Positions 1 through 64,000 of a stretch of DNA of 64,000 bases are shown one piece after another. Within the stretch, counting starts at the first letter, position 1. Each line of letters starts with the position of its first letter. Source of the DNA: a virus; IMG/VR virus record IMGVR_UViG_3300005096_000103, positions 1 to 64,000 of that record. The stretch is one strand, 5' to 3'. Position numbers and translations under genes: made by a program. The notes below the pieces were generated by a model, which saw only the letters and a list, made by a program, of their open reading frames with translations, ran no database searches and was not told where the DNA came from.

Positions 1-90
1 GGCTCTCTAGAGTTTAGGCTCTCTAGAGTTTAGGCTCTCTAGAGTTTAGGCTCTCTAGAGTTTAGGCTCTCTAGAGTTTAGGCTCTCTAG
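1..90. repeat. Tandem repeat, 16-bp unit GGCTCTCTAGAGTTTA x5 plus a 10-bp partial copy (may continue beyond the window)
   Basis: Perfect copies at 1, 17, 33, 49, 65; partial at 81-90; each contains the palindrome CTCTAGAG. Confidence 0.95.
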
Positions 91-117
91 ACACCTGGAT
101 ATATTAGGAATATACTT

Positions 118-169
118 GACTCTGGAGGACGTTGTGCACACAGGCCAACGTCCCCAGGGTCTTTTTTTT
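118..169 (+). terminator. Rho-independent terminator
   Basis: Stem GACTCTGGAGGACGTTG (118-134) / CAACGTCCCCAGGGTC (146-161) followed by T8. Confidence 0.75.
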
Positions 170-190
170 ATCTACTCCACGGAGGACCTA

Positions 191-655
191 TTGAGTCTCG
201 AAATGGAAGCTGTACGCTCTGATGACGCATATCCTACTTACATCTACCCAAGCGCTGAAACCTTGGTCAAAGCGTTCTGGGCTGCAGTACGTCAAGGCGC
301 TTTTGTGAATATGAGGTGTGGTATCAGACGACTTACAAAGGGGACCTCTTGTACTAAGTCAAGTTGTAATTCACTGAAAATGAATAATATGATTACAGAC
401 CTAGGCTCAGCTATCATCGTAGTCTCTATGGTTGCGTGGGACGAGGGACTTCTAACACACACACACAACCTAACGGAAGAACCAGGCATCACACTTTGGA
501 AGCCTATACTCGACTACGGTATGTACAAAGCTGGAGTCCCAGAGTCGTGTGTATTCCGAGTTGATATGCTATTCAGGACGCTATACGAAAGTTTCAGGAG
601 AGCTGAGAAACTAGCTACAGCCGACGCCCCAGAATGCCTAGGAGACAACACATGA
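191..655 (+). CDS. Hypothetical protein
   Basis: ORF track gives 116..655, but 118-169 is a terminator; GGAGG at 181-185 precedes an in-frame TTG at 191 (ATG alternative at 203). Confidence 0.6.
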   Translation: MSLEMEAVRSDDAYPTYIYPSAETLVKAFWAAVRQGAFVNMRCGIRRLTKGTSCTKSSCNSLKMNNMITDLGSAIIVVSMVAWDEGLLTHTHNLTEEPGITLWKPILDYGMYKAGVPESCVFRVDMLFRTLYESFRRAEKLATADAPECLGDNT

Positions 656-783
656 GCACCTACGTTCAGACGACCGTAAGAGAATTCGCGTATAGAACAC
701 TAGCCTTCGCAGGCCTAATCGCCGTCGCCGTAGTGCTCTCACTACTCATCGCCTGGAGGACGTATGGCAGTCCAATGGTTTGA
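652..783 (+). CDS. Small single-pass membrane protein (43 aa, not in ORF track)
   Basis: ATGA overlap with the upstream stop, GGAG SD; MSTYVQTTVREFAYRTLAFAGLIAVAVVLSLLIAWRTYGSPMV has one hydrophobic helix. Confidence 0.6.
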   Translation: MSTYVQTTVREFAYRTLAFAGLIAVAVVLSLLIAWRTYGSPMV

Positions 784-964
784 AGTCGATGTGAAACTAG
801 GGGAGCTTAAGGATCAGATGGACATTGACGCACTAACCATGCTGACAACATCAGACAAAGTCTCACCCACATCACTAAGAACAGCGTTCTATGTAAAGCG
901 CGTAGGCGAGAACAGATACGAGAACAGACTATGGGCAATGTACATGATCGACACGGCCCTCTAA
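764..964 (+). CDS. Hypothetical protein
   Basis: GGAGG SD upstream; 66 aa; overlaps the next ORF. Confidence 0.45.
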   Translation: MAVQWFEVDVKLGELKDQMDIDALTMLTTSDKVSPTSLRTAFYVKRVGENRYENRLWAMYMIDTAL

Positions 965-1668
965 AAGGGTATGGTCCTCTAGGAAGATATGACGACTTCG
1001 CCACAGCTAGGGAGGGTATAAAAGATACTGTGTCTTTAGCTAAAGCACACCAAAGGTACATCCACACCTGCACAGACGAGGGGAGGCTACTGTTCAAAAA
1101 TCGACGTGTAATACTCGCTGCAGGCCTTCCCGTCGCAATACAGTGTTTAAAGTCCATACAACGAAAATACGTTCGCCCGATAGGCACACCAAGGGTTGGC
1201 GCGTCAGTATTGAGAGCACATGACGTTGGTCACTTTGTAAAGTATATCGACGACGTTGCGGGCAAGTTGACCCGAGTAATGCATCGACTCCACAAAGGCG
1301 ACACAACTGGGTACATCCTAATTAGACTAGAGAAGTGGGATAGATTCACCCGAATCGAAAACGCCTTAGAGTCAATGTTACAAGACGCTACACACGCTGA
1401 AGATATAAGTAGCCGACTTAAGTTCTTAGACGACCCTCCCGCTGCAATAGGCTACTTCACTAGGGAGTACGGACGATTACATCGAGAGTCACACATAGGA
1501 CGAAACATCGTCGATATGCATAAGTTATACCCAGACGTGAGGGACCCGCCTGTCTACCCTAGCAGCCTAGAACTGGAAGACCTACGCCGCATGGTCGCAA
1601 AGGTGATAGAGTTGAAAGACGTGTTCGACTCTAAAAACTTCTTCGACTCTAAAAACTTCTTCACTTAA
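931..1668 (+). CDS. Hypothetical protein
   Basis: 245-aa ORF with genome-typical codon usage; C-terminal FDSKNF duplication. Confidence 0.65.
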   Translation: MGNVHDRHGPLKGYGPLGRYDDFATAREGIKDTVSLAKAHQRYIHTCTDEGRLLFKNRRVILAAGLPVAIQCLKSIQRKYVRPIGTPRVGASVLRAHDVGHFVKYIDDVAGKLTRVMHRLHKGDTTGYILIRLEKWDRFTRIENALESMLQDATHAEDISSRLKFLDDPPAAIGYFTREYGRLHRESHIGRNIVDMHKLYPDVRDPPVYPSSLELEDLRRMVAKVIELKDVFDSKNFFDSKNFFT

Positions 1669-1683
1669 ATGGTATAAGAAAGT
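1666..1683 (+). promoter_or_regulatory. Candidate phage promoter motif AAATGGTATAAGAAAG
   Basis: Near-identical motif also at 40586 and 40891, each at the start of a plus-strand intergenic region. Confidence 0.4.
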
Positions 1684-1687
1684 GTAG

Positions 1688-1753
1688 GAGTCACTTACAC
1701 TCGTCTTATCTAAGCGTAAAACACGCTGACAATAAGACGAGTGTAAGTGACTC
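1688..1753. other. Long perfect hairpin / inverted repeat
   Basis: GAGTCACTTACACTCGTCTTAT (1688-1709) is the exact reverse complement of 1732-1753; inner AGCGT/ACGCT stem in the loop. Confidence 0.85.
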
Positions 1754-1839
1754 ACAAACACAACACGACTACGGTACGTTTTATCTCCAGAATATTCTGA
1801 AGGTAAAGCAGTAGTAAAACCTAAGACCAGGAGGCTATC

Positions 1840-1875
1840 ATGAACGTCGACTCAGTTCCCGTTTGGTGGGAGTAG
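1840..1875 (+). CDS. Putative 11-aa leader peptide MNVDSVPVWWE
   Basis: Strong AGGAGG SD, ATG at 1840, TAG at 1873-1875, directly before a terminator. Confidence 0.3.
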   Translation: MNVDSVPVWWE

Positions 1876-1903
1876 AAGGGTCAGGCGAGGGTAAAGCCTT
1901 GTA

Positions 1904-1946
1904 GAGGGGAGTGCTATTGCATTCCCCTCACCCTTCTTTTTTTTTT
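1904..1946 (+). terminator. Rho-independent terminator
   Basis: GAGGGGAGTGC-TATT-GCATTCCCCTC stem, outer AGAAGGGT/ACCCTTCT pairing, T10 tract. Confidence 0.8.
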
Positions 1947-1987
1947 AGCTACGCACCTAGCAGTACACACACAACCCAAGGAACAAC

Positions 1988-2365
1988 ATGGAAGAAGTAC
2001 AAGCATTCGTTTCACCCCTGGGCGCATTTCCTAGCGTCGAAGAACTTATCAGGTTCGTACTCTTTGCAGCCGGAGCAGCGTACGGAGCCACACAGATCGT
2101 AAGGACCTTACGGGATGCGGCGCTGAGCAAAAAGTACCCTAACCTCAAAGGTGTTGACTACACAAAGTGGAAGAAGTATAGCCGTTGGGCCTTGCGAGCA
2201 GTGTCACTCCTCGTAGGCATCGCCAGTGTCTGGTGGATGATGCGCAGCCAATGGGCCCTCCCTATCGGGATTTTCAGTGGCGCATTCTCCTCAACTCTGG
2301 TAAAGTACGGAAAGAGACTTCTAGCTAAAAAGGCGGGAGTTACGTTAGACGAAGAAGAAAAGTAG
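1988..2365 (+). CDS. Membrane protein, holin-like
   Basis: 125 aa, 2-3 hydrophobic helices, charged C-terminus (LAKKAGVTLDEEEK). Confidence 0.45.
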   Translation: MEEVQAFVSPLGAFPSVEELIRFVLFAAGAAYGATQIVRTLRDAALSKKYPNLKGVDYTKWKKYSRWALRAVSLLVGIASVWWMMRSQWALPIGIFSGAFSSTLVKYGKRLLAKKAGVTLDEEEK

Positions 2366-2440
2366 CTGTGAGCGAGAGGGAAAGTAGCTGTGAGAGAAGT
2401 AAAGAAAACTGGTCTCCTAAATAACAGGAAGACAAACCAG

Positions 2441-2857
2441 ATGGTTGAAGAGCACCATAGTCAGGTATGGGTGGCACTTAATTTCCTAGCAGGACCTAGC
2501 TCTGATAGAGTTGAGATAGACGATATAGCTAAACTCTTAATCAGTATAAATACAGTGGATAAACTGATATATCCTATCAACAACCTCTGTCTAGACCACC
2601 CATCTAAAGTAGCTTGGACAGCCGATCTAGTCATAAGTTCTGTACTTAGTCTCGTATTTAAAGAGATGGCTACGTTAGATCCGCAGGTTGCGGAAACCCC
2701 CGGAACGTATATACGTGTAGTCAGCCCTCAGTTCCACAACGTGTTCTCTGTGCACACTGACATAGCGTGGTTAGTTGATAGCTATTCAAGCTTTGAACTA
2801 AAAGCTAAGTGCCAGAATATACTTAATCGTGTGTCTGACGGAGAGTTGCTAGACTGA
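2441..2857 (+). CDS. Hypothetical protein
   Basis: ORF 2390..2857; ATG 2441 with an AGGAAG SD is the likelier start. Confidence 0.6.
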   Translation: MVEEHHSQVWVALNFLAGPSSDRVEIDDIAKLLISINTVDKLIYPINNLCLDHPSKVAWTADLVISSVLSLVFKEMATLDPQVAETPGTYIRVVSPQFHNVFSVHTDIAWLVDSYSSFELKAKCQNILNRVSDGELLD

Positions 2858-2893
2858 CGGAGAGTTGCTAGACTGACGGAGAGTTGCTAGACT
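2835..2893. repeat. 19-bp tandem repeat x3 (CTGACGGAGAGTTGCTAGA) spanning a stop codon
   Basis: Copies at 2835, 2854, 2873. Confidence 0.95.
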
Positions 2894-2914
2894 AAACACC
2901 TATAGGAGTAACAA

Positions 2915-3358
2915 ATGCCAATCGATTCAGAGTACGAGATTCTGTGTGACGCACAGAGCTTCAAAAGTATCTACATGGACTTCTTCAGACTTGTAGGATA
3001 TAGCCCAGGAGATCTCTCAGAAATCGAGAGAATCTTCAATGTAGCAGAGGAGAAGCTAGGAGTGAGTTCGAGAGAACTTAGACTGATGAAAAGGATCTCA
3101 ACGCCTAAAGGTCGTGTTCAGATAGGGGTGATCCAACGAGGAAGACTCGTACCGTTAACCCGGTACCGCGCAAAGACTACAACACCTGGCGCGCCAACAA
3201 CTAAGACAGCGCATAGCTACGGGATCGAAGGCGCAGACCTTAAGGATATAGGATTGTTGTCTAGAGGTAATAAGCCTACCTCTCGGGACACCGGAGAGTA
3301 CTACGGGTCCTTCTCAAACAAGCAGCTTAAAGAGAAGCGCGACGCCGCCGCTAAATAG
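2915..3358 (+). CDS. Hypothetical protein
   Basis: AGGAG SD, 147 aa. Confidence 0.7.
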   Translation: MPIDSEYEILCDAQSFKSIYMDFFRLVGYSPGDLSEIERIFNVAEEKLGVSSRELRLMKRISTPKGRVQIGVIQRGRLVPLTRYRAKTTTPGAPTTKTAHSYGIEGADLKDIGLLSRGNKPTSRDTGEYYGSFSNKQLKEKRDAAAK

Positions 3359-3682
3359 TACGGAAACGATACCACTCCCAATCAGGATCTTCGTCTTAAT
3401 CCTCGTGAACTCAACAACAAGATCCCTTAGGTCTGAGGTTACTATAGCTGTATCTTTGCTTAGTCTAGTTAGATTTCTCTCTAATGACATCTCTTTCTTC
3501 TCTAGGGCGATGTCGAGGCGTACAAGCTTTTCCCTGAAAGACTTGCTGTTGAGACTGTCACGCTCGCTTAGTGTAGCAAGAGCAACCTTAACATCTTGAA
3601 TGAGACGCTTTAATTCACGCTCATCGCTTTTGATGTCTCTCAACGTATCGAGAATATGTCTCTTGTTCTCCGCCCAAGTCAT
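3314..3682 (-). CDS. Coiled-coil protein with C-terminal transmembrane helix (holin/XhlA-like architecture)
   Basis: Heptad-rich body, C-terminal ILIGSGIVSVLFSGGVALLFKLLV; GGAAGG SD. Confidence 0.6.
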   Translation of the reverse strand: MTWAENKRHILDTLRDIKSDERELKRLIQDVKVALATLSERDSLNSKSFREKLVRLDIALEKKEMSLERNLTRLSKDTAIVTSDLRDLVVEFTRIKTKILIGSGIVSVLFSGGVALLFKLLV

Positions 3683-4367
3683 GGCCGTACCTTCCGTAAT
3701 CTACTTCTATGTAAATAAACCCAGTGAACCACATCAGATACTCAGCTACTCTGAGAACGCTAGCAACAGTGCACTCTGAATAACTTCCAGAGTGTGGGTA
3801 GAAGGCCAGAAATAAATGTGTACCAAGTCCAAAGGCAATATACCACTCAAACCCTTTAGCCGTAAATACTTTTGCTGACTTAGTGTACAGTGTCCCTATG
3901 TATATAGTAGCCCACAACAGCCCTAGATACAAGTCTAGCGGTCTAGTAACGTAAGGTATATAAGACACAAGACTATCCAGCGCAGGACCCGCTGAACTTA
4001 GTAAGAGACCTGTGACTAGAATAACACCAACAAAATAAGGCCACACAGCCTTTGGACCACCAGTCCTAGACCATACAATTCCCAACAGTAGGAATACAGA
4101 GAACATAAGTCTATTAACGAATGTGAACCAAGGGTACCACGACGTAACAACGTCTGTAGTAGCGGGGAGTGACATAAGAGCGAGCATCACAGCACTACAA
4201 GCCGCGAGCATCCCAAATGCAGTAGACCAGAACAACGTTAAAACGTGTAACGACCTAGATACGCATACACCCTCCGGAGTAAACGTACGACAATACCTAC
4301 GGTACGATAGATCTGCACATCCTAGACACAATAAAGCGCTAATACCCTCAAGGTATAGTGTATTCAT
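3621..4367 (-). CDS. Polytopic membrane protein, ~7 TM helices
   Basis: Seven hydrophobic segments in 248 aa. Confidence 0.65.
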   Translation of the reverse strand: MNTLYLEGISALLCLGCADLSYRRYCRTFTPEGVCVSRSLHVLTLFWSTAFGMLAACSAVMLALMSLPATTDVVTSWYPWFTFVNRLMFSVFLLLGIVWSRTGGPKAVWPYFVGVILVTGLLLSSAGPALDSLVSYIPYVTRPLDLYLGLLWATIYIGTLYTKSAKVFTAKGFEWYIAFGLGTHLFLAFYPHSGSYSECTVASVLRVAEYLMWFTGFIYIEVDYGRYGHDLGGEQETYSRYVERHQKR

Positions 4368-4405
4368 CGATTTAACCTCTTAGCAGTCCTAGCACTCTAG
4401 CTTTT

Positions 4406-4840
4406 CTAGCCAGCATCGCTAAACCAAGCCTTAACAGATATACCCGCTGTAGCCTTGTAACTTAAGAAGTAGTTGAGGGTGGTATCAGAGATCTCTAGGA
4501 GACCACTATAACCTGCAGGTAGAATAATCGTGATGTTGTCAGCGATAGTAGGATCAGCAACAACAGCAGCATTAGGGTCGAGTCGGATGAACGCAGGACC
4601 CGCGCTCCCAATCACAACTCGTATAACACTCATGGCTCCTGCAGTGATCTGCCAGTTACCACCTGTAGAGTCTATGGTGACAGCTTTTGAGACACCACCA
4701 GGACTAAAGGCCTGGTGCATACTTAACCGACCATTACGAGCTGAAATTAGACTCGCCTTACCTGACGACTTCTCAGTACCCGCGATAGGCATAGCCCAGA
4801 GAACCTTCTCCCCAACTTTCCTTACGAAATTACGTAACAT
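4406..4840 (-). CDS. Hypothetical virion protein
   Basis: 144 aa, beta-rich, in the late operon. Confidence 0.6.
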   Translation of the reverse strand: MLRNFVRKVGEKVLWAMPIAGTEKSSGKASLISARNGRLSMHQAFSPGGVSKAVTIDSTGGNWQITAGAMSVIRVVIGSAGPAFIRLDPNAAVVADPTIADNITIILPAGYSGLLEISDTTLNYFLSYKATAGISVKAWFSDAG

Positions 4841-4874
4841 GAGATCACCTTTTCTTAGTTAGCTGTTAAACAGT

Positions 4875-4926
4875 GTACTAGTTGTTAAACATCACATAGC
4901 GTACTAGTTGTTAAACATCACATAGC
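4875..4926. repeat. 26-bp tandem duplication of a gene end including the stop
   Basis: GTACTAGTTGTTAAACATCACATAGC at 4875 and 4901. Confidence 0.95.
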
Positions 4927-5248
4927 CAACATTCAATGTCCATGCCCCAAAGGCGAAGCCTGCATCAACAACAAAAGCAAAGAACTGGCCACCATCTAGT
5001 GCTACAAAGTTCTCTTCACCATCACGTAGGATAAACTGCTGCCCTGTTTTAGAATATTTAGTCCCATCCCACATATGAACTTCAACGCCTAATTCGCTAC
5101 CGGCGCCTGTATCGTCAAACCCGAGAATCATCTCCATCTTACCACGCGCATCGTAGGAGTTTCTAATGACTTGGACACCTGCAGGTACAACTCCAACGTC
5201 CAGGCTGTCCGCGGCGGTGCTACCGTCCCATATAATATTTCTAGACAT
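4904..5248 (-). CDS. Hypothetical virion protein
   Basis: 114 aa, beta-rich; start abuts the upstream stop (TAGATG). Confidence 0.65.
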   Translation of the reverse strand: MSRNIIWDGSTAADSLDVGVVPAGVQVIRNSYDARGKMEMILGFDDTGAGSELGVEVHMWDGTKYSKTGQQFILRDGEENFVALDGGQFFAFVVDAGFAFGAWTLNVGYVMFNN

Positions 5249-7141
5249 CTAACAAGTTCCTCCGTCACCTAGATCGCTAGGCAGACTTTGCCCGTCGTTA
5301 CTAGTCATTATTTTAGATCCGTTGTTTGTTATCCCTGCTAGAGTCTCAAGTTCACTAACTGAGATCTCAGCGTCTCTTAACAGGACGTTTAGACTGTCTT
5401 GTGCAGTCTTAGTATCCTCAGCCTCACTAGGAGATCGGCTACCAAGACTACCACCTAAGATACCACCACTATCCTCAGTAAGTCCAGTATCTCCGAAGAT
5501 CATATCTAGCAGTGATACAAACGAATCTATAGTTGACGCGCCTGTAGCTGCAGCGACGAGAACAATGCCTGTGACAAAATCACCACTGTCTTCGTAGGGT
5601 GGCTTATTTAATGTTTCGTCACCAAAGAGCGCAGTGTTAACTTCTGATAGTAAGAATCTACTCCCACCTTTCCCTGCAAAAGGGTAGAGGTAGCCTTCAA
5701 ATGCTAGAGCCTCAACAAGGTTCTGTAGTTCTTGCATTGCATCGACTAACGCTTCAACGCGCGTGAGGTAGAACTGTGTCGTACTAGTGAGGAAGTCTAT
5801 ATACTCAGAGAACTCGTCAACTTTAGATGATAGTATATTATCCCGGACAAAAGCGAGTGTATCTTGTAGATATAGAATAATATTGAGCAAGGGAGGGAAG
5901 ATATGTAAGGGTGAGCTAAGTGCAGTCCAGTTAGGAACTTTGCCACCGAAGGATTGTGCACCACCTGCTCTAAAATGTAGAGGATTAACACGTACGACAT
6001 TTGATACTCCGTAGTGTTCAAGCTCTGTAGTCAGGTAGGTAACAGCATCCCCGACGTTAACCTGCCCACCAGGTCCAACGCTACGATCTGGTTCAGAGAT
6101 CTCAATAGAGTAACCTACAGCAAAGTAGTAGGTTTTCGATCCGTCTTTCTTGAGCCCATTGACTGGGAGACGTTGGACGCTAGTATTGCTAGTGCTGAAG
6201 ATAAGGAGACTAGCCAGCTTCTCAGGCGTGTAGGCGACCTGGATAGGGATGTCAACCTGCATGTACACACGTACACCCGTCACAATGACAGTAACACCCG
6301 TGAACAACGACTTTATATTCTCAAGGATAGGTACAGTATCCCACCTCAGATAGACTGACAACGTATCAACATCGTCTAGTCCGTCACTAATGTCAGCTAT
6401 AGTATGTAAATCCTCAATACCGTCCTCACCATCCTCAAAGAAAGCGCTTACATCTGGGGAAGCTTGACCTTGAATACGTTCTGTAAGATTCTGAGGGACA
6501 GGGAGGATATAGGCACCAGGAGGTGTAGGAGTTAATTCACTGAGAAGGTTGTAGAGTCTAAAGACCTTAGAGAGCAACGACCCAAGACTCTTCGCCCCGG
6601 TCATTAGTACGATACCTGCAACGTAGGAGTCTTCAGGGTACACAGGTCTAGATAGGTCACGCGTATCGTAGATCGTAGCAGCGAACTCCTGGAAGAACCC
6701 CCAGGTTCCACCTTTACCAGAAGAGTTACCACTAGCACCGAAGTTAGGTGGCGATGCTGTAAGGATAGGGTAATCCTCAATGTCAAGTCTGAATGTACCA
6801 CGAAGTCCTACTAGATCATCCAACCCAGACTCGTCAACAACTTCAATAAGATCTGAGGGAACACCTTCAGTAGCAAGTACAGGGAGGATAAGCAGGTGTG
6901 TGCCGAACCCTACGTATAGAGACTCAAGCAAGTTAGACAGCTGGTCAATGAGTGTAGTGAGAGCCATCATCAAAGGGTCAGTCTCTGCGAGGAGTAGAAG
7001 CTTAGCCGCCTTAGACATCTCTATGATGATATCCATCGCCGAAGCTATGCTATCAACAGTGTTCTTTACCATCCTGACACCAACAGGGATCTCAGGAGGG
7101 ATTTTGTATCTAAAGTCTTGCCACGACCTCTCTTTGCTCAC
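5249..7141 (-). CDS. Putative baseplate/tail-associated protein with internal domain duplication
   Basis: 630 aa, downstream of the spike; two GKGG...P.Y...V.GIVL repeats flank a beta-rich core. Confidence 0.5.
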   Translation of the reverse strand: MSKERSWQDFRYKIPPEIPVGVRMVKNTVDSIASAMDIIIEMSKAAKLLLLAETDPLMMALTTLIDQLSNLLESLYVGFGTHLLILPVLATEGVPSDLIEVVDESGLDDLVGLRGTFRLDIEDYPILTASPPNFGASGNSSGKGGTWGFFQEFAATIYDTRDLSRPVYPEDSYVAGIVLMTGAKSLGSLLSKVFRLYNLLSELTPTPPGAYILPVPQNLTERIQGQASPDVSAFFEDGEDGIEDLHTIADISDGLDDVDTLSVYLRWDTVPILENIKSLFTGVTVIVTGVRVYMQVDIPIQVAYTPEKLASLLIFSTSNTSVQRLPVNGLKKDGSKTYYFAVGYSIEISEPDRSVGPGGQVNVGDAVTYLTTELEHYGVSNVVRVNPLHFRAGGAQSFGGKVPNWTALSSPLHIFPPLLNIILYLQDTLAFVRDNILSSKVDEFSEYIDFLTSTTQFYLTRVEALVDAMQELQNLVEALAFEGYLYPFAGKGGSRFLLSEVNTALFGDETLNKPPYEDSGDFVTGIVLVAAATGASTIDSFVSLLDMIFGDTGLTEDSGGILGGSLGSRSPSEAEDTKTAQDSLNVLLRDAEISVSELETLAGITNNGSKIMTSNDGQSLPSDLGDGGTC

Positions 7142-7356
7142 TTAGTGTCCCCCGTATCGCTTGTAATAGCTACCGACCCTACGAGACCTTTGCGGCGATA
7201 TTCCGTAGCCACAATACATCTCTGCGCCTCGTTAGCGTACTGTACGTTTTTCATCCTAGCCGCGAGGTGTAAGAGCTTCGTAGCTGAGGATATGATGTTT
7301 GATAGAGTGCTAGCTTTTCTAGTAATAGACATAGGTACTAACCTCCGAATAGACAT
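7138..7356 (-). CDS. Hypothetical protein
   Basis: 72 aa, coupled to both neighbours (abutting start, 4-bp overlap). Confidence 0.55.
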   Translation of the reverse strand: MSIRRLVPMSITRKASTLSNIISSATKLLHLAARMKNVQYANEAQRCIVATEYRRKGLVGSVAITSDTGDTK

Positions 7357-8832
7357 CTAACCCCCAAATGACACAAACTTTGCAGCAATAGCTACCATAG
7401 CCGCGTTAATTGTTGAGGAGAACGCACCAACAGCTAATGGCGGGCTACCTGGAGGTCCATGGACGTGAGCGTCGAGCAGTAGACCAAGCTGAACCATCAG
7501 AGCAGCCAGGGGCTCAAAGAGGACAGCACGAAAGGGTCCAGGGAGGTTTGGAGTGTAGTAAGGGGAACCTGGGGGAATCAGGGCGGGTCCCCCGAGCTTG
7601 ATGGGGAGGATGGTGTTGACGCTGAAGGTCCCCGCAGTAGTGCCAAAGACGATGTCGCCAGAGTTGGTGCTGACATGGAACCCTGAGCGTACTAGACCTA
7701 CGTCACCTGCAAGGGGCGAGCCAATATCAAATACGACATGGCCGTTAGTCGCAAGAACTGAGACAGCTTGGTTCGTAGGTAGTGGAACAAGTCCCCCGTT
7801 CGCTGTGATGTTGAGTCCAGTCCCAGAGTTTAGGTCCATGTTCCCCCCAGACCTAAGCCCGACATTAGACCCAGCAAAGACTTTAAACTTCCCAGGAGTC
7901 TTAATACTGTAAGTTCCGCCTGCATTCCACGAAACTCCACCCCCTACAGTGTATTTAGCTGAGGAGTCAGTGTCGACTTCTAATGAACCACACACTATCT
8001 TCTTAAGTTCTTCTACAACTTGGAAGTCTACAGCAGCAGTACGATGCACTACACCGTCTGGACGTATGTCTATAGTGAACTTGTCCTGCCCAGCAGGTGA
8101 GGTAACCCTAAACTTTGCAACATCTCCACTATGACCTAGCGAAGCCCTAACCCTATAACCACCTCGCTCAGGGGAAGACTCTGTCTCCTCATCAGCTCCT
8201 AGTGATATATCAAGTGAGGTCTTGTTCTGCTTATCGGTAGTCAGAGCTACAGAGCCCGCACCAGAGAACAAGTTTAGCGTACGACCTATAAGCGTCGTGA
8301 CTTCTGAGTCTTTGTTCGTCGTAAGGTTTGAGAACTCACTGGAGTAAACGCGACAAGTTCCACCGCTCAGTGAGCCGACGTAGTTACCATAGTGGAGGTT
8401 TGTTATAACATCGTCACCAGGCTGGAGGTCTCGGATTCCCTTACCAGCAAAGGAAGGCTGTGAGAGATTGTCACTAGGGTTGACATTCGTATCAGCGGGG
8501 ATGCTGACTACACCAGAGAGCGCATTGCCTCGGGAGACAGACTGCTGAACTACAGGAGTCGCGTACCAGATAACCGGTGGACCCCAGCGGTAAGAGACGA
8601 GTACGTGATCCCCAACGAGAGGTACTGTAAGCCTCTTCGGCGCCCCAGGCCAAGGTACACTGTTTAACGTACGACCTGTTGACGTCGAGACATCACAGAT
8701 ATGCCTCGAAGGGTAGACACGGGTAATAGTCCCCGTCTCCCCACCATCGTTACGCCGATTGTCCTCATCAATTGAGAGACCAGCACCCTTAAGCAGCTTC
8801 CTCTTGAGATGGTTTGGCATAGTAGTAGACAC
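7357..8832 (-). CDS. Baseplate hub/central spike protein (gpV/gp5-like)
   Basis: N-terminal OB-fold-like signature (GTITRVYPSRHICDV...VPLVGDHVLV), beta-helix-like Gly/Ser/Thr repeats, C-terminal HxH (AHVHG); real start probably ATG 8820. Confidence 0.7.
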   Translation of the reverse strand: MSTTMPNHLKRKLLKGAGLSIDEDNRRNDGGETGTITRVYPSRHICDVSTSTGRTLNSVPWPGAPKRLTVPLVGDHVLVSYRWGPPVIWYATPVVQQSVSRGNALSGVVSIPADTNVNPSDNLSQPSFAGKGIRDLQPGDDVITNLHYGNYVGSLSGGTCRVYSSEFSNLTTNKDSEVTTLIGRTLNLFSGAGSVALTTDKQNKTSLDISLGADEETESSPERGGYRVRASLGHSGDVAKFRVTSPAGQDKFTIDIRPDGVVHRTAAVDFQVVEELKKIVCGSLEVDTDSSAKYTVGGGVSWNAGGTYSIKTPGKFKVFAGSNVGLRSGGNMDLNSGTGLNITANGGLVPLPTNQAVSVLATNGHVVFDIGSPLAGDVGLVRSGFHVSTNSGDIVFGTTAGTFSVNTILPIKLGGPALIPPGSPYYTPNLPGPFRAVLFEPLAALMVQLGLLLDAHVHGPPGSPPLAVGAFSSTINAAMVAIAAKFVSFGG

Positions 8833-8941
8833 CTCGCGCCCTGAACTCTACGACGAACGCCCTAAACTCTTACACGTAATGTAGTAGCGTAGGGCGTAAG
8901 AGAGGCTATCCTGTGTAACGAAGGCTATCCTGTATAATGAC

Positions 8942-9694
8942 CTAGCGAATAGGACCATTAGACCCATCAAGATTCGGGACGATATCAGCCATCGTAGCAC
9001 CAATACCAAGAATATTCTTGTTGATATCAGAGAACGACGGGGCACTAGAACCTTTGCGAGCGTGTGGGAGGAACAACGTCTTCTTAACGGGGAGTGCACG
9101 GTCAGCTACAAAGCTGACTCGCTCAACCACAGTAGGCTGCCCTGCACCCATCTGAAAACTCCATGAGTTGATCATGAGCATTTCCATATAGAACGAGGCG
9201 ACAGGCTGTCGCATCTTATCTCTAAAGAAGCATCCAAGACCAAAAGGCATATAGAAGAGCTCAGAGTCTAGGTTAGCGTAAAACTGATCCCCAGAGCCGT
9301 CAGAAGCTGCAGGATCGTCAAACGCGCTAACGTCGATTCCACTCTGCACTGCGTTTGTATACAAGACTCTAAGCAGATTACGCCCATTAAGCCACAGACG
9401 CCCAATAGAACCCGAGACAGAACTCTTACCTCTTACAAATGAGGTACGACCACTGCCGAAGGTATTCAGGGGCTGAACAGGCACAGAGTTCTGGAACGAA
9501 AAGTTCATCACCTGACCAATCGGGAGCAGCTTCTGAACGAAATCTTTACCGGCTTGGTAACGAGGTGGTCCAGCAACAAACAGTGTATCGTCTGAATGAA
9601 TAGACGTCAGAGCTGCGTTGTCCATCACGCGTTCAACGTAATGATCCTGCGTATACCAGCTATCTGGTGTAGTTGTCGGTCGCATCTCGCCCAT
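8942..9694 (-). CDS. Tail tube protein (putative)
   Basis: PIGQVMNFSFQNSVPVQPLNTFGSGR...SGSIGRLW pattern typical of contractile tail tubes; downstream of the sheath. Confidence 0.6.
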   Translation of the reverse strand: MGEMRPTTTPDSWYTQDHYVERVMDNAALTSIHSDDTLFVAGPPRYQAGKDFVQKLLPIGQVMNFSFQNSVPVQPLNTFGSGRTSFVRGKSSVSGSIGRLWLNGRNLLRVLYTNAVQSGIDVSAFDDPAASDGSGDQFYANLDSELFYMPFGLGCFFRDKMRQPVASFYMEMLMINSWSFQMGAGQPTVVERVSFVADRALPVKKTLFLPHARKGSSAPSFSDINKNILGIGATMADIVPNLDGSNGPIR

Positions 9695-9749
9695 ACTATC
9701 ACTCCCTTTAGTCTAACTTTGTGTGCTGCCTGACTCGCGACTACGCTAG

Positions 9750-10391
9750 TTAGGCGAGCCCAGCGCGCTGAGCGTAGGTCATGCCACTAGTACGACCTAA
9801 CGCTGCGTTAGCCTGCTGGACTGCAGTTGGATTAAACCCAGCAAGAGTCTTAGCAGTGTCGTACACTCCAGGCTCATTGCCCGTAAGAGTATTGACGCGG
9901 TCTCGCATAGTCGGGTTGCGACCGAGCAAAGAGTTGATCGTCTGCATCTTCGAGGGGTTGATGCCAAGTGACGAATAGGCGTTGTCTGCACGGTCCATAA
10001 GAGTTGGATTGCGACCTACGAGTGAGTTGGCCCGCTGCATGAGCGTCGGGTCAAAACCGATAGTTTCATTCGCTCGCTCACGGGCGTCGCCATAAGCACC
10101 ACCAACCGCGTCCTTAGCACTATCATACATACCACCGGCACGCTCCTTCAACGCGTCGATACGTTCGCCAGCGACCTTGCTCCGAACAAAGTTTGCGACT
10201 TTGACATTCGTCTCAGCATCATAAGCAGCAAGCTGCGAAGCTTCGTGGATAGTGACAGCGATTTCATAGTCCTGAGGGTCACCGGAGCTGGCAGCCTTTT
10301 CCATAAACTCGTCCTGGCCAATACCAACACTGTTAAGAGTGTCGACGAAAGCGTTAGCATAAGCCAGCTTGATAAGACTTGCAGTATCCAT
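9750..10391 (-). CDS. Hypothetical protein with ~14-aa NPT repeats
   Basis: 213 aa, six NPTxxxxxNxLxG-like units. Confidence 0.7.
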   Translation of the reverse strand: MDTASLIKLAYANAFVDTLNSVGIGQDEFMEKAASSGDPQDYEIAVTIHEASQLAAYDAETNVKVANFVRSKVAGERIDALKERAGGMYDSAKDAVGGAYGDARERANETIGFDPTLMQRANSLVGRNPTLMDRADNAYSSLGINPSKMQTINSLLGRNPTMRDRVNTLTGNEPGVYDTAKTLAGFNPTAVQQANAALGRTSGMTYAQRAGLA

Positions 10392-10443
10392 GTTGTTTTG
10401 CCTCTATGGGTTGGTTAGCTTTAAGCCTAAGTCGTTCTTAGCT

Positions 10444-13395
10444 TTAAGCTGTGATTCTAAAAACGAGCCTGTTTAGGGGCGCCGGGAAGTCAATATATCC
10501 AGTGAACTCTGCAGTGTCTGCTGCACCCTCCAAGTAGCTTACACTAGTATTGCCGTAGTCTACAATAGGCGCCCCGATTTTAGGGAGTTTTGCAGCCTGG
10601 ATAGAGGCGAGAGTAGCGTCCATCGTATCGAGGAGTGTAGCCAAAGTCTCAGGGATGGCGTTGTACTCGGCGATGAGGCCGTCAAAGGTGTTCTTGAGGG
10701 TAGTCATCGTGTAGTGGTAACACCTCATCATCGAGAGTTCCTGAAGTTCAAGCGTGGTGATGTTCGTCGTGGTTTGGTACGAGATAATTGGTAACGCACC
10801 ACCCTGCTGCTGGGTGACAACCATGTTACCACCTGTAGAGAGCGACTTGATAAGGTCCCGGGTAAAGTAACTATTGCTAAACTTCAGCCCTACAATGCCA
10901 GAAATAGACTGTCGAGTTAACGACTTCTGAACTGGTAACGCAGCAGTAAGCGCCCCGATAGCTACAGCGAGGAACTCACCGCCCATCTCCCCTGACACAC
11001 CGGTTAGTGCGTTCACAACGTTAGAGATACCTGTAATCCTAGGAGGCATTGTACGAACGAGTTGCTCAGTTGCAAGCCCTAGAGTCGCAGCGTTGATAGC
11101 GTCGACTTGCAATGTAGGTGTCAAGTCACGAGAGACTCTGTAGTGATCCGCCGGGCTACTAACGATAGCAAGGTACGTTGCAATCGGGATGTCTTCGTAT
11201 GTATCGAACTGGAGCCTATTATCAGACAAGATCGAATTAACAGGGATACTGTCAACGGGATCGAACGTAGAGTTAGCAGGTCCAGCGGGGGTAGGAGTCT
11301 CGAAGTTGTCACCTACGATGACAGGAGTGAGTCCAGAAGCAAACGTAGCAGTAAGGTCTAGGATCTGACGGAACCCACGTCTCCAAGTCACTGCAGCTGC
11401 TACCGTAGAACTCTGTCGCACACTACGAACGAGAGCGTTGTAGGAAGGAGCAGGGGGAGCTCCAGCAGCGAACGCGCCACCAGCACCCACTACAGTGTAG
11501 AAAGCATAGACACCGTTGGCAGTGAGCTTAGGTCCCCCACTAGTAGCTTGAATACCATTTGGGTTACCTGTAATAGTCATTGAGACTAAGAGGTTAGCCG
11601 CAGCGTTAGCCTCGATAGCATCTTTGACTTCTTGAGCTGTAGAGACAACAGCTGCACCCACATACTCCAACGTGACAGTAATCGCGTTAGCGCCTGTAGC
11701 AATGTTAAGAGGACTCGCAACACCGGGGTCAACAAAAGTAATAGATGTACCGTTACCACTAGGCCCTAGAATCCTGGAATAGAAGGTGAGGTCAGCACCG
11801 ACAGCAATGTTAGCTAAGACACCGTTGGTCTTAGTAGTGATGAGCCAGTAGCCTCCAGAGAGGTTAGGACCTGCGGGCTCGTCTAGATATACAACCTGCC
11901 CAACGCGGTTAGCGTCGAGAGTGTTTGTATCAATAGTATTGACTTTGTTGCCCGCGTTACCGTCAAGCTCAACAAGACCATGTGACTGTACTGCACCGCC
12001 GTTTGGATTTGAGCCATTGGTACTCATAATCCAGAAGAAGTTGTTATCTCCTGCAGCTTCAGCATGCGTCTCAGCTAAGGACAGTCGGTTGGTGTCATAG
12101 ATACGATCAACGGTATACGGACCTAAGTCGTTAGCCATGAACAATGCGTCACCAACAGCGACTCCAGCACTCACAAAGTTACCTGTCGCAGTTGCGAACA
12201 CGTGAACAGGATCACCAGTGATAAGCTCAGCAGTCCCAGCAGACGCAGCTGCTACAACAGAAGTCGTAGGCAGGTCGTCAACGGATGCAATGATCATTCG
12301 GTACACTGCAGATGTCGGAGCGGACAGTGCGAGAGTAGAAGTGCGGTAGATAGCTACAATACTAATGTCCCGAGTTAAGGGGACAATACAGTAGATGGCA
12401 TCGTTGCTCTCGATAGCCGACAGCGCTGCCTGATGCGCTGTAGACCTATCAGTCTGACCATTGAGGTCGTCACCCGTGAGCCCAAAGTAGTTAACCGTCG
12501 TAGTCGTATTCGCCAACGCGATTCTAAGCGCTGCAGCGAGAGGATTACGCTCGTCTACCCTACCCACCAGAGATTCGATCTGACTGTCGTCGTTGATCTG
12601 ACCTACAGCTGCGAGGTCCTGCCGGAGAGACTTGTACTGGATATACACCGAGGAGTAGTTGATAAGTGGAGTCTCAACAACTCCGTCACCTGTAATGTCA
12701 ACAGAGACAGTAGCCCCGCCTTTGATTGTGATTGCGTTACCAGCGATAGACACGAAGTTACTATCGAGAACAACGTCGTTAAGAACTTTCTCGACTCGGA
12801 ATCTGTAAGACCCATTCTGCGCGATAGTAAGTTCACCACCTAATACAAAGTTACTATATGCTCGAACCTGGTTAGCGTTCAGTGTTGAGCCGTTGTATCC
12901 ACCAACTTCTTTGATAGTAACGATGAGAGTGCTACCAAGCCCACCAACGTCTGAGATAACAAGTCGATCACCAGGTCGGACACCGTTAACACCAAAATCA
13001 AATCCACCAGCAGCCGTCGAGAATAAATCCTCATTAGGTGCTGCAGTTGTCACTGTCCCGTCTAAGCGGTTGGTGTTCCCAATTTCAAGATATACAGTGT
13101 CGAGATACGCGATTACCGAAGCGCTATCTAACACAGCACCAGCAGCGTTACTGGGAGGGTCTGCAATAGTTATGACATTGGCACCAGGGATAGGCCTGCT
13201 AACATTACTACCTGTAGTAGCTGAGGAAGCAGCGTCCTTAACGCCATAGGTGCCAATTAACAAAGAGGCCTTGTCTGTCACGTAGTCTAGGATGTGGTAG
13301 GCCGGCCCGACGATCAGGAGGTCCTGCACAGCTTCGACGATGTTAACAACCGTAGACGCGCTTTGCCTATAGATTTCAGTATTAGGTAATGCCAT
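10444..13395 (-). CDS. Tail sheath protein
   Basis: 983 aa; AALSAIESNDAIYCIVPL and C-terminal ELQELSMMRCYHY...IDFPAPLNRLVFRI match the sheath C-terminal domain. Confidence 0.85.
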   Translation of the reverse strand: MALPNTEIYRQSASTVVNIVEAVQDLLIVGPAYHILDYVTDKASLLIGTYGVKDAASSATTGSNVSRPIPGANVITIADPPSNAAGAVLDSASVIAYLDTVYLEIGNTNRLDGTVTTAAPNEDLFSTAAGGFDFGVNGVRPGDRLVISDVGGLGSTLIVTIKEVGGYNGSTLNANQVRAYSNFVLGGELTIAQNGSYRFRVEKVLNDVVLDSNFVSIAGNAITIKGGATVSVDITGDGVVETPLINYSSVYIQYKSLRQDLAAVGQINDDSQIESLVGRVDERNPLAAALRIALANTTTTVNYFGLTGDDLNGQTDRSTAHQAALSAIESNDAIYCIVPLTRDISIVAIYRTSTLALSAPTSAVYRMIIASVDDLPTTSVVAAASAGTAELITGDPVHVFATATGNFVSAGVAVGDALFMANDLGPYTVDRIYDTNRLSLAETHAEAAGDNNFFWIMSTNGSNPNGGAVQSHGLVELDGNAGNKVNTIDTNTLDANRVGQVVYLDEPAGPNLSGGYWLITTKTNGVLANIAVGADLTFYSRILGPSGNGTSITFVDPGVASPLNIATGANAITVTLEYVGAAVVSTAQEVKDAIEANAAANLLVSMTITGNPNGIQATSGGPKLTANGVYAFYTVVGAGGAFAAGAPPAPSYNALVRSVRQSSTVAAAVTWRRGFRQILDLTATFASGLTPVIVGDNFETPTPAGPANSTFDPVDSIPVNSILSDNRLQFDTYEDIPIATYLAIVSSPADHYRVSRDLTPTLQVDAINAATLGLATEQLVRTMPPRITGISNVVNALTGVSGEMGGEFLAVAIGALTAALPVQKSLTRQSISGIVGLKFSNSYFTRDLIKSLSTGGNMVVTQQQGGALPIISYQTTTNITTLELQELSMMRCYHYTMTTLKNTFDGLIAEYNAIPETLATLLDTMDATLASIQAAKLPKIGAPIVDYGNTSVSYLEGAADTAEFTGYIDFPAPLNRLVFRITA

Positions 13396-13473
13396 TTTAG
13401 CCTCTGTCCACCGGTTGGGGATTTTGTCATAAATAAATAGAGGGGAGAACCACTATTCACGTCTAAAGTATAC

Positions 13474-14163
13474 TCAATACTTCGGCGAAATGAAAGTGCG
13501 CACTAGCGTCTCCGCAGCAGATTGTAGCGAAAGTTTTAAGTTGTATTTCTTCAGAGGTGACTCAATAGGCATCGTAGCCCACCTATCCTCATACGTAATG
13601 TTGAAAGCGACTGAAGTTAAGAACCTAGTGTCAGCTTCTTGAACCGCCTGCGTCGAAGACGTAGATAACGAAGATACTTTCTTTATATAGAAGTCGCGTT
13701 CAATAATCTTTCTACCTGCAGTTATAGTGTTCTGAACTATATAAGCTAGGTTAGCACTTTCAGCTCTAGTCTTCCCAATGACTTGTGTTTCTATATCCAT
13801 AGATGAGATATGATGGTAGTAGGTGTTCCCTCGTGTCATTATCCCTGGTTGGTACTGATCGAGGTTATCCATTGCGATCTGTGTTGTGACAGTTCTACCC
13901 TTTCGGAGCATGACACGCGGAATTAACGATGTACCCTCAGCTGCTTCGTCGTCATATTCAGTGTTAATAAAGATGAGTGTACGACCCTGCGGAATGTCGT
14001 CGTCAGTAACGGTAGGGTCATACAGATAGCGGATACTCTGGTCTACGTTGAACCGCTCCCTAAGGATGAGAACAAAAGCGCCTAATAGGACTAAAGGGTT
14101 ATGCCCTGCTAGGTTAGACCCACCCTCTTGCATGTACCTAGATGTACTTTTAGTTTCGGTCAT
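13474..14163 (-). CDS. Tail terminator / neck protein (putative)
   Basis: Immediately upstream of the sheath; 229-aa alpha/beta pattern. Confidence 0.45.
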   Translation of the reverse strand: MTETKSTSRYMQEGGSNLAGHNPLVLLGAFVLILRERFNVDQSIRYLYDPTVTDDDIPQGRTLIFINTEYDDEAAEGTSLIPRVMLRKGRTVTTQIAMDNLDQYQPGIMTRGNTYYHHISSMDIETQVIGKTRAESANLAYIVQNTITAGRKIIERDFYIKKVSSLSTSSTQAVQEADTRFLTSVAFNITYEDRWATMPIESPLKKYNLKLSLQSAAETLVRTFISPKY

Positions 14164-14185
14164 GACTCACCTCAACCCTATATCT

Positions 14186-15100
14186 TTAACCCTGGAATTC
14201 TAGCGTGTACCTACTCTCACCTAGAGGGATGAGCTGTTCTACATCTGACCTAGCTAAGAGTGTGCAGGACGTAGTTTGCATAACACTCCGCTTGAACAGG
14301 TGCTGTGAATCTGCGTTATCTACCTTCCATCGAATATTTGAGTCAAGCTCAACTATTATATCCCCCTTCTCTAGCATAGGGACTGGCGGCGCTATAATCA
14401 TAGCAGAACCTATAGAGAGCTTACCACGTGGTGTATCCTGTACATTGATTGGACTACGCTGAACAATTCCGTAACCCTGTATAGGTGTGTGATAACCACC
14501 TGCCCAGGTTGTACCGTAGCAAGTTGAGCAAGTAGACCCTTGGTAGTTAGCCCTGAGGACAGCATCGTAGCATCCTTCTTCTGGGCACCGTAGACCAAAG
14601 TGTCGTTGTTTAAGGTACACAACAGGATCACCTGAGAGTCTTTGAGCTACAGCAGCTCTACGCGCCTTTGCCCGCCACACGAGTATGTTACGGCGGTTGA
14701 ACTTAGGATTCTTAAAGAAGATGCCTTGATTGCGTCTGTCAATCTGGTTAGCTGTAGGGACTACCCCGAGCGCTTGTGACTTGTTGACCTCTACGAGTTG
14801 CAACCCATAGATATTAACAGGGACCGAAGCGACATCCTCAACTTGCCCCTCAATGACTACACGGTAGACGAGGCTACGGACAGCCGACAATACGTTAGGG
14901 TTACCAGCAAGGAACGGATCGTTATAGTAGCTATCCGTCACACCTTCTGCGATAACCTCGAAGTCATTAAACATATTTGAGCTACGTTCAACTCTAAAAC
15001 TGAGTACGCTAGTAGCAGGTGTTATACCGTTGACCTTCCACTGCACGAAAGCTCTACGCTTACGATAGAGCATCACATGCTGTATCTGTACACTAAGCAT
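14186..15100 (-). CDS. Neck/head-closure protein with Cys cluster (putative)
   Basis: CPEEGC...CSTCYGTTWAGGY motif plus C-terminal KGDIIVE...RWKV pattern; position in neck cluster. Confidence 0.5.
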   Translation of the reverse strand: MLSVQIQHVMLYRKRRAFVQWKVNGITPATSVLSFRVERSSNMFNDFEVIAEGVTDSYYNDPFLAGNPNVLSAVRSLVYRVVIEGQVEDVASVPVNIYGLQLVEVNKSQALGVVPTANQIDRRNQGIFFKNPKFNRRNILVWRAKARRAAVAQRLSGDPVVYLKQRHFGLRCPEEGCYDAVLRANYQGSTCSTCYGTTWAGGYHTPIQGYGIVQRSPINVQDTPRGKLSIGSAMIIAPPVPMLEKGDIIVELDSNIRWKVDNADSQHLFKRSVMQTTSCTLLARSDVEQLIPLGESRYTLEFQG

Positions 15101-16716
15101 TACTGGATCCAGTTAGTACCTTCGTACGTCCTTGATAGCGAACGGAGATTACTATTCAATTCCTTAGTAGACATACTATGATCTTCTCGCTGAGTAGGGA
15201 GACTACCACGTCTAGACGTCTCTGGACTCTCTCCATTGTCAGGCTGGACTTTAGATTCGTTGTTAACACTACCAGAGTTCACACTATACCCACCGGCCAT
15301 ACCTTCGTCGCCTGCGAGCTTATGCGCGTCCAGCGGGTACCCGATAGCTACGAATTCGCTAGAAGGATCTAATCCACTGTATAGCGGAATTATAGTAGAG
15401 ATAATATTGGCACACGTCGCCCCTAGAGACTTAGCACTTGAGTGCTTAACATGCTCTTTATCGAGTTTAAGACGCAGCATCCGTAATGCTGTGACTCTAC
15501 CCTTCCGATGCGCATTGTACCCGTCTTTACATACCTCTATCTTAGCATTGAGCACACGCATGAGCTTACCAATCTCCATCCAGATTGGTTTACTTTGGTC
15601 CCCGTCATCTCCATACAACGAAAGATCCCGACCCTGGTAGGCTGCAGAACGATAGTATGTCCTATCACCTGAGAGGCTCTTGACTTGATGCTTCTCTCGA
15701 TCCTTAACTTCTTTACTCCACTTCCAATCTAAAGGTCGAAGTCTGAGAGACGTTATCTTCCCAACAGACACACCAACCTCTTCGCCAGCTTCTCTACGCG
15801 CGGCCTGCTCAATAGTCTCACCCTTGTCAATACCACCACCGGGGAACACGTAGTTGTCTTTCACAGTGTTGTAGCGTGTTACGAGGATCTCAACGTCACC
15901 CATGTCTGTATGGCGGTACACGAGCAGCTCTACCCTGCGACGCATAGCTGAGAGTGCTGCGTACTTTGCTGCAAGAGGGTCAGGATTAGCACGCGCTTGG
16001 TACTCTTCGATAGCTTCCTGATACCTAGCTCTATTGACTTTATCTTCCTCAGAACGTCGCTCAAAGTCTTTACGCTGCTTACGCCGTTGCCATAGATTAT
16101 ACGCTGACCATAGTAGTGCAACAGAAGTCATCCCATCTATTGCACTAGGCGCTTGTTCTCCAGGACGCACTTGCATCTGTGGCGCAACAGGTGGTGTAGC
16201 TCCTAGGGGTAGAGTTGCGTGCTGTGCGTAAGACCCTGTATGTGCGTAACCTTCTTTCTCTCTATCGAGTGTGGTTTCTCTACTAGAGTAGTTGTCTGTC
16301 TCACTCTTCATGTTGTTTCTGAGATCTTGAAGATCATTCTTAGAGTCAGTACTAACTACAGGACCTGTAAATTGACCTGAGGGTTCGGTACGATGATCTT
16401 CACCTGTGATGTCAGGGGAGCGCTCTTGGTTACGGTAGCCAGGGGCTATGTCTCCTGCTCCAATCTCATCGTCAAAGAAGGAGGTCTTAACACCTGGCCC
16501 TGGAGGAGGTAACTTATTAAACGTAGACAACCCTAGAGTTCTAAGTAGCGTGTTTTCTTTAGGTAGGTTAATATACTTGTTCCCTGTAAGACTATTTTCC
16601 CCACCAGCTGCGTGGTACTTCTTATAGAATCTATCAATGAAATTTATACGAGACTTCTCTACCTTAGTAGGTCCGGTCCCGACACTCCCATCAGGGTTTA
16701 AAGCATTGTGAGCCAC
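15100..16716 (-). CDS. Nudix hydrolase-domain protein with N-terminal extension and hydrophobic helix
   Basis: Complete Nudix box GGGIDKGETIEQAARREAGEEVG (GX5EX7REUXEEXG). Confidence 0.85.
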   Translation of the reverse strand: MAHNALNPDGSVGTGPTKVEKSRINFIDRFYKKYHAAGGENSLTGNKYINLPKENTLLRTLGLSTFNKLPPPGPGVKTSFFDDEIGAGDIAPGYRNQERSPDITGEDHRTEPSGQFTGPVVSTDSKNDLQDLRNNMKSETDNYSSRETTLDREKEGYAHTGSYAQHATLPLGATPPVAPQMQVRPGEQAPSAIDGMTSVALLWSAYNLWQRRKQRKDFERRSEEDKVNRARYQEAIEEYQARANPDPLAAKYAALSAMRRRVELLVYRHTDMGDVEILVTRYNTVKDNYVFPGGGIDKGETIEQAARREAGEEVGVSVGKITSLRLRPLDWKWSKEVKDREKHQVKSLSGDRTYYRSAAYQGRDLSLYGDDGDQSKPIWMEIGKLMRVLNAKIEVCKDGYNAHRKGRVTALRMLRLKLDKEHVKHSSAKSLGATCANIISTIIPLYSGLDPSSEFVAIGYPLDAHKLAGDEGMAGGYSVNSGSVNNESKVQPDNGESPETSRRGSLPTQREDHSMSTKELNSNLRSLSRTYEGTNWIQ

Positions 16717-17105
16717 TACAGATCCTCCAGATCTTCGCCGTATTCATCTGCGTCTAGAGCGTCAAATTCAGCGTCTGTAAGACCACCATCTTCGTCATCA
16801 TCTTCGTAGTCTACTTCAACTTCTATGCGGGTATCATCTTCTAGTCCGTCATCTAAGGATGTGCCTGCTGACGAAGACTCAGTACCCTGTACACGAGCAG
16901 CTAAGCTCTCAACAGCGTCTGATAAGCTACTACTCCCTGTTTCTTCAATCTCACTTAGTATCTTGTCAGCATTAAATTTAGCAGCACACTTACGGAAGTG
17001 GAGCTTCTCATTCAGAGAGTAGCCACCCCACAGCTTCTCAAAGAAGGGTACTTGAGCCTTAGCTACTTTGACGGCCCCATGGGGTGTATAGTAAAGCTGG
17101 AACAT
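16716..17105 (-). CDS. Hypothetical protein with acidic C-terminus
   Basis: 129 aa, D/E-rich tail; overlaps the downstream start. Confidence 0.7.
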   Translation of the reverse strand: MFQLYYTPHGAVKVAKAQVPFFEKLWGGYSLNEKLHFRKCAAKFNADKILSEIEETGSSSLSDAVESLAARVQGTESSSAGTSLDDGLEDDTRIEVEVDYEDDDEDGGLTDAEFDALDADEYGEDLEDL

Positions 17106-17131
17106 AGAAGGTGTCTACTGCTAAAAGTTAA

Positions 17132-17224
17132 TACCTGTCATTACAGTGCTAGTACCTGTCATTACAGTGCTAGTACCTGTCATTACAGTGCTAGTACCTG
17201 TCATTACAGTGCTAGTACCTGTCA
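17132..17224. repeat. 21-bp tandem repeat x4.4 (TACCTGTCATTACAGTGCTAG)
   Basis: Perfect copies at 17132, 17153, 17174, 17195, partial at 17216; no spacers. Confidence 0.95.
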
Positions 17225-17652
17225 CTAAGGTAAGCATAGTCACTAGGGATGTCATCGTAGATAGACTCTGCGTTCATCTGGTTTTTGTACTCGCGTGTCC
17301 GAAGTTTCCACTCTGCGGATAGTTGCTGCTGAAGCTGCGTGTACAGCATCGCCTTGTCGTCTAGACCCATAGCATCTCCGCGGTCTGTAGGGAGTGTTAC
17401 TTGGTTGCGTGCCTGGAGGAAAACTTCTGAGTAGAGTAGGAATCGTGTTGCGCCTATGATCTGCAGGAACTGCGGCATTGATCCCCAGGTTAGCGTAGTG
17501 ATAGGTGTAGTTACGTTGTACTCATCCGCGGTGAGTTCAAGTGCACACTCTAAATCTTCGTCGGTAAACTGAACGTCATCGAGGAGGATATTGTTGTCAG
17601 CCTTATCTCTAAGGAAGATGCGTATCTTTTTAGCTATCTTGCCTAAGTGCAT
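17212..17652 (-). CDS. Head-tail adaptor (putative)
   Basis: 146 aa helical; IRIFLRDK...FTDEDLECALE pattern resembles head-tail connector proteins; neck-cluster position. Confidence 0.5.
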   Translation of the reverse strand: MHLGKIAKKIRIFLRDKADNNILLDDVQFTDEDLECALELTADEYNVTTPITTLTWGSMPQFLQIIGATRFLLYSEVFLQARNQVTLPTDRGDAMGLDDKAMLYTQLQQQLSAEWKLRTREYKNQMNAESIYDDIPSDYAYLSDRY

Positions 17653-17667
17653 TGCTGACTCCCTATC

Positions 17668-18111
17668 TTAGTTGAAGCTGATAACACGTGGGTTAAACTC
17701 TACCACACCCGCGTTGTTAACCCCGTCAGTTCCCATCAGCTTACCTACCTCAACGACGACAGACTGTGCTGCGAAGGGGGGCGTGATAGTTACTGTACCA
17801 GCCATCGTAGATGAAAGGTAGACTTTGCTCCCTAGGTTATTGGAAGAAATCGGGATTTCAAAGAGGATGGTGAATGTACCTGTTAGGTTTGCAAGTACGC
17901 GTTCAATTGTAAAGTCTCGCTCTTGCGCAGCGACGACTCTGGGGTCATAGTAGGTGGTATTCGATGTGGCTATTGCTGGGTTTGCAAATCCCTGATGATC
18001 TATAGACAGCACAGTGCCTGCAGTGAAGTACACGCCACTGTTACTTTGTATCCAGATCCTAGATCTTGCGGTGTCTTGGTTACCTGTACCGTCGTAGAGT
18101 GTAATAGGCAT
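17668..18111 (-). CDS. Virion decoration-like protein (beta-tulip-like)
   Basis: GSKVYLSSTMAGTVTITPP...VVVEVG pattern recalls cement/decoration domains. Confidence 0.4.
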   Translation of the reverse strand: MPITLYDGTGNQDTARSRIWIQSNSGVYFTAGTVLSIDHQGFANPAIATSNTTYYDPRVVAAQERDFTIERVLANLTGTFTILFEIPISSNNLGSKVYLSSTMAGTVTITPPFAAQSVVVEVGKLMGTDGVNNAGVVEFNPRVISFN

Positions 18112-18711
18112 CTAGACACTCACTTCTATAGACGTAGGACCGTAGTACAAAGTCTTAAAGACGTGAACGACGTAGGTAGCTCCAGGACTTACAGGCACAG
18201 AGTCAAGCCACCTCCCGTCAAGACCTGTCATAGTGTAGCCTGTCGTCTTGTCCGGGGAAACACCATAGTCTGCCAGCGCGTACACTCTGATAGTCGCCCC
18301 GTCTACAGGATTACCATCCTCATCAATCACAGAGAGGTTATCTAGCCCCCCGGTATCTGAGTTGAGGAACGTGTCAGTGAGCGAGAGATCTAGCAGTGGA
18401 ACACCTAGGTAGACCTGCGTACGTCGGATAGCTGTGTACCCTACAACGCCGTGGACCTGGTGCGTGATAACTTCTAGAACGCCTGTGTATGTCAGCGGTA
18501 TAGTCGTTACGTCCACAGACCACAGTCCGCTATGCGTAGCTGACTCTACGTAAGATATAGTAGGTGTTACAAGCGTAGCAAAAGACTTAAACGTATTATC
18601 GTTGAAGTCAAAGTAATCCCCTGTAGATTGATCGCGTAGGTATGCAGTGTAACCCGCCAAAGCGTCATCGACTGTACGAGTACCTTCGTAGGTTAAGGGG
18701 ATAGTTGCCAT
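18112..18711 (-). CDS. Virion protein with C-terminal carboxypeptidase-regulatory-like (Ig-like) domain
   Basis: VIDEDGNPVDGATIRVY...TMTGLDGRW...VSPGATYVV. Confidence 0.55.
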   Translation of the reverse strand: MATIPLTYEGTRTVDDALAGYTAYLRDQSTGDYFDFNDNTFKSFATLVTPTISYVESATHSGLWSVDVTTIPLTYTGVLEVITHQVHGVVGYTAIRRTQVYLGVPLLDLSLTDTFLNSDTGGLDNLSVIDEDGNPVDGATIRVYALADYGVSPDKTTGYTMTGLDGRWLDSVPVSPGATYVVHVFKTLYYGPTSIEVSV

Positions 18712-18727
18712 TGTCTATTCCTAAGTC

Positions 18728-19297
18728 TTAGGTCTTGAGCATCTCAGCAGTCATCACAATCCCACCGTTATATGTAGCATGAGTGTAAGGCGCCGACTGT
18801 AGCGCGTCAAACTCTACAGTAGGCGCAACTGCAAGGTCTCGGTTCCCTGCTAGTTTGTATGCAGCCCACTGAACGTTAAGATCTACAGCGTTTCCAGTGA
18901 CCCACTTAGCACAGCCTTTCTGGCCGTAAGGAGCTAGAGTTGTACTCCCAAGCATGATGCTCGAAATAGTCTCAGTGTTTACAACGCGGGTAGTCCGTAC
19001 AGTGTCCGCGTCGTTTTCAATCAAGACAGCTGTGAGCTGGGCAGCCATACCTGCAGTGTTGACAACGCCGTTAAACGTTGCATGAGTATACGGCGCGGAC
19101 TGGAGTGCAGTATACTCACCTCCTGTAGGCTTACCTATCGGGAGACCTATAGCCTTAAACAATGCCCAAGACTTATTGAACTCTGCAGGAGTACCGGTGC
19201 ATACTTTAGCACAACCCTTCTTTCCATAAGGAGCAAGGGTTACTGCGCCAAACACTACAGACGCCTCGCTGATGTTAACGAGTTTAAATGTAGCCAT
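18728..19297 (-). CDS. Hypothetical protein with two tandem PYGxKGCAK domains
   Basis: LAPYGKKGCAKV...ALQSAPYTHATFNG and LAPYGQKGCAKW...ALQSAPYTHATYNG. Confidence 0.75.
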   Translation of the reverse strand: MATFKLVNISEASVVFGAVTLAPYGKKGCAKVCTGTPAEFNKSWALFKAIGLPIGKPTGGEYTALQSAPYTHATFNGVVNTAGMAAQLTAVLIENDADTVRTTRVVNTETISSIMLGSTTLAPYGQKGCAKWVTGNAVDLNVQWAAYKLAGNRDLAVAPTVEFDALQSAPYTHATYNGGIVMTAEMLKT

Positions 19298-19815
19298 TAC
19301 TCCACCTTCGTTAGCTTAGGATGGGTCTTAAGGTAATGCTTAACATCTTGGAGGATATTAGCCTTTGAACCCATGTTAATGTCATCTTCGATACCGTAAC
19401 TCCGAACCCAAGAACGCATGTCACTAGTCGTCTTAGTTGCTGAGAGTTCAGCAAAGTAGTCGACTTCAGGCTCAGTCTCTGGCTCAGTCTCTGGCGCAGT
19501 CTCTGGCTCAGGAGTAGCTTCGACTTCAGGCTCAGTCTCAGTCTCTGGCTCTGGCTCTGGCTCAGGAGTAGCTTCTGGAAACTTATAAGGTTCTTCTATA
19601 AAGAACTCGTTATACTCGTTATGCGTTATAGGTTTGATTACCATACCGCGGAGCTTGTGCAGTCTAGCACAGTCATCTCGCAGCTTGGTAGAGTCAACAG
19701 CAGGCTTAGCACAACCTTTTTCGCCGTAGGGCTGTAGGATGTAGCTGTTAACTACAACGCAGCCTTTGTCGTAGGTGTTTAAAATATAAATATAGCTCAC
19801 GAGCTTACCCCTCAT
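19297..19815 (-). CDS. PYGxKGCAK-domain protein with PE/T linker and small helical C-terminal domain
   Basis: LQPYGEKGCAKP; (PEPETE)n linker; C-terminus resembles Rho_N/HeH-type two-helix motifs. Confidence 0.7.
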   Translation of the reverse strand: MRGKLVSYIYILNTYDKGCVVVNSYILQPYGEKGCAKPAVDSTKLRDDCARLHKLRGMVIKPITHNEYNEFFIEEPYKFPEATPEPEPEPETETEPEVEATPEPETAPETEPETEPEVDYFAELSATKTTSDMRSWVRSYGIEDDINMGSKANILQDVKHYLKTHPKLTKVE

Positions 19816-19822
19816 ACACTAA

Positions 19823-19863
19823 AAGCTGCAACCTCTCTAATGTATATAGTCAAGTTGCAGCTT
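19823..19863 (-). terminator. Hairpin downstream of the capsid gene (possible terminator/stabiliser)
   Basis: AAGCTGCAAC (19823-19832) / GTTGCAGCTT (19854-19863); short T tract on the minus strand. Confidence 0.5.
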
Positions 19864-19888
19864 AATTAGTTTTGGTTAGTTCTATTGT

Positions 19889-20806
19889 TTAGGGGAAGGT
19901 CACGCGAATGACTCCGCCAACGTTGACGAAGGTCACGCCGAGTACACTGTAGGCGTAGAACTCAATCATGTCAGCTTCCTGCTTGATATGCACAGTTGCA
20001 TCTTCAAGGAGAAAGTACTTACCGAGGTACTCTTCTGGTGCGAAGATCCACATTTCATTCGCAGGGAGAATATCAGACTTGATAGTTGTGATAGCGTCAT
20101 AACCCCAGAGCTTAGTCTGGCTCTCAACGCCTTCGTCGTACAAGCGCTCAGCAACACCATCACCTACATCAACTGCATCGAAGAGGAGGAGGTCAACGAA
20201 AAGCTCCTTGGTGAGGAGGATTTTGCCTATGTTGAGTTTCTTAGAGAGGAGAGCCTTGAGACCTGCAACGAGTCCAGCCTTTGACAACGCCGCGGTACCA
20301 GCAGCGATACTCTGCGCGGGGAACGTAGTCACGATATCAAGGATGGTATCGTAGAAGTAGGTGTCTTCGGTGTCTGCCATGTCGAAGACAGAGTTGTCTT
20401 GCAGGATCTTGACGATATCCGACTTGTAGGTCATCAACTCCCACTTGTTCTTCCGCCACTTGTCTGAGGTAATTTTACCAAAGGGGCAGGAGGTTCGTGG
20501 CATGCGGATATACTTGCGGTCCGAGGTCGAAGCGAAGGGTACGAAAGTCGCGTACGACTCAGTCTCTTCTTCGACGATAATCCGTGGTGTGTCGTTGTCT
20601 ACACTCGGATCAAGCATCGAAGCATCCACATTCTGCGGAGTGAAGATCTTTCGTGCGAAGCTGTGTTGGCGGACATAGTCACGGACATAAGAGGTTACTT
20701 GTGCAGACGCCTCCTTAACATTGTCCTCGACTTTCCGCACAAAGTTAGTGTTAATTTCTTTGGCACTCACTTGTGTGGTGACCGTGCGATATGCTGGTGA
20801 CGCCAT
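19889..20806 (-). CDS. Major capsid protein (HK97 fold)
   Basis: 305 aa after protease-scaffold-decoration genes; YVRDYVRQHSFARKIFTP and YFLLEDATVHIKQEAD patterns; C-ending codons suggest high expression. Confidence 0.8.
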   Translation of the reverse strand: MASPAYRTVTTQVSAKEINTNFVRKVEDNVKEASAQVTSYVRDYVRQHSFARKIFTPQNVDASMLDPSVDNDTPRIIVEEETESYATFVPFASTSDRKYIRMPRTSCPFGKITSDKWRKNKWELMTYKSDIVKILQDNSVFDMADTEDTYFYDTILDIVTTFPAQSIAAGTAALSKAGLVAGLKALLSKKLNIGKILLTKELFVDLLLFDAVDVGDGVAERLYDEGVESQTKLWGYDAITTIKSDILPANEMWIFAPEEYLGKYFLLEDATVHIKQEADMIEFYAYSVLGVTFVNVGGVIRVTFP

Positions 20807-20889
20807 TGCCTTTCCCTCTGAGAAGTTATCTTATCTAAAGCGGTTCAGTAAATTTTCTTCTGATCAGCTACTGCCAGAAACAGTCGCTA

Positions 20890-21399
20890 CTAAAGATGCC
20901 CAATAGCGATTGTTGCCAGTCCCGCTGTACCATCCCACGCGAGAAGTTCACCATACTTAATGAACATATCAACACCACCAAGATACCCCTGCTTCCGGAT
21001 GATGCCCGCTTGTACAGTGACGTCGTCGCCTGGGACAATTGCAGCCATATCTACTGCGTTGACGTTTGCAGTCTGGATGATCATCGTGCCCTTGACGATA
21101 GCAGCCTTCTTTGCGTAGACAGCATCAGGTTCCTTAGTCGACATGCCTGTGCGCACAAGCCATGTGTGTGGTGCAGCAACAAGCAACGTCGCTAGTGCGA
21201 GGATAGACGCAGCATTTTCAACACGTGCAAGAGTAACTACGTTGATTACGGGAGTACCAGCGTTATCTTCAATAACAACTACGTCGCCCTCCTGGGGAGT
21301 ATAACCTACCTGACCCGCAAGTGCATGGCCAATAGTAGCGAGGTCCTGAGTCTCGAAGTAGCCTTTCAGGATTTGGAATTTTGAGTCTAGAATCGCCAT
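20890..21399 (-). CDS. Capsid decoration/cement protein (putative)
   Basis: 169 aa directly upstream of the capsid gene; GDVVVI / PGDDVTV beta-tulip-like motifs. Confidence 0.55.
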   Translation of the reverse strand: MAILDSKFQILKGYFETQDLATIGHALAGQVGYTPQEGDVVVIEDNAGTPVINVVTLARVENAASILALATLLVAAPHTWLVRTGMSTKEPDAVYAKKAAIVKGTMIIQTANVNAVDMAAIVPGDDVTVQAGIIRKQGYLGGVDMFIKYGELLAWDGTAGLATIAIGHL

Positions 21400-21429
21400 G
21401 GCGAACTCCTCTATGCAGTGTTTCGATTA

Positions 21430-21873
21430 TTAAGAGTTAAAGAAACTGATGAGACGTTCTCGGGCACTATCAGTCTGCCCCGAACTATCACGGTTATATC
21501 TAGCGTGTTTACGCGCAGCTTTCCCTAGCTGGATACCTGGAGTCCTATGACTGCTAAAGACACCAGCTAGCTTAGCTAGGATCTCAGGAGACAAGCCTTC
21601 AACCTGTCGAATGAGATCTCCTACCTCCATATCTCTCGACGTAGTACGATAGATTTCGCGAGCGACTTTAATTGCGTCGTCTTCTTCTTCAGCGTCTTCC
21701 TCTTCGTCATCACCCTCTTCTTTAAGAGGGGCCATGAGACTCTGCTCTTTCACCTTGGCGACAGACTCTTCGAGTTCGTCAACACGCTCCTCAAGAGCTT
21801 TGATATACTCGTCAGATTTCTCTAGAGCATCCGCGACTTTATTGAAAGCATCAGCAACAGCTTGTGGTTCCAT
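21430..21873 (-). CDS. Scaffolding protein (putative)
   Basis: Coiled coil, acidic linker, C-terminal ARERLISFFNS helix; several KxA motifs. Confidence 0.5.
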   Translation of the reverse strand: MEPQAVADAFNKVADALEKSDEYIKALEERVDELEESVAKVKEQSLMAPLKEEGDDEEEDAEEEDDAIKVAREIYRTTSRDMEVGDLIRQVEGLSPEILAKLAGVFSSHRTPGIQLGKAARKHARYNRDSSGQTDSARERLISFFNS

Positions 21874-22154
21874 TAATTCCCTCCGTTATATAGCGCGGCT
21901 TGGAATCGTCGGAGACCTTTCAAAGCTAGTGACGAATGTCTACTTGCTAGCTTATCAAGCCCCTGTGCTCCGGCCTGCAAAGGTACTACGCTTCCATGTG
22001 ATCGCAAGTCATTTGCAACCTTTCTCATCGAAGAGCCTAGAGAGCTAGTCTCTGTACCTCTCTCTGAGAGTCTAATGCATCCAGCTTCCTTACGCAAGTA
22101 GTGAGCGCTCTTGGCAGCTAAAACGATATTCTGTAGCTCTTGTTCTAGGTCCAT
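21873..22154 (-). CDS. Hypothetical head-region protein (KxA motif)
   Basis: 93 aa, AGGAGG SD; KEAG, KVAN, KLAS. Confidence 0.7.
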   Translation of the reverse strand: MDLEQELQNIVLAAKSAHYLRKEAGCIRLSERGTETSSLGSSMRKVANDLRSHGSVVPLQAGAQGLDKLASRHSSLALKGLRRFQAALYNGGN

Positions 22155-22216
22155 GAGAGCAACCTCCTACTTTTAAGTTATGTAGCCACTATCCGCAGGC
22201 TATACAGTGTGATGCG

Positions 22217-22585
22217 CTAAGCTTGTGGTCCTCGTAGAGTCTTAGGACTCAGGTAATTAGAGATTGCACTACGTGCAGAATTCAAGACCTGAGGTCCATT
22301 TGAGCCCGTAGCAACGCCTGCGCCGAATGACAGTAGACTTCGATTTCTCAAGTCTTTGGTATACTTAGTTCTTGCCGCGTCATTTTTAGCAGTGTTACTA
22401 GCATTTTGGTAGGCTATATAACCACCTAAGGGCGCAGCAGTAGCTAGTGACCCACCTGCTACGTACTTAGCTGCGTTTCTAAATGCACCCGAACGTTTAA
22501 CACGGAGGGGCACAGCCTGGAGCCCTGCCTGCTTTACGATTGAGGTCCCGTGTATTAAAACTTTCATCAAAGAATTGATACGCAT
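22217..22585 (-). CDS. Hypothetical head-region protein with two Gly-rich hydrophobic segments
   Basis: YVAGGSLATAAPLGGYIAY; LLSFGAGVATG; KQAG. Confidence 0.7.
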   Translation of the reverse strand: MRINSLMKVLIHGTSIVKQAGLQAVPLRVKRSGAFRNAAKYVAGGSLATAAPLGGYIAYQNASNTAKNDAARTKYTKDLRNRSLLSFGAGVATGSNGPQVLNSARSAISNYLSPKTLRGPQA

Positions 22586-22605
22586 AGGTAATCTCCTTAG
22601 AAATC

Positions 22606-23412
22606 CTATGCAAGGATCTCGTTAATCTGAGTAAGGGCATCGTTATACGTATACGAACATGCCTCAGCAAGTTTGTTAATAGCTTCTTCTGTATGTGCTA
22701 CGCCTTGTGGCGAACCTGCAGAGGACAGGTGCGATCGTGCGTCAGCGCCTCCCTGTTCTGCAGCAATTTTAAGCAGTGAGAGAGTCGCGTCTTCACGCCC
22801 AGTCTCAGCGGCACTAGACATAACATCATCAAAAGCATCTTGCCGTCCTAGCGATTCAGCCTGCTTGATAAGCTCTACGTTTTCAGGACCTAGTGCTGCA
22901 ATGCTCGCATCACGTCTACCAGCATCAGCTGCAACTTTCAACAAGAACCCTGCAGCTTCAGCAGCACCAACTTCCGCAGCATCGGCTAAGACACTAGAGA
23001 GGTCAGAGCTTTGTGCAACGTACCCTGCTTGCTTCTGTGTGTAAGCAGGTGCTAGAGTCTGTGCTACACTCGCATACTTATCCATCTCACCAAGGAACGC
23101 TTGGGCTGCAGACGTACCAATTAACGCCCCGGTCTGCATGTCTGCAAGGGTCTCAGCTTGCTCAAGCTCTGCAGCTTGTTTTTGGAGTGCGTATAGTTCT
23201 AAGGAGTTCTGCTGAGGGATCTGTTGTGATGCAACTTTTGTTGAGCTACTAGAGAGTGCTGCAAAAGCTGCAGTAGCTTCAGCCTTACGCTCAGCGAGTG
23301 TAATACTCTGTGTAGGACCTGCGCTGATAACCGCCGCAGCAGTTTTGGTTTCGGTGTGCGTATCGCTTAACCGACTAATCAGGTCGTCTACGCTAAGGTT
23401 GAGATTATGCAT
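22606..23412 (-). CDS. Ala-rich head-region protein built of KxA repeats
   Basis: 268 aa; 9 of 10 lysines are in K-x-A. Confidence 0.8.
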   Translation of the reverse strand: MHNLNLSVDDLISRLSDTHTETKTAAAVISAGPTQSITLAERKAEATAAFAALSSSSTKVASQQIPQQNSLELYALQKQAAELEQAETLADMQTGALIGTSAAQAFLGEMDKYASVAQTLAPAYTQKQAGYVAQSSDLSSVLADAAEVGAAEAAGFLLKVAADAGRRDASIAALGPENVELIKQAESLGRQDAFDDVMSSAAETGREDATLSLLKIAAEQGGADARSHLSSAGSPQGVAHTEEAINKLAEACSYTYNDALTQINEILA

Positions 23413-23457
23413 GAGATCTCCTGTTTAGTGAGTCGTTACAGTGTTCTATACTACCTC

Positions 23458-25497
23458 TTATAGATCTAGAGGTATAAAGTTAAAGAGTTGTTGGACTACG
23501 TACCCTAAGTCTCTATCTGCGTAGATAGACTCAGAGCTCGTGTACCTACTAGTACTACCAAAAGTCTCATATGTATTCAACCTTCCTGCGGTCTTTACAC
23601 AGTCAAGTTTTTTAAGTGCTAGAGAATCAAACCTATCTATAGCGACTAGAAGAGTTGTAACAGTTTCGGGATTAAGATACTCCGTATGTTCAGCTATTTT
23701 CCTAGAGGACATAGGTGTATTCCACGGGATCTTTTCACCGGTTACCGTCGTGATCTCCGGGCTCTTACTCTTAAGGAACCGGGACGTAAGGTATGCACCA
23801 CCTGCAGCTATAGCTACCGGGAGAGCAGCTGATAGACTACGTACAGGTGCAGAAGACCTATACTTCCCAAAAGGTAGGTAGTTAGAGCCTATAACAGCTG
23901 CACCTGTTAGACCTGCTGTGATACCTGCGCCTGTCGCCTTAGCCTTAAAATTCTTAAGTCTAGCTTCATCAGCGACATCGCGTGTAGTGACTGAGACATT
24001 CCCTCTTCGATCTCTAGTAGCCAGTGGCTTGATCCTAGAGGTATATGCGTTATCTGCACCAACTATCTTAGCAATTGTGCTACCACCCTGATTCTCGTTG
24101 AATGCCCTGTTAACTAATAGGTCCTTAAGGAGAGCACATTTCTCTCTCTGAGGATACGCAGCTGTAAGGACACTGTCTGACACAGTACTAGTGTCCAGTG
24201 AGTCTAAACCTGTTACAGCTAAGATCTCCTCAAGAAGACCGGCATTATAGGTTGCGTACTTGAGAATCTCAGACCTGGCGTCGAATAAGCTAGATGCTAT
24301 TTTAGCTGAGAAGGGAACGTCATTCTTCTTACAGGTTATCCGATAGATATCAATGAGCGTCGGGAACATGTTAATCTTAGCGAGTGAGGCTAAGACAACA
24401 CTGATGGGTTCCTGCGCGCAGGTGTTGATAAGCTTTTCAGAAAAAGGCTCCTGAGTCTCTAGAGCAGGACGCAACGACTTAACGTTATCAAAGATCATAG
24501 ATCCTGATCTATGATCCATACTTGGTAAGTCGTGTGGCGGACGTACGCCGTGGATTACACCTTGTACTATCTTCTCTATATCCGCGATCTTAAGTAGTTC
24601 ACTTCTTAGACCTGTATTACCTATATTGAAGCTAGCTGTCTTACCCATCGCGTGATGTCCACCTCCAACGGTGTTTACAGTGTAGGTACCTTCGTCCCTG
24701 CCTACGTTTTCACCGTCCGTTGACATCACTTTAAGCGCATAGCCTATACGATCTGCAGGTTTAAATATCCAAGAGATATCAAAGAGGCTAGGGCTAGGGT
24801 TCCATACAATGCAGCTGTCTCCGTTACCTAGGATTTTGCCGAGTCCGTATCGAGGGTCTGAGCCGTTAACGTGTACACAGTACTGTCGACGCGTAGGTGC
24901 ACGGTTAGCACAGACATCACAGATATCGTACTTGATACGACACCCCATAGATACTGCGGGGAACTCCCCGTCCCGTATCTTATCCATGAATGTACGTACT
25001 TTAACATTAGAGTTGTTGACGTCTAAAAGTAGTTCAACCCTCTGCATCTTTTGATTGTAGAACGCCTTACGAACGCTACCTACACTGTTACGGGGATCTT
25101 TGTTCTGGTGGTGAACAAAGTTGTGCGCCATAGTTTCAAAAGACTTGTAATGCTCAGGTAGAGTCTCTCCCCAGTCTAACTCTTTCCTCCCGTTGATATA
25201 CACAGGTCGCGAAGAGAAGCCATCCCCATTGCGGTTCGCACCATAGTAGTCTGACGCACTCATAGCTAGGACGAGTACAGTAGTGTGCCCTGGTTCTGGG
25301 TCGACCGACCTTATAAAATCCAGAGACTCTACACTAGCATACTTCTCTAATCTGACATCCCGTCTATCGATATACCTTACAATAGGCTCAGGAGTATACT
25401 GGAACTCCTTACCAAGTTCGATAGTCTTCACAAACCTTCTGTCGTCTGTGTAGAGTTGAGGACTGCCAGCTGCAAAGCTTAGCTTAGTGGTAGTCAT
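23458..25497 (-). CDS. Prohead (maturation) protease, HK97/assemblin-like, with Cys/His insertion and long C-terminal extension
   Basis: NRNGDGF, FVHHQN, FPAVSMGC (candidate nucleophile Ser), FDISWIFKPAD; CDVC...CVH insertion. Confidence 0.7.
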   Translation of the reverse strand: MTTTKLSFAAGSPQLYTDDRRFVKTIELGKEFQYTPEPIVRYIDRRDVRLEKYASVESLDFIRSVDPEPGHTTVLVLAMSASDYYGANRNGDGFSSRPVYINGRKELDWGETLPEHYKSFETMAHNFVHHQNKDPRNSVGSVRKAFYNQKMQRVELLLDVNNSNVKVRTFMDKIRDGEFPAVSMGCRIKYDICDVCANRAPTRRQYCVHVNGSDPRYGLGKILGNGDSCIVWNPSPSLFDISWIFKPADRIGYALKVMSTDGENVGRDEGTYTVNTVGGGHHAMGKTASFNIGNTGLRSELLKIADIEKIVQGVIHGVRPPHDLPSMDHRSGSMIFDNVKSLRPALETQEPFSEKLINTCAQEPISVVLASLAKINMFPTLIDIYRITCKKNDVPFSAKIASSLFDARSEILKYATYNAGLLEEILAVTGLDSLDTSTVSDSVLTAAYPQREKCALLKDLLVNRAFNENQGGSTIAKIVGADNAYTSRIKPLATRDRRGNVSVTTRDVADEARLKNFKAKATGAGITAGLTGAAVIGSNYLPFGKYRSSAPVRSLSAALPVAIAAGGAYLTSRFLKSKSPEITTVTGEKIPWNTPMSSRKIAEHTEYLNPETVTTLLVAIDRFDSLALKKLDCVKTAGRLNTYETFGSTSRYTSSESIYADRDLGYVVQQLFNFIPLDL

Positions 25498-25498
25498 T

Positions 25499-26086
25499 CT
25501 AGCGTCGAGCTCCGCTATTATTATTGTTGTTGTTGCTACCCTTCGAGCCTAAGCGATTCCCCGCCATAGTACCTAACGTCGTACCTAAGAAGTTACCACC
25601 TGCGATAGCCAGTGCAGCTAAGGGGAGGTTACTCTTTGCCTTAGACTCGGCCCTATCGATAGCTCTATCACTAACGTAGTTAGCCGCAGGGACTCCGATG
25701 GCGGTAGCACCTAATGCTAGACCCGCCCCTTGAGCAATCCGACTTTTCTTTAGTGCAGCCAACCCACCTTTAAGACTATCAGCGACGCCAGCTCGCTTAC
25801 CGAAAACCTGGTACCCGTTGTCTTCTAGGTAACGAATAGAGGCAAGACCTTGCTTAATGTCGAGCCACTTGGACTGTGTGGCAGCTGTACGACTCGCCAT
25901 CTTCTGGATAGCCATAACAGGGCTAGGGGCTACGGCGGGTCCACCGTTTTCCATAGCTTCCTTGTACGCGACGATAACGTGGAGGGGGACACTACGCAAC
26001 GCAGCAACCTTTACAGCCCCTAGGGCACCGACCAACCCACGCCAGGTACGCTCGTGATACTCACGCTCTGAAATATAAGAATTCAT
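25499..26086 (-). CDS. Putative internal/ejection protein with two Gly-rich hydrophobic helices
   Basis: GAGLALGATAIGVPAA; LAALAIAGGNFLGTTLG; KVAA, KMAS, KRAG. Confidence 0.7.
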   Translation of the reverse strand: MNSYISEREYHERTWRGLVGALGAVKVAALRSVPLHVIVAYKEAMENGGPAVAPSPVMAIQKMASRTAATQSKWLDIKQGLASIRYLEDNGYQVFGKRAGVADSLKGGLAALKKSRIAQGAGLALGATAIGVPAANYVSDRAIDRAESKAKSNLPLAALAIAGGNFLGTTLGTMAGNRLGSKGSNNNNNNSGARR

Positions 26087-26094
26087 ACTAACCT

Positions 26095-26805
26095 CTACTT
26101 GCGTGAGTGTGGCGACCTAACAGCTTTCTCTGCGTCAGCGATACCTTTCATGGCTGTGTAGTCAGGTCCGTTCCCTGTGATGAGTGTCTGACGTAAAAAG
26201 TTGCGAGCTACAAAAGGGTCAGACATAACACGAGGTCCTACACCGAGGGCGCCCATATACGATTGTCGCATGAGATCCTTCTCAGATCCTGTAGCCCTAC
26301 GTAAGATAGGATCAGTGCTCATAAGGTTATCAATCTTAGAACCTTGGTACTGTGTCTGCACTGCAGCTGTTCCGCCACGTAGGATGTCTGATAGTGCAGT
26401 AGAGATACCTGTTGCAGCTTCAGACCCTAGAGTCTTTGCAAATGACGCAGCACCTATCTCGTCCATCTTCGCACGGTCGAAGAGACTATTCTGATCCCTG
26501 TTGGCTTGGTAGCCCCTCGTTGCTAACACGGGATCAGCTACAGCTTTGTTCCTGTGACTCAGATGCTCGTAGATAGAACCACCAACAGCGCTGAGACCTG
26601 ACATACCTGCGGTTAACCCTAGAAGACTCTTGTAGTTGCCAGGCTTTATACCTAAGGCTGAAGCTTGTAACGCTAAGCCTGAGAGGAAGTCGCTATTCTT
26701 AAGGAGTTCACTGGCAGCATCTCCTACAGACTCAGCCGCCCTTCTCCAGTAATTTCCCGTCTTAACACGGGAGTGGACCATAGCTCGTATCTTAGTGTCT
26801 AGCAT
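26095..26805 (-). CDS. Putative internal/ejection protein
   Basis: 236 aa; LLGLTAGMSGLSAVGG hydrophobic segment. Confidence 0.7.
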   Translation of the reverse strand: MLDTKIRAMVHSRVKTGNYWRRAAESVGDAASELLKNSDFLSGLALQASALGIKPGNYKSLLGLTAGMSGLSAVGGSIYEHLSHRNKAVADPVLATRGYQANRDQNSLFDRAKMDEIGAASFAKTLGSEAATGISTALSDILRGGTAAVQTQYQGSKIDNLMSTDPILRRATGSEKDLMRQSYMGALGVGPRVMSDPFVARNFLRQTLITGNGPDYTAMKGIADAEKAVRSPHSRK

Positions 26806-26817
26806 TTGTAGCCTGCC

Positions 26818-27789
26818 TTACGTCAAGAAGTTGTTGAGTCGTGCAAAGCCTCGAAGGTAGTCTAACGCCTCTGACCTGGCAGCTTTGATGCTAGCGAACT
26901 TTGTAGTTAAGGGACTGCGGCGGAGTACAACGTGTTGAGCCATCTTAGTCTGTGAAGCTTCGTAAGGGATCTTATAGTTGTATGGGCTATACGAGTCTGC
27001 AAGGCTAGACCCTAGGATAGAGGCCTCCTTTGGGTCTGAAGCTTGGTAGTCTAAGAAAACCCTGTCAACTTCAGATTGAGAACATCGTTCTAGATCTTTC
27101 CCTAAAGATACTACGAGATCTGTATACCGAGCACTCGCAATCTTAGCCCGAGTCTCAAGCTCTGCATGTAGACAGCTAAGCTTATCCCTCATATCTAACG
27201 CAGCACTACGCTCTACAACCTCTCTACACTGTCTTTCCTCCTCCTGAGCAGGAGAAGTTTCAGTATAGGATGCCAGCTTAGTTCCAAACTCTGCACCCGC
27301 ATGTTTTTCTAAGACTAGCTTCTCTAAGACTAGCCTCTCCCTCTCGTTAGGTAGTGGACGTGCATTCTCACCAAACACAGGGTCGTAGGTGTAGGAAGCT
27401 AAGTTAGAACTTGTTCCGCTAGTTGAGCTGGCGTACTTGTCAAAGGTCTCGTAGCGAGATACACCGCCTGTCTTAAAGGACGCAGCCTGTTTTGAATTCG
27501 CTGTCTTAGTAGTCTTGGACCCACGCCCTAAAGCTTTAAGTACTTTAGTAGGGTCAACGATATCAAAGTCAACAAACCTATCAGGCTTAGAAGCTGAGGA
27601 CATCTTATCCATCGAGTGCAGGTGTGCCATAGTGTTAACACGCTCAACAAGCCTACGAACCTGCTTCTCGTTAAAGCCTTCACTCCGTGCTTCTTTAACT
27701 GTGGTACTAGCCAGCGGTGTATCACTACTCTCAAACTGTGAGATAGCGCTGTTAGCTATTTTGATGTACAACTTTTCACGGACTTCCAT
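26818..27789 (-). CDS. Putative internal head protein (KxA-rich)
   Basis: 323 aa; at least 9 KxA motifs. Confidence 0.75.
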   Translation of the reverse strand: MEVREKLYIKIANSAISQFESSDTPLASTTVKEARSEGFNEKQVRRLVERVNTMAHLHSMDKMSSASKPDRFVDFDIVDPTKVLKALGRGSKTTKTANSKQAASFKTGGVSRYETFDKYASSTSGTSSNLASYTYDPVFGENARPLPNERERLVLEKLVLEKHAGAEFGTKLASYTETSPAQEEERQCREVVERSAALDMRDKLSCLHAELETRAKIASARYTDLVVSLGKDLERCSQSEVDRVFLDYQASDPKEASILGSSLADSYSPYNYKIPYEASQTKMAQHVVLRRSPLTTKFASIKAARSEALDYLRGFARLNNFLT

Positions 27790-27815
27790 ACAAGCCTCTT
27801 GGTTCTTAAGCGTTC

Positions 27816-28616
27816 TTAAGCAATGTCTTCAGGATCCAAACGGTCACGTAAGAGTGCTTGCTTCTTATCAAGCTTACTCTTCCGTAGGTCTAGGATCTTA
27901 GCTTCTAGTACAATCTTAAAGTCCTGTGATCCACTGACGTGCGCGTCCCGGATAGCGGGTAACGATTCAGCAGACCTGAGGAATAGTTTAGCAGCATTCT
28001 GCTTTTCTTGTATCTCTTTCAACGTCTTGTTAGGACACCTTGCATACGCCACGTATTGATTCGTGGCAACACGAGTCGTAGCGCGAGGGAAGTTTATCTC
28101 GTCTGTGTACTTAGCTAGCACTGCGTCTTGCTTAAGTCTAAAGGCACTAGATAGACTAGCGTTCATCTTGAGTGTGTCCCGCTCCTTAGCACTCATCCTC
28201 CTGTATGCTGCAGGAGTAGCCTTACTATTCCTAGCACAACTTTCTGCATAGGCTGCACGTTCTAGTCCGTGTGCGAATACAGAGACGTCAAAGAATACGA
28301 GACCATAGTTCGACACGAACCCCGTATCTGAGATGCTCAATGCACTAGCTATCTCAGCGTTTGTACACCCTGCGAATAACAGAGTGTGCATCTTAATTCT
28401 CTGTTGGCTGTCCATCCACAGCCTAAAGATCCTTCTGACACCTTCTGGTACAGCAGCGCCTGTTTCGCCCTGTAGAACTCTTAGTACTGCGTCCATAAAC
28501 GCATTGTCGTCTCTTAGTAGCGCAGAACCTCTACGCTCTGAAACTCTATCAAGCATCTCCTTGATCTTGTACTCAGGATCTGGGAGGCTTAAGTCTATAT
28601 TTATAGATACACTCAT
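27816..28616 (-). CDS. Hypothetical protein with HTH-like segment
   Basis: 266 aa; GCTNAEIASALSIS resembles a helix-turn-helix. Confidence 0.65.
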   Translation of the reverse strand: MSVSINIDLSLPDPEYKIKEMLDRVSERRGSALLRDDNAFMDAVLRVLQGETGAAVPEGVRRIFRLWMDSQQRIKMHTLLFAGCTNAEIASALSISDTGFVSNYGLVFFDVSVFAHGLERAAYAESCARNSKATPAAYRRMSAKERDTLKMNASLSSAFRLKQDAVLAKYTDEINFPRATTRVATNQYVAYARCPNKTLKEIQEKQNAAKLFLRSAESLPAIRDAHVSGSQDFKIVLEAKILDLRKSKLDKKQALLRDRLDPEDIA

Positions 28617-28661
28617 CTTCTTTACAGTCCAGAGTCAGCGGCTTACCCTACACTATAAACC

Positions 28662-31262
28662 CTATACTGTCTCCCCTGGTAATACAAGGCTCTGTTGATA
28701 CATCGAGGCAGTTATGTCGCCTAGATCTTTGATCTGCTTGTTAAGCCGATTAACTTGCGAGTCGAATTCTACTTCCCCCATCTGTTTCCTAAAGTACGGA
28801 GCTTTCATATATAGCTCAAGCAGCGTCCTAGAAAGCTTATCAATAGTATCCTGGATCTGAGGTAAGTAGTCAGACCCAAAGTTATCAATGTTAGTATCGT
28901 TCATGAGACTAGCAATTGCTGTAGCCTCAAAGCTGCCCTCGGGCATACCTTGTTGCTCTGGAGCAGCGTTAGGATCGTTAGGGTCAACAGCGTTAGGGTC
29001 GTTTGGATCTACTGCAGCATTAGGGTCAACAGCATTAGGATCTACTTCTGCGTTAGGATCGTTGGGGTCAACAGCGTTAGGATCCTCCCCTTCAACACCC
29101 ATTTGTTGCTCAGAGTCTACTGCGCCCTCGACAGTATCAGCTGAGATCTCGGGAGCTGTAGTAGGTCCCCACAGGTCTTTCTGCTTTGCGAACTCGCGTA
29201 TCGACGCGTAATCTGTAGGAGGCGCTCCCTGTGCTAGAGCCTCGGCTCTACCCTGTAATAAGTTAACAGCCTCCTCACGTGCATCGAGTATCCTGAGTTC
29301 ATCAGCAAAGGACCGCTGGATCTCCTCGCGCTGAGCTTGGATAATCGTGATGATATCCTGCATCGCTACGTCTAGAGGTCCAGGAGCTTGCTGCTGTTCT
29401 TGCATAGCTACAGCCTGGTTGTAGGCGTCTTGCTCAGCAGCTGGATCTCCTTGAGGAGCGTTCGGATCTTGAGCAGCTGGGTCTCCTTGAGGAGCGTTCG
29501 GATCTTGCTCTTGTGGTACCAGCTCTTGGCCTGCGCCGTCTAACGGTACGTGCTCTGCAGCAGTCTTACAAAGGTGATAGTTCGACCCGACGTAGAAGTC
29601 GAAGCTGGAATGCTTGTACATACGCTCGACTCTTCGCATAACGTTACGCGTCGAAATGTAGCTTAGGTCATGCTCACCGATTAACTTTGCTACAGCTGCA
29701 GACTTTGTGACACGCTTCCCATCGAGGTGGAGTTCCCCGATAGAGTCTTTACTCACATGGACTTCGCACATCCCAGCGCCTAGAGTCTTGTTCTCCAGCA
29801 TCCTGAAGATAGCTGAGGCTCGACCCACTAGCGCACTCAGCGGCTTAACTTCTTTGATGCTGACAAAGAAAAAAGTCTTAGGAATAATAACATCAGCTCT
29901 ATCACTAGCTGTGTTAAAGATCTCGATATCATGAGCAGGATAGGGTCCGCCCCTAGTGATAGTTAACACCTTGTTTGTACCTGGGATCTCAGCTGCGATA
30001 CGTTCTACACCGTCTGAGATTGTGATGCGCTTAACATTCACAGGTAGCGTTGTTGAGTACTGTCCACCTTGTAATAAGACATAGAACCCAAGACCCATCT
30101 TAGTATCAGGGGTAGCCTTGCTGAACAGCTCCTCAATCACAGGGCGCTCGTTGTGGATAACGCCTACAGAGAACTGCCTAGGAATCCCCTGACTCGAAGT
30201 ATAGTAATCCCCCTCAACAGTATAGATGAGTATCTTCCCCTGGCGTATCTCACTTCTAAGATTGCGTAGATCGTTGTTTGCGTAGACAGAGTAGATGTCA
30301 TCGTCGCTAGAGAACCCTGGCAAAGCTTTGCGCATCTTTGTAGATGGTTGAGCTAAATCAATGACTTTGTCTGTGATGAAAGCTTCGGTAACGCTCCCAT
30401 CAGCTTTGTACACTGTATAAGCACCTGGGGGACCAATCGTTGTTAACCTAACGAGGTTCTCCTTAAACACAGCAGTCTTGGTAAGATGCTGGTTACGCTC
30501 GTCTGCTATCACATACCCCTGCTCGTAGATGGATGCGAGAGCTCTAGGGGCTGCAGTCTTGAATACTACTCTAAGAATATTATGTGGTGTAGTGTCATCA
30601 TAGATCCCGACTTGTTCACAGATAGTCTCGCTTGCGAGCTTACTAACCAAGGCACTGTCATTCGCGGCTAGTACACTCGCCAGCTTCTCGTAGCCATACT
30701 TACGCACGACGTACGTAGCAATCTTGTCAGAGTTCTTCATATAGTCTAAGAACGCCAGCTTGATATTATTCGGCGCTTCAGACAGGAAGTAGAGAAGTGA
30801 CTCTTGTGGACGACACGACGCGAAAGAGTAACGCCCTGTCTGTGGAGGCTGCATGATGTGCCGCAAGTCCCTGTCAGTGTTAACACTGTCCGGCATCTCT
30901 CTAGGTGTGCCGACTGAGATTGGGATATCCGTCTGGGCGATGGTGATCCACTTCTTATCAAATGGGACAAACCTCTTCTTCTCTACGAGATACATGACAC
31001 TCGAAGGAAAAAGCTTACCTCCTGAGACAACTGTAGGGACTTGTACTTCTGTACCCCTAAAGACGAGTTGAACGACACCCACCCCAATGTCGTTGTACAG
31101 GTCCACCTTCTCGACTCTAAACCCTGTGATACTCCCAGCTAAGTCTGGGTGCTTCTGAGCAAAATTGTCGTAAGCCATCGTGGCAAACTTTTGCTTAAAG
31201 GACTCCTCAGCATCAGTAGAGCTTTGACCTTCTGAGTACATCTGCGTCTTTGGTGAAATCAT
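28662..31262 (-). CDS. Large putative internal virion protein with acidic DPNA repeats
   Basis: 866 aa; at least 8 KxA motifs; QDPNAPQGDPAA x2 and (DPNA)n low-complexity tracts. Confidence 0.8.
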   Translation of the reverse strand: MISPKTQMYSEGQSSTDAEESFKQKFATMAYDNFAQKHPDLAGSITGFRVEKVDLYNDIGVGVVQLVFRGTEVQVPTVVSGGKLFPSSVMYLVEKKRFVPFDKKWITIAQTDIPISVGTPREMPDSVNTDRDLRHIMQPPQTGRYSFASCRPQESLLYFLSEAPNNIKLAFLDYMKNSDKIATYVVRKYGYEKLASVLAANDSALVSKLASETICEQVGIYDDTTPHNILRVVFKTAAPRALASIYEQGYVIADERNQHLTKTAVFKENLVRLTTIGPPGAYTVYKADGSVTEAFITDKVIDLAQPSTKMRKALPGFSSDDDIYSVYANNDLRNLRSEIRQGKILIYTVEGDYYTSSQGIPRQFSVGVIHNERPVIEELFSKATPDTKMGLGFYVLLQGGQYSTTLPVNVKRITISDGVERIAAEIPGTNKVLTITRGGPYPAHDIEIFNTASDRADVIIPKTFFFVSIKEVKPLSALVGRASAIFRMLENKTLGAGMCEVHVSKDSIGELHLDGKRVTKSAAVAKLIGEHDLSYISTRNVMRRVERMYKHSSFDFYVGSNYHLCKTAAEHVPLDGAGQELVPQEQDPNAPQGDPAAQDPNAPQGDPAAEQDAYNQAVAMQEQQQAPGPLDVAMQDIITIIQAQREEIQRSFADELRILDAREEAVNLLQGRAEALAQGAPPTDYASIREFAKQKDLWGPTTAPEISADTVEGAVDSEQQMGVEGEDPNAVDPNDPNAEVDPNAVDPNAAVDPNDPNAVDPNDPNAAPEQQGMPEGSFEATAIASLMNDTNIDNFGSDYLPQIQDTIDKLSRTLLELYMKAPYFRKQMGEVEFDSQVNRLNKQIKDLGDITASMYQQSLVLPGETV

Positions 31263-31302
31263 TAAGTCCTCTACTACTGGAAGGGGGTCTAGCTAATAGT
31301 GA

Positions 31303-32337
31303 TTAGGCGTAGCGCATGTGGAGGTCACGCATATAACGCTCATGATCTGCAACGTTAGAGTTGCGGAAGTTTTCAACAGCAGCAAGCTTAACCTCTGGAG
31401 TCATACCGAGAGGCAGCTGGTTCCACACGTTAGTGTAGTAAGCCTCTGCGACTTTAGCTTCGCGATTAGGGTGTGGATACTCAGCGCCTACTACTGCACT
31501 AGCTGGAACCTTGGAACTGATTGTGGCAGACCCCGGATTAGGGAGGACTGCGTAGCCAGTAGGTTTGTTCTTCAGCTCTTGTTTGCCTTCAGCACTGTTA
31601 GTATTTTCCATCGTGTTTTGCTGTGAAGCACTACCCGAAACGATATTGGCACTAGTAGCAGGCATCCCCATCGCCATCTTCGCAAGAGCGTTGGTTACCT
31701 CGTTGAGAGGCGCTTCTGTCGGAGCAGCAGGAGCTAGAGCTGCAGCCTCAACTTCATTCTGTGCAACACCCGCAACACCTGCAGGAGCTAACGGGTGCTT
31801 AATCGTGATACCTGATCGAGCTTCCTGAGGGAGGTTCTTCACCGCCCCGCCAGGTGCCACAGCAGCATATCCGATAGGCTTTCGAGACAACTCTAAGAGT
31901 GCCTCAGCACTATTCGAGTTAGCCAGTGTGTTCTGCTGCCTGGGATCGTTGTCTACAATAGTACTGCCTAAGAGAGCTTCCTGCTCCATAGCAATCTTAA
32001 CTGGGTGGAGAATGTCTCCCATGACAAGACCAATGTCCGAGCCAAATAGCGCGGGACCTGCTCCAGCGATCTTACGACCGCCACCTTGTTCAGCAAGCGC
32101 CTTATCAATTGTAATGAGACACTCTGCAATCTTGATAACCGCTTCGTTAGATGGGCGGGAGTGCCGGTAGTCTTCCCCAACCAACGATAGAGGACCCTCG
32201 AAGTCTACAGATGCCGCAGCGTAATCAGCTGCGTCTCTGAGATTTTGGACGCTAGCAATCTTAGTGATAGATCGCTGTTGTAAGTTCTCAGCGATAGCTC
32301 GGGCAACGATTCTACGGTCAACGGGGGCATTGTACAT
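31303..32337 (-). CDS. Putative internal head protein with internal duplication (KxA-rich)
   Basis: 344 aa; 7 KxA; QQNTLANSNSAE..KPIGYA / QQNTMENTNSAE..KPTGYA. Confidence 0.8.
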   Translation of the reverse strand: MYNAPVDRRIVARAIAENLQQRSITKIASVQNLRDAADYAAASVDFEGPLSLVGEDYRHSRPSNEAVIKIAECLITIDKALAEQGGGRKIAGAGPALFGSDIGLVMGDILHPVKIAMEQEALLGSTIVDNDPRQQNTLANSNSAEALLELSRKPIGYAAVAPGGAVKNLPQEARSGITIKHPLAPAGVAGVAQNEVEAAALAPAAPTEAPLNEVTNALAKMAMGMPATSANIVSGSASQQNTMENTNSAEGKQELKNKPTGYAVLPNPGSATISSKVPASAVVGAEYPHPNREAKVAEAYYTNVWNQLPLGMTPEVKLAAVENFRNSNVADHERYMRDLHMRYA

Positions 32338-32365
32338 GTTCTAGTCCTCAGTGTTTCGTCTTTGT

Positions 32366-33535
32366 TTAAACTCTAGCTAACGCGCGGAGTCCCCCGCCAG
32401 TAAGCTTATCTACAGTGTATATTCCTTTAGTAACTTTCCTAGCCCTAGACAGTTCAGACTTCGTTTTATCTTGGTCAACCCACTTTTTAGGTTGTGGTGG
32501 TGCGTTACCAACCGACTCGTCTATAGACCTACGTATGACCGTACGTGGTGGTGGTTTTTCTGTACCCCACAACTTATCCACATACTTTAACTGTGGACCC
32601 ATCATACCTACCTGTAGTGCGCCTAGAGGGGATATAGCCGAGTTTATTAGTAGATTAGTCGCCTGTGCTCCTGCGCGTCGTACTTTCTGTCCGGTTGTGA
32701 CTCCAGGGCTTTTATCTGCCAGAGCAGAGTATACCACAGCACCTGGTAGAGCGTAGCCTAGTCCTAGATTTGCTGCTTGTCCAGCTGTCTGTAGTGTTGG
32801 AGATATCGCATACCTTGCAGCCTCGGCTATGTTTCCGCCTCTTAGAGCATTGTACGAAGCACGGAATCCTCTAGCGATGTCAGGATCTGGAGCTAGGTCG
32901 CCTGTTAAAACACCCCCTTTTCCGACAAGCCCGCCTTGTAAGAACCTCTCCTTTGTGACCTTACCAGGGCTGTAACCTAAAAATATATCTGCTGTAGTAC
33001 GCGCTTTTCCTCGTAACCCTGCCCGTCTACTTCTAAGCTGTATAAACTGCTCTGGTGTTAGGTCAATCCCCGCCTCTCTAAATTTATCTATGCCACCAGT
33101 TATGCCATCCTTACCTCTAAGTCTATTTCGGATACCAAGGGAGCCTAACGCATCACCTGACAGGATGCTATCTGACTTTACGAAGTCTAAGTTGTTACTA
33201 TCTGCAGAAAGACCGATGCTTTTATTATTAAATTTTGCACCGACAGAGTTTAGATCGCCCTTTAGTCTCCTAGCGTCAAAGAGCCCAGAGTCTATAGCAC
33301 CCCATCGAGTTGTTACTTTATTCTTAATACCCTTAACAACATCCTCACCTCCGCCGAACATTATACGTTTAAGTCCTGTGGCAGCACTCGGAGCTTTAGC
33401 GATATACTTGTAGGCTGAACTCGCATCATTAGCGAGACCCTTAGCTACGTCTACAGCTTTAGAGCCTAGTCCAGCAGTTTTATCCTGATGGATTAGACTA
33501 AGTTCAAGGAGGTGCTGATATCTATTCCCATGCAT
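32366..33535 (-). CDS. Basic Gly-rich putative ejection protein
   Basis: 389 aa; KTAG near the N-terminus; hydrophobic LGLGYALPGAVVYSAL and LINSAISPLGALQVGMMG. Confidence 0.75.
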   Translation of the reverse strand: MHGNRYQHLLELSLIHQDKTAGLGSKAVDVAKGLANDASSAYKYIAKAPSAATGLKRIMFGGGEDVVKGIKNKVTTRWGAIDSGLFDARRLKGDLNSVGAKFNNKSIGLSADSNNLDFVKSDSILSGDALGSLGIRNRLRGKDGITGGIDKFREAGIDLTPEQFIQLRSRRAGLRGKARTTADIFLGYSPGKVTKERFLQGGLVGKGGVLTGDLAPDPDIARGFRASYNALRGGNIAEAARYAISPTLQTAGQAANLGLGYALPGAVVYSALADKSPGVTTGQKVRRAGAQATNLLINSAISPLGALQVGMMGPQLKYVDKLWGTEKPPPRTVIRRSIDESVGNAPPQPKKWVDQDKTKSELSRARKVTKGIYTVDKLTGGGLRALARV

Positions 33536-33569
33536 TAATTAATATCCTCAGTACTTCCCGTCTACTATA

Positions 33570-35438
33570 CTAGTACTTTCCGTCAGTGCCACTACCAAAC
33601 TCTGCGCCATAGACGTAAGCGGGTATTGGCTCAAGTCCATGGATAGTATCGGACAGACCTGCTGCTGCAGCTTCGGTCAGACTTTTGCGTAGGTAACGAT
33701 GCTGCTGCTTCGCTAGCCACTTAGGACTGAGTAGAGGACTACGTGTCAACGGCTTTATTATCGGACGTACTCTAAGTTTACCCGTGTAGGTCTTGACTTC
33801 CGTAAGCCCTCTAGACTTTAGTCCTTCGATTATTGGACGCGTGAGTTCTGTGCCTGCGTTGAATTCATGTGTGTTTGCTCCGAGTATTGATCCCCGCAGG
33901 TCAGGGCTTAGCTTGACTTTAGCAGTCCGGGTTTCGTTTGTAAACTCCTTGTGCAGTGGTCCGTACGGTACGATGTCACCTGTAGTGTTATCCCCATATG
34001 GATCAGCCGTAACTCTGACGTAGTTAAGCTGTGACTTAGCTAGAAGCTCCGCGTGTCGCTTGTCTAAGTAGCTACCCGAGTTTTGATAGATAGACTGGAT
34101 CCCCTTAGCGATGTGAACTCTACCTGCGCCTAGTCCTTTGTAGGGTACGACGTCGTTAGGGAGAGGGACTCCTGTTGAAAGTAGGTCACCAGCATAGACA
34201 CTGTCTCCCGCTTTACGGATAGGGTCTATACCCGGTGGAACATACACTGTTCGTTGCTTACCCGAGTAGTTAACCGCTATGTTGAACCCGCCCTGTGGAG
34301 CAGAGTCTACTCTCTCAATTTTACCATTGTCAGAGGCTACTAGCGCTTTCTGTGTGAACGACTTTGGAAACTCTAAGAAGGCCTGGATACCTTTTAGACC
34401 ACGTAGACTGACGTCTTTCTTTGTTGCGATACGTACACCGTGCTTAGCGTTGAGGGCGAATTGCGTAAGGGGTTCACTAAGCGCTTGAGCACTGCGGACT
34501 CCGAGGTTAGTACCTATTGATGGGAACTGCCCACGCTCGTCGTACCCATAACATTTTTGGCACACGCCTTCCGGTAACTCACAAGTTAGTACACTGCGGA
34601 CAAGTAGCTCTCTTATGCCCTTACGCTTTAGGAGGGCGAGGTCCTGTGGCGTAATGACTTCGTTACGTCGTAAACCAGCTTTAGGTACATCCTTTGCAAC
34701 AAGTCTATCCACAGTAGAAGGTTCGTCTGACGACTCCATGACGCCATTAAATGTTCTGCAGTCGTCCTTAGCTACGACCTGTGCAGACATATTAGCAACC
34801 ATGATCTTAGCAAAAGCGCCAGGGTCTGCAACTGACTGCTTCGTTTGGACTGCAGCCCTCCTAGCTTCTGCGTTTGCTACCCAGACTTCCTCAGGTCGTA
34901 GACCCTCAGCATATGACCTAGCGATTAACCACGGAGTTACAGAGCCGTCACGCCGAGTAACAGCACCTGGAGAAGCTACCGTCTTAGACAGTTGTGCAAT
35001 AGAACCTCGACCACCAGAGTTGGCCATCATAGCCATATCAGATTTGTGAGACTTAACTGTGCCGAGTAGTGCATCCTGTGTATTAATTATGATGTTCTGG
35101 CGCTTAGTAACGTCACCTGGTAAAGTCGTTGAGAGAGGTCTCAGCTTCTTCATAGCCTTTCGAACAATAGGATCCCGCCTTGCGTAGTCAGGTGTGATGT
35201 CGTCAAGCCCTACAGAGATCCCTAGATAGGTCGCAGCTTCGTCCCCGATACTTTTTATCTTCTGTACGATACGACCATATGAACTAGGGTAGGTTTTCCC
35301 TATAAGGCTCAGCTTATCCTGGAGAACTCTCTTCGTGATAGGTTTATCAAACTTCGGGATCCCTTTGGGGATCTGCTCGTTAAATAACAGAGTCCCAAAA
35401 CTCATAGCCTTGTTATTCTTATTTTTCTTTGGTGGCAT
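33570..35438 (-). CDS. rpoC: DNA-directed RNA polymerase beta' subunit, C-terminal half
   Basis: Bridge helix (SYAEGLRPEEVWVANAEARRAAVQT), Zn site (DDC...C...VCQKCYG), trigger loop (SAQALSEPLTQFALNAKH), RGLKGIQAFLE, DKRHAELL. Confidence 0.9.
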   Translation of the reverse strand: MPPKKNKNNKAMSFGTLLFNEQIPKGIPKFDKPITKRVLQDKLSLIGKTYPSSYGRIVQKIKSIGDEAATYLGISVGLDDITPDYARRDPIVRKAMKKLRPLSTTLPGDVTKRQNIIINTQDALLGTVKSHKSDMAMMANSGGRGSIAQLSKTVASPGAVTRRDGSVTPWLIARSYAEGLRPEEVWVANAEARRAAVQTKQSVADPGAFAKIMVANMSAQVVAKDDCRTFNGVMESSDEPSTVDRLVAKDVPKAGLRRNEVITPQDLALLKRKGIRELLVRSVLTCELPEGVCQKCYGYDERGQFPSIGTNLGVRSAQALSEPLTQFALNAKHGVRIATKKDVSLRGLKGIQAFLEFPKSFTQKALVASDNGKIERVDSAPQGGFNIAVNYSGKQRTVYVPPGIDPIRKAGDSVYAGDLLSTGVPLPNDVVPYKGLGAGRVHIAKGIQSIYQNSGSYLDKRHAELLAKSQLNYVRVTADPYGDNTTGDIVPYGPLHKEFTNETRTAKVKLSPDLRGSILGANTHEFNAGTELTRPIIEGLKSRGLTEVKTYTGKLRVRPIIKPLTRSPLLSPKWLAKQQHRYLRKSLTEAAAAGLSDTIHGLEPIPAYVYGAEFGSGTDGKY

Positions 35439-35441
35439 GTG

Positions 35442-35972
35442 CTAGCCCCTGTACCCTTTGAACATAGTGTTAACGTCAGTGGATACGCCTAGAGGTACTG
35501 ATAGCGCTGATACGCCTAGCGCTCCACCCCTAACATACTTATTCTTAGCGAGTACTTTAGCTGCACCCCCTATCAGGCTACTGGCTGGTTTGCTAGCGGC
35601 TGCACCGGTGACAGCTTTACCTACACCCTTGCCTACTGTGCTAGCTACTGCCTTACCTACACCCTTACTTGCTAGCCTCCCTAAGAGCCTGCCCCCTAGA
35701 CTAAGTAGTCCCGCCATCTTAGCCCCCTGCCCTCCAAAGCCTCCGGAACCTACGTTCGAGGTGTCGATGTTATATGACTTAGCCCAGTTGACAGTCTGGG
35801 TTCCGCGGTGGCGCTTACGTCTAGCTGGTCCTGACCTAAAGCCGCGGGGGATAGCACTCTTGTCGAGCATGGACTGCTCTAACTCAGAGACGATATTAGC
35901 CTGCTTGTAGACATTGATGCCTGCTAAGCGACTAACTATAACGTTATGCAATTGAGTGTGTGCACTGCGCAT
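35442..35972 (-). CDS. Basic Gly/Ala-rich hypothetical protein between the RNAP genes
   Basis: 176 aa; start coupled to the upstream stop; KQAN, KMAG; hydrophobic C-terminus. Confidence 0.7.
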   Translation of the reverse strand: MRSAHTQLHNVIVSRLAGINVYKQANIVSELEQSMLDKSAIPRGFRSGPARRKRHRGTQTVNWAKSYNIDTSNVGSGGFGGQGAKMAGLLSLGGRLLGRLASKGVGKAVASTVGKGVGKAVTGAAASKPASSLIGGAAKVLAKNKYVRGGALGVSALSVPLGVSTDVNTMFKGYRG

Positions 35973-38900
35973 TACACGCCTCCTTTATTCCTAAGTGTGA
36001 TAGGCGTGTTAAGTGTTATCTCGTTGCGGTTGTACGCGGCTTTAGCTGCTTTAAGATCCTGGAAGATGCGCGCCTTACCTTTAGCCTGGCTCCCGGAGAA
36101 CGCCCCATACACTGCCTCGTGTTGTGGTTTAACGAGGAGGCTAGACTTCTTACCGTCTGAGAATATGAGATTAGACAAGGTCATACGCTTAGCTTCCTCT
36201 ACAGCCTTAGGCATTGAGGGGGTGTAGACCTGCATGGCATCGCCATCATAGTCTGCGTTCAAACCTTCTTCTGCAAAAGGGTTGAGCCGGATCGTCTTAC
36301 CTGGCACGGGTACAGCGTAAGCACCGATTAAGCCGAAGCGGTGTAGAGTCGGTGCTCGATTGATTAACACAGGCCTCTCTTTCAATTCGGCATTCAACTC
36401 GATCCTAGCCTCAGGTGTACGGTTATCCACCATGCCAATAGCCGCAACAGGCGCAGTACCCTTGCGGACTAGACGACGAGTTGTAAAGGGCTTGTACATT
36501 GACCAGAGCATGTCCTCTGGGATACCTACCTGGTCCAAACCAAGTGAGGGGTCAGGAGCTATGGTACCACGACCAGATAGTTGCTGTCTCTTCTTGATGA
36601 GCTTCTCGTGGAAGAACCCATACTTGGGGCTTGTCTCTCCCACGATCTGAGTCATGAAACCTTTGACACCACGTCCTAGAGTCTTAGCGTTGACAGGCGG
36701 GTTTGTTCCGAACACTGCACCAACAGCGTCGTAGAGTTGTTTGTTACTCTGTCCTGGTTCCTCCAAGGCTTTGAGTTCCTTAGGGGTGTTCTTGATAGAC
36801 TCGTTAACAAGTATAAGATCCTTATACAAGTAGTTAGGGTCAGAGATTAAAGCAGACCCGTCACTGGTTGTCACAACCGTACGCATGATAGGCGGGATAA
36901 CTGGGACCTTAGAGATGACGTACGCGTCTCCAGGTGACAAGTTCTGCTTCTTAAGAGAACCAATATACTTAAGCTGCCTCACCCACCCGTCAACTTGTGT
37001 TGCTGCGCTAGGTGATCGTATATTGATCTTCTGGGATATCTTAGCCTTTAGGGATCGCTCAAGTCCTGGGAGGTTTAGAGAGTTGAGCTTCGTCTTAACT
37101 GCAGCGCCTCCAGCTTCAGTGCTATACTTTGTGAACTCTATACCAGACATCCCTAGAAGCTCACGTGCAGGCTTTGCAAACACTGGATTCACTATAGGCT
37201 CAGCTAGTTTTATCTTAGACCACTTAGTTCCTGAGGGTCCTCCTGTAATACTGAAGTCGAATAGACCACCAGTCTCAGGGACGTACTTGGCTCCTCCGTT
37301 CTTAGAAGACTTGACCTTCATGATCCCAGCATTCTCTACTTCACGCTGGGCTAACGCATCAGTATCCTTATCTGTCATAGGCAACACACTAAAGATGTCA
37401 CCTTGCTTCTTAACGTTGATACCTCCGCCTTGCAGCATAGTCGTGTACTTGTTGAAGGCGTGAGACGTTTTGATGTCAGGGGTCGGGAGACCCAGCTGTA
37501 CCCTTCGCCAATACTCTTCGTTCTTATCTGACTTTACAGTGGAGCCCTCTTTGAGGATGGCGCGAGCGTCATGGGCTACAAGAGCCAAGAAGTCCATTGC
37601 ACCAAAGCTCTTTGCGCCCTCAGGGCCTCCACGTGTTGGCTGTCCATTAACATCAGTGGCGCCCACGCCTCGGGCTGAGAAGTTCGTCTCCGTGCTCTTG
37701 AACAGCTTGAGCATGTACTGCTGCCCTACCATTATATTAGGGATCTTCTTTCCGGTGATAGGGTCAGTGACGGTTTCCTTATCTTTGATCCCATGTTTCT
37801 TAAGCAGATCCTTTGCGAACTTGACACGATTGACGTTGTCGTAGTGAGGGAGCTGTATGACTTTACCTGTCTTCACTGCGACCTTTGAGATAGCTGTCTC
37901 GATAATCTGAGCAGGGTTGATGCGAGATACAACACCCGCGCTTGTGAGGAGCAGGTCGAGAGGCTTACCATCTTCACCCTGTGGCATCTCGTTATCTGGT
38001 ATAACTAAAGACACGACACCTTTGTTACCATATCGCCCAGCTAACTTATCCCCAACGCCCATAGGCTCAAGGGTTAACACTGTAACTTTGATAGAGCGAG
38101 GTGTGACCCTCACATCTTTAACAGTACCTTCGTGTTTATGTTCCCAGAGTATAGAAGCATCCCTGTAGGGTCTGACAAGACCTCGACTGAGGTTACCGAG
38201 AATCTCGTCCTCTGTTGACCTTACAACTTTCTTCACTGCTACAATGAGAAGTTCACCGGGCTTAATCTTTGAGCCGACTTTAGGTGCGCCACTCCTATCA
38301 ATGTTGTTGTACTCAGCAGCAGTAAACTTACCTCCGAAGTAAGTACGGTGTTTGTCTACCCCAGGTTCTATATTAGCAGTGATACTCAGCGAGTGCCTAT
38401 ACATGTGCTCGCTGGTCAGCTTATTCTTAGATGCACCCTCTGAGATAATTAGAGCATCATTAGAGTTGTAGCCCTTCCACGCCATGTAGGCTACCTTAAG
38501 ATTTGTCCCGCCCGCGTATCGACCGTCCTTAGTGAAGTTAGAATCAGCGAGGAAAGCACCCTTCTTAACCTTGTCACCCTTTGCAACGTTGACGCTATGG
38601 TCAAGCCTTGTCTTAGATGCGAAGGGGAAGTTCCTCGCATAAGGGACCTTGAACACCGAACCGTTGTTATCCTTTATATGTATCGTGTCTGTCTTCGTAT
38701 CTATTTTGCTGATAGTACCAGCGACAGGAGACTTAGGGAGGTGGATAGTCCCGAAGACATCCTCCATTGACTCCCCTGTCTTAGTGTTCCCCTGCACCTG
38801 AACCCAAGGTACTTCCCTGTTAACTAGCGGCAGCGATTGAGTCACTTGCTTCGCGCCCATGATAGCGCGATTCCCTTGCATTCCATTGATCCCCGGTACG

Positions 38901-40513
38901 ATATTCGTAGAAGGTGAATACATCGCTGCAGTACTCGGGACTTGATAGTCTACCTGGTTGCGAGAGACATTCTTAATCGTATCCCCAAACAAGACAGGCA
39001 CTTTGTTCTTTGTGATATCTGTCGTAGGGAAGGCAACGTTCTTCTTTGTAAAGTCTAAGACGTTGACGTACTCAAGCTTCTTCGTCTTTACGTTCTTTAG
39101 CAGTGAGAACATATCCCCTTCGTCGTTCACCGCCCCGTACGCTGTAACTCGAAGGTCTACACCTACACCCCCTGACTCAGGGGTACGGACAGGATCTAAG
39201 ATACCCAGGTGAGTTCCGTGCTGGTCCCGTGTTGAGTCTGGGACAGATCTGAGAGACGAGATACCCCCCTCCCCTAGAGATGTGACCTTGACCGCAGAGT
39301 CTAGGATCTCGATAGGGTTAATCTGTGACGGATTACTGGAGAGTGAGCTTGTAGTAATCAGTGTCTTAAGCGGACGACTGAAAGGGGTCGGAGGCATGAT
39401 ACTTTTAATTGTAGGATCTGCTGTACCATTGAGCTTGAACTTAACCTTAGACTGAAAAGCTCTACCCGCGTTCTTACTGATCCTCTCCCCAAAGAAAGTG
39501 TCTACAGTGTGTAGTGTCTTGAACTCTAGAGAGTCACGATCATCCTCAGGCTCAACTTTGTTATAAACCCTTAAGATCTTCTTGCTTGCAATCAAAAGAG
39601 CCTTGACGCTAACCCTGTCAAACTCCTGACCTAACGTAGTCTTTGTTACACGCTTGTGTAATACAGTGTTCTCGTACGCCTTAGCGATCTCACGTGCCAT
39701 ATCCTTGAGCGTAGGACTTGCCGTTCTATCTGACTCTTTAACGATCTTAAGATAGAGCTTACGTAGATTAGCCTGGGTATTCTTATTCGCCTTGCGATTA
39801 ACATCAACTAGCTTAGCACCCCACGCTTTCTTTACGTCAGCGGGTGATACCCCTAGCGTCTCCAATACAGGGTATAAAGGTATCTTAGTTGAGTCGTACT
39901 GTAAGTAGAACACGCCAGTCTCTGGAACCATAAAGATTCTAAAGTTACGCCCACGACCCAGGTTGAAGTTAGCTTCCAGGTCACCGTTGTTGCGTGTACG
40001 AGTGTAGACGCCAGGCTTAATACGCAGCTGATTTGACAGCGAGTACTCTGTGCCCTTTACCGTGAAGGTATGCCGAGGTGTCATCCAAGGAAGCTGCGCT
40101 ACAGTCTTCTTCTGCTTATCAACAACCTTTCCAGTCTTATTGTTGCGTATGATGAGCGTAGCACTCACCCGCTCGTTAAGAGACTTACCTACAAGGATAG
40201 CTTCTTTCTGTTCCTTTAACGTAAAGTCTTTCTTCTCTACGCTGATATCCTTCACTTCGAGGGAGAACTTCGTACCCTCCACAGGCATCGTCTTTGCGAG
40301 CGCTGCAACAGTCTGCTGCCTTATCCGCTCCCGCCTCTCTTCTGCAGAGGAGAGTACCCGATGCAACCCTTTGAGGTACCCCGTCTTCAACGTGTACGGC
40401 GTATCATCTCCCTCAGGATCCACCCCCGCAAGCTCTGCTGCCGAGGTAGGTTCCAGAGTATCCTCTTGCGAGTCAGCGCCATCTATCGCGAACCCACTTT
40501 CTTTATTAGCCAT
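35972..40513 (-). CDS. rpoB-rpoC: DNA-directed RNA polymerase: beta fused to the catalytic N-terminal half of beta'
   Basis: beta motifs TFTVKGTEYSLSNQL, GTHLGILDPVRTPES, GDKLAGRYGNKG, YMLKL, TVKSD; beta' motifs PVIPPIMR, KRQQLSGR, NRAPTLHR, NADYDGD (36239-36259); GGAGGT SD supports a start at 40513 (ORF track start 40585). Confidence 0.93.
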   Translation of the reverse strand: MANKESGFAIDGADSQEDTLEPTSAAELAGVDPEGDDTPYTLKTGYLKGLHRVLSSAEERRERIRQQTVAALAKTMPVEGTKFSLEVKDISVEKKDFTLKEQKEAILVGKSLNERVSATLIIRNNKTGKVVDKQKKTVAQLPWMTPRHTFTVKGTEYSLSNQLRIKPGVYTRTRNNGDLEANFNLGRGRNFRIFMVPETGVFYLQYDSTKIPLYPVLETLGVSPADVKKAWGAKLVDVNRKANKNTQANLRKLYLKIVKESDRTASPTLKDMAREIAKAYENTVLHKRVTKTTLGQEFDRVSVKALLIASKKILRVYNKVEPEDDRDSLEFKTLHTVDTFFGERISKNAGRAFQSKVKFKLNGTADPTIKSIMPPTPFSRPLKTLITTSSLSSNPSQINPIEILDSAVKVTSLGEGGISSLRSVPDSTRDQHGTHLGILDPVRTPESGGVGVDLRVTAYGAVNDEGDMFSLLKNVKTKKLEYVNVLDFTKKNVAFPTTDITKNKVPVLFGDTIKNVSRNQVDYQVPSTAAMYSPSTNIVPGINGMQGNRAIMGAKQVTQSLPLVNREVPWVQVQGNTKTGESMEDVFGTIHLPKSPVAGTISKIDTKTDTIHIKDNNGSVFKVPYARNFPFASKTRLDHSVNVAKGDKVKKGAFLADSNFTKDGRYAGGTNLKVAYMAWKGYNSNDALIISEGASKNKLTSEHMYRHSLSITANIEPGVDKHRTYFGGKFTAAEYNNIDRSGAPKVGSKIKPGELLIVAVKKVVRSTEDEILGNLSRGLVRPYRDASILWEHKHEGTVKDVRVTPRSIKVTVLTLEPMGVGDKLAGRYGNKGVVSLVIPDNEMPQGEDGKPLDLLLTSAGVVSRINPAQIIETAISKVAVKTGKVIQLPHYDNVNRVKFAKDLLKKHGIKDKETVTDPITGKKIPNIMVGQQYMLKLFKSTETNFSARGVGATDVNGQPTRGGPEGAKSFGAMDFLALVAHDARAILKEGSTVKSDKNEEYWRRVQLGLPTPDIKTSHAFNKYTTMLQGGGINVKKQGDIFSVLPMTDKDTDALAQREVENAGIMKVKSSKNGGAKYVPETGGLFDFSITGGPSGTKWSKIKLAEPIVNPVFAKPARELLGMSGIEFTKYSTEAGGAAVKTKLNSLNLPGLERSLKAKISQKINIRSPSAATQVDGWVRQLKYIGSLKKQNLSPGDAYVISKVPVIPPIMRTVVTTSDGSALISDPNYLYKDLILVNESIKNTPKELKALEEPGQSNKQLYDAVGAVFGTNPPVNAKTLGRGVKGFMTQIVGETSPKYGFFHEKLIKKRQQLSGRGTIAPDPSLGLDQVGIPEDMLWSMYKPFTTRRLVRKGTAPVAAIGMVDNRTPEARIELNAELKERPVLINRAPTLHRFGLIGAYAVPVPGKTIRLNPFAEEGLNADYDGDAMQVYTPSMPKAVEEAKRMTLSNLIFSDGKKSSLLVKPQHEAVYGAFSGSQAKGKARIFQDLKAAKAAYNRNEITLNTPITLRNKGGV

Positions 40514-40585
40514 AGCGTACACCTCCCCTCGGGAGACTACTCTAGTTCCGTCCGGTCGTAAATGCCCTGCATAAACGTGCCTCAT

Positions 40586-40602
40586 AAATTGGTATAAGAT
40601 AG
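40586..40602 (+). promoter_or_regulatory. Candidate promoter motif AAATTGGTATAAGATAG
   Basis: Matches the motifs at 1666 and 40891. Confidence 0.4.
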
Positions 40603-40681
40603 TAACTAAGATTCGTAGATCTAATCACTAAGCACGCAATAAGGCGTACTAGGTGAAGAGGTCGAAACTTTGGGAGTACGC

Positions 40682-40804
40682 ATGCGTACCAGAAACATCA
40701 TCGCGATCCTTATGATCGCTGCCGCACTAGTAGCGGGTGAGAGAAGTTCTCTCCCTGTTCGGTGCGGCGTTCCTACCACTTCGTCCATCGGGTCGAAGTG
40801 GTAG
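40682..40804 (+). CDS. Possible 40-aa peptide with signal-like N-terminus
   Basis: GGGAG SD; MRTRNIIAILMIAAALVAG...; its 3' half overlaps a strong hairpin. Confidence 0.3.
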   Translation: MRTRNIIAILMIAAALVAGERSSLPVRCGVPTTSSIGSKW

Positions 40805-40815
40805 GAAGAGAGAAC
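40746..40815. other. Strong stem-loop
   Basis: TTCCTACCACTTCG (40770-40783) / CGAAGTGGTAGGAA (40794-40807) perfect 14 bp; outer GTTCTCTC/GAGAGAAC. Confidence 0.8.
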
Positions 40816-40890
40816 CCAAATGGATTCTCTTTTGTTTAGTAAAACATACACCTCTTAACCTCACCCTCTAAGACCAAAAACAACCCCTAT

Positions 40891-40906
40891 TAATTGGTAA
40901 AAGATA
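40891..40906 (+). promoter_or_regulatory. Candidate promoter motif TAATTGGTAAAAGATA
   Basis: One mismatch to the 40586 motif; ~90 nt upstream of the histone-like gene. Confidence 0.35.
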
Positions 40907-40994
40907 TTAACAATAGAATACTAGCTTGCTTGAATTCAATGCACAATATGGTGTGTTGGGTATTAGAGTGAGCGCCATAGTCCTTGGAGGGATT

Positions 40995-41333
40995 ATGTTT
41001 GGTTTCGGAAGAAAGAAGAACAGTCGCCGTGAGTTGGTTAACGTTTGTTGCGCTGTGATCGGAGGCCTCGCAGCCTCCGTCGTGGCTGGTTCGAGTATCG
41101 TCGGAGTAGGGGTCGCGAAAGCGGCTCTCGCCCCCTCGGGGGTGGCGGAGAGGACGGTAGTCCAGGTCCGCACAGTGAAGAAGTTGGCAAAGGTGATGGA
41201 GAAGGAGGAGAAGAAGGCGGCCAAGGCCAAGGCCAAGGCGCGTGCCAAGAAGCTTCAGGCGAAGTCGGCGAAGAAGGGAAAGAAGATCCGCAACGCCAAG
41301 CTCGACCAGTTGCTGGAGGCTTTCGCCGCGTAA
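40995..41333 (+). CDS. Basic protein with hydrophobic N-terminal helix and histone H1-like Lys/Ala-rich tail
   Basis: GGAGG SD and ATG at 40995; KKAAKAKAKARAKKLQAKSAKKGKK; ~62% GC (hand count). Confidence 0.75.
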   Translation: MFGFGRKKNSRRELVNVCCAVIGGLAASVVAGSSIVGVGVAKAALAPSGVAERTVVQVRTVKKLAKVMEKEEKKAAKAKAKARAKKLQAKSAKKGKKIRNAKLDQLLEAFAA

Positions 41334-41347
41334 GCGGTGAGAGTCGG

Positions 41348-41382
41348 AGAAAGGACCTACTTATTGTGGGTCCTTTCTTTTT
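41348..41382 (+). terminator. Rho-independent terminator
   Basis: AGAAAGGACCTAC-TTATT-GTGGGTCCTTTCT followed by a T run. Confidence 0.8.
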
Positions 41383-41499
41383 GCTTAGAGGCAGCAAGCT
41401 TAACAGCTAAGGAGGTACACGCTAAAGATAGCTCATTCTTTAGGTAGGTTATACTGCTCTTAGGTAGGATATCTTACTGGGTTCGTGCGGAGTTTTGTG

Positions 41500-41877
41500 A
41501 TGTCGAGTGGTGAAGTGTCAAGTGGTAGAATGTCGGGTAAAGGTAAGTCTGGGTTTACTTTGGTTAAGCCTCTTGTTAAGCCTCTTGCGGTAAAGAAAGG
41601 AAAGAAGAAGAGACGCAAGGAGTTTAAGAAGTATACAAAGAAACTCAAGTCGAATGACTCTGAGGGGATCTTAGCTGCGTTTACGCGCGGTGCGGAGGAT
41701 CATGGAATTGAATGGGCACTGCTTGGACTCGCGGTCTTGGCAATACCTGTTGGAGTTGCAATCCTTGCTGAGTACTCGTCAAGCCGCAGGTCTACGAGTG
41801 TAGACTGGGCTAAGCTTGTTGAGCTTATATCCCCTGTTATCCTGAAAGCGTTTAGGACAGTGCTCAGGATGCACTAG
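41500..41877 (+). CDS. Lys-rich membrane protein
   Basis: KKGKKKRRKEFKK followed by the TM helix WALLGLAVLAIPVGVAILA; start 41500 (GGAG SD) or 41530. Confidence 0.6.
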   Translation: MSSGEVSSGRMSGKGKSGFTLVKPLVKPLAVKKGKKKRRKEFKKYTKKLKSNDSEGILAAFTRGAEDHGIEWALLGLAVLAIPVGVAILAEYSSSRRSTSVDWAKLVELISPVILKAFRTVLRMH

Positions 41878-41987
41878 AGTCGAAGACTGTAGAGTGTAGA
41901 CTTACAACTAACACACGAACACAATGACACACAGACATAATAGCATACGAACATAATAGCATACTAACATACGCACATACGAACAGA

Positions 41988-42614
41988 CTAAGGCAGCGGG
42001 TCAATAGGCTCATCACCCTCTTGGCTTGCTGCCTCACTTAGACTCAGTGCCGCCTCACTTAAATTAGTGGCAGCTTCGTGTATATTTACTGAGCTTTTTT
42101 TATTTGCTAGTGTAGATGTTGAAGGAGCTGAAGGTATAGTTTCCCACCAGGCTAGAAGAACGAGGAAGTTACCGTCCCGATCTGTAGAGAACCGCTCGTG
42201 TAGTAGACCAGCCTTATCCGATCTAATCTTGCGGAAGATGTGTTCCATCTTACTGCTGTAGACGTGAGATTCGTCAGCGATTGTATACTGCTGGTAGAAG
42301 AACTTAACGTCCTCTCCTTCGAACATAAGATCGGCTGGTGATCTCCCCGCAGATAAGGGCGAACTACCAAAACCCTCTGTGTCTGAACCGTCAGCCCCCT
42401 GTGCTGCTTTCTTAGCTGCAGCAACGCGGGTGCGTCCGTCCTGGGCATCAATGATGTTCTGCCTGTGCCCAGCAGGTGTAAAGGCTGGTACGCCGTAGTT
42501 CGGATCCTCTTCCTCCCCTTCAAAGATGTTTCCGTCAGTACGCTTGAACTCAGCGTTATACATATCGACTCCACTAAAGGCGTCGAAGATTGGATTACCG
42601 GTGTTGGATGTCAT
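41988..42614 (-). CDS. Hypothetical protein
   Basis: 208 aa, AGGAG SD, directly downstream of the portal. Confidence 0.7.
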   Translation of the reverse strand: MTSNTGNPIFDAFSGVDMYNAEFKRTDGNIFEGEEEDPNYGVPAFTPAGHRQNIIDAQDGRTRVAAAKKAAQGADGSDTEGFGSSPLSAGRSPADLMFEGEDVKFFYQQYTIADESHVYSSKMEHIFRKIRSDKAGLLHERFSTDRDGNFLVLLAWWETIPSAPSTSTLANKKSSVNIHEAATNLSEAALSLSEAASQEGDEPIDPLP

Positions 42615-42651
42615 AGCTGTTACTCCTACTGTGCTTTAGCGCTGGTTGCCC

Positions 42652-44415
42652 TTACTGTGCCTGTGCTTGTGCTTGACCTTGCTGTCCCTTATTCTGATCT
42701 AGTATCATACGGACTACAGCGTAGAGAACCATATCTTCATTCTGTAGAGCGGCCATCTGCGTACGGCGTTCTTCGTAGGGCATAGGAGCAATCTGCTGTG
42801 CGATGCCTTCAGCCTGTGCGTAGACGGCTTGTTGGTCGTAGCCGAGACCAGAGCCGTCGTTAGCAGCTGCGTCAGCTTGAGCTGCAGTAGCGAGGGATTG
42901 TTCAATCTCAGACATCTTGTTCTGTAAGAGGTTTTCCATTCGCTTCTCAGCGAGTTCATCTTCCATCATGCGATCGCGTTCCTTATCGATGTCACGTCCG
43001 AACATCTCAGCTATGGATCGGTTAGACAGGTGGTTAGACGTCTGGGCAACGTTAACCTCTAAAGACTTCTGCTGGACGTCGTCAATGAACTTGAATGGGG
43101 TCATGTCGATACTAACAGTCTCCCACTTCATACACTTGGCTGACTGCTCTCCTATCCAGTTAAGCGCGCGGACAAGGTCTATACGCTCAGGTTCCAGTGT
43201 ATTTTCGAGCATACGGAGTGTGGCGCTAGAACCTGTCCACGAGAGACCTCCGTAGATAAACTCTTTGAACAGTCCGATAGAAGCAATGATATCCTCTTCA
43301 GCTTGTTGGATTTCACCGAGCGTCATAAGTGCTCGGCCTTGACCTCCTATCTGTGTAACGCCCACGCCTACTGGAGCGATGTGTACATGCAGAGGATCAT
43401 GACGGTGCTGCCTAAATGCTTTAGATAAGCGACTCGCCCACTTAGCGCCGTTCAACGTTGAGATAGGGTTAGCAGCGTTATTAGTTTGTTGTGGGAACAG
43501 AACCCTGAGAGGTACGATGTACCCTTGTGCAATAGCCTCGTTAGCCCTACGTAGTACAGCCGCGTAGTAGTGCTTCTTTAAAGACGCCGCAAGCTTCGGT
43601 AACCCAAGCGCTCCCTCAATACCAGAAGGCGCAGGGTTCTTAAGGTGCAGGATGTTGTCCTTAGGGAGCAGGAAGGAGTCTTTGGGACGGGACACCGTCT
43701 TAAGAAACTCTGCAGGCATGTTTGTGATGAACAACGGGTTAGAAGCTTTGATAGCCTCCCTTGTGATCTGGGGGATTTTGTACCAGAACTTCTGCTCCCC
43801 TGTGATGTAGTTCTCTTCGATGTCAATAAGCTTTATGTCCCAGCGTATAACTCGGATAGCTGACATACGACTTCTAGGCTTGTCAATGAAGTCGTCAATG
43901 TGGACTTTGTGACGCTTACCACATGCTGTCGTCGGGCAGGTGAAATCTACGATACAACTCTGCCAGTGGTACTTAAAGTCTTCCTGATCTGCGTTAGCGA
44001 GGAAGACCATTGTATCGCAACCTGTACAAAAATACATACGGTCTATCGCTTGGTTGACGCTAAGGACAACATTTCCGTAGATACTCTTGTCGAGCTGGAT
44101 AGCTTTGAGCAGTCCGCGAATATGCAGATGATCATCGAAGAGTGTTTTGTACTTTGTTTTGAGGTCTGTCTTGACAGTGTCGAACACAACGTCTGTAATG
44201 ACGTAGTCAGCTTGCTTCTGCAGACCGATATAGATATTGGAGTTGTTGAAGTATAAGTACTCACACCACCTGAACATGTCCTTGAGAGACCGAGGCATAA
44301 AGCCGCTCAAAAAGTCGAACATAGGGTTAGGGAGACCACGACGATAATTGAACATATCGGTAGTCTTTGTTCCTGCACCAGCAGAGGACATCCCGCTCGA
44401 CATATTAAACCTCAC
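42652..44415 (-). CDS. Portal protein
   Basis: 587 aa; YGNVVLSV, ILHLKNP...GLPKLAASLK, IGGQGRAL patterns typical of portals; Q/A-rich tail; CTGC/CPTTAC insertion. Confidence 0.7.
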   Translation of the reverse strand: MRFNMSSGMSSAGAGTKTTDMFNYRRGLPNPMFDFLSGFMPRSLKDMFRWCEYLYFNNSNIYIGLQKQADYVITDVVFDTVKTDLKTKYKTLFDDHLHIRGLLKAIQLDKSIYGNVVLSVNQAIDRMYFCTGCDTMVFLANADQEDFKYHWQSCIVDFTCPTTACGKRHKVHIDDFIDKPRSRMSAIRVIRWDIKLIDIEENYITGEQKFWYKIPQITREAIKASNPLFITNMPAEFLKTVSRPKDSFLLPKDNILHLKNPAPSGIEGALGLPKLAASLKKHYYAAVLRRANEAIAQGYIVPLRVLFPQQTNNAANPISTLNGAKWASRLSKAFRQHRHDPLHVHIAPVGVGVTQIGGQGRALMTLGEIQQAEEDIIASIGLFKEFIYGGLSWTGSSATLRMLENTLEPERIDLVRALNWIGEQSAKCMKWETVSIDMTPFKFIDDVQQKSLEVNVAQTSNHLSNRSIAEMFGRDIDKERDRMMEDELAEKRMENLLQNKMSEIEQSLATAAQADAAANDGSGLGYDQQAVYAQAEGIAQQIAPMPYEERRTQMAALQNEDMVLYAVVRMILDQNKGQQGQAQAQAQ

Positions 44416-44430
44416 AAAAGAGACACGTGA

Positions 44431-46461
44431 ATGGCGATAGGCAGAACCTTACTGAGAGTAGGCTACAGAGAACGTCCCGCACCTACCTTTATACTTCCCT
44501 ACATCCGAGGATACAAGTCTGGGTATAAAAGGATATTCGGTTCGACCGTTGACGAAGACAAGTCTGAAGTCACGTTTCCAGCTTACGCGCCACTAGCTGC
44601 TGTTGTCGTAGAAGATATGGAGAAAGTCTTCCCAGGTATACCTTGGAGTGACGAAGCATTAGCACAGCTCTCTTATTCGAGTAAGGCCTCTAGACTCATA
44701 GACTCTACGGATGAAGACGCTGCTATCACTGAGTCGTGTGTGTTACCGCCTTATGACCACCAGCTCATAGGCGTTAAGCGCGCTTTGTACTACCCACGGT
44801 ATGCGCTGTTTTACCACCCTGGTCTTGGTAAATCGAAGGTAGCTATCGACACTCTGAGGATACTAGCGAGCAGTATCTCGGGGATACTCGCAAGCAGCGC
44901 CGAGCGTGTCAACACGCTAATACTCGTGCCCTCTGCTAATCTGACGCTGAACTGGGCGCGTGAATTTACGCAGCACTGCACCGTTGCGGAGAAGTCAGCA
45001 AAGCTCTTCCACACCTACCCGTTCTGTAATGTCAGGGGGAGCTCTCTGACCAAAGCTCAGAGGGCTAAGCTCTACACAAAGATTGAGTCTGAGATGTCAG
45101 CGCGAGAGGGTACGTCACAACATACTATTATAATGATGTCGTATGACACCTTCGTCAACGACAGTAATAATCTGAGCCCTGCGTGTCTACAAAACCTGGA
45201 CGTAGCAGTGTTGGACGAAAGCCATCTGTTGATGTCTCCTAAGTCGAAGAGGACACTGTCCATACTTAAGAACCTCAATACACCTCGACGACTCCTGCTC
45301 TCAGGCACTCCTAACTCTGGAGACCCTCTCCACATCTATGGGCAACTGAGGTTCTTAGAACCGGCTATTCTCTCAGATAACGTATTTAGGTTTAAACTTA
45401 GATATCACATACTAGAAACAGTGTATCGATGCAGCGTGTGCTATACATTTAATAGCGCTGTATACAGTGTAAATGAAGCGACTAAGAAGACTATGTCATC
45501 ACAACCTAGGTTCTGTAGAAGTTGTAACGCGTCTAGGTTTAAGCGGGTGATGCTGACTGAAGGCTATAAGAACCTAGTCTCTCTAGCTATGCTTACGGAT
45601 ATGCTATGTCTAAGGAAGCGCCAGGAAGATTGTCTTGATCTCCCTGAGAGGAGATTTATAGATATAAATTACAAACTAGACAAAGCAACGAAGGCTAGTT
45701 ACAATGAGATCGTCAACGGGCTGGTAACTAAGGTTGGTGGTAAAGAAGTCACGCTTGCTAGATCTGCTGAGAGAACTCTGCGGATGCTACAAATACTAAA
45801 TGGATTCCTAGCGTACAAGGAGACTAGCTACCCACACGGTCCTGACTTCCCGGTGTATAAAACAGAGAAGGTAGTATTTAAAGCTCAGCCACGTATCACT
45901 GCTTTAGCCAGCTTACTTGACAGCATCCTAGTAGATTATGAGAATAAGGTTATAATCTGGGATTGGTTCATAGCTTCGATGGACCTAGTAGAAGACTACC
46001 TGATTAGTAAGAAGATAGGCTACGTAAGGGTTGACGGCTCTACGAAAGGTAGGACAGTACTCAAAGACAAATTCAATAATGATCCAGACTGTCGTGTGTA
46101 TCTATCTCAGATATCAACAGGTATAGGCATAACAATAAATGCTGCTAACTTTACTATCTATGCGGGGTGGACGTATGACCTTAAGCTCTACAAACAATCT
46201 CTAGAGCGTAATTACAGGATCGGACAGAAGAGGAGCGTCACTGTCTATAGACTCTTAGTCGAAGGTTCTGTACACGAAGCTCTACGCGCAGTCTTAGAAA
46301 CTAAAGAAGGTATAGCTGAAGCAATCACAAACAAAGACCTCTGCTTCACCTGCAAAGAACACCCTGGTTGTATCCTTAGTAAGATACAGCCCTTCACACC
46401 CGACTGCTTGGTGTGCCCAGATAAGCTATTCAAAGTCAAGTCACGCCCTGCACTACTCTAA
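44431..46461 (+). CDS. SNF2-family DNA helicase/ATPase with Zn-ribbon insertion
   Basis: PGLGKS (I), VLDESH (II), LSGTP (III), GIGITINAAN (V), QSLERNYRIGQ (VI); CSVC...CRSC insertion. Confidence 0.9.
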   Translation: MAIGRTLLRVGYRERPAPTFILPYIRGYKSGYKRIFGSTVDEDKSEVTFPAYAPLAAVVVEDMEKVFPGIPWSDEALAQLSYSSKASRLIDSTDEDAAITESCVLPPYDHQLIGVKRALYYPRYALFYHPGLGKSKVAIDTLRILASSISGILASSAERVNTLILVPSANLTLNWAREFTQHCTVAEKSAKLFHTYPFCNVRGSSLTKAQRAKLYTKIESEMSAREGTSQHTIIMMSYDTFVNDSNNLSPACLQNLDVAVLDESHLLMSPKSKRTLSILKNLNTPRRLLLSGTPNSGDPLHIYGQLRFLEPAILSDNVFRFKLRYHILETVYRCSVCYTFNSAVYSVNEATKKTMSSQPRFCRSCNASRFKRVMLTEGYKNLVSLAMLTDMLCLRKRQEDCLDLPERRFIDINYKLDKATKASYNEIVNGLVTKVGGKEVTLARSAERTLRMLQILNGFLAYKETSYPHGPDFPVYKTEKVVFKAQPRITALASLLDSILVDYENKVIIWDWFIASMDLVEDYLISKKIGYVRVDGSTKGRTVLKDKFNNDPDCRVYLSQISTGIGITINAANFTIYAGWTYDLKLYKQSLERNYRIGQKRSVTVYRLLVEGSVHEALRAVLETKEGIAEAITNKDLCFTCKEHPGCILSKIQPFTPDCLVCPDKLFKVKSRPALL

Positions 46462-46471
46462 GGAGCGATCA

Positions 46472-47434
46472 ATGTCAGGTTTATTCGGTACACAGACGTC
46501 CTACCTAACACAGGAGGACATTACTTCTCTAATCGAGAAGACATACACAGTACTCGGCGCGGAGATAGCGTCAGTAAGGTGGCTCGACGACAGCACCTGT
46601 GCTGTAGAGTATATCAAAGGTCCAACCTACAAAGACTTTGACGAACTCCTAGATTCTAAGCTGCGAATCTTAGACCCTGCGGAACGTCCCTCAGACAGCA
46701 GAGCCGCAATCGAAGCAAAGAAGTCTGCGCTTAGGACGAGTGTAACGCCAGTGAAAGGCTCAGCTCGCAGAGGTCCCACGCCACAGGAGGTTCCAGTTGT
46801 CAAGACTGCAGGGACAGCTAGATCCTCTCAGGCTATCCCCGCTCCTAAGTGGAATACCTCTGACAAATTCGTGGTAGACCCTAGCATGGGGCCAGGTCCG
46901 GTTCCATACATCCCTGACATGGAGCTGTACTTAGTTAACGCCCGGAAGAAGTTAGACGAGCTTGCTGAGGGGGAAGAGGCTGGACTAACTCTAGGTATAG
47001 TATTCGGCAACCCTCAGGACCTTGTAGGGTGGGAGCAACTCACCTGCTACAACTACGACTCTGAAGAGTGGCGAGAGAAGAGCAACGAGGACCGTATTGC
47101 AATGCTGTTGGGCATGTGCACGTCTGAGAATCCAAACGTTCGCATTCGTAGACGAAATAAGGATGGAGATCCTGAAATTGCGATAGGCTTATCTGCAGCG
47201 CAAACCGAGAGAAACATCCACCAACTTATGGACCCTACAGACCTAAGTATGAAAAAGCGTTCTGCAGCGCTTAGCGTGATAGGGAAAGTCCACAAGTACA
47301 AAGAACTCCATGGTCCAGTGTCTCCTGACAGTAATGTATCTACTACACTGTCTAAGCGAGCGATAGCGAAAGAGATGGGTGTCTCGTACCGCCCTAAGCA
47401 TAAGTTTGATGTAGAGGGTAAAGACGTTGTTTAA
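46472..47434 (+). CDS. Hypothetical protein
   Basis: 320 aa, AGGAG SD. Confidence 0.75.
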   Translation: MSGLFGTQTSYLTQEDITSLIEKTYTVLGAEIASVRWLDDSTCAVEYIKGPTYKDFDELLDSKLRILDPAERPSDSRAAIEAKKSALRTSVTPVKGSARRGPTPQEVPVVKTAGTARSSQAIPAPKWNTSDKFVVDPSMGPGPVPYIPDMELYLVNARKKLDELAEGEEAGLTLGIVFGNPQDLVGWEQLTCYNYDSEEWREKSNEDRIAMLLGMCTSENPNVRIRRRNKDGDPEIAIGLSAAQTERNIHQLMDPTDLSMKKRSAALSVIGKVHKYKELHGPVSPDSNVSTTLSKRAIAKEMGVSYRPKHKFDVEGKDVV

Positions 47435-47458
47435 ATGTAGCGACATTGTTTAGAGGTA

Positions 47459-48448
47459 ATGACATTGTATAAAGTAATACCCTGGGACGGAGAAGGGTCT
47501 GAGAAACTTCTTAAGCTCCCTAAAGGTCACTTCTCTGTATCACAGTTCGGCTTGTTCAATATCTGCTCAATGAAGTATAAGTATAAGTACGACGAGTCTG
47601 AGAGTGATACCACTAGCTCGAACCAGGCTCTAGGCAGTTTCGTACATAAGATACTCGAATGTCTGATGATCGAGTACAGAGACCACGAATACACAATCCC
47701 TGAAGCAGGGTTCATTAACGAGAGATTCAAGCACTACGCGGACAAGTATTTAGAGAGTGTCACCTACTTCACCGCAGGCATGTCCCCAGAGACGTTCATT
47801 GGAGAAGCCAGAGAACTAGTAGATCTTTACGTTCTAGAGCGGCTTGGTGATCTCAGGCCTCGCTTAGTAGAGCATAAGATACTTGCAGTATTCGAGGGTC
47901 AGAATCCTGCTGGCGAGATAGTAAGCGCACCTATACTTGGCTACGCAGATATTATCGACCGTGATATATTAGCTGAGAAGGCATTTGGGATAGACCCATA
48001 CGCTACGACAATCCAGCCGACTGACATCATCCGGGATATTAAAGTCGTTGGTAAAAATAAAGGCAAGAATGAGGTTCACAAGTCTGCGCAGCTCAGTCTC
48101 TACTGTGCAGCAACTGGTACAAACAAAGCCGGGTTCGAGATTTGTAGGAGGCGGAATAGTAAAGGTGAGGTAGCAGTAATCCCTCACCCAAATGTGCAAG
48201 TAGAGGGTGTTGACTACTCGCTAAGATCGAGGGGTGAACTTAACTGGTGTGTCCAGGTTTTCATAGAGACTGCGTGGCAAGTGTCTCAGAAGATGTTTCG
48301 GCGTACGAATCCTGAGAACTGGATGTGTAGTGAAAAGTGGTGTCACTTCTATAATGACTGCCATGATACAATTTCTACAGGTCTCAAAGCACACAAGTGG
48401 TTAGAGGATAAAGACTTCGGGATCTCTGAGGAACCAGGTGACAGGTAA
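47459..48448 (+). CDS. PD-(D/E)XK nuclease, Cas4/RecB-like
   Basis: FSVSQF..C, GSFVH, GYADII, IRDIK, QLSLY; C-terminal CSEKWC.FYNDC (1+3 Cys Fe-S pattern). Confidence 0.85.
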   Translation: MTLYKVIPWDGEGSEKLLKLPKGHFSVSQFGLFNICSMKYKYKYDESESDTTSSNQALGSFVHKILECLMIEYRDHEYTIPEAGFINERFKHYADKYLESVTYFTAGMSPETFIGEARELVDLYVLERLGDLRPRLVEHKILAVFEGQNPAGEIVSAPILGYADIIDRDILAEKAFGIDPYATTIQPTDIIRDIKVVGKNKGKNEVHKSAQLSLYCAATGTNKAGFEICRRRNSKGEVAVIPHPNVQVEGVDYSLRSRGELNWCVQVFIETAWQVSQKMFRRTNPENWMCSEKWCHFYNDCHDTISTGLKAHKWLEDKDFGISEEPGDR

Positions 48449-48513
48449 GTGTAGGTAGTATACACTGTGTTCCCTTAAAGTACTAAGGGTACAACACTAA
48501 CGGAGTAAACGTT

Positions 48514-48687
48514 ATGGAAAAGTACGGAGTTGACCAGCGAGAAATAGTAGACGCGCCAGGTGGTACCGTGAAACTCGCGAAGGAGATATATAGGATATCA
48601 TGCGTGAAGTGCAACAGGTCTCTACCCGACGGTGTAATCCTCCTAGTCTGTAAAGCCTGCCTTGAGAAAGAAGATAAGGATTACTGA
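48514..48687 (+). CDS. Small zinc-finger protein (57 aa, not in ORF track)
   Basis: GGAG SD; MEKYGVD...CVKC...CKAC; TGATG overlap with the next gene. Confidence 0.7.
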   Translation: MEKYGVDQREIVDAPGGTVKLAKEIYRISCVKCNRSLPDGVILLVCKACLEKEDKDY

Positions 48688-49211
48688 TGTCTAACACTCG
48701 TAGCACGTTAAGTAGAGGAGAGAGTCTAGGTTTCTTGACCGTCGTACTCTTAGTGATGGTTTACTTAGCCACGTGTGTTATAACTAGTATCCTCACCCCG
48801 ATACCGGTAGTTATGGCCCAGGGTATAGAGTTAGAGAATCGAGCCTTAGCTAAGCCCTCATGGGAGCGATGCATCGTCGATGGCGTAAAGTTTAATTGCA
48901 TTACTCTAGAAGAGTCTAAGAATTACCTAAATCTTTACGTTGAGTATAAGGCAACACGCAGCCGGTACACTCTGCTAGAGAAAGAACTGACGCTGACAAA
49001 AGATAAGGTTAAGCTAGTGACAGTGTACTCAGACAAACTAAGAGATAGAGGAGATAAAGACACAAAGCTAATTGAAAATATGAGAATAATGTTGGTAGAA
49101 GAGGTCAAGGCGTCATATAGTTTATATAGCATCATAGCTACTGGAGCGGCTTCACTACTTATTGGTATACTAACCGGCTATATATTTTCTAACTTGCCGG
49201 CGTCTCCTTAA
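48687..49211 (+). CDS. Membrane-anchored coiled-coil protein (spanin/Rz-like architecture)
   Basis: N-terminal TM/signal, central coiled coil, C-terminal TM. Confidence 0.45.
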   Translation: MSNTRSTLSRGESLGFLTVVLLVMVYLATCVITSILTPIPVVMAQGIELENRALAKPSWERCIVDGVKFNCITLEESKNYLNLYVEYKATRSRYTLLEKELTLTKDKVKLVTVYSDKLRDRGDKDTKLIENMRIMLVEEVKASYSLYSIIATGAASLLIGILTGYIFSNLPASP

Positions 49212-49261
49212 CTAGACTCTTCGACGAACATACGAACATAGTAACAAAGGAACAGACTAGC

Positions 49262-50428
49262 ATGGCAAAACCTACAACTACGTCTTCTGTCAAACTTATC
49301 CCAATCAAAAGCATCTACGTCTCGTGGAAAGACAATCCGAGAGGTGAGCACTGGGGGAGTGACGATGACGAAGAGTTCCAGCAGCTGAAGGAGTCTATTC
49401 GAGAGTCTTTCCATCGCGGGAATCCGCACGGTCTAGTAAGCTCGGTTAGTGTCCAACCTGTAAACACTATCCCCAAATATAAGTATAAGCTGGTGTCAGG
49501 CTACCGGCGGTTCCGGTGCATGCAGGAGCTGTACGCAGAGAAGAAAGGTTCTAGAAATATTAATACATGGGCCTCTAAGATCCCAGCGATCGTAAAGGTC
49601 ACCGGAGACGATGAATACGCTGTTATCCTAGCTCTCTATGACGCGCTAGCAGAAAATCAGCAACGAGCTGCAATGGATCCCTACGCAGAAGCTGGGGCGT
49701 TAAAGTTCCTCATGGAAGCAGAGGATATCAGCGCACAAATTTTAGCTGGGAGAATCCACAAATCTTCTAGTTATATCAAACAGCGTCTAACTATCCTTAC
49801 AATCACAGACGATGTAAGGGAGCTTGCTAGAGAAGCGGGCGCTACAATGTCCCAACTTCGAAGCATCGCAACTCTCCCGGTTGTTGACCAGAAGAAGACG
49901 ATCAAAGCTATCAGCAAAGGACTAGCCTCAGGTAGGGATACCCGTGCCTTTATTGCCGCGCTAAGGAAGGCAACTCGCAAAGCTGTAGAAGCTAAAGCTG
50001 ACGCGGATAGCGTAGTTAACACAGGTAAAGTAGGCGGAACCACGACAGCCAGCAAAAGTACGGCTGCCAATAAAGAGGTAAAACTTACGGAGGTGAAGCC
50101 AAAGAAAGACACGCAGAAGACCCCTACTGCTGTAGATGGTACACCCTCTGCTGCAGATGATGCCCCTGTACCAGATCCTAAAGTTGTTGATCCAGCTAAC
50201 GCAGCCACCGTTCCGCTGCAGTTGTCTGCGAGCTTACTAGCAACAATGTCAAACAACGCAACGCAGAACGCGTTTAGGCTAATGGTACTCGGTATCCTAG
50301 AGTGGGAGAGCTTTAGAGGTGGGGATACGAACAACGTGTTCGCGAAGGTGAACCTTGACCAGAGTACTAGGGAACTCAGGGTAGAGATCCTAGAAAAGAT
50401 GCGCGCTAAGCTTTTGAAAACTATGTAG
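49262..50428 (+). CDS. parB: ParB/Spo0J-like protein
   Basis: VSGYRRFRC (GxRR motif), AENQQRAAMDPYAEA, HTH AQILAGRIHKSSSYIKQRL. Confidence 0.8.
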   Translation: MAKPTTTSSVKLIPIKSIYVSWKDNPRGEHWGSDDDEEFQQLKESIRESFHRGNPHGLVSSVSVQPVNTIPKYKYKLVSGYRRFRCMQELYAEKKGSRNINTWASKIPAIVKVTGDDEYAVILALYDALAENQQRAAMDPYAEAGALKFLMEAEDISAQILAGRIHKSSSYIKQRLTILTITDDVRELAREAGATMSQLRSIATLPVVDQKKTIKAISKGLASGRDTRAFIAALRKATRKAVEAKADADSVVNTGKVGGTTTASKSTAANKEVKLTEVKPKKDTQKTPTAVDGTPSAADDAPVPDPKVVDPANAATVPLQLSASLLATMSNNATQNAFRLMVLGILEWESFRGGDTNNVFAKVNLDQSTRELRVEILEKMRAKLLKTM

Positions 50429-50482
50429 CTGTAGATAACAAACGTGCAGAATAGCAAACGAACAGAGTAACAAGGATAACGA

Positions 50483-51331
50483 ATGGCAACGAAGAAAAGC
50501 AAAGAAGCCGAGACAGATATCACTGGGACAGATATCGCTGTAGCAGCGACGTCTGTTAACGGTATTATCAACGTCTATAGTCTAGACCTCTCACAGGACC
50601 ATATAGAGAATCTGCAAGAGCTCTTAGGGATGATCAGCGGTGAAGCTGATGGTCTTGAGACAGACGACGACTACGTGTACAGGCCTCCTTACGTCTACCT
50701 CGTCCAGGCTATGACGAATGAGGATCGTAGAGGTGAGGCAAAGAATGGGGAGATGGTAGCAGAGGGTGAGGTCATCTCTAAGCTAGGAGAGGAACTCAAA
50801 CTGTACCCGCTGATGGCGTGGGTACAGAGAATGCACATGGAGGACAGTGAAGTTGTTTGCTCATCTCGCGATGGGAAATACAATCGCGAGGGCGAGGAGT
50901 GCGCGAGGTGCTCAGACAACAAATGGATTGAGCGTACACCGCCTAAGTGCACCAAACAACACGTGATCCTATTCCTCGCAGGGGATATGCGCGAAGTATA
51001 CCAGATCTCTTTCCAGAAAACGTCGTCTAAGGCTGGCGAACAGATCTTGAAAGCTATCCGCAGATCTAGAGGTGTGGGCCAGTGCGTAATCCTACTAGGA
51101 CGTACGCAGATGACCAACAAGCGAGGAGAGAAGTACTACGTTTATAAGGTTAAGCGTGGGACTGAACCTATGACCGCCGGTGAAGTAGCGGTCTGTAAAG
51201 GTCTGTCGAAGAGGTTCACAGAAGATCGGCGGAAAGTCTTGATCGCTGCGGAGTCTTCCAGATCTCAGCTCGGAGAGGGTACGGTAGATATTACACCCTC
51301 GACTCCTGATACAGATGATGTCGCTATGTAG
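50483..51331 (+). CDS. Putative ssDNA-binding/recombination protein
   Basis: 282 aa, aromatic beta-strand core, acidic C-terminal tail, located between nucleases and the primase. Confidence 0.35.
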   Translation: MATKKSKEAETDITGTDIAVAATSVNGIINVYSLDLSQDHIENLQELLGMISGEADGLETDDDYVYRPPYVYLVQAMTNEDRRGEAKNGEMVAEGEVISKLGEELKLYPLMAWVQRMHMEDSEVVCSSRDGKYNREGEECARCSDNKWIERTPPKCTKQHVILFLAGDMREVYQISFQKTSSKAGEQILKAIRRSRGVGQCVILLGRTQMTNKRGEKYYVYKVKRGTEPMTAGEVAVCKGLSKRFTEDRRKVLIAAESSRSQLGEGTVDITPSTPDTDDVAM

Positions 51332-51378
51332 CCTGACGTCGCTATGTAACTGACACCATTACATAAAAGCTGTATACT

Positions 51379-51419
51379 GAGGGGCGTGGTACAATTAGTT
51401 TAATTGTGCTGAGCCCCTC
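51379..51419 (+). terminator. Intergenic hairpin (possible terminator)
   Basis: GAGGGGC / GCCCCTC outer stem with inner GTACAATT / AATTGTGC. Confidence 0.5.
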
Positions 51420-51455
51420 CGCTATATTTTAGCTTAACTCTCCAGAGGATATGAG

Positions 51456-52316
51456 ATGCCCACCAAGCCAAACAATACGGTACCCCTCGTAGCCTCTGCA
51501 GAGGGTATCATCTGGTCACACTCAAAACTTAACACAGCAATCGACTGCTCACATAAGTATTACAACCTCTACCCGCCCCTTGGATTCCAGAAGGCTACTA
51601 CGTATCGAGTAAGCATTGGAGACGGTAGAGTTGGATCTGTTGTACACGATGTACTCGCTACAAAGATATCTGGGAAGAGTCGTAACAGTACTACTGAAGA
51701 ACTCATTAGACGCTCAGGTGTTAAACATGACATCACATTCCCTGAGCTACTAAGGTCCCTTGAATTCTTAGGTAATATCGATAAGTTCGTTGAAGACAAC
51801 AATGAATGGGTAGAGAGGATGGGTGCAAAGCTCATAAGCCGTGTAGCTGAGCAGAAGCTCGCGATAACAAAAAACTTCAAGCTCGCAAAGTATTGGCCTA
51901 GAAGAGGTCAAGTCACGCCCTGGATGCGAGGGTGTGTTGATTTGCTAGCACACGTAAAGACAGACTCAGGTAGCGAAGTGCTTGTCATCCTCGATCATAA
52001 GACTGGACCTCCTGAGATGACAACTGCAGTATTCGAAGAACAGTTTAGGGTATACGCTGTGTTAGCGACGGTTCTGTATCCTAAGGTAAGTACAGTACTG
52101 GCTCAGCTACACTTCCCTAAAACAGGTGAGGTTATTAAAAGAGAGTCAACAGTATCTAGGGAACAGATACTCGATGAGTTTAGACCCTGGCTCATGGATA
52201 AGGTTTCCAGAGCACTAGACAATATAAAAGATGGGAGGAAAGCTGTGAGAGGTCCGTACTGCAAGTACTGTAACTATCAAGCTAAGTGCCCTGCGATGAA
52301 TACCCTTCCTACTTAA
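51456..52316 (+). CDS. PD-(D/E)XK nuclease, Cas4/RecB-like (second copy)
   Basis: WSHSKL...C, GSVVH, RGCVDLL, ILDHKTG, QFRVYA; C-terminal CKYCNYQAKC. Confidence 0.85.
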   Translation: MPTKPNNTVPLVASAEGIIWSHSKLNTAIDCSHKYYNLYPPLGFQKATTYRVSIGDGRVGSVVHDVLATKISGKSRNSTTEELIRRSGVKHDITFPELLRSLEFLGNIDKFVEDNNEWVERMGAKLISRVAEQKLAITKNFKLAKYWPRRGQVTPWMRGCVDLLAHVKTDSGSEVLVILDHKTGPPEMTTAVFEEQFRVYAVLATVLYPKVSTVLAQLHFPKTGEVIKRESTVSREQILDEFRPWLMDKVSRALDNIKDGRKAVRGPYCKYCNYQAKCPAMNTLPT

Positions 52317-52338
52317 ATATGTACTAAACGAGGGTACT

Positions 52339-55300
52339 ATGTCTCAAGGGAAACCTATACAGTGTAATCGCCAGTTGTGGACTGGTGTAGCTAACTCAGG
52401 GTTCAAAGCGATACTAGACGCCCTAAACCTTATAAAGCCTGACAACAAATGGAGCGTTAAGCGGGGTCACATACTCGGTAGGTGTGTTAACCCTGATCAT
52501 CTAGACATCAACCCCTCTATGGCGTTCTCACCAACCCGAGGTTTTGTTAAGTGTTTCAGCTGTGGATACGCGGAAGCTTCGCTGTCAGACTTCTTCAAAG
52601 ATCTTACACGCGATAAGGCTGCGTTCCCTGAGTTCATCACAGGGTTAGGGATCCGACTATCGAATAGGTATCGTAACAGCCTATTCGAGAATCATGAGCT
52701 TAAGGTTATACGTAGTACAGTGGGAAGGGCCATGAACTTCCTACTACAAGACGCACTGATAAACTATTATGATGAAGAGTACGCCTACTGCCGTAGAGCA
52801 ATAGAACTCATAATCTCAAGGCGTATCCCTGCTAACCTCTCTGTTCTATCAGGGTTGTCGCTAGGTATATTCCCAAACAAATACCACCTATTCAAGTACC
52901 TAACTGAGGGTACCGGGATATGGTCTCCTGATAACGAAGGTCAGAAGTACAGTTTTGATAGAGTACTAGAACTCTTAGGAGGGACACAACACTTCTCCTC
53001 TGACCCCGGTTATGTGTCGCCTCATACAGGCTGGGTTGCGTTTCCTTACTACGTAGACTTCAGGACTATCGGTGGATTTAAACTACGAAACCCTACAGAG
53101 AAACAATTCTCGTGGGTTGGGCATATAGATCCTACAGTCCCTCAGCCTGTCGAAGGAGCTGTTGACGTAAAATCACCTAGAGGTCTATACGGACTTAACC
53201 AGTGTGGTCGCGTACTACAGTTCGCAAAAGAAGGCGCAGTATCCAGCTCCGAAATCCATGACAACCGCGTGTACATTAAAGAAGGGGAGTTTGATGTAAT
53301 CTCCTGTCAGATCGCACAAGCCCGAGAGTTCGGGGCGTCCTACAACTCTAGAGCCTTCGTAGGTGCGTCGGGCGGTGGGCTTGACTCAAGTCTAGACTAC
53401 CTGAAAGACTGTGGGATTAAGTATGTATCAGTCTTAGGAGACTACGACCACGGTGGTGAAGAGTTCGTAACACACGTTCTCGAAGCTACATCAATCCCCG
53501 CAGTAGTATTTGACTGGACAGCTACTGAGTCTCTCAAAGACTTATTAGCTAAAGGCGTTGACACCAAGGGGTTAGATCCAGATACCGTAGTCACAAATGG
53601 TCTAGGTTCGATGTTCCTTAGAGACATTGGCAATCCTAACTGTTGGAAATCTCCAGTAGATTGGTTCCTAGACTCTACGAGTGCCTTACGGAAGCGACTT
53701 AGAGATACCCGAGTCTCAGGTGAGAGTGATCGTGAAATAGATATTAAGGCTATAGACGCGTATGCCGGTGCGCTAACTCAGCTACAAGACTCAGAACGCC
53801 AAGAGATATTCACAAGTCTTAAGGCAGAAGAGTACGCGACAGCTGCAGTCTCACGAGCTTTTGTTCACGGTCGTGATGATGACGAGGCTATCATTAGGAT
53901 GCTAGAGTTCGCCATGGGGGAACACCTTAAGCCGCTGATGCGCGAGGGTGGCATATACTACTTCTGTAAGCTTACTGACACAGAAATAGTTGAACTTGAG
54001 CCTTCTAAGCCCGCGACGCATGTTGCTAACTCTATAGAACTAGTACTAGCGAATATTACAGGGTGTCACCTTGTAGAATGGGCTAGACAGCTTGAGTTAC
54101 CTAAACGTGTGTTCTTCAAGGAGAAGAAACTTAAAGATGTTACGATATATCAAGACCGCAGCCTCCTTGAGATAAGGAAAAGTCTCGACTCGTATGTGAA
54201 GAGTGCAGTAATACACATGTGTAAGTCGAGTACATGCCCACCTGTCTTCAACCTAGACCAGAATGGTGCAGGATTCTATTACTATGGCTGGAAGAACACA
54301 TCGGCAGATAGTAGTAAGCATGTCTACATTGTAAACGGGAGGAGTGTCTATAAAGGTGCGTTCCCTCTAACCACGCATCCTCCTGCTACTCCAGACCAAA
54401 AAGACCCCTACGCCTACACAAATAACACAACAGGAGTATCTGACCCTCTAGTTAAAACTGTTACGTACACTAAAATGAATATACCTACAGAGAATGGGGT
54501 GCTATTCAATATCGAGGGACGTCAGTGGTCTGACCTTGATATAGATTCGCTCAATACACGGTATGAAGCACTAACTCCCCGTGAGCTATTTGACCAGCTA
54601 GTAAACATCTTAAATATAGGCTGGTCATTCATACCTGAGAAAGATCTCAAGCTCAACGATCGTATAAACCAAGATCTAACGTGTAGATATCTAGCCGCAT
54701 GGATTATGTCATCAGCAGTACTGACATTGTTCGAGACACGGAACCAAACATATATAACCGCTGAACCCTCGTCAGGTAAGACGACCTTACTCGAATCCCT
54801 GATCTCCGCTAAAGGCGAACTTGCCTTACTCGACTCTTCGGAGTTCTACTCTGAATACACTGTAGCCGCAGTACTACAAGGTGTAACTAATCGGGCAGTC
54901 CCCCTGCTCTTAGACGAATTCGAGGCAGCTACGGTAGGTAACAAAACTAGAGGCGTAGTAGCACGCGCCCTACTAGAAGCATTCCGAGCAAACTATAAAG
55001 GTGAAGTGACCTCAGTTCGAGGTACGAAGGAACAGAAGCAACGTAAACGTAGTTTCAGTGCGTCATGTCTGTTCGCAGGAATCAATCCACCATTCGCTGA
55101 TTCAGCGGATAGATCTAGGTGGATAATCTTGAACCTTGTTAGGGAAGCTGGGCGGGCAGGCCCAATAGATCTTGTTCGAGACGTCTATTCTAAAGAAGAC
55201 ATCACGACAATAAAGCAAGGGCTGAACAATATGCTACCCCAGCGGGCGCATGAGATTCTAGAAGCGTATAGATGGTGTAAGCGTCACAAGACGGTATTTC

Positions 55301-56034
55301 ATACACCCTCTGACTGCGCGTCTAGAGATAGGTTCACTAGTCTGATGTTGCCTATCTACTCTATATTGAGATGGGTAGGACAAGACGTTAAAGAATTCTC
55401 TAGATTGTTCGCGCTTATACAGGAGGCTACGACTACCTCAAACGTTGCACAGGAAGATTTCAAGAGTTTGATATTCACTACGCCTTGTAAAGCTCTACAG
55501 CCTAGACCACAGGAGGATAGTACACACCCTAACTGGATTGCTGCGCATCTTAGAGACTCTGACGGTAGATACAAACTCAACGAGTCATATATGGGAGCTT
55601 ACTACTACGATGTTTATAGTGTAGTAGTTCTTTACCTACCGCACATCCGTATTAGAGTACTCAAAGAGTCTGAGTTCATTATCTCTGCCTCGCTCACTAA
55701 TACTGTCCTGTTGCGTAAACTCAGGGAGCAGGGAGCTTGGCAGTATAACAGATCACAGGCTAGCGGGATATGTCCTTGGCTAGAAGAACAGATAAGCCTA
55801 GGTGTTAACCCAGAGGATTTCGCAGTATTCGATATGCACGAGATACTCGGAGACTCCTGGAGACCTAAATCGGTAGATTATATAGGAAAGCCTAGAGCCG
55901 TCATAGAGGTATCAGCTACGCCCCCTGCACGCAAAGTTAGTAAAGGACCTCTTAAACGCGGTAGGCCCTCAAGAAAGACAACAAAAGAGGATGCGATAGC
56001 TAAGCTTAATCAAATTGATAATTGGGAGATATAA
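52339..56034 (+). CDS. DNA primase-helicase
   Basis: N-terminal CHC2 Zn finger (C..PDH...KCFSCG), Toprim (IKEGEFD, DYDHGG), C-terminal P-loop AEPSSGKTT and Walker B LLLDEFE. Confidence 0.85.
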   Translation: MSQGKPIQCNRQLWTGVANSGFKAILDALNLIKPDNKWSVKRGHILGRCVNPDHLDINPSMAFSPTRGFVKCFSCGYAEASLSDFFKDLTRDKAAFPEFITGLGIRLSNRYRNSLFENHELKVIRSTVGRAMNFLLQDALINYYDEEYAYCRRAIELIISRRIPANLSVLSGLSLGIFPNKYHLFKYLTEGTGIWSPDNEGQKYSFDRVLELLGGTQHFSSDPGYVSPHTGWVAFPYYVDFRTIGGFKLRNPTEKQFSWVGHIDPTVPQPVEGAVDVKSPRGLYGLNQCGRVLQFAKEGAVSSSEIHDNRVYIKEGEFDVISCQIAQAREFGASYNSRAFVGASGGGLDSSLDYLKDCGIKYVSVLGDYDHGGEEFVTHVLEATSIPAVVFDWTATESLKDLLAKGVDTKGLDPDTVVTNGLGSMFLRDIGNPNCWKSPVDWFLDSTSALRKRLRDTRVSGESDREIDIKAIDAYAGALTQLQDSERQEIFTSLKAEEYATAAVSRAFVHGRDDDEAIIRMLEFAMGEHLKPLMREGGIYYFCKLTDTEIVELEPSKPATHVANSIELVLANITGCHLVEWARQLELPKRVFFKEKKLKDVTIYQDRSLLEIRKSLDSYVKSAVIHMCKSSTCPPVFNLDQNGAGFYYYGWKNTSADSSKHVYIVNGRSVYKGAFPLTTHPPATPDQKDPYAYTNNTTGVSDPLVKTVTYTKMNIPTENGVLFNIEGRQWSDLDIDSLNTRYEALTPRELFDQLVNILNIGWSFIPEKDLKLNDRINQDLTCRYLAAWIMSSAVLTLFETRNQTYITAEPSSGKTTLLESLISAKGELALLDSSEFYSEYTVAAVLQGVTNRAVPLLLDEFEAATVGNKTRGVVARALLEAFRANYKGEVTSVRGTKEQKQRKRSFSASCLFAGINPPFADSADRSRWIILNLVREAGRAGPIDLVRDVYSKEDITTIKQGLNNMLPQRAHEILEAYRWCKRHKTVFHTPSDCASRDRFTSLMLPIYSILRWVGQDVKEFSRLFALIQEATTTSNVAQEDFKSLIFTTPCKALQPRPQEDSTHPNWIAAHLRDSDGRYKLNESYMGAYYYDVYSVVVLYLPHIRIRVLKESEFIISASLTNTVLLRKLREQGAWQYNRSQASGICPWLEEQISLGVNPEDFAVFDMHEILGDSWRPKSVDYIGKPRAVIEVSATPPARKVSKGPLKRGRPSRKTTKEDAIAKLNQIDNWEI

Positions 56035-56035
56035 A

Positions 56036-59000
56036 ATGAAGTACTCATGGTATCTCAAAGAGAAGCCGACTAGCTGTAGTGGGTGCAACTACGAAGATAA
56101 GAACTGCACACTCAAGTGCAAAGCTGCAGATTTCAATGCAACTTATAATCTCATCTTCCTCTTTGAGATGCCTGAGCCCGCAGCAGCAGCTAAGGGGACG
56201 CTATGGGGTCCAGAGATCCGCAGTGTGTGTAACAAGGTAGTTGAAGTAATCAAGACGAGAACAGGAACTACTCCGGAGTATTCGCTGTTATACAGCGTAT
56301 GCGCACACACTAGGTCAATACCGAAGAGTGCAGATATCGAGAAGTGCAGTAGCATACTCCTGAGGAGGATAGCTGACCTGTCTGCGCCAGAAGGCTCACG
56401 TGAACCTAGAGCGAAGAACATCATCCTAGCGTTCGGTAAAGGTGCGTTAAAGAGTCTAGGGGTTAAGTTCTCGAAGTATAAGGCAGTGAGGGGGAGTAGA
56501 ACACATACAAAGATAGGTAACACTCACTGGGACGTGGTTCCAACGCTGTCTATGCGTGAGCTATATGTTAAGCCGAGCCTTACGAATGTAATACTCGAAG
56601 ACGCAATGACGATGTGGAAAGTCTTAGCTCAAGATTTTAAGCCCGATAAACTCGACAACATAGCGAAGGAGTATATTTACCCTACAAGTATCTCAGAGGT
56701 GAAAGATCTCGTAGACCACATTATAAATTATAATGGTGTGGGTGATACTAAAGGTCGAGACCCTTCAGCTTGGCCAATATCTCTAGATATTGAGACTACA
56801 GGTCTAAACCCTCGTAAGCCTGGGATGAAGACCCTCTGTATCTCTGCGGCCTGGGATGACTACAAAGCTTGTGCTATCCCCTACATGCACAAAGACAGTA
56901 CATTAGACCCTGCTCTCGTACTCCCGCACCTTAAAAGACTACTCACTTGTGACAAGCGAACCATCTGGCACGGCGGGACATTTGACTACCAGTGGCTCCG
57001 CGCTGTAGATGGCATCGAAGTTAACAACGTCTGGTGGGATACTCAGAACGCAGAGCATTACCTCCGGGAGAATAACCAGGGGTTCTATGGTCTAAAGGAT
57101 TTAGCTAAGGTTTACTACAGGCGTTACACAGGGTACGAGGGTGAACTTAAGACTAAGATAGCTGACTCTCTTAAGGATATAGAAGTCAGAAAACGCCTCA
57201 ATCGCGCTGTGGTTTACGAGAATGCGGACTCAAGGGGTGTGTTCTTCAGCACGAAAGCATTACACGATCTAGAAGACCAGATCGTGGACGCAACTCTCAG
57301 AATATCTTTATTAGAACGTGGGTCTGAGGAACGGGATAGTCTTACAGAGTTTAGAAAGAAGGGTTGGGCGGCGATAAAGAGGGAATACAAGAAGCAGGGG
57401 GAGACTGCTCCTAAGATACCTACCCTTGCTAAAGTAGAGGCCGGTACACCTGAGGATTCTTACCTCTACGAACTAGCGCCGCTATCTTTACTACTCAAAT
57501 ACGCTGCTGTAGATACAGACCTATGTCGACTGATCTGTAAGGAGCAACGTAAAGCTGCGCGCACAGAGTCCGAGCACTCACTACCTGACCTAGATAAAAT
57601 AATGGAGACACTCTATGTACCTGGTGTATATTGTCTCAGTCGTATGCGTGAGCGAGGTCTACCTGTAGACGAACATAAGGCTCGTAGGTTTATAAAAGAA
57701 ATGGGAGTGGCGAGCCTGGAGTACAAAAGTAAGCTCGGGCTTCTTATCTGTGATCCGGACTTCAATGCTAACTCCCCTAAGCAGATATGCGACACTCTAC
57801 ACAATACTTTCGGGTTAGACCTGTCTACACTCCCTAAGACTAAGTCTAACGCACCGTCTACTGACAAACACACAATGAAATACCTGAGTGAGAAGCACGC
57901 TAATAAACCTCTAGGATTCTTCGCTCACTCACTCAGCGCATATAAAGCGGTTAACTCAGCAAAAACTCTTGTGGAGAATACTTTCTTAGGGGGTGACTTC
58001 CCTATCACTGGGAAAATCCACACAACATTCAATATCACAGGGACCAAGACGGCTAGGTTAAGTAGCTCAGGTCCAGCATTTCAAAACATCGCTGATGTTG
58101 CGGCGATAACAACTGTCTTAGATACCAAAGGCTGCGTGATAGGTTCCACAGACGGCTGGGCTATCAAAGACCTAGTAATTTGTGATGATCTAAACTACGT
58201 AATCTATAACCTGGATATCAAGGCAGCTGAGATACGTGCACTGTGCGCCTACATAGCGAAGAGTTACGGTACCTCACCTCTGATTGAGGCTGTAAGAGCT
58301 GGACGAGACATACCCTCCTACGTGTGTACACTGTTATTTGGACGGAAGGTGTGGGATGAGTATAAGCTGCACGCGACATGGGTAGCTGGCTCAGACCCTA
58401 ACGATCCGGATAGTCCAGCAGAACTTAGGTTAGCAGAACATGAACTCCCACGAGGTTTCTATGACGTTGAGACTGTCTACAACTTTGTGAACACTAACAA
58501 ATCTAAGATCAAAGCTGTGAAAGAGTTGAGAGTAGCAGGGAAGCGAGGCTTATACGGTACAATATACGGCGGGAGTGCCTACACTATCGCAAAGACAGTG
58601 TATGGAGTGCTCTCAACACAGAAAGATATACTAAAGATGCAGCTCGACTACGGTCAGGAGATCCAAGATAGGCTGTTCAAGGAGTTTCCTGGTATAAGGA
58701 ACTACGTTGTAAGCACTCTAGCTTTTGTTCGGAAACATAAGTGGGTCAAAAGTCTCTTCGGACGTAGGCGGCGTTTCCCTATGCTGTCCAGAGGGTGTGC
58801 TAAGATTCATAGGAAAGAAGCTGAGCGGGAAGCTATCAACTTCTGTATTCAGTCAACCTCATCTGACTTAGTACTCTCTCTCCTGATTAGTATAGAACGC
58901 GACATAGACAAGATCGGAGGAGATGTACGTCTTTCAGTCCATGACTCCGTAGCAGGGTTTATGCGCAGGGAACGTATGATAGAACTTCGACCCTTCCTAG

Positions 59001-59125
59001 ACGAAAAGATAATTAAGGAGACCCATAGACGCTACCCCTGGCTACCCGTAGATTTTATTTACGACTTAGACGTGGGTCCGTCATACTATAACCTTCAAGA
59101 CTATGACAAATACATCGAGGCATAA
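56036..59125 (+). CDS. polA: DNA polymerase family A with N-terminal UDG-like domain and 3'-5' exonuclease
   Basis: ExoI DIETTG, ExoII HGGTFD, ExoIII YAAVD; motif A DIKAAEIR, motif B RVAGKRGLYGTIYG, motif C VHDS; GGGAG SD before ATG 56036. Confidence 0.92.
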   Translation: MKYSWYLKEKPTSCSGCNYEDKNCTLKCKAADFNATYNLIFLFEMPEPAAAAKGTLWGPEIRSVCNKVVEVIKTRTGTTPEYSLLYSVCAHTRSIPKSADIEKCSSILLRRIADLSAPEGSREPRAKNIILAFGKGALKSLGVKFSKYKAVRGSRTHTKIGNTHWDVVPTLSMRELYVKPSLTNVILEDAMTMWKVLAQDFKPDKLDNIAKEYIYPTSISEVKDLVDHIINYNGVGDTKGRDPSAWPISLDIETTGLNPRKPGMKTLCISAAWDDYKACAIPYMHKDSTLDPALVLPHLKRLLTCDKRTIWHGGTFDYQWLRAVDGIEVNNVWWDTQNAEHYLRENNQGFYGLKDLAKVYYRRYTGYEGELKTKIADSLKDIEVRKRLNRAVVYENADSRGVFFSTKALHDLEDQIVDATLRISLLERGSEERDSLTEFRKKGWAAIKREYKKQGETAPKIPTLAKVEAGTPEDSYLYELAPLSLLLKYAAVDTDLCRLICKEQRKAARTESEHSLPDLDKIMETLYVPGVYCLSRMRERGLPVDEHKARRFIKEMGVASLEYKSKLGLLICDPDFNANSPKQICDTLHNTFGLDLSTLPKTKSNAPSTDKHTMKYLSEKHANKPLGFFAHSLSAYKAVNSAKTLVENTFLGGDFPITGKIHTTFNITGTKTARLSSSGPAFQNIADVAAITTVLDTKGCVIGSTDGWAIKDLVICDDLNYVIYNLDIKAAEIRALCAYIAKSYGTSPLIEAVRAGRDIPSYVCTLLFGRKVWDEYKLHATWVAGSDPNDPDSPAELRLAEHELPRGFYDVETVYNFVNTNKSKIKAVKELRVAGKRGLYGTIYGGSAYTIAKTVYGVLSTQKDILKMQLDYGQEIQDRLFKEFPGIRNYVVSTLAFVRKHKWVKSLFGRRRRFPMLSRGCAKIHRKEAEREAINFCIQSTSSDLVLSLLISIERDIDKIGGDVRLSVHDSVAGFMRRERMIELRPFLDEKIIKETHRRYPWLPVDFIYDLDVGPSYYNLQDYDKYIEA

Positions 59126-59127
59126 CA

Positions 59128-59496
59128 ATGTTATATCGGCTTATCAACAACCGAACAGACCTAGGGCGTATAATCGTCCAGTATATTACCAAAGACCGCG
59201 GTATCTATATAGTAGGAGTAGTTGATACCCGAGGTGCGACACCAGATGACCTAGTCGTACTCGAACATCCATGTTTATTTAAGCGTTACTACGTGCCAGG
59301 GGATGACGGATCTACTGAGAATATGCGGATAGACATATGCCGCCTGATAGTGGGCAGCGACATGCAAGTGTGTCTCCGACAGAGCGAATACCTCGGAGTC
59401 GCGATATTAGACCCTACGAGTGAGAGTTTCTACCAGGAATGGCTTAGAGGACACGTTACAAAAAATACGCCTGTTACTCAAAATACACCGGTGTAG
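59128..59496 (+). CDS. Hypothetical protein
   Basis: 122 aa, 2 nt after the polA stop. Confidence 0.65.
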   Translation: MLYRLINNRTDLGRIIVQYITKDRGIYIVGVVDTRGATPDDLVVLEHPCLFKRYYVPGDDGSTENMRIDICRLIVGSDMQVCLRQSEYLGVAILDPTSESFYQEWLRGHVTKNTPVTQNTPV

Positions 59497-61118
59497 GGCT
59501 CAAGGTCCTGCTCAGCGGGGGTTCCATAGAGTTTAATCACGCCCATACCTATCCTAGCAGTAATCCAACAAAATATCTGAGCGTGTAGCGCGTCGTCTGG
59601 GGCACCGGGAGACGAGTTCCAGATCTTACGCCCATGTCCCCCACGTGTCACCATCGCAAACACTGAGAGGACGTGGTCAAACACATCTTCGCAGAGATTT
59701 TTGTTTGGGTAATAGATTGCCTGTCTTTTTACCTCAAGGAAGAAGGAGTCTATAGCCGCAGTTCTAGAGACCATAATCCTATCGGGTCCCTGGGTGAAGT
59801 GTTGGAGAGCGCCCGTATACTGGAGCTGGATAACTCTCTCATGACCAAACTTCTCTCTGAGGTAGGAATTAGCATGCGCTCCAACTCCTGCATCAGCCCC
59901 TACCATACGTACTTTATACAGATGGAGCAGTACTACTATCTCTTCTAGGTCACGGTGAGGCTCCCCTGTAGGGTATACCTTAAAAAACAGCGTAACGAAG
60001 TGTTTGTAACCAGGGGCTACTCCAAATATCCACAGAACCGTATGACTCTTTGACGCAAACCCTCCACCTGACCAATCGATTCCTGCGTAGACCTCAAGCT
60101 CTCCAGCTTCGTTTTCGGTGACGTTATTAAATATCCCAGGAGGTGGCTCTCCTAATCCTTGCAATATCATATAGTCTCTACACTGCCTCTCAAGGTCTGA
60201 GCGCTCAATGAAGCGTGAGCCTTTAGCAGCTGGGACACCTAAGACTTCATTTAAGACACTGATATCATCATAGCTGTCTAGCTTATGCCTAAGGATTCTC
60301 CATTCACGTGGTATCTCATTATTCTTCGGGAGCATTAACTGAGATACGTGATACCCCCATAGCTTGTCATCGTCATCCTGACCTTCTATGAGATTCTGTG
60401 CGTACCAGAATCCTAAGCGAGGCTCTAGAGACTTACCACACTTCTTACATATTGGACCTTTGAGCCCGACGTTAGCTACAGAGTTTAGAACGTTGTGTTT
60501 ACTGCAACCTGTACACTTAATAAGCCAGATACACTGTGTACTCTGGCTCCAGAGCCAATTGACTGGATTCTCCAGAGTCTTGTGTGTCCCCGCGTAGTAT
60601 TCTTTCTTGTAAGGAGACATCGCCATAGTCTCGTTAACAACAGGGACCACGAGCTTATAGATGATATCCTGCATCTCATCGTACTTTATAGAATCAGTCG
60701 AGTAACCACGTATCCTATCTGGGTCATCGTATGTGTAGGTAAAATAGTTCTCGCTCCCATTTTTGTAGTACTTATCCCATACACTAGGCTGGATTATTCT
60801 AGTGATATCTTTGATACCAGGGGAGTGTTCATAGAGTTTCTGGAGTCTAGACTTAGAAAACAGCTTCGTTTGTTTACGAGATGGGGATACGTACATCGTT
60901 TTGAAGTGTGCAATAAGAACGCTGTCGAGTAACATGTCAACAGCACCAGTGACAGACTTGAAAACCTGTCTAGCTGTGCACATCAGTAGTCTACGGTGTC
61001 CTCTGTCGAGTATGTCGTAATAAAAAGGTGCCCCGTCGAGTCTATAGGGGTTGCCCTCTAACACAAGTAAGGACTCTGCCATCTCACTTCTGGTAGCGTC
61101 TACAACTATCTCACGCAA
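59478..61118 (-). CDS. terL: Terminase large subunit (lambda GpA-like)
   Basis: ARQVFKS Walker A variant, RIRGYSTDSIKYDEMQD Walker B, CTGC...CKKC Zn finger, nuclease AGIDW / GADAG / DDALHA. Confidence 0.85.
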   Translation of the reverse strand: MREIVVDATRSEMAESLLVLEGNPYRLDGAPFYYDILDRGHRRLLMCTARQVFKSVTGAVDMLLDSVLIAHFKTMYVSPSRKQTKLFSKSRLQKLYEHSPGIKDITRIIQPSVWDKYYKNGSENYFTYTYDDPDRIRGYSTDSIKYDEMQDIIYKLVVPVVNETMAMSPYKKEYYAGTHKTLENPVNWLWSQSTQCIWLIKCTGCSKHNVLNSVANVGLKGPICKKCGKSLEPRLGFWYAQNLIEGQDDDDKLWGYHVSQLMLPKNNEIPREWRILRHKLDSYDDISVLNEVLGVPAAKGSRFIERSDLERQCRDYMILQGLGEPPPGIFNNVTENEAGELEVYAGIDWSGGGFASKSHTVLWIFGVAPGYKHFVTLFFKVYPTGEPHRDLEEIVVLLHLYKVRMVGADAGVGAHANSYLREKFGHERVIQLQYTGALQHFTQGPDRIMVSRTAAIDSFFLEVKRQAIYYPNKNLCEDVFDHVLSVFAMVTRGGHGRKIWNSSPGAPDDALHAQIFCWITARIGMGVIKLYGTPAEQDLEPYTGVF

Positions 61119-61147
61119 TTCTCTACACCTAACAACAAGGTTAAAAC

Positions 61148-62440
61148 ATGAGCAACGAAGAAACCCAAAGCTGCTTCTGGGAAACTCAATTTGGTCTGCC
61201 CGCGCCTATGAGCATGTCACAGATATCCAAAGTACTAGATCTTACACTTAACGCGGGTGAAGGTCTTATCCCCTACCTTGTGAGTGAAACCAGCCAAGGG
61301 AAAACGACGCTAGTCAAACAGTGGGCTAGCGACAATGGCTACGTGATTCATACATACAACATGGTCTCCGCTGAGGCATCCGATCTCCAGGGAATTCCGT
61401 TCCCGTCGAAAGACCGGAAGACATTTAACTACCTGACACAAGGCGCAATACCTATCAACGATGATAAGCGTAAAGTCCTGCTATTCCTCGACGAGGTCAA
61501 CAGGGCTCCAAACGAGAACAAGAACATCGTGTTCCAGATCCTGAACAGACATCTAGGAGAGAACACTCTAGGAGTGAACGTCAAGATGGTTCTAGCCGGC
61601 AATCCGTCAGGACGCTACAATGTGAACAATATCACAGATGAGCCTGCGTTTCTACGTCGGTGCGTTATCCTCCCCTGTGCACTTAACTTGTACGAGGCCT
61701 TGGAGTACATGAAGGAGCACGAATGGCATCCTACAGTTATTGAGTACGTCAGCTCCAACACTGATCAACTACAAGCAGAGTTTGGTAAGGTTAAGACCGG
61801 TCACTGCTTCAATACTGCAGCGGGCTGGAACAGTATATCTGACCTGCTCTACAGGGCCGAGGATTCTGGAGTAGGAGACACTGCGAAAGGTAAGACCGTC
61901 GACACTGCGAAGACCGTCGACCTCGCAAACCTGAGCTTGAACGATGATCGTATACTATTCTCGATCATCTCAGGTATCATTGGGCGTGTAGCAGCTCAGG
62001 CATTCTGGGTATTTGTGACACGACCTAGCGAAGCATTGACAGCTAAGGACCTGTACGAGGGCATCGGAGTTGTAGGTAACGATACCGGAGACAAGTTCGC
62101 TAAGATCGTAGAAGAGAAGAAAGGGGCTACAGTAACAAACCTCCTCAAGGCTCTCGCCCTATATGTCCTCACTGGGGTGACCTGCAGCATGGAAGACTCT
62201 GTAAAGTTCCATATTCGACTGTTCTTGGTGCTAACAGAGACACACTGGAGGACGTACATCGAGCATCTCAAGCACACCCTCTACATCTCAGGCAATACAA
62301 TCACCGTCAATGGATCCTCATTCAACACGTGGCTGTATAATCTTGAGAGTCAGATCCAGGAAGATCCAGAAGTACACAAGCTGTCAATCAGGCGGCTAAG
62401 AGTGTCGATGAAGCTTACTCTTGAGGAGGGGAAGGCCTAG
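61148..62440 (+). CDS. MoxR-like AAA+ ATPase
   Basis: SETSQGKTT, LLFLDEVNRA, LAGNP, AFLRR. Confidence 0.8.
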   Translation: MSNEETQSCFWETQFGLPAPMSMSQISKVLDLTLNAGEGLIPYLVSETSQGKTTLVKQWASDNGYVIHTYNMVSAEASDLQGIPFPSKDRKTFNYLTQGAIPINDDKRKVLLFLDEVNRAPNENKNIVFQILNRHLGENTLGVNVKMVLAGNPSGRYNVNNITDEPAFLRRCVILPCALNLYEALEYMKEHEWHPTVIEYVSSNTDQLQAEFGKVKTGHCFNTAAGWNSISDLLYRAEDSGVGDTAKGKTVDTAKTVDLANLSLNDDRILFSIISGIIGRVAAQAFWVFVTRPSEALTAKDLYEGIGVVGNDTGDKFAKIVEEKKGATVTNLLKALALYVLTGVTCSMEDSVKFHIRLFLVLTETHWRTYIEHLKHTLYISGNTITVNGSSFNTWLYNLESQIQEDPEVHKLSIRRLRVSMKLTLEEGKA

Positions 62441-62477
62441 TCAAGCGAAATCTAGTCAAGCGAAATCTAGTCAAGCG
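62437..62477. repeat. 15-bp tandem repeat x2.7 (CTAGTCAAGCGAAAT) at a convergent gene junction
   Basis: Copies at 62437, 62452, partial at 62467; CTAG supplies the stops of both genes. Confidence 0.95.
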
Positions 62478-63255
62478 CCAGCGCTACTAGCTTCTCAAGC
62501 CGTGTGACGTCTGCTGCGGATTTCTTAGCAGCGTATACCCTTGACGCGGATAGGCGTGCTAGCTGTACACCTATCCGCGTCTCAGGATATTCCATATCTT
62601 CTAGGGTCTTGATATCCGTTGGCAGAACGCTAATCCTCGCGTCCACAGTCTCTGCTAGTTCCCTACCTTCTAAGGGTAGCATATTACTTAGCGTCTTTGA
62701 GGCCCAACAGTGCTCGGGTAGAACACTAACACACCCGTGCATATAATGCATTAGTGCTACGTAATCTATAACCTCAGAGCCTAGTACATCTACTAGACAC
62801 GAACTCCCTTTATCCGCGAACTGCTTACACATTGGCAGATTATCTAGGTATCCACCCGCCTCTGTGTTCTTTAGCAGACTGAGCATCGTGTTCAGGCCGT
62901 AAAGTATCTGAGCAGGCAGTGCTTCTTCTAGGAGTTCAGGGTTGTTCTCCTGCCCATCGAAAGCTAGCACTGTCTTCTCAAATACTATCGCGTCCCAAAA
63001 CGCTGTCTGGCCGTTCATAAGCGCGATAATAGCGTTCATTTTATCTAAATTGCTCGCGGCGTAACTTATCTCGTAGTCCGAGAATATCTTACGACGCGTC
63101 TCCCCTAGTAGATCTGAGGCATTACCTCCTAAGATGAAACTAGTTGCGTGCCAGACTTCCTCAGCACTAGACATAGCGTCTCTGAGAATCTTCTTCGAAA
63201 GCTTAGTCACTCTAGCACTAGGCTTCTCGTATTTCTTAGTAAGGTCGTAGAGCAT
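62467..63255 (-). CDS. Hypothetical protein
   Basis: 262 aa, AGGAG SD. Confidence 0.7.
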   Translation of the reverse strand: MLYDLTKKYEKPSARVTKLSKKILRDAMSSAEEVWHATSFILGGNASDLLGETRRKIFSDYEISYAASNLDKMNAIIALMNGQTAFWDAIVFEKTVLAFDGQENNPELLEEALPAQILYGLNTMLSLLKNTEAGGYLDNLPMCKQFADKGSSCLVDVLGSEVIDYVALMHYMHGCVSVLPEHCWASKTLSNMLPLEGRELAETVDARISVLPTDIKTLEDMEYPETRIGVQLARLSASRVYAAKKSAADVTRLEKLVALALD

Positions 63256-63263
63256 CTAGGCTC

Positions 63264-64000
63264 CTAAGCGTAAGCTTTAAGCTGTGTGGCCAATGCTTTC
63301 TTCTGAGGGAGTGGGAGTGTAGGTAAGACCTCTTTCAGTTTCTGAGGGTCAACCTCACCACTACTATCCGTGATATGCTCGACAAAAGATCCTCCCAGGA
63401 TGTCCTCGTAGAACCCTTTATCTAATGCATAGAGTTTTCTCCAAGGAATCAATAATCCTGCAACGTCTGCTGATTCTTCAGAAAGCTTATCAGAATTGAA
63501 TACCGCAAGTTGAGGAGATAGTATACCTTCGTATTCGCTAAGTGAGTGCGTCTCATCTGCAAGACCAATAGTCTCAACGATACTAGATAGCTTAGGTCTG
63601 CTACTAAAGTAGCCTGTAGTAGTCATGCTATTCTTAACTGCATTCGCCAGCTTCTCATATGTCCCCTCTCCCTCCTTATCTCCTTGGAGGTAGCAGGCCC
63701 CAATTCTAGCTTCAAGATGACCTACAAGGGTTTCAACATGGCACCGGGTAACCCCCGCGTGCTTATACACGTCTGTAGGGAGGTCATCAGTACTCATCTG
63801 GTATTCAGCAGCCCTCTTCACGATATTAACAGCCGCGAGTTTAACAGTAGCAGGGAACAATCTCGACTGGTTTTCCAATAGAACGTGCGCTGACTGTTTA
63901 ACAAGGTCAGGAGTGTCAATCCTAAGCCGCTGCATGTCGGGGATTGCGTAGAGGTATTCGTCAGAATTCTCTGCTGCAGACGCGACCTTAACTGCGTCTG
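63264..64000 (-). CDS. Hypothetical KxA-rich protein, 5'-truncated by the window edge
   Basis: The frame stays open from 63935 to the edge (DAVKVASAAENSDEYLYAIPD-M...); KVAS, KLAA, KRAA, KHAG, KLAN. Confidence 0.75.
   Translation of the reverse strand, partial: DAVKVASAAENSDEYLYAIPDMQRLRIDTPDLVKQSAHVLLENQSRLFPATVKLAAVNIVKRAAEYQMSTDDLPTDVYKHAGVTRCHVETLVGHLEARIGACYLQGDKEGEGTYEKLANAVKNSMTTTGYFSSRPKLSSIVETIGLADETHSLSEYEGILSPQLAVFNSDKLSEESADVAGLLIPWRKLYALDKGFYEDILGGSFVEHITDSSGEVDPQKLKEVLPTLPLPQKKALATQLKAYA

Follow-up and report, generated by a model that had tools for sequence, protein, structure and literature searches.

Does the tripeptide K-x-A, which recurs in the proteins encoded around the head protease gene of this phage, constitute the cleavage code of that protease? 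The window, i.e. the whole stretch of DNA analyzed here, comprises 64,000 nucleotides of a 138-kb genome, and a sequence-only reading of it had suggested that the motif is common to the protease and some 15 orphan proteins and that it marks the sites where the former cuts the latter or else acts as a head-targeting signal. We found no paper describing a K-x-A motif in the literature. The head-module genes and their neighbors are as follows, K-x-A counts being given against the number expected from shuffles:

19889..20806, minus strand: major capsid protein (MCP) with an HK97 fold, 305 aa, assigned from a fold match and from the MCP annotation in phage Arash
21430..21873, minus strand: small orphan gene, 147 aa, 5 K-x-A versus 1.1 expected (p 0.003)
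21873..22154, minus strand: small orphan gene, 93 aa, 4 versus 0.6 (p 0.002)
22606..23412, minus strand: scaffold-like protein, 268 aa, 21% Ala, encoded between the protease and capsid genes, 9 versus 2.1 (p ≤ 0.001)
23458..25497, minus strand: head maturation protease polyprotein, 679 aa, 9 versus 3.2 (p 0.002)
26818..27789, minus strand: orphan head-module protein, 323 aa, 12 versus 2.4 (p ≤ 0.001)
28662..31262, minus strand: orphan head-module protein, 866 aa, 9 versus 4.1 (p 0.016)
31303..32337, minus strand: orphan protein adjoining the RNAP genes, 344 aa, 7 versus 2.5 (p 0.004)

We compared the number of K-x-A observed in each of the 145 ORFs of the 138-kb genome with that found after shuffling the amino acids of each protein separately. 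This comparison with a shuffled background bears out the proposed over-representation: nine ORFs are enriched, seven of which lie in an 11-kb block around the protease gene, and eight ORFs reach p ≤ 0.005 where about 0.7 would be expected. Within the head block, K.A ranks first among 1600 gapped residue pairs (62 versus 26.5 expected, z 7.8), and in the head module z is 7.7 for K.A and 8.7 for K.A[AS]; outside the block, it is absent from the top 12 pairs. A recount returned exactly the nine tetrapeptides that had been named in the scaffold-like protein, which account for 9 of its 10 lysines, as well as the seven copies claimed in 31303–32337, whereas the minima put forward for 26818–27789 (nine), 28662–31262 (eight) and the protease (eight) were on the low side. 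The number of orphans sharing the motif had been set too high: about eight are robustly enriched, in addition to the protease, and about half of those listed are not. More specifically, among the genes credited with further copies, 21430–21873, 21873–22154, 9750–10391 and 63264–64340 are enriched, while six others are at chance level (16716–17105, 2 versus 0.7, p 0.15; 25499–26086, 4 versus 2.0, p 0.13; 35442–35972, 4 versus 1.6, p 0.07; 32366–33535, 1 versus 3.4; 15100–16716, 2 versus 2.5; 22217–22585, 1 versus 1.2). Likewise, the supposed rarity of K-x-A in the RNAP chains holds for the C-terminal half of β′ (33570–35438, 0 versus 4.4 expected) but not for the β–β′ fusion (35972–40585), whose 12 copies are at chance level (10.5 expected).

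The proteins concerned are helical and rich in Ala (up to 21%), and the protease profile weakly matched designed coiled coils made of KIA heptads (E 0.01), as might be expected if K-x-A were a by-product of composition or of the way in which Ala-rich helices, amphipathic or coiled-coil, are designed (K-I-A-A-L-K-Q-like heptads). We regard this explanation as extremely improbable. Composition is controlled for by the shuffles and, in counts pooled over 51 proteins from 8 genomes, K.A occurs 401 times versus 124 expected, whereas R.A (100 versus 125), E.A (141 versus 176) and K.S (44 versus 67) are not enriched, and none of Q.A, K.G and K.T exceeds its expected count. Furthermore, x is often T, Q or E, the heptad d position lacks a hydrophobic residue, and the spacing of the motifs displays neither heptad periodicity nor mod-7 bias; since the codons used are also mixed, the signal lies at the protein level. 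Finally, nearly all lysines of the scaffold-like protein belong to the motif (10/11, 12/15, 10/10, 8/9 and 14/14 in orthologues) across the GC range of 48–69% over which the motif is conserved in the clade, and the signal is missing from the head module of a more distant Gordonia phage used as a negative control (K.A z 1.8).

Conservation among relatives is extensive. Positional orthologues are enriched in six uncultured relatives and two cultured groups (Salmonella phage Arash and Vibrio phage D69), and K.A is the top pair at each of 8 related loci, Arash and D69 among them (z 5.3–9.2). Several sites of the scaffold-like protein are aligned in 5–7 of 8 sequences, and the orthologues of 31303–32337 carry 8–10 K-x-A each, those at alignment columns 126, 239 and 372 being common to 6–7 of 7. 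Enrichment extends to the orthologues of 26818–27789 in 7 relatives, among them Arash (gp220), and to the positional counterparts of the small genes at 21430..22154 in L002, L003, L005, L006 and Arash (gp225). The copies in 28662–31262 are clustered at residues 168–262, where five fall inside a 70-aa stretch (p 0.001), and at 520–566. Virion preparations of Arash were found to contain the orthologues gp218, gp220, gp222, gp223 and gp225, gp218 (the counterpart of 28662–31262) being abundant and gp220 being classified by MS as a ‘structural protein’ (PMC10585845). Note that the coverage reported in that proteome (86.6% for the MCP, 100% for the scaffold-like gp223) appears unreliable and is uninformative on processing (PMC10585845).

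What kind of protease would read such a motif? The product of 23458–25497 matches the head maturation protease family phrog_18299 (E 7.6e-6) but no Pfam family at E ≤ 0.01, hence neither Peptidase_S77 nor S78. Its AlphaFold model comprises a disordered N-terminus (residues 1–51, pLDDT < 50, rising above 75 from about residue 52), a fold spanning residues 62–246 or so, a disordered linker (247–293, pLDDT < 50) and a helical C-terminal part (294–679). The top structural match of residues 62–246 is T4 gp21 (5jbl_A, Z 9.9, rmsd 3.0, 131 aa aligned), which scores far higher than unrelated structures, followed, for residues 68–255 approximately, by the PRV, VZV, KSHV, HSV, HCMV and EBV proteases (Z 5.3–6.7). 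As modeled, the catalytic domain thus has the fold of T4 gp21 and the herpesvirus assemblins, the kinship with the latter being one of fold only. H130 and S183 (in VSMG) are invariant in 28 homologues, and so is a CxxC...CxH cluster (C193/C196/C207/H209). The T4 prohead protease gp21 (MEROPS S77) cuts after Glu in (L/I)-x-E, and its gene, like the one studied here, lies in the head module beside scaffold and MCP genes; the order protease, Ala-rich scaffold-like gene, small genes and HK97-fold MCP is kept in 8 related loci. Unlike gp21, the present protease is 679 aa long and has a long helical C-terminal part, the CxxC...CxH cluster and no Pfam S77 match.

The positions of K-x-A in the protease are consistent with self-processing. 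Two sites stand out:

25333..25344, minus strand: K52-Y-A54-S55, predicted site of self-processing at the N-terminus, where the disordered leader gives way to the protease fold
24631..24642, minus strand: K286-T-A-S289, predicted release site, within the disordered linker that follows the fold

In the 28 homologues, K52 and A54 do not vary and S55 is at least 90% conserved, and 113 of 114 homologues have a K-x-A just before the fold (residues 31–52). K303-I-A lies close to the second site, and linker columns 291–335 hold at least one K-x-A in all 8 aligned homologues. A further copy, K635-T-A, is located 45 aa from the C-terminus; a K-x-A 15–60 aa from this end is present in 90 of 114 homologues versus 26.8 ± 4.1 expected. 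Herpesvirus assemblin/pUL26 (MEROPS S21) cuts (V/L/I)-x-A|S at the release and maturation sites of a protease–scaffold fusion. The protease studied here is similarly fused to a helical part, with the motif placed, like the herpesvirus R and M sites, after the fold and near the C-terminus; it differs by the extra site before the fold and by the existence of a scaffold-like protein encoded by a separate gene. Altogether, every computational test run (specificity, conservation, positions, folds) favors the prediction that the protease cuts at K-x-A, and we consider it probable that K-[V/T/L/I]-A followed by A/S is the cleavage code of the prohead protease that the phage itself encodes.

The T4, phiKZ-type and herpesvirus proteases obey a P3-x-P1 rule, and by analogy the scissile bond would follow the Ala. 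The residue at +3 is A or S in 41% of the K-x-A of enriched proteins versus 17% of chance K-x-A elsewhere (p 2e-4), and the extended motif reads [L]-[E/T]-K-[V/T/L/I/Q]-A, then A/S, less often E/G. The most informative position is the Lys, which would also suit a cut right after this residue, K|x-A, with the Ala as a P2′ determinant. There is a precedent: HK97 gp4 (MEROPS S78) removes the delta domain of gp5 at K103|S104. Such a cut is nevertheless very unlikely here: T4 gp21 and the herpesvirus assemblins, the closest structural relatives, recognize P3-x-P1 and cleave behind the second of the two specified residues, the preference for A/S at +3 mirrors the A|S bond of the herpesvirus sites (where P1 is likewise Ala), and the protease matches no Pfam family, including that of the HK97-type S78 enzymes. 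The specificity would differ from those of its relatives in that Lys and Ala are the residues specified: T4-type [LI].E is not enriched in the head module (z 1.2), and herpesvirus-type [VLI].A, with V/L/I instead of Lys at P3, is depleted (z −2.9; −1.4 for [VLI].AS).

The capsid protein, whose match with the HK97/encapsulin fold reaches a Z of 16–17, contains a single candidate site:

20705–20716, minus strand: K31-E-A33-S34 of the capsid protein, the sole K-x-A of this protein

K31 and A33 are invariant in 95 of 95 homologues, 64 of which have no other K-x-A, and they precede the part that aligns with the cleaved HK97 Prohead II. Two observations count against a cleavage here, namely that residues 1–30 are conserved nearly like the remainder (0.69 versus 0.76) and that a helix, rather than a loop, is predicted to begin at the site. 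As in HK97, an HK97-fold capsid protein would lose an N-terminal segment at a site that includes a Lys; unlike in HK97, there is no delta domain, the segment being 33 residues long instead of 103, and the protease fold is closer to T4 gp21.

Two enriched genes are located away from this region:

9750..10391, minus strand: orphan, 213 aa, 5 K-x-A versus 1.2 expected (p 0.001–0.005)
63264..64000, minus strand: 3′ part of an orphan gene (358 aa) that extends past the window end (63264–64340), 8 versus 2.7 (p 0.003–0.005)

The latter lies 40 kb from the head module. Its two detectable homologues (56% and 29% identity) have 10 K-x-A each versus 2.0 and 2.9 expected (p 0.0005), which backs the earlier proposal that the motif points to substrates encoded far from the head genes. 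The N-terminus of 9750–10391, MDTASLIKLAYANAF, is similar to the leader of a small-gene array at 119373–121901 of the genome: the five array genes and 9750–10391 start with M..L..h-K-L-A-Y..(A/S)-Y, then diverge, and four of the five array genes have a second K-x-A at residues 23–34. The fixed place of K-L-A in this conserved leader recalls a targeting peptide, and enrichment and conservation suit binding as well as cutting; K-x-A might then be a short linear motif that stays uncut and recruits proteins into the procapsid, by targeting them to the head or docking them on the scaffold or protease, its multiple copies providing avidity. We deem this unlikely, given the sites that border the protease fold or fall within the disordered linker, the single invariant site near the capsid N-terminus and the 9–14 evenly spread sites of the scaffold-like protein, which fit dicing (a cut after each motif Ala would yield pieces of 15–36 aa). 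The substrates of T4 gp21 are gp22, gp67, gp68, gp23, gp24 and internal proteins with capsid-targeting leaders; there, the leader coincides with a cut site, so targeting is compatible with cleavage. The likeness to T4 is twofold: one short P3-x-P1-type motif is common to the capsid, scaffold/core, protease and proteins encoded elsewhere, and small, otherwise unrelated proteins share a conserved leader at the N-terminus, with the motif at its end.

If K-x-A is the cleavage code, then head maturation may proceed as follows. The protease would be made as a 679-aa polyprotein and enter the procapsid together with scaffold and core proteins, where it would (i) free itself by cutting at K52-x-A54, at K286-T-A in the linker and near the C-terminus; (ii) take about 33 N-terminal residues off the capsid protein at K31-E-A33; (iii) dice the scaffold-like protein, which is rich in Ala, into peptides some 15–36 residues long; (iv) trim or cut other head-internal proteins, including 9750–10391, 63264–64340 and the products of the small KLAY-leader genes at 119–122 kb. 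The motif-bearing substrates would reside inside the head, and one might speculate that cleavage releases ejected effectors.

The prohead proteases of phiKZ-like phages (phiKZ gp175, SPN3US gp245) cut at (A/S/G)-x-E. These giant phages package a multisubunit RNAP in the virion and process many head-internal proteins at one tripeptide (PMC5694885, PMC10052503). Similarly, the present phage is large and a block of RNAP and head protein genes adjoins its protease gene; unlike them, its genome is only 138 kb, its HK97-fold capsid protein is a minimal 305 aa, and [ASG].E is not enriched in the head module (z −0.1). No phiKZ-like phage was found among the sequence matches in phage databases. The β–β′ RNAP chain is packaged in Arash, and here it contains K-x-A at chance level only, which implies that the tripeptide is insufficient alone and that accessibility or flanking residues must matter.

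Cleavage at K-x-A would be new in its specificity, although the kind of system is known, and it would be the third specificity in the gp21/assemblin protease superfamily, with Lys at P3 and Ala at P1. The code would also tell which orphan genes encode protease substrates, and predict their mature ends, across a large and almost wholly unannotated clade of 116–204-kb phages that is represented in metagenomes by more than 100 protease homologues and, among cultured phages, by Salmonella phage Arash and Vibrio phages D69, D148 and D181. It is directly testable in Arash, which is cultured and for which a virion proteome already exists. More tentatively, a single K-x-A code may combine, in a tailed phage, a herpesvirus-like assembly logic, in which a protease fused to a scaffold-like C-terminal part frees itself at release and maturation sites (P1 Ala, P1′ A/S), with T4-like leaders that load and trim a modular head cargo; this combination is possible rather than likely. 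The cargo would then include companions of the virion transcription apparatus and small Gly-rich membrane-active proteins.

The window takes in the first 64 kb of a phage genome lying on one contig of 138,359 bp, for which no match by DNA similarity was found among known phages; the window contains helicase, exonuclease and ParB genes, and orphan genes fill its long minus-strand block. PHROGs provided names for the protease, NUDIX, helicase, exonuclease, ParB, TerL, ATPase, RNR and sigma proteins and for almost nothing else, and among ten head-module proteins the sole Pfam match was the C-terminal half of RNAP β′. The product of 23458–25497 (679 residues) matches the PHROG 'head maturation protease' (E 7.6e-6), while that of 19889–20806 (305 residues) shares 36% identity with the protein annotated as major capsid protein in Salmonella phage Arash and is, in its predicted structure, an HK97/encapsulin-type capsid fold (pLDDT 83; Z 16–17). 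Within the structural gene block, 15100–16716 (minus strand) encodes a 538-residue protein with a central NUDIX hydrolase domain, and a like arrangement is seen in L001, the head locus of an uncultured relative (PF00293 on a 446-residue gene). The following features are also used here:

59478–61118, terminase large subunit
33570–35438, minus strand, part of a two-chain multisubunit RNA polymerase, Rpb1 domain 5 match
Genome 119373–121901, minus strand, small paralogous gene array of five genes (locus L009)

The sequence-only reading had proposed that a Lys-x-Ala (K-x-A) motif shared by the protease and about 15 orphan proteins is a candidate maturation or cargo code. ORFs were translated (55 in the window, 145 in the genome), and each product was compared with 1000–2000 shuffles of the same protein. 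K-x-A exceeded this amino-acid-shuffled background in nine ORFs at p ≤ 0.016 and in eight at p ≤ 0.005, where about 0.7 were expected. Of these nine ORFs, seven surround or include the protease gene (21430–32337), and the remaining two are 9750–10391 and 63264–64340. For the other genes on the orphan list (32366, 15100, 22217, 16716, 25499 and 35442), counts do not depart clearly from chance. In the scaffold-like protein (22606–23412), nine of the ten Lys residues fall in K-x-A, in exactly the tetrapeptides that had been picked out by eye. When all 1600 residue pairs with gaps 0–3 were scanned without bias, Lys-x-Ala (K.A) ranked first in the head block (62 versus 26.5 expected, z 7.8); among the other 133 proteins, C..C leads and K.A stands outside the top 12. 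The motif is absent from the RNAP β′ C-terminal half (33570–35438; 0 versus 4.4 expected) and from ParB (49262–50428, plus strand; 0 versus 4.1), which may reflect motif avoidance in some proteins. Note that the Asp-Pro dipeptide is the second-most over-represented pair in the head-module proteins at 21430–32337 (26 versus 10, z 5.2), and is also in excess in three relatives, L001, L005 and L006 (z 5.1–5.6).

Homologues of the protease (n = 190) are found mostly on contigs of 100–200 kb. We compared six loci from metagenomes or MAGs (protease 33–41% identical, GC 54–69%) and those of the cultured phages Arash and D69 (Vibrio), which share a gene order comprising RNAP, orphan proteins, the protease, an Ala-rich protein, small genes and the capsid protein. 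The same positional orthologues are enriched in K-x-A in all compared loci, and K.A is the top-ranked pair in eight loci out of eight (z 5.3–9.2). For the gene that follows the protease, the Lys residues lying within K-x-A number 10/11, 12/15, 10/10, 8/9 and 14/14 in relatives. The more distant head module of Gordonia phage Stormageddon (protease domain 29% identical) displays no K.A signal (z 1.8). In alignments, some sites are common to five to seven of the eight sequences and others turn over, as would be expected for cleavage sites in poorly structured substrates.

The signal is also specific. In a pool of 51 proteins from the eight genomes, K.A occurs 401 times versus 124 expected; R.A (100 versus 125) and E.A (141 versus 176) show no excess, and Q.A, K.S, K.G and K.T do not exceed expectation. 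Informative flanks are Leu at −2 (2.8-fold), Glu/Thr at −1, Val/Thr/Leu/Ile at x, and, at +3, Ala/Ser (45%) and next most often Glu. Ala/Ser at +3 is found in 41% of the copies in enriched proteins versus 17% of chance copies in the same genome (Fisher p 2e-4). The codons of the motif Lys and Ala are mixed and background-like, which rules out a DNA-level motif, and inter-site spacing has no heptad bias, which, together with the lack of R.A and E.A enrichment, rules out a coiled-coil origin. Given this specificity, the flanks, the mixed codons and the non-heptad spacing, the signal lies at the protein level and is neither a coiled-coil by-product nor a charge effect.

What might such a motif encode? 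Since the T4, φKZ-type and herpesvirus enzymes follow a P3-x-P1 rule, we infer by analogy that Lys occupies P3 and Ala P1, the cut falling after Ala; cleavage could, as a rival placement of the scissile bond, occur after Lys instead. The motif of the T4 prohead protease is L/I-x-E and that of the herpesvirus protease V/L/I-x-A|S. φKZ-type prohead proteases recognize A/S/G-x-E (PMC5694885, PMC10052503). The motifs of these characterised relatives are not enriched here ([LI].E, z 1.2; [ASG].E, z −0.1; [VLI].A, z −2.9), as opposed to K.A[AS] (z 8.7). Because the RNAP β–β′ fusion chain (35972–40585) contains K-x-A at chance level (12 versus 10.5), accessibility or flanks must add to the specificity. 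We found no description of a Lys-x-Ala prohead protease motif in the literature; what would be new is a clade-wide Lys-x-Ala specificity, prohead proteases with a shared motif being already known as a kind of system.

The protease has no Pfam family match, a pattern scan across viral contigs returned none either, and in a profile search against sequences in the PDB the only match, a weak one, was to designed coiled coils. In a Foldseek search with the full-length model, helical proteins crowded the top ranks and gp21 came 22nd, a situation resolved by re-alignment: the best superposition of the protease domain is T4 gp21 (5jbl_A: Z 9.9, rmsd 3.0, 131 residues), followed by six herpesvirus proteases (Z 5.3–6.7). 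H130 and S183 (V-S-M-G) are invariant among homologues. In the model, residues 1–51 are disordered, about 52–246 form a confident fold, 247–293 are a disordered linker, and the C-terminal part is helical. K-x-A recurs along this layout: it is present at residues 31–52 in 113 of 114 homologues (K52 and A54 being invariant and S55 nearly so in 28), at least once in the linker of all eight aligned homologues (K286-T-A-S in the window protein), and 15–60 residues from the C-terminus in 90 of 114, versus 26.8 ± 4.1 in shuffles. On the proposed reading, the polyprotein would process itself before the fold, after the fold and near the C-terminus. Residues C193, C196, C207 and H209 (24871–24921, minus strand; consensus C-S-I-C-G-N ... 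Y-C-x-H) are invariant in 28 homologues and look like a zinc-binding insert within the gp21-like fold, of which we know no equivalent in T4 gp21. Five homologues (P0063, P0064, P0070, P0101 and P0108; 906–984 residues) carry intein/homing-endonuclease domains (PF14528, PF05203, PF13403, PF14890), so the head protease gene is intein-interrupted in some relatives.

The capsid protein contains a single K-x-A, K31-E-A33, whose cleavage would remove about 33 residues. K31 and A33 are invariant in 95/95 homologues, E32 is 97% conserved, the following residue is variable, and this is the only K-x-A in 64 of the 95; in the Arash capsid protein, gp226, K-E-A falls at residues 27–29. The site precedes the shared fold, since the alignment of cleaved HK97 Prohead II begins at capsid-model residue 30–34. 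Against cleavage, the N-terminal 30 residues are conserved (0.69 versus 0.76 for the rest) and K31 lies at the start of a predicted helix. The scaffold-like protein would be diced: hypothetical cuts after each Ala yield pieces of 15–36 residues in the window and of 4–36 residues in six of the eight genomes. The proteins encoded at 26818, 28662 and 31303, the larger orphans, would be trimmed or split into parts.

The motif had also been expected to flag substrates far from the head module, and this is supported by gene 63264–64340, 40 kb from the head block, with eight K-x-A versus 2.7 expected. Only two homologues of this gene were detectable (56% and 29% identical), and each has ten K-x-A, versus 2.0 and 2.9. 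The five array genes and 9750–10391 have a common N-terminal leader, M..L..h-K-L-A-Y..(A/S)-Y, which resembles T4 capsid-targeting leaders, with a second K-x-A at residues 23–34 in four of the five array genes. The bodies of these small proteins are divergent and often Gly-rich and hydrophobic, those of the array being Gly/Ala-rich and hydrophobic with basic tails. These small proteins are candidates for leader-targeted head cargo, possibly membrane-active.

In Arash, gp218, gp220, gp222 (the protease), gp223 and gp225, orthologues of head-module proteins, were found in virion preparations, in a study with a high base rate of 'structural' calls (116/272), and RNAP β and β′ were the most abundant species (PMC10585845). 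The paper and its supplement provide a feature table and coverage values but no peptides, and coverage is uninformative on processing (PMC10585845). The sigma-70-type factor at genome 80235–81341 (plus strand; 17235–18341 of locus L008) begins with an extension of about 135 residues, rich in Pro, Ser and Lys, in which K-x-A is not significantly enriched (5 versus 3.6 expected); the corresponding Arash protein, gp10, was detected in virions and has no such extension. Finally, the RNAP gene is separated from the following gene by the stretch 40586–41987, where ORFs of 113–135 residues overlap and are open on both strands; one of these possible genes, 40926–41333 (plus strand), contains five K-x-A.

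Follow-up and report, generated by a model that had tools for sequence, protein, structure and literature searches.

RNA polymerases (RNAPs) delivered with the virion are, to our knowledge, those of N4, phiKZ-like and crAss-like phages, all of them far from the cellular enzyme. In phiKZ and AR9, one RNAP set is packaged and then ejected for early transcription. The multisubunit-RNAP-encoding Caudovirales, or mReC lineage (Weinheimer and Aylward 2020), have, in the entries of the accessible part of that publication, a separate beta of ~1000-1500 aa and a full-length beta-prime of 887-1391 aa, their hallmarks being a capsid protein of PF07068/VOG11186 and a terminase of PF03237/VOG01069 (PMC7481178). 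The closest known relatives of the RNAP described here belong to Salmonella phage Arash (OQ632216) and to the Vibrio phages D69, D148 and D181. The Arash paper names the chains "beta" and "beta-prime" and describes neither a fusion nor a split (PMC10585845), and the RNAP genes of D69 are annotated as hypothetical.

We analysed a stretch of 64,000 nucleotides (hereafter the window) of a 138-kb uncultured phage genome which contains one RNAP set. A minus-strand ORF (35972-40585, 1537 aa when read from the upstream in-frame ATG at 40585) runs from beta directly into beta-prime. Its true start is likely the ATG at 40513, giving 1513 aa, since GGGGAGG stands 8 nt upstream of this codon and the length agrees with that of the 1513-aa database version. 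Pfam recognises Rpb2_6 (E 6e-54) and Rpb1_2 (E 4e-22) in this ORF, while a search of PDB sequences matches bacterial beta to residues ~119-1084 (E 6e-67) and the N-half of beta-prime to residues ~1106-1534 (E 2e-39), a linker between the two parts being almost absent. The second chain (622 aa) contains Rpb1_5 (E 2e-11) and matches residues 888-1386 of Thermus beta-prime (E 1.5e-37). The positions of these genes, of their catalytic elements and of the surrounding head genes are given in Table 1. We consider it confirmed, at the level of sequence, that this is a real bacterial-type RNAP in two chains: beta fused to the N-half of beta-prime, and a separate C-half.

Table 1. Features of the RNAP genes and of the head-gene cluster around them, in positions of the window unless stated otherwise
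Feature	Position	Strand	Basis or remark
Portal protein, upstream end of head-gene cluster	42652..44415	-	tblastn with Arash gp204, E 1e-76
RNAP chain 1, beta and beta-prime N-half in frame	35972..40513	-	Pfam, bacterial chain matches, Shine-Dalgarno
Beta portion	37406..40513	-	to residue ~1060 in 1537-aa numbering; E. coli RpoB and family alignment
Rifampicin pocket, substituted	39263-39352		E. coli Q513, F514, D516, H526, R529, S531 replaced by S, N, S, S, K, T
Flap-tip helix	38180-38215		retained in beta portion
Two active-site lysines of beta (GDK...GNKG)	38018-38053		conserved (alignment)
Beta/beta-prime junction	~37388-37429		motif GGGINV-KKQGD at residues 1053-1063, 37397-37429
Beta-prime N-half	35975..37405	-	ends at ~E. 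coli beta-prime residue 575
Beta-prime zinc-binding domain, deleted	37196-37270		Cys4 segment (E. coli ~70-88) missing, as in every aligned family member
Clamp helices	36803-36844		retained in beta-prime N-half
Catalytic Mg-binding NADYDGD	36239-36259		residues 1443-1449
Basic orphan gene, 176 aa	35442..35972	-	ORF, slot between both RNAP genes
RNAP chain 2, beta-prime C-half, 622 aa	33570..35438	-	Pfam, PDB sequence search
Bridge helix	34797-34907		on chain 2
Trigger loop	34440-34502		on chain 2; trigger-loop His conserved
Head-module protein, 389 aa	32366..33535	-	fused to beta-prime-C C-terminus in closest relatives (Rosetta-stone link)
Prohead protease/scaffold-like gene, downstream in head-gene cluster	23458..25497	-	PHROG head maturation protease E 8e-6; Arash gp222 homologue E 1.5e-32
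Major capsid protein	19889..20806	-	Arash gp226 homologue E 1e-54; weak Pfam Phage_capsid_4
Sigma70-like gene	genome 80235-81341, beyond window		Arash gp10 homologue, Pfam, RpoS matches

A preliminary description of this DNA had read one ORF from beta into beta-prime, ending ~90 aa past the catalytic motif, and had placed the bridge helix and the trigger loop on a second gene beyond an unrelated basic gene. We count 88 residues between NADYDGD and the end of chain 1, and the matches of the 622-aa chain and the orphan nature of the 176-aa product bear out the rest. The description had also judged the enzyme much nearer to cellular RNAP than to phage enzymes of the phiKZ type, and this holds: bacterial beta is matched at E ~1e-67, as against E 1e-5 to 1e-23 for the jumbo-phage PHROGs.

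As the DNA comes from one metagenomic contig, examined as assembled, one could suspect that the fusion and the split are artefacts of misassembly, of a frameshift error or of a decaying gene. We regard this as barely conceivable, because an identical junction and an identical stop position recur across dozens of contigs of independent origin and in four isolates that have been sequenced, because the catalytic motifs are intact and because the two ends of the contig repeat the same 91 bp in direct orientation. Pfam domains of beta and of beta-prime occur together in more than 1000 metagenomic homologues, which are 1450-2000 aa long. Among the 387 relatives in IMG/VR, the scans of which returned only the fused-type family, a single HSP spans the junction in all 78 that were fetched. 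The assembly error envisaged in the preliminary description is thus ruled out by these relatives, by the metagenomic homologues and by Arash and the Vibrio phages, to which the two-chain layout is common. Relatives keep the order of the genes, from the portal through the fusion, the gap and beta-prime-C to the head genes. The RNAP of the window is a further member of an Arash-like family, not a unique object.

In a tree built with IQ-TREE and rooted on four bacterial sequences, with which FastTree agrees, the RNAP family is monophyletic (support 100). Enzymes which are fully fused into a single chain form a basal grade and the split forms are nested (support 97-99), with the exception of fully fused P0199, which sits on a long branch within the split clade. 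The fully fused enzymes (for example P0151, of 2074 aa, and loci L103-L106) are homologous end to end with the two chains of this phage (33% identity) and have the same junction and the same deletion of the zinc domain; they differ from it in that their beta-prime is unsplit. Since these ~2000-aa enzymes sit basally in the rooted trees, the split of beta-prime is derived, and the single-chain forms look like the ancestral state. The lineage would have started with a single beta/beta-prime chain of ~2000 aa; later, one break of beta-prime would have occurred at a surface loop, and the gap would since have been filled by variable small genes. The gene which now stands there encodes a basic (pI 11.4), Gly/Ala-rich product with no Pfam or PHROG match, and is translationally coupled to both RNAP genes. 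A 39%-identical homologue lies in the equivalent slot of the nearest relative; in more distant relatives no homologue is detectable and other genes occupy the slot.

The RNAP genes are located between the portal gene and the prohead protease and capsid genes. The stop of the fusion gene and the start of the middle gene overlap (TAATG), and 3 nt separate the stop of the middle gene from the ATG of beta-prime-C. The preliminary description, which had put the RNAP genes inside the virion operon, is borne out in that they sit within the head-gene cluster; this position and the tight coupling of the three genes also count in favour of packaging. It had also seen no alpha, omega or sigma gene in the window. 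None is present there, and PF01000, PF01193 and PF01192 (alpha and omega) have no match across the whole 138-kb genome, with positive controls; as to sigma, the genome does contain a sigma-like gene, beyond the window. Its product is 42% identical to Arash gp10, scores 29.5 bits with Pfam Sigma70_r3, above the cut-off, and matches RpoS chains (E 4e-6). The elements on which sigma docks, the flap-tip helix and the clamp helices, are retained in chain 1, and a search for a shared promoter motif found none. The two-chain enzyme would use this phage sigma, and the covalent link between beta and beta-prime would take over what alpha and omega do in assembly. It is probably insensitive to rifampicin, as key residues of the pocket are replaced. 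Against the reading given next count the negative promoter search and an Asn in chain 1 where E. coli beta has E813.

We believe it likely, though well short of certain, that the phage carries here its own and only bacterial-type RNAP core, with two chains produced by a fusion and then a split, which uses a sigma factor, is packaged and ejected, and makes early transcription independent of the host. The RNAP would be produced at the same time as the head proteins, enter the capsid alongside internal proteins of the K-x-A type and be ejected with the DNA, so that early transcription would be started without the host RNAP. The enzyme probably also serves later transcription, because it is the only RNAP of the genome. 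In mass spectrometry of Arash virions, the fusion protein gp206 gave the most spectra of any protein (3516), ahead of the capsid protein, gp216 gave 1210, and the sigma factor gp10 was also found to be abundant (PMC10585845). By analogy with this relative, whose RNAP is 35% identical, packaging in the present virion is plausible. The preliminary description had spoken of a packaged RNAP: this is made plausible by the virions of Arash, the one phage in whose particles both chains are known, and by the K-Y-A junctions described below.

The opposite reading, that the RNAP is functional only in the infected cell, for middle and late transcription, and is not packaged, seems to us rather unlikely. 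According to it, the position among head genes is accidental and the Arash signal is carry-over. The Arash preparation did hold 116 proteins, metabolic enzymes such as ribonucleotide reductases among them, and its authors allow for carry-over of abundant infection proteins (PMC10585845); yet carry-over must then account for a fusion protein which was detected more than the capsid protein itself, along with abundant gp216 and gp10. Throughout the family the RNAP genes stand between portal and protease, which speaks against an accident, although in this phage the fusion gene and the portal-side genes are set apart by ~1.4 kb that contains a hairpin and small ORFs on the opposite strand. With a single RNAP set in the genome, intracellular work is required of the enzyme anyway, and this too favours an unpackaged one.

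The motif K-x-A, which we infer to be a protease site, bears on both readings. Head proteins encoded nearby are strongly enriched in it (p 1e-6 and 6e-6), a point for packaging, and the RNAP is not, a point for the unpackaged enzyme: chain 1 has 12 occurrences where 10.6 are expected by chance and chain 2 has none where 4.4 are expected. Hence neither chain has an obvious processing or targeting signal, as the preliminary description had stated in finding no clear sites. On the other side, there are relatives in which a K-Y-A at the native C-terminus links beta-prime-C to a head-module protein. Chain 2 terminates in a conserved G-K-Y, and 50 of 52 distinct beta-prime-C termini among relatives end at the same position, this ~600-aa C-half having an aromatic end. 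In 7 of the 150 nearest representative clusters, beta-prime-C is fused to the homologue of the next head-module gene, and K-Y-A falls precisely at the native end of chain 2 in 5 of these 7 and in both of the fused sequences among the fetched loci. In the 389-aa head-module protein itself, K-T-A-G stands at residue 19, and structure prediction gives no confident fold. A more specific version of the packaged enzyme is possible, and we put it forward tentatively, as somewhat less than an even chance: a large phage lineage, for the most part not yet recognised as one, with a minimal sigma-using RNAP which does without alpha and omega and was once one chain of ~2000 aa, in which the single cut of beta-prime and its C-terminus became docking points for modules of head cargo, with the prohead protease releasing these modules at K-x-A, so that the RNAP would be ejected and the infection be free of both host RNAP and rifampicin.

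The preliminary description had found that the motifs recall the mReC lineage, and both are indeed bacterial-like, deep-branching beta/beta-prime enzymes of tailed phages (PMC7481178), known from environmental metagenomes and found with cellular profiles; some relatives even come from mReC metagenomes, for example 3300014204, 3300017991 and 3300009149. Membership in the published lineage is nonetheless very improbable. The accessible part of the mReC source lists beta and beta-prime as separate and unsplit chains, with no pair of a ~1500-aa beta and a ~600-aa beta-prime, together with other capsid and terminase families (PMC7481178). In this genome, PF07068 and PF03237 have no match at E <= 0.01, neither in the capsid protein nor in the terminase, which gives a weak GpA_ATPase match only, and none of six searched metagenome identifiers of related contigs occurs among the mReC entries. 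The proposed likeness to mReC is contradicted by these differences, and identity with mReC is unsupported.

Bacterial-like phage RNAPs thereby gain, beside mReC, a second lineage, which differs in architecture and has a clear history of fusion followed by split. Because its bacterial core still aligns readily and a sigma-like factor is kept while alpha, omega and the zinc domain of beta-prime are dispensed with, the Arash-like family offers a natural minimal version of bacterial RNAP. As Arash and Vibrio phage D69 are cultured, biochemistry, structure determination and rifampicin tests are feasible.

The break of beta-prime has a counterpart in cyanobacteria and plastids, where rpoC1 (gamma) likewise ends after the catalytic domain and rpoC2 takes up before the bridge helix, the surface region concerned being the same. 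The phage break (~E. coli beta-prime 575-590) is near that split, as the preliminary description had said, and not identical to it, since it lies about 20-60 residues upstream: the cyanobacterial gamma chain extends 63 residues beyond the end point of chain 1, and residue 14 of rpoC2 aligns with residue 34 of chain 2. The cyanobacterial enzyme, unlike that of the phage, has a separate beta and keeps alpha and omega, and the phage split is independent of it in origin. In the rpoB-rpoC fusions of Helicobacter and Wolbachia, beta continues from its C-terminus into the N-terminus of beta-prime, as in chain 1; these enzymes, unlike the phage one, are cellular, have an unsplit beta-prime, keep the zinc domain and use alpha and omega. 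The virion and non-virion RNAPs of phiKZ and AR9 are, like the present one, multisubunit, devoid of alpha and omega and split in beta-prime, but they consist of 4-5 chains, are far more divergent and sigma-free, and come in two sets (PMC7824862). This phage has one set of two chains, a whole beta, a sigma70-like gene and weak PHROG matches, and we do not place it in the phiKZ-like class.

Arash remains the nearest system. Its gp206 is fused in the same way, beta to beta-prime-N (35% identity, with 95% of the length covered), and its gp216 is a separate beta-prime-C. In Arash, 4.7 kb with genes on the opposite strand lies between the two, where this phage has one coupled gene; Arash has a second sigma factor, gp196, which has no homologue here, and the genomes of Arash and its Vibrio relatives measure 181-187 kb as against 138 kb. 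All these phages share with the present one the deletion of the zinc-binding domain, the location between portal and protease/capsid genes and a homologous sigma-like gene.

Three neighbouring minus-strand open reading frames fill positions 33570-40585. As the preliminary description had it, the first of them runs from beta into beta-prime: Pfam finds Rpb2_6 (E 6e-54) and Rpb1_2 (E 4e-22) in it, solved bacterial beta chains match its residues ~119-1084 (E 6e-67) and solved beta-prime N-halves its residues ~1106-1534 (E 2e-39). Read from its first ATG (40585), this fusion would have 1537 aa; the ATG at 40513 is the likelier true start, because a GGGGAGG box lies 8 nt upstream of it and because it agrees with the 1513-aa database version. 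Aligned with E. coli RpoB and RpoC, the fusion shows its last conserved beta motif at residues 1053-1059 (window ~37400), and the first conserved beta-prime segment opens about six residues further on. This means that the joint has essentially no linker. The catalytic motif NADYDGD stands at residues 1443-1449; 88 residues of the chain follow it, where about 90 had been estimated. The bridge helix and the trigger loop were both found on the second chain, where they had been placed, and this 622-aa chain matches Thermus beta-prime 888-1386 (E 1.5e-37).

Coordinates of the RNA polymerase genes and of the features discussed with them
Feature	Position	Strand	Basis
Portal	42652-44415	minus	Arash comparison
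Fusion (beta plus beta-prime-N)	35972-40513	minus	
Middle gene	35442-35972	minus	
Beta-prime-C	33570-35438	minus	
Gene of the 389-aa protein	32366-33535		
Protease/scaffold-like gene	23458-25497	minus	Arash comparison
Capsid	19889-20806	minus	Arash comparison
Sigma70-like gene, beyond the window	genome 80235-81341		

The preliminary description had named an assembly error as what could undo this reading. The beta/beta-prime junction is crossed in a single alignment in all 78 junction-containing sequences among 80 fetched IMG/VR relatives, and the layout is common to four sequenced isolates, Salmonella phage Arash (gp206 and gp216) and Vibrio phages D69, D148 and D181. An assembly artefact is thus very unlikely, and the fusion and the split are confirmed. 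The source contig has 138,359 bp with a 91-bp terminal repeat. A word-indexed search gave more than 1000 proteins of ~1450-2000 aa in which Pfam domains of beta and of beta-prime occur together, on contigs of up to 196 kb, and an IMG/VR scan confirmed 387 relatives; in the fetched ones, homologues of chain 1 mostly end 0-55 residues past the stop of this chain.

Many of the relatives' fusion genes (among them P0018, P0026, P0071, P0074 and P0084) carry additional domains or mobile inserts: inteins or LAGLIDADG endonucleases, a GNAT acetyltransferase, PF18823, a pyrophosphatase. A homing endonuclease gene interrupts the fusion gene of D181 and D148. In six fetched loci (L085, L086, L089, L100-L102) the ORF with the beta-prime-N end has just ~390 aa, pointing to an additional break or insert around fusion residue 1151. 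Several phage-labelled records of the 'phages' collection (among hits H5-H18; Staphylococcus, Listeria, Enterococcus, Acinetobacter MD-2021a) have an ordinary bacterial rpoB-rpoC beside ribosomal protein genes and look like host contamination.

In E. coli beta-prime numbering, chain 1 stops near residue 575, and chain 2 starts, behind a short basic tail, at about 578-590. Where chain 1 ends, only residue 562 of a 625-aa cyanobacterial gamma chain is reached, and residue 14 of Synechocystis rpoC2 aligns with residue 34 of chain 2. The proposed proximity to the rpoC1/rpoC2 split therefore holds for the exposed region, which is the same, but not for the point itself, the phage break lying ~20-60 residues upstream. 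In fully fused relatives the chain is continuous through the loop in which beta-prime is split here. Among 150 representatives, 109 have beta-prime-C alone and 29 are single chains with beta, beta-prime-N and beta-prime-C; 7 have a C-terminal extension and 5 join beta-prime-N and C. We built trees on the beta plus beta-prime-N region, rooted with four bacterial sequences (FastTree, 72 rows; IQ-TREE LG+G4, 38 rows). The phage family is monophyletic (100) in both; the fully fused forms branch off as a basal grade in which the split forms are nested (SH-aLRT 97-99), except that a single fully fused sequence, on a long branch, groups with the split forms. These trees have few outgroups, the tool flagged compositional bias in them, and their models are not site-heterogeneous. 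Since beta-prime is unsplit in bacteria, they make the split the derived condition.

The middle ORF, described as a basic gene unrelated to its neighbours, indeed codes for 176 aa of pI 11.4 with 28% Gly+Ala and has no Pfam or PHROG match. AAAGGAGG stands before its ATG, which overlaps the fusion stop (TAATG); 3 nt separate its stop from the ATG of chain 2. In the same slot of the nearest relative (76% RNAP identity) lies a homologue with 39% identity, so the gene is real, though fast-evolving. Phmmer found no homologue in ~100 related loci, nor did the gene match the profile of another small-gene family that fills the slot ('DPLDR..WG.P.NLAGGD'). More distant relatives have a gap of 0.5-5.7 kb in this place with other contents: ferritin-like genes, ORFs of ~500 aa, a further small Gly-rich family or, as in Arash, genes on the opposite strand. 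Nothing that we found marks the middle gene as coding for an RNAP subunit. Its product and the 389-aa protein encoded downstream of beta-prime-C look largely disordered; for the latter, a protein atlas search gave viral hypothetical clusters only and a poor model (pLDDT 0.45).

The beta part of the enzyme conserves its lysines and the flap-tip helix, and beta-prime the Mg triad, the trigger-loop His and the clamp helices; the beta-prime zinc-binding domain is missing throughout the family. In place of the conserved acidic pair E813-D814 of E. coli beta, N-D is found here (window 38480-38490) and in several relatives, but not in Arash, which has E-D. At six positions where E. coli beta contacts rifampicin (513, 514, 516, 526, 529, 531) the residue is replaced here, in most cases also in the aligned relatives, and resistance mutations are known at 516, 526 and 531; hence the enzyme is predicted to be rifampicin-insensitive.

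Neither alpha nor omega was found in the whole genome, in searches whose positive controls worked, nor was a second RNAP set. A sigma70-like protein of 368 aa, detected only via Arash gp10 (a sigma-like protein, 42% identity) and Sigma70_r3, passes the Pfam cut-off of the latter and matches RpoS chains (E 4e-6). Pfam searches of the genome for Sigma70 regions 2 and 4 gave nothing, or a sub-threshold match at 135.9 kb only, and no homologue of the second Arash sigma, gp196, was found in it. The sigma70-like protein has an N-terminal extension of ~125 aa with K-x-A motifs, which gp10 does not have, and its gene adjoins a VanY-type peptidase gene inside a structural block.

By comparison with Arash, the genes follow each other in the order portal, fusion, slot gene, beta-prime-C, orphan genes, protease/scaffold-like gene, capsid and tail genes, and this order is identical in twenty IMG/VR loci. 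A scan for sigma70-type promoters and terminators around the RNAP genes gave fewer sites than shuffled sequence, and k-mer enrichment over 58 upstream regions gave no shared promoter motif. Between the portal-side genes and the fusion lie 1.4 kb (40600-41990) whose small plus-strand ORFs code for hydrophobic products. This stretch also contains a strong hairpin (around 41350-41380) and, around 41910-41990, a GT-rich repeat of short period. At 33550-33584 the end of beta-prime-C is duplicated in a short tandem copy, GGA AAG TAC TAG being followed just downstream by GGG AAG TAC TGA, in agreement with gene-end duplications noticed earlier across the genome.

Mass spectrometry of Arash virions gave 3516 spectra for gp206, the highest of all proteins, 1210 for gp216 and full coverage of gp10, in a preparation of 116 proteins, some of which, the authors allow, may be carry-over (PMC10585845). 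Here, as had been reported, several orphan proteins of the head module (21430-32337) are strongly enriched in K-x-A: the motif contains 12 of the 24 lysines of the 26818-27789 product (p 1e-6) and 9 of the 10 of the 22606-23412 product (p 6e-6). The 389-aa protein has K-T-A-G at residue 19. The two RNAP chains, said to lack clear sites, show no enrichment (12 observed vs 10.6 expected in chain 1, 0 vs 4.4 in chain 2). Beta-prime-C ends directly behind a conserved Gly-x-(Tyr/Phe) in 50 of 52 distinct ends from the fetched loci. In the 7 extended representatives, which are the closest of the 150 nearest representative clusters (43-47% identity), ~340-470 residues homologous to the 389-aa protein are added, and K-Y-A spans the exact usual end in 5 of these 7 and in both extended loci sequences. 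If the head protease cuts at K-x-A, it would reduce the chains of the extended relatives to the form that this genome encodes, which would put beta-prime-C inside the prohead. Virion delivery of the polymerase is, on our analysis, likely.

Kinship with the mReC phages, a lineage of tailed phages with bacterial-like RNAP, had been proposed and is not supported. PMC7481178 mentions neither fusion nor split for its phages; the mReC entries examined in its tables have separate beta (~1000-1500 aa) and beta-prime (887-1391 aa) only, pairs of ~1500 and ~600 aa are absent from its non-mReC table too, and six metagenome identifiers of related contigs occur there solely as non-mReC reference rows. The hallmark mReC capsid and terminase Pfam families have no match in this genome, and an IMG/VR scan aimed at mReC sequences returned the fused family only. 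In the literature we found no description of a beta/beta-prime-N fusion with a separate beta-prime-C; in public annotation the Arash chains are called 'beta' and 'beta-prime', and the D69 genes 'hypothetical'. Reviews of jumbo-phage RNAPs treat the phiKZ type only, which is more fragmented and works without a sigma factor (PMC7824862), whereas two chains and a sigma-like gene are present here. We concluded that this enzyme adds one more member to a large Arash-like family of two-chain, sigma-associated, alpha-less RNA polymerases.
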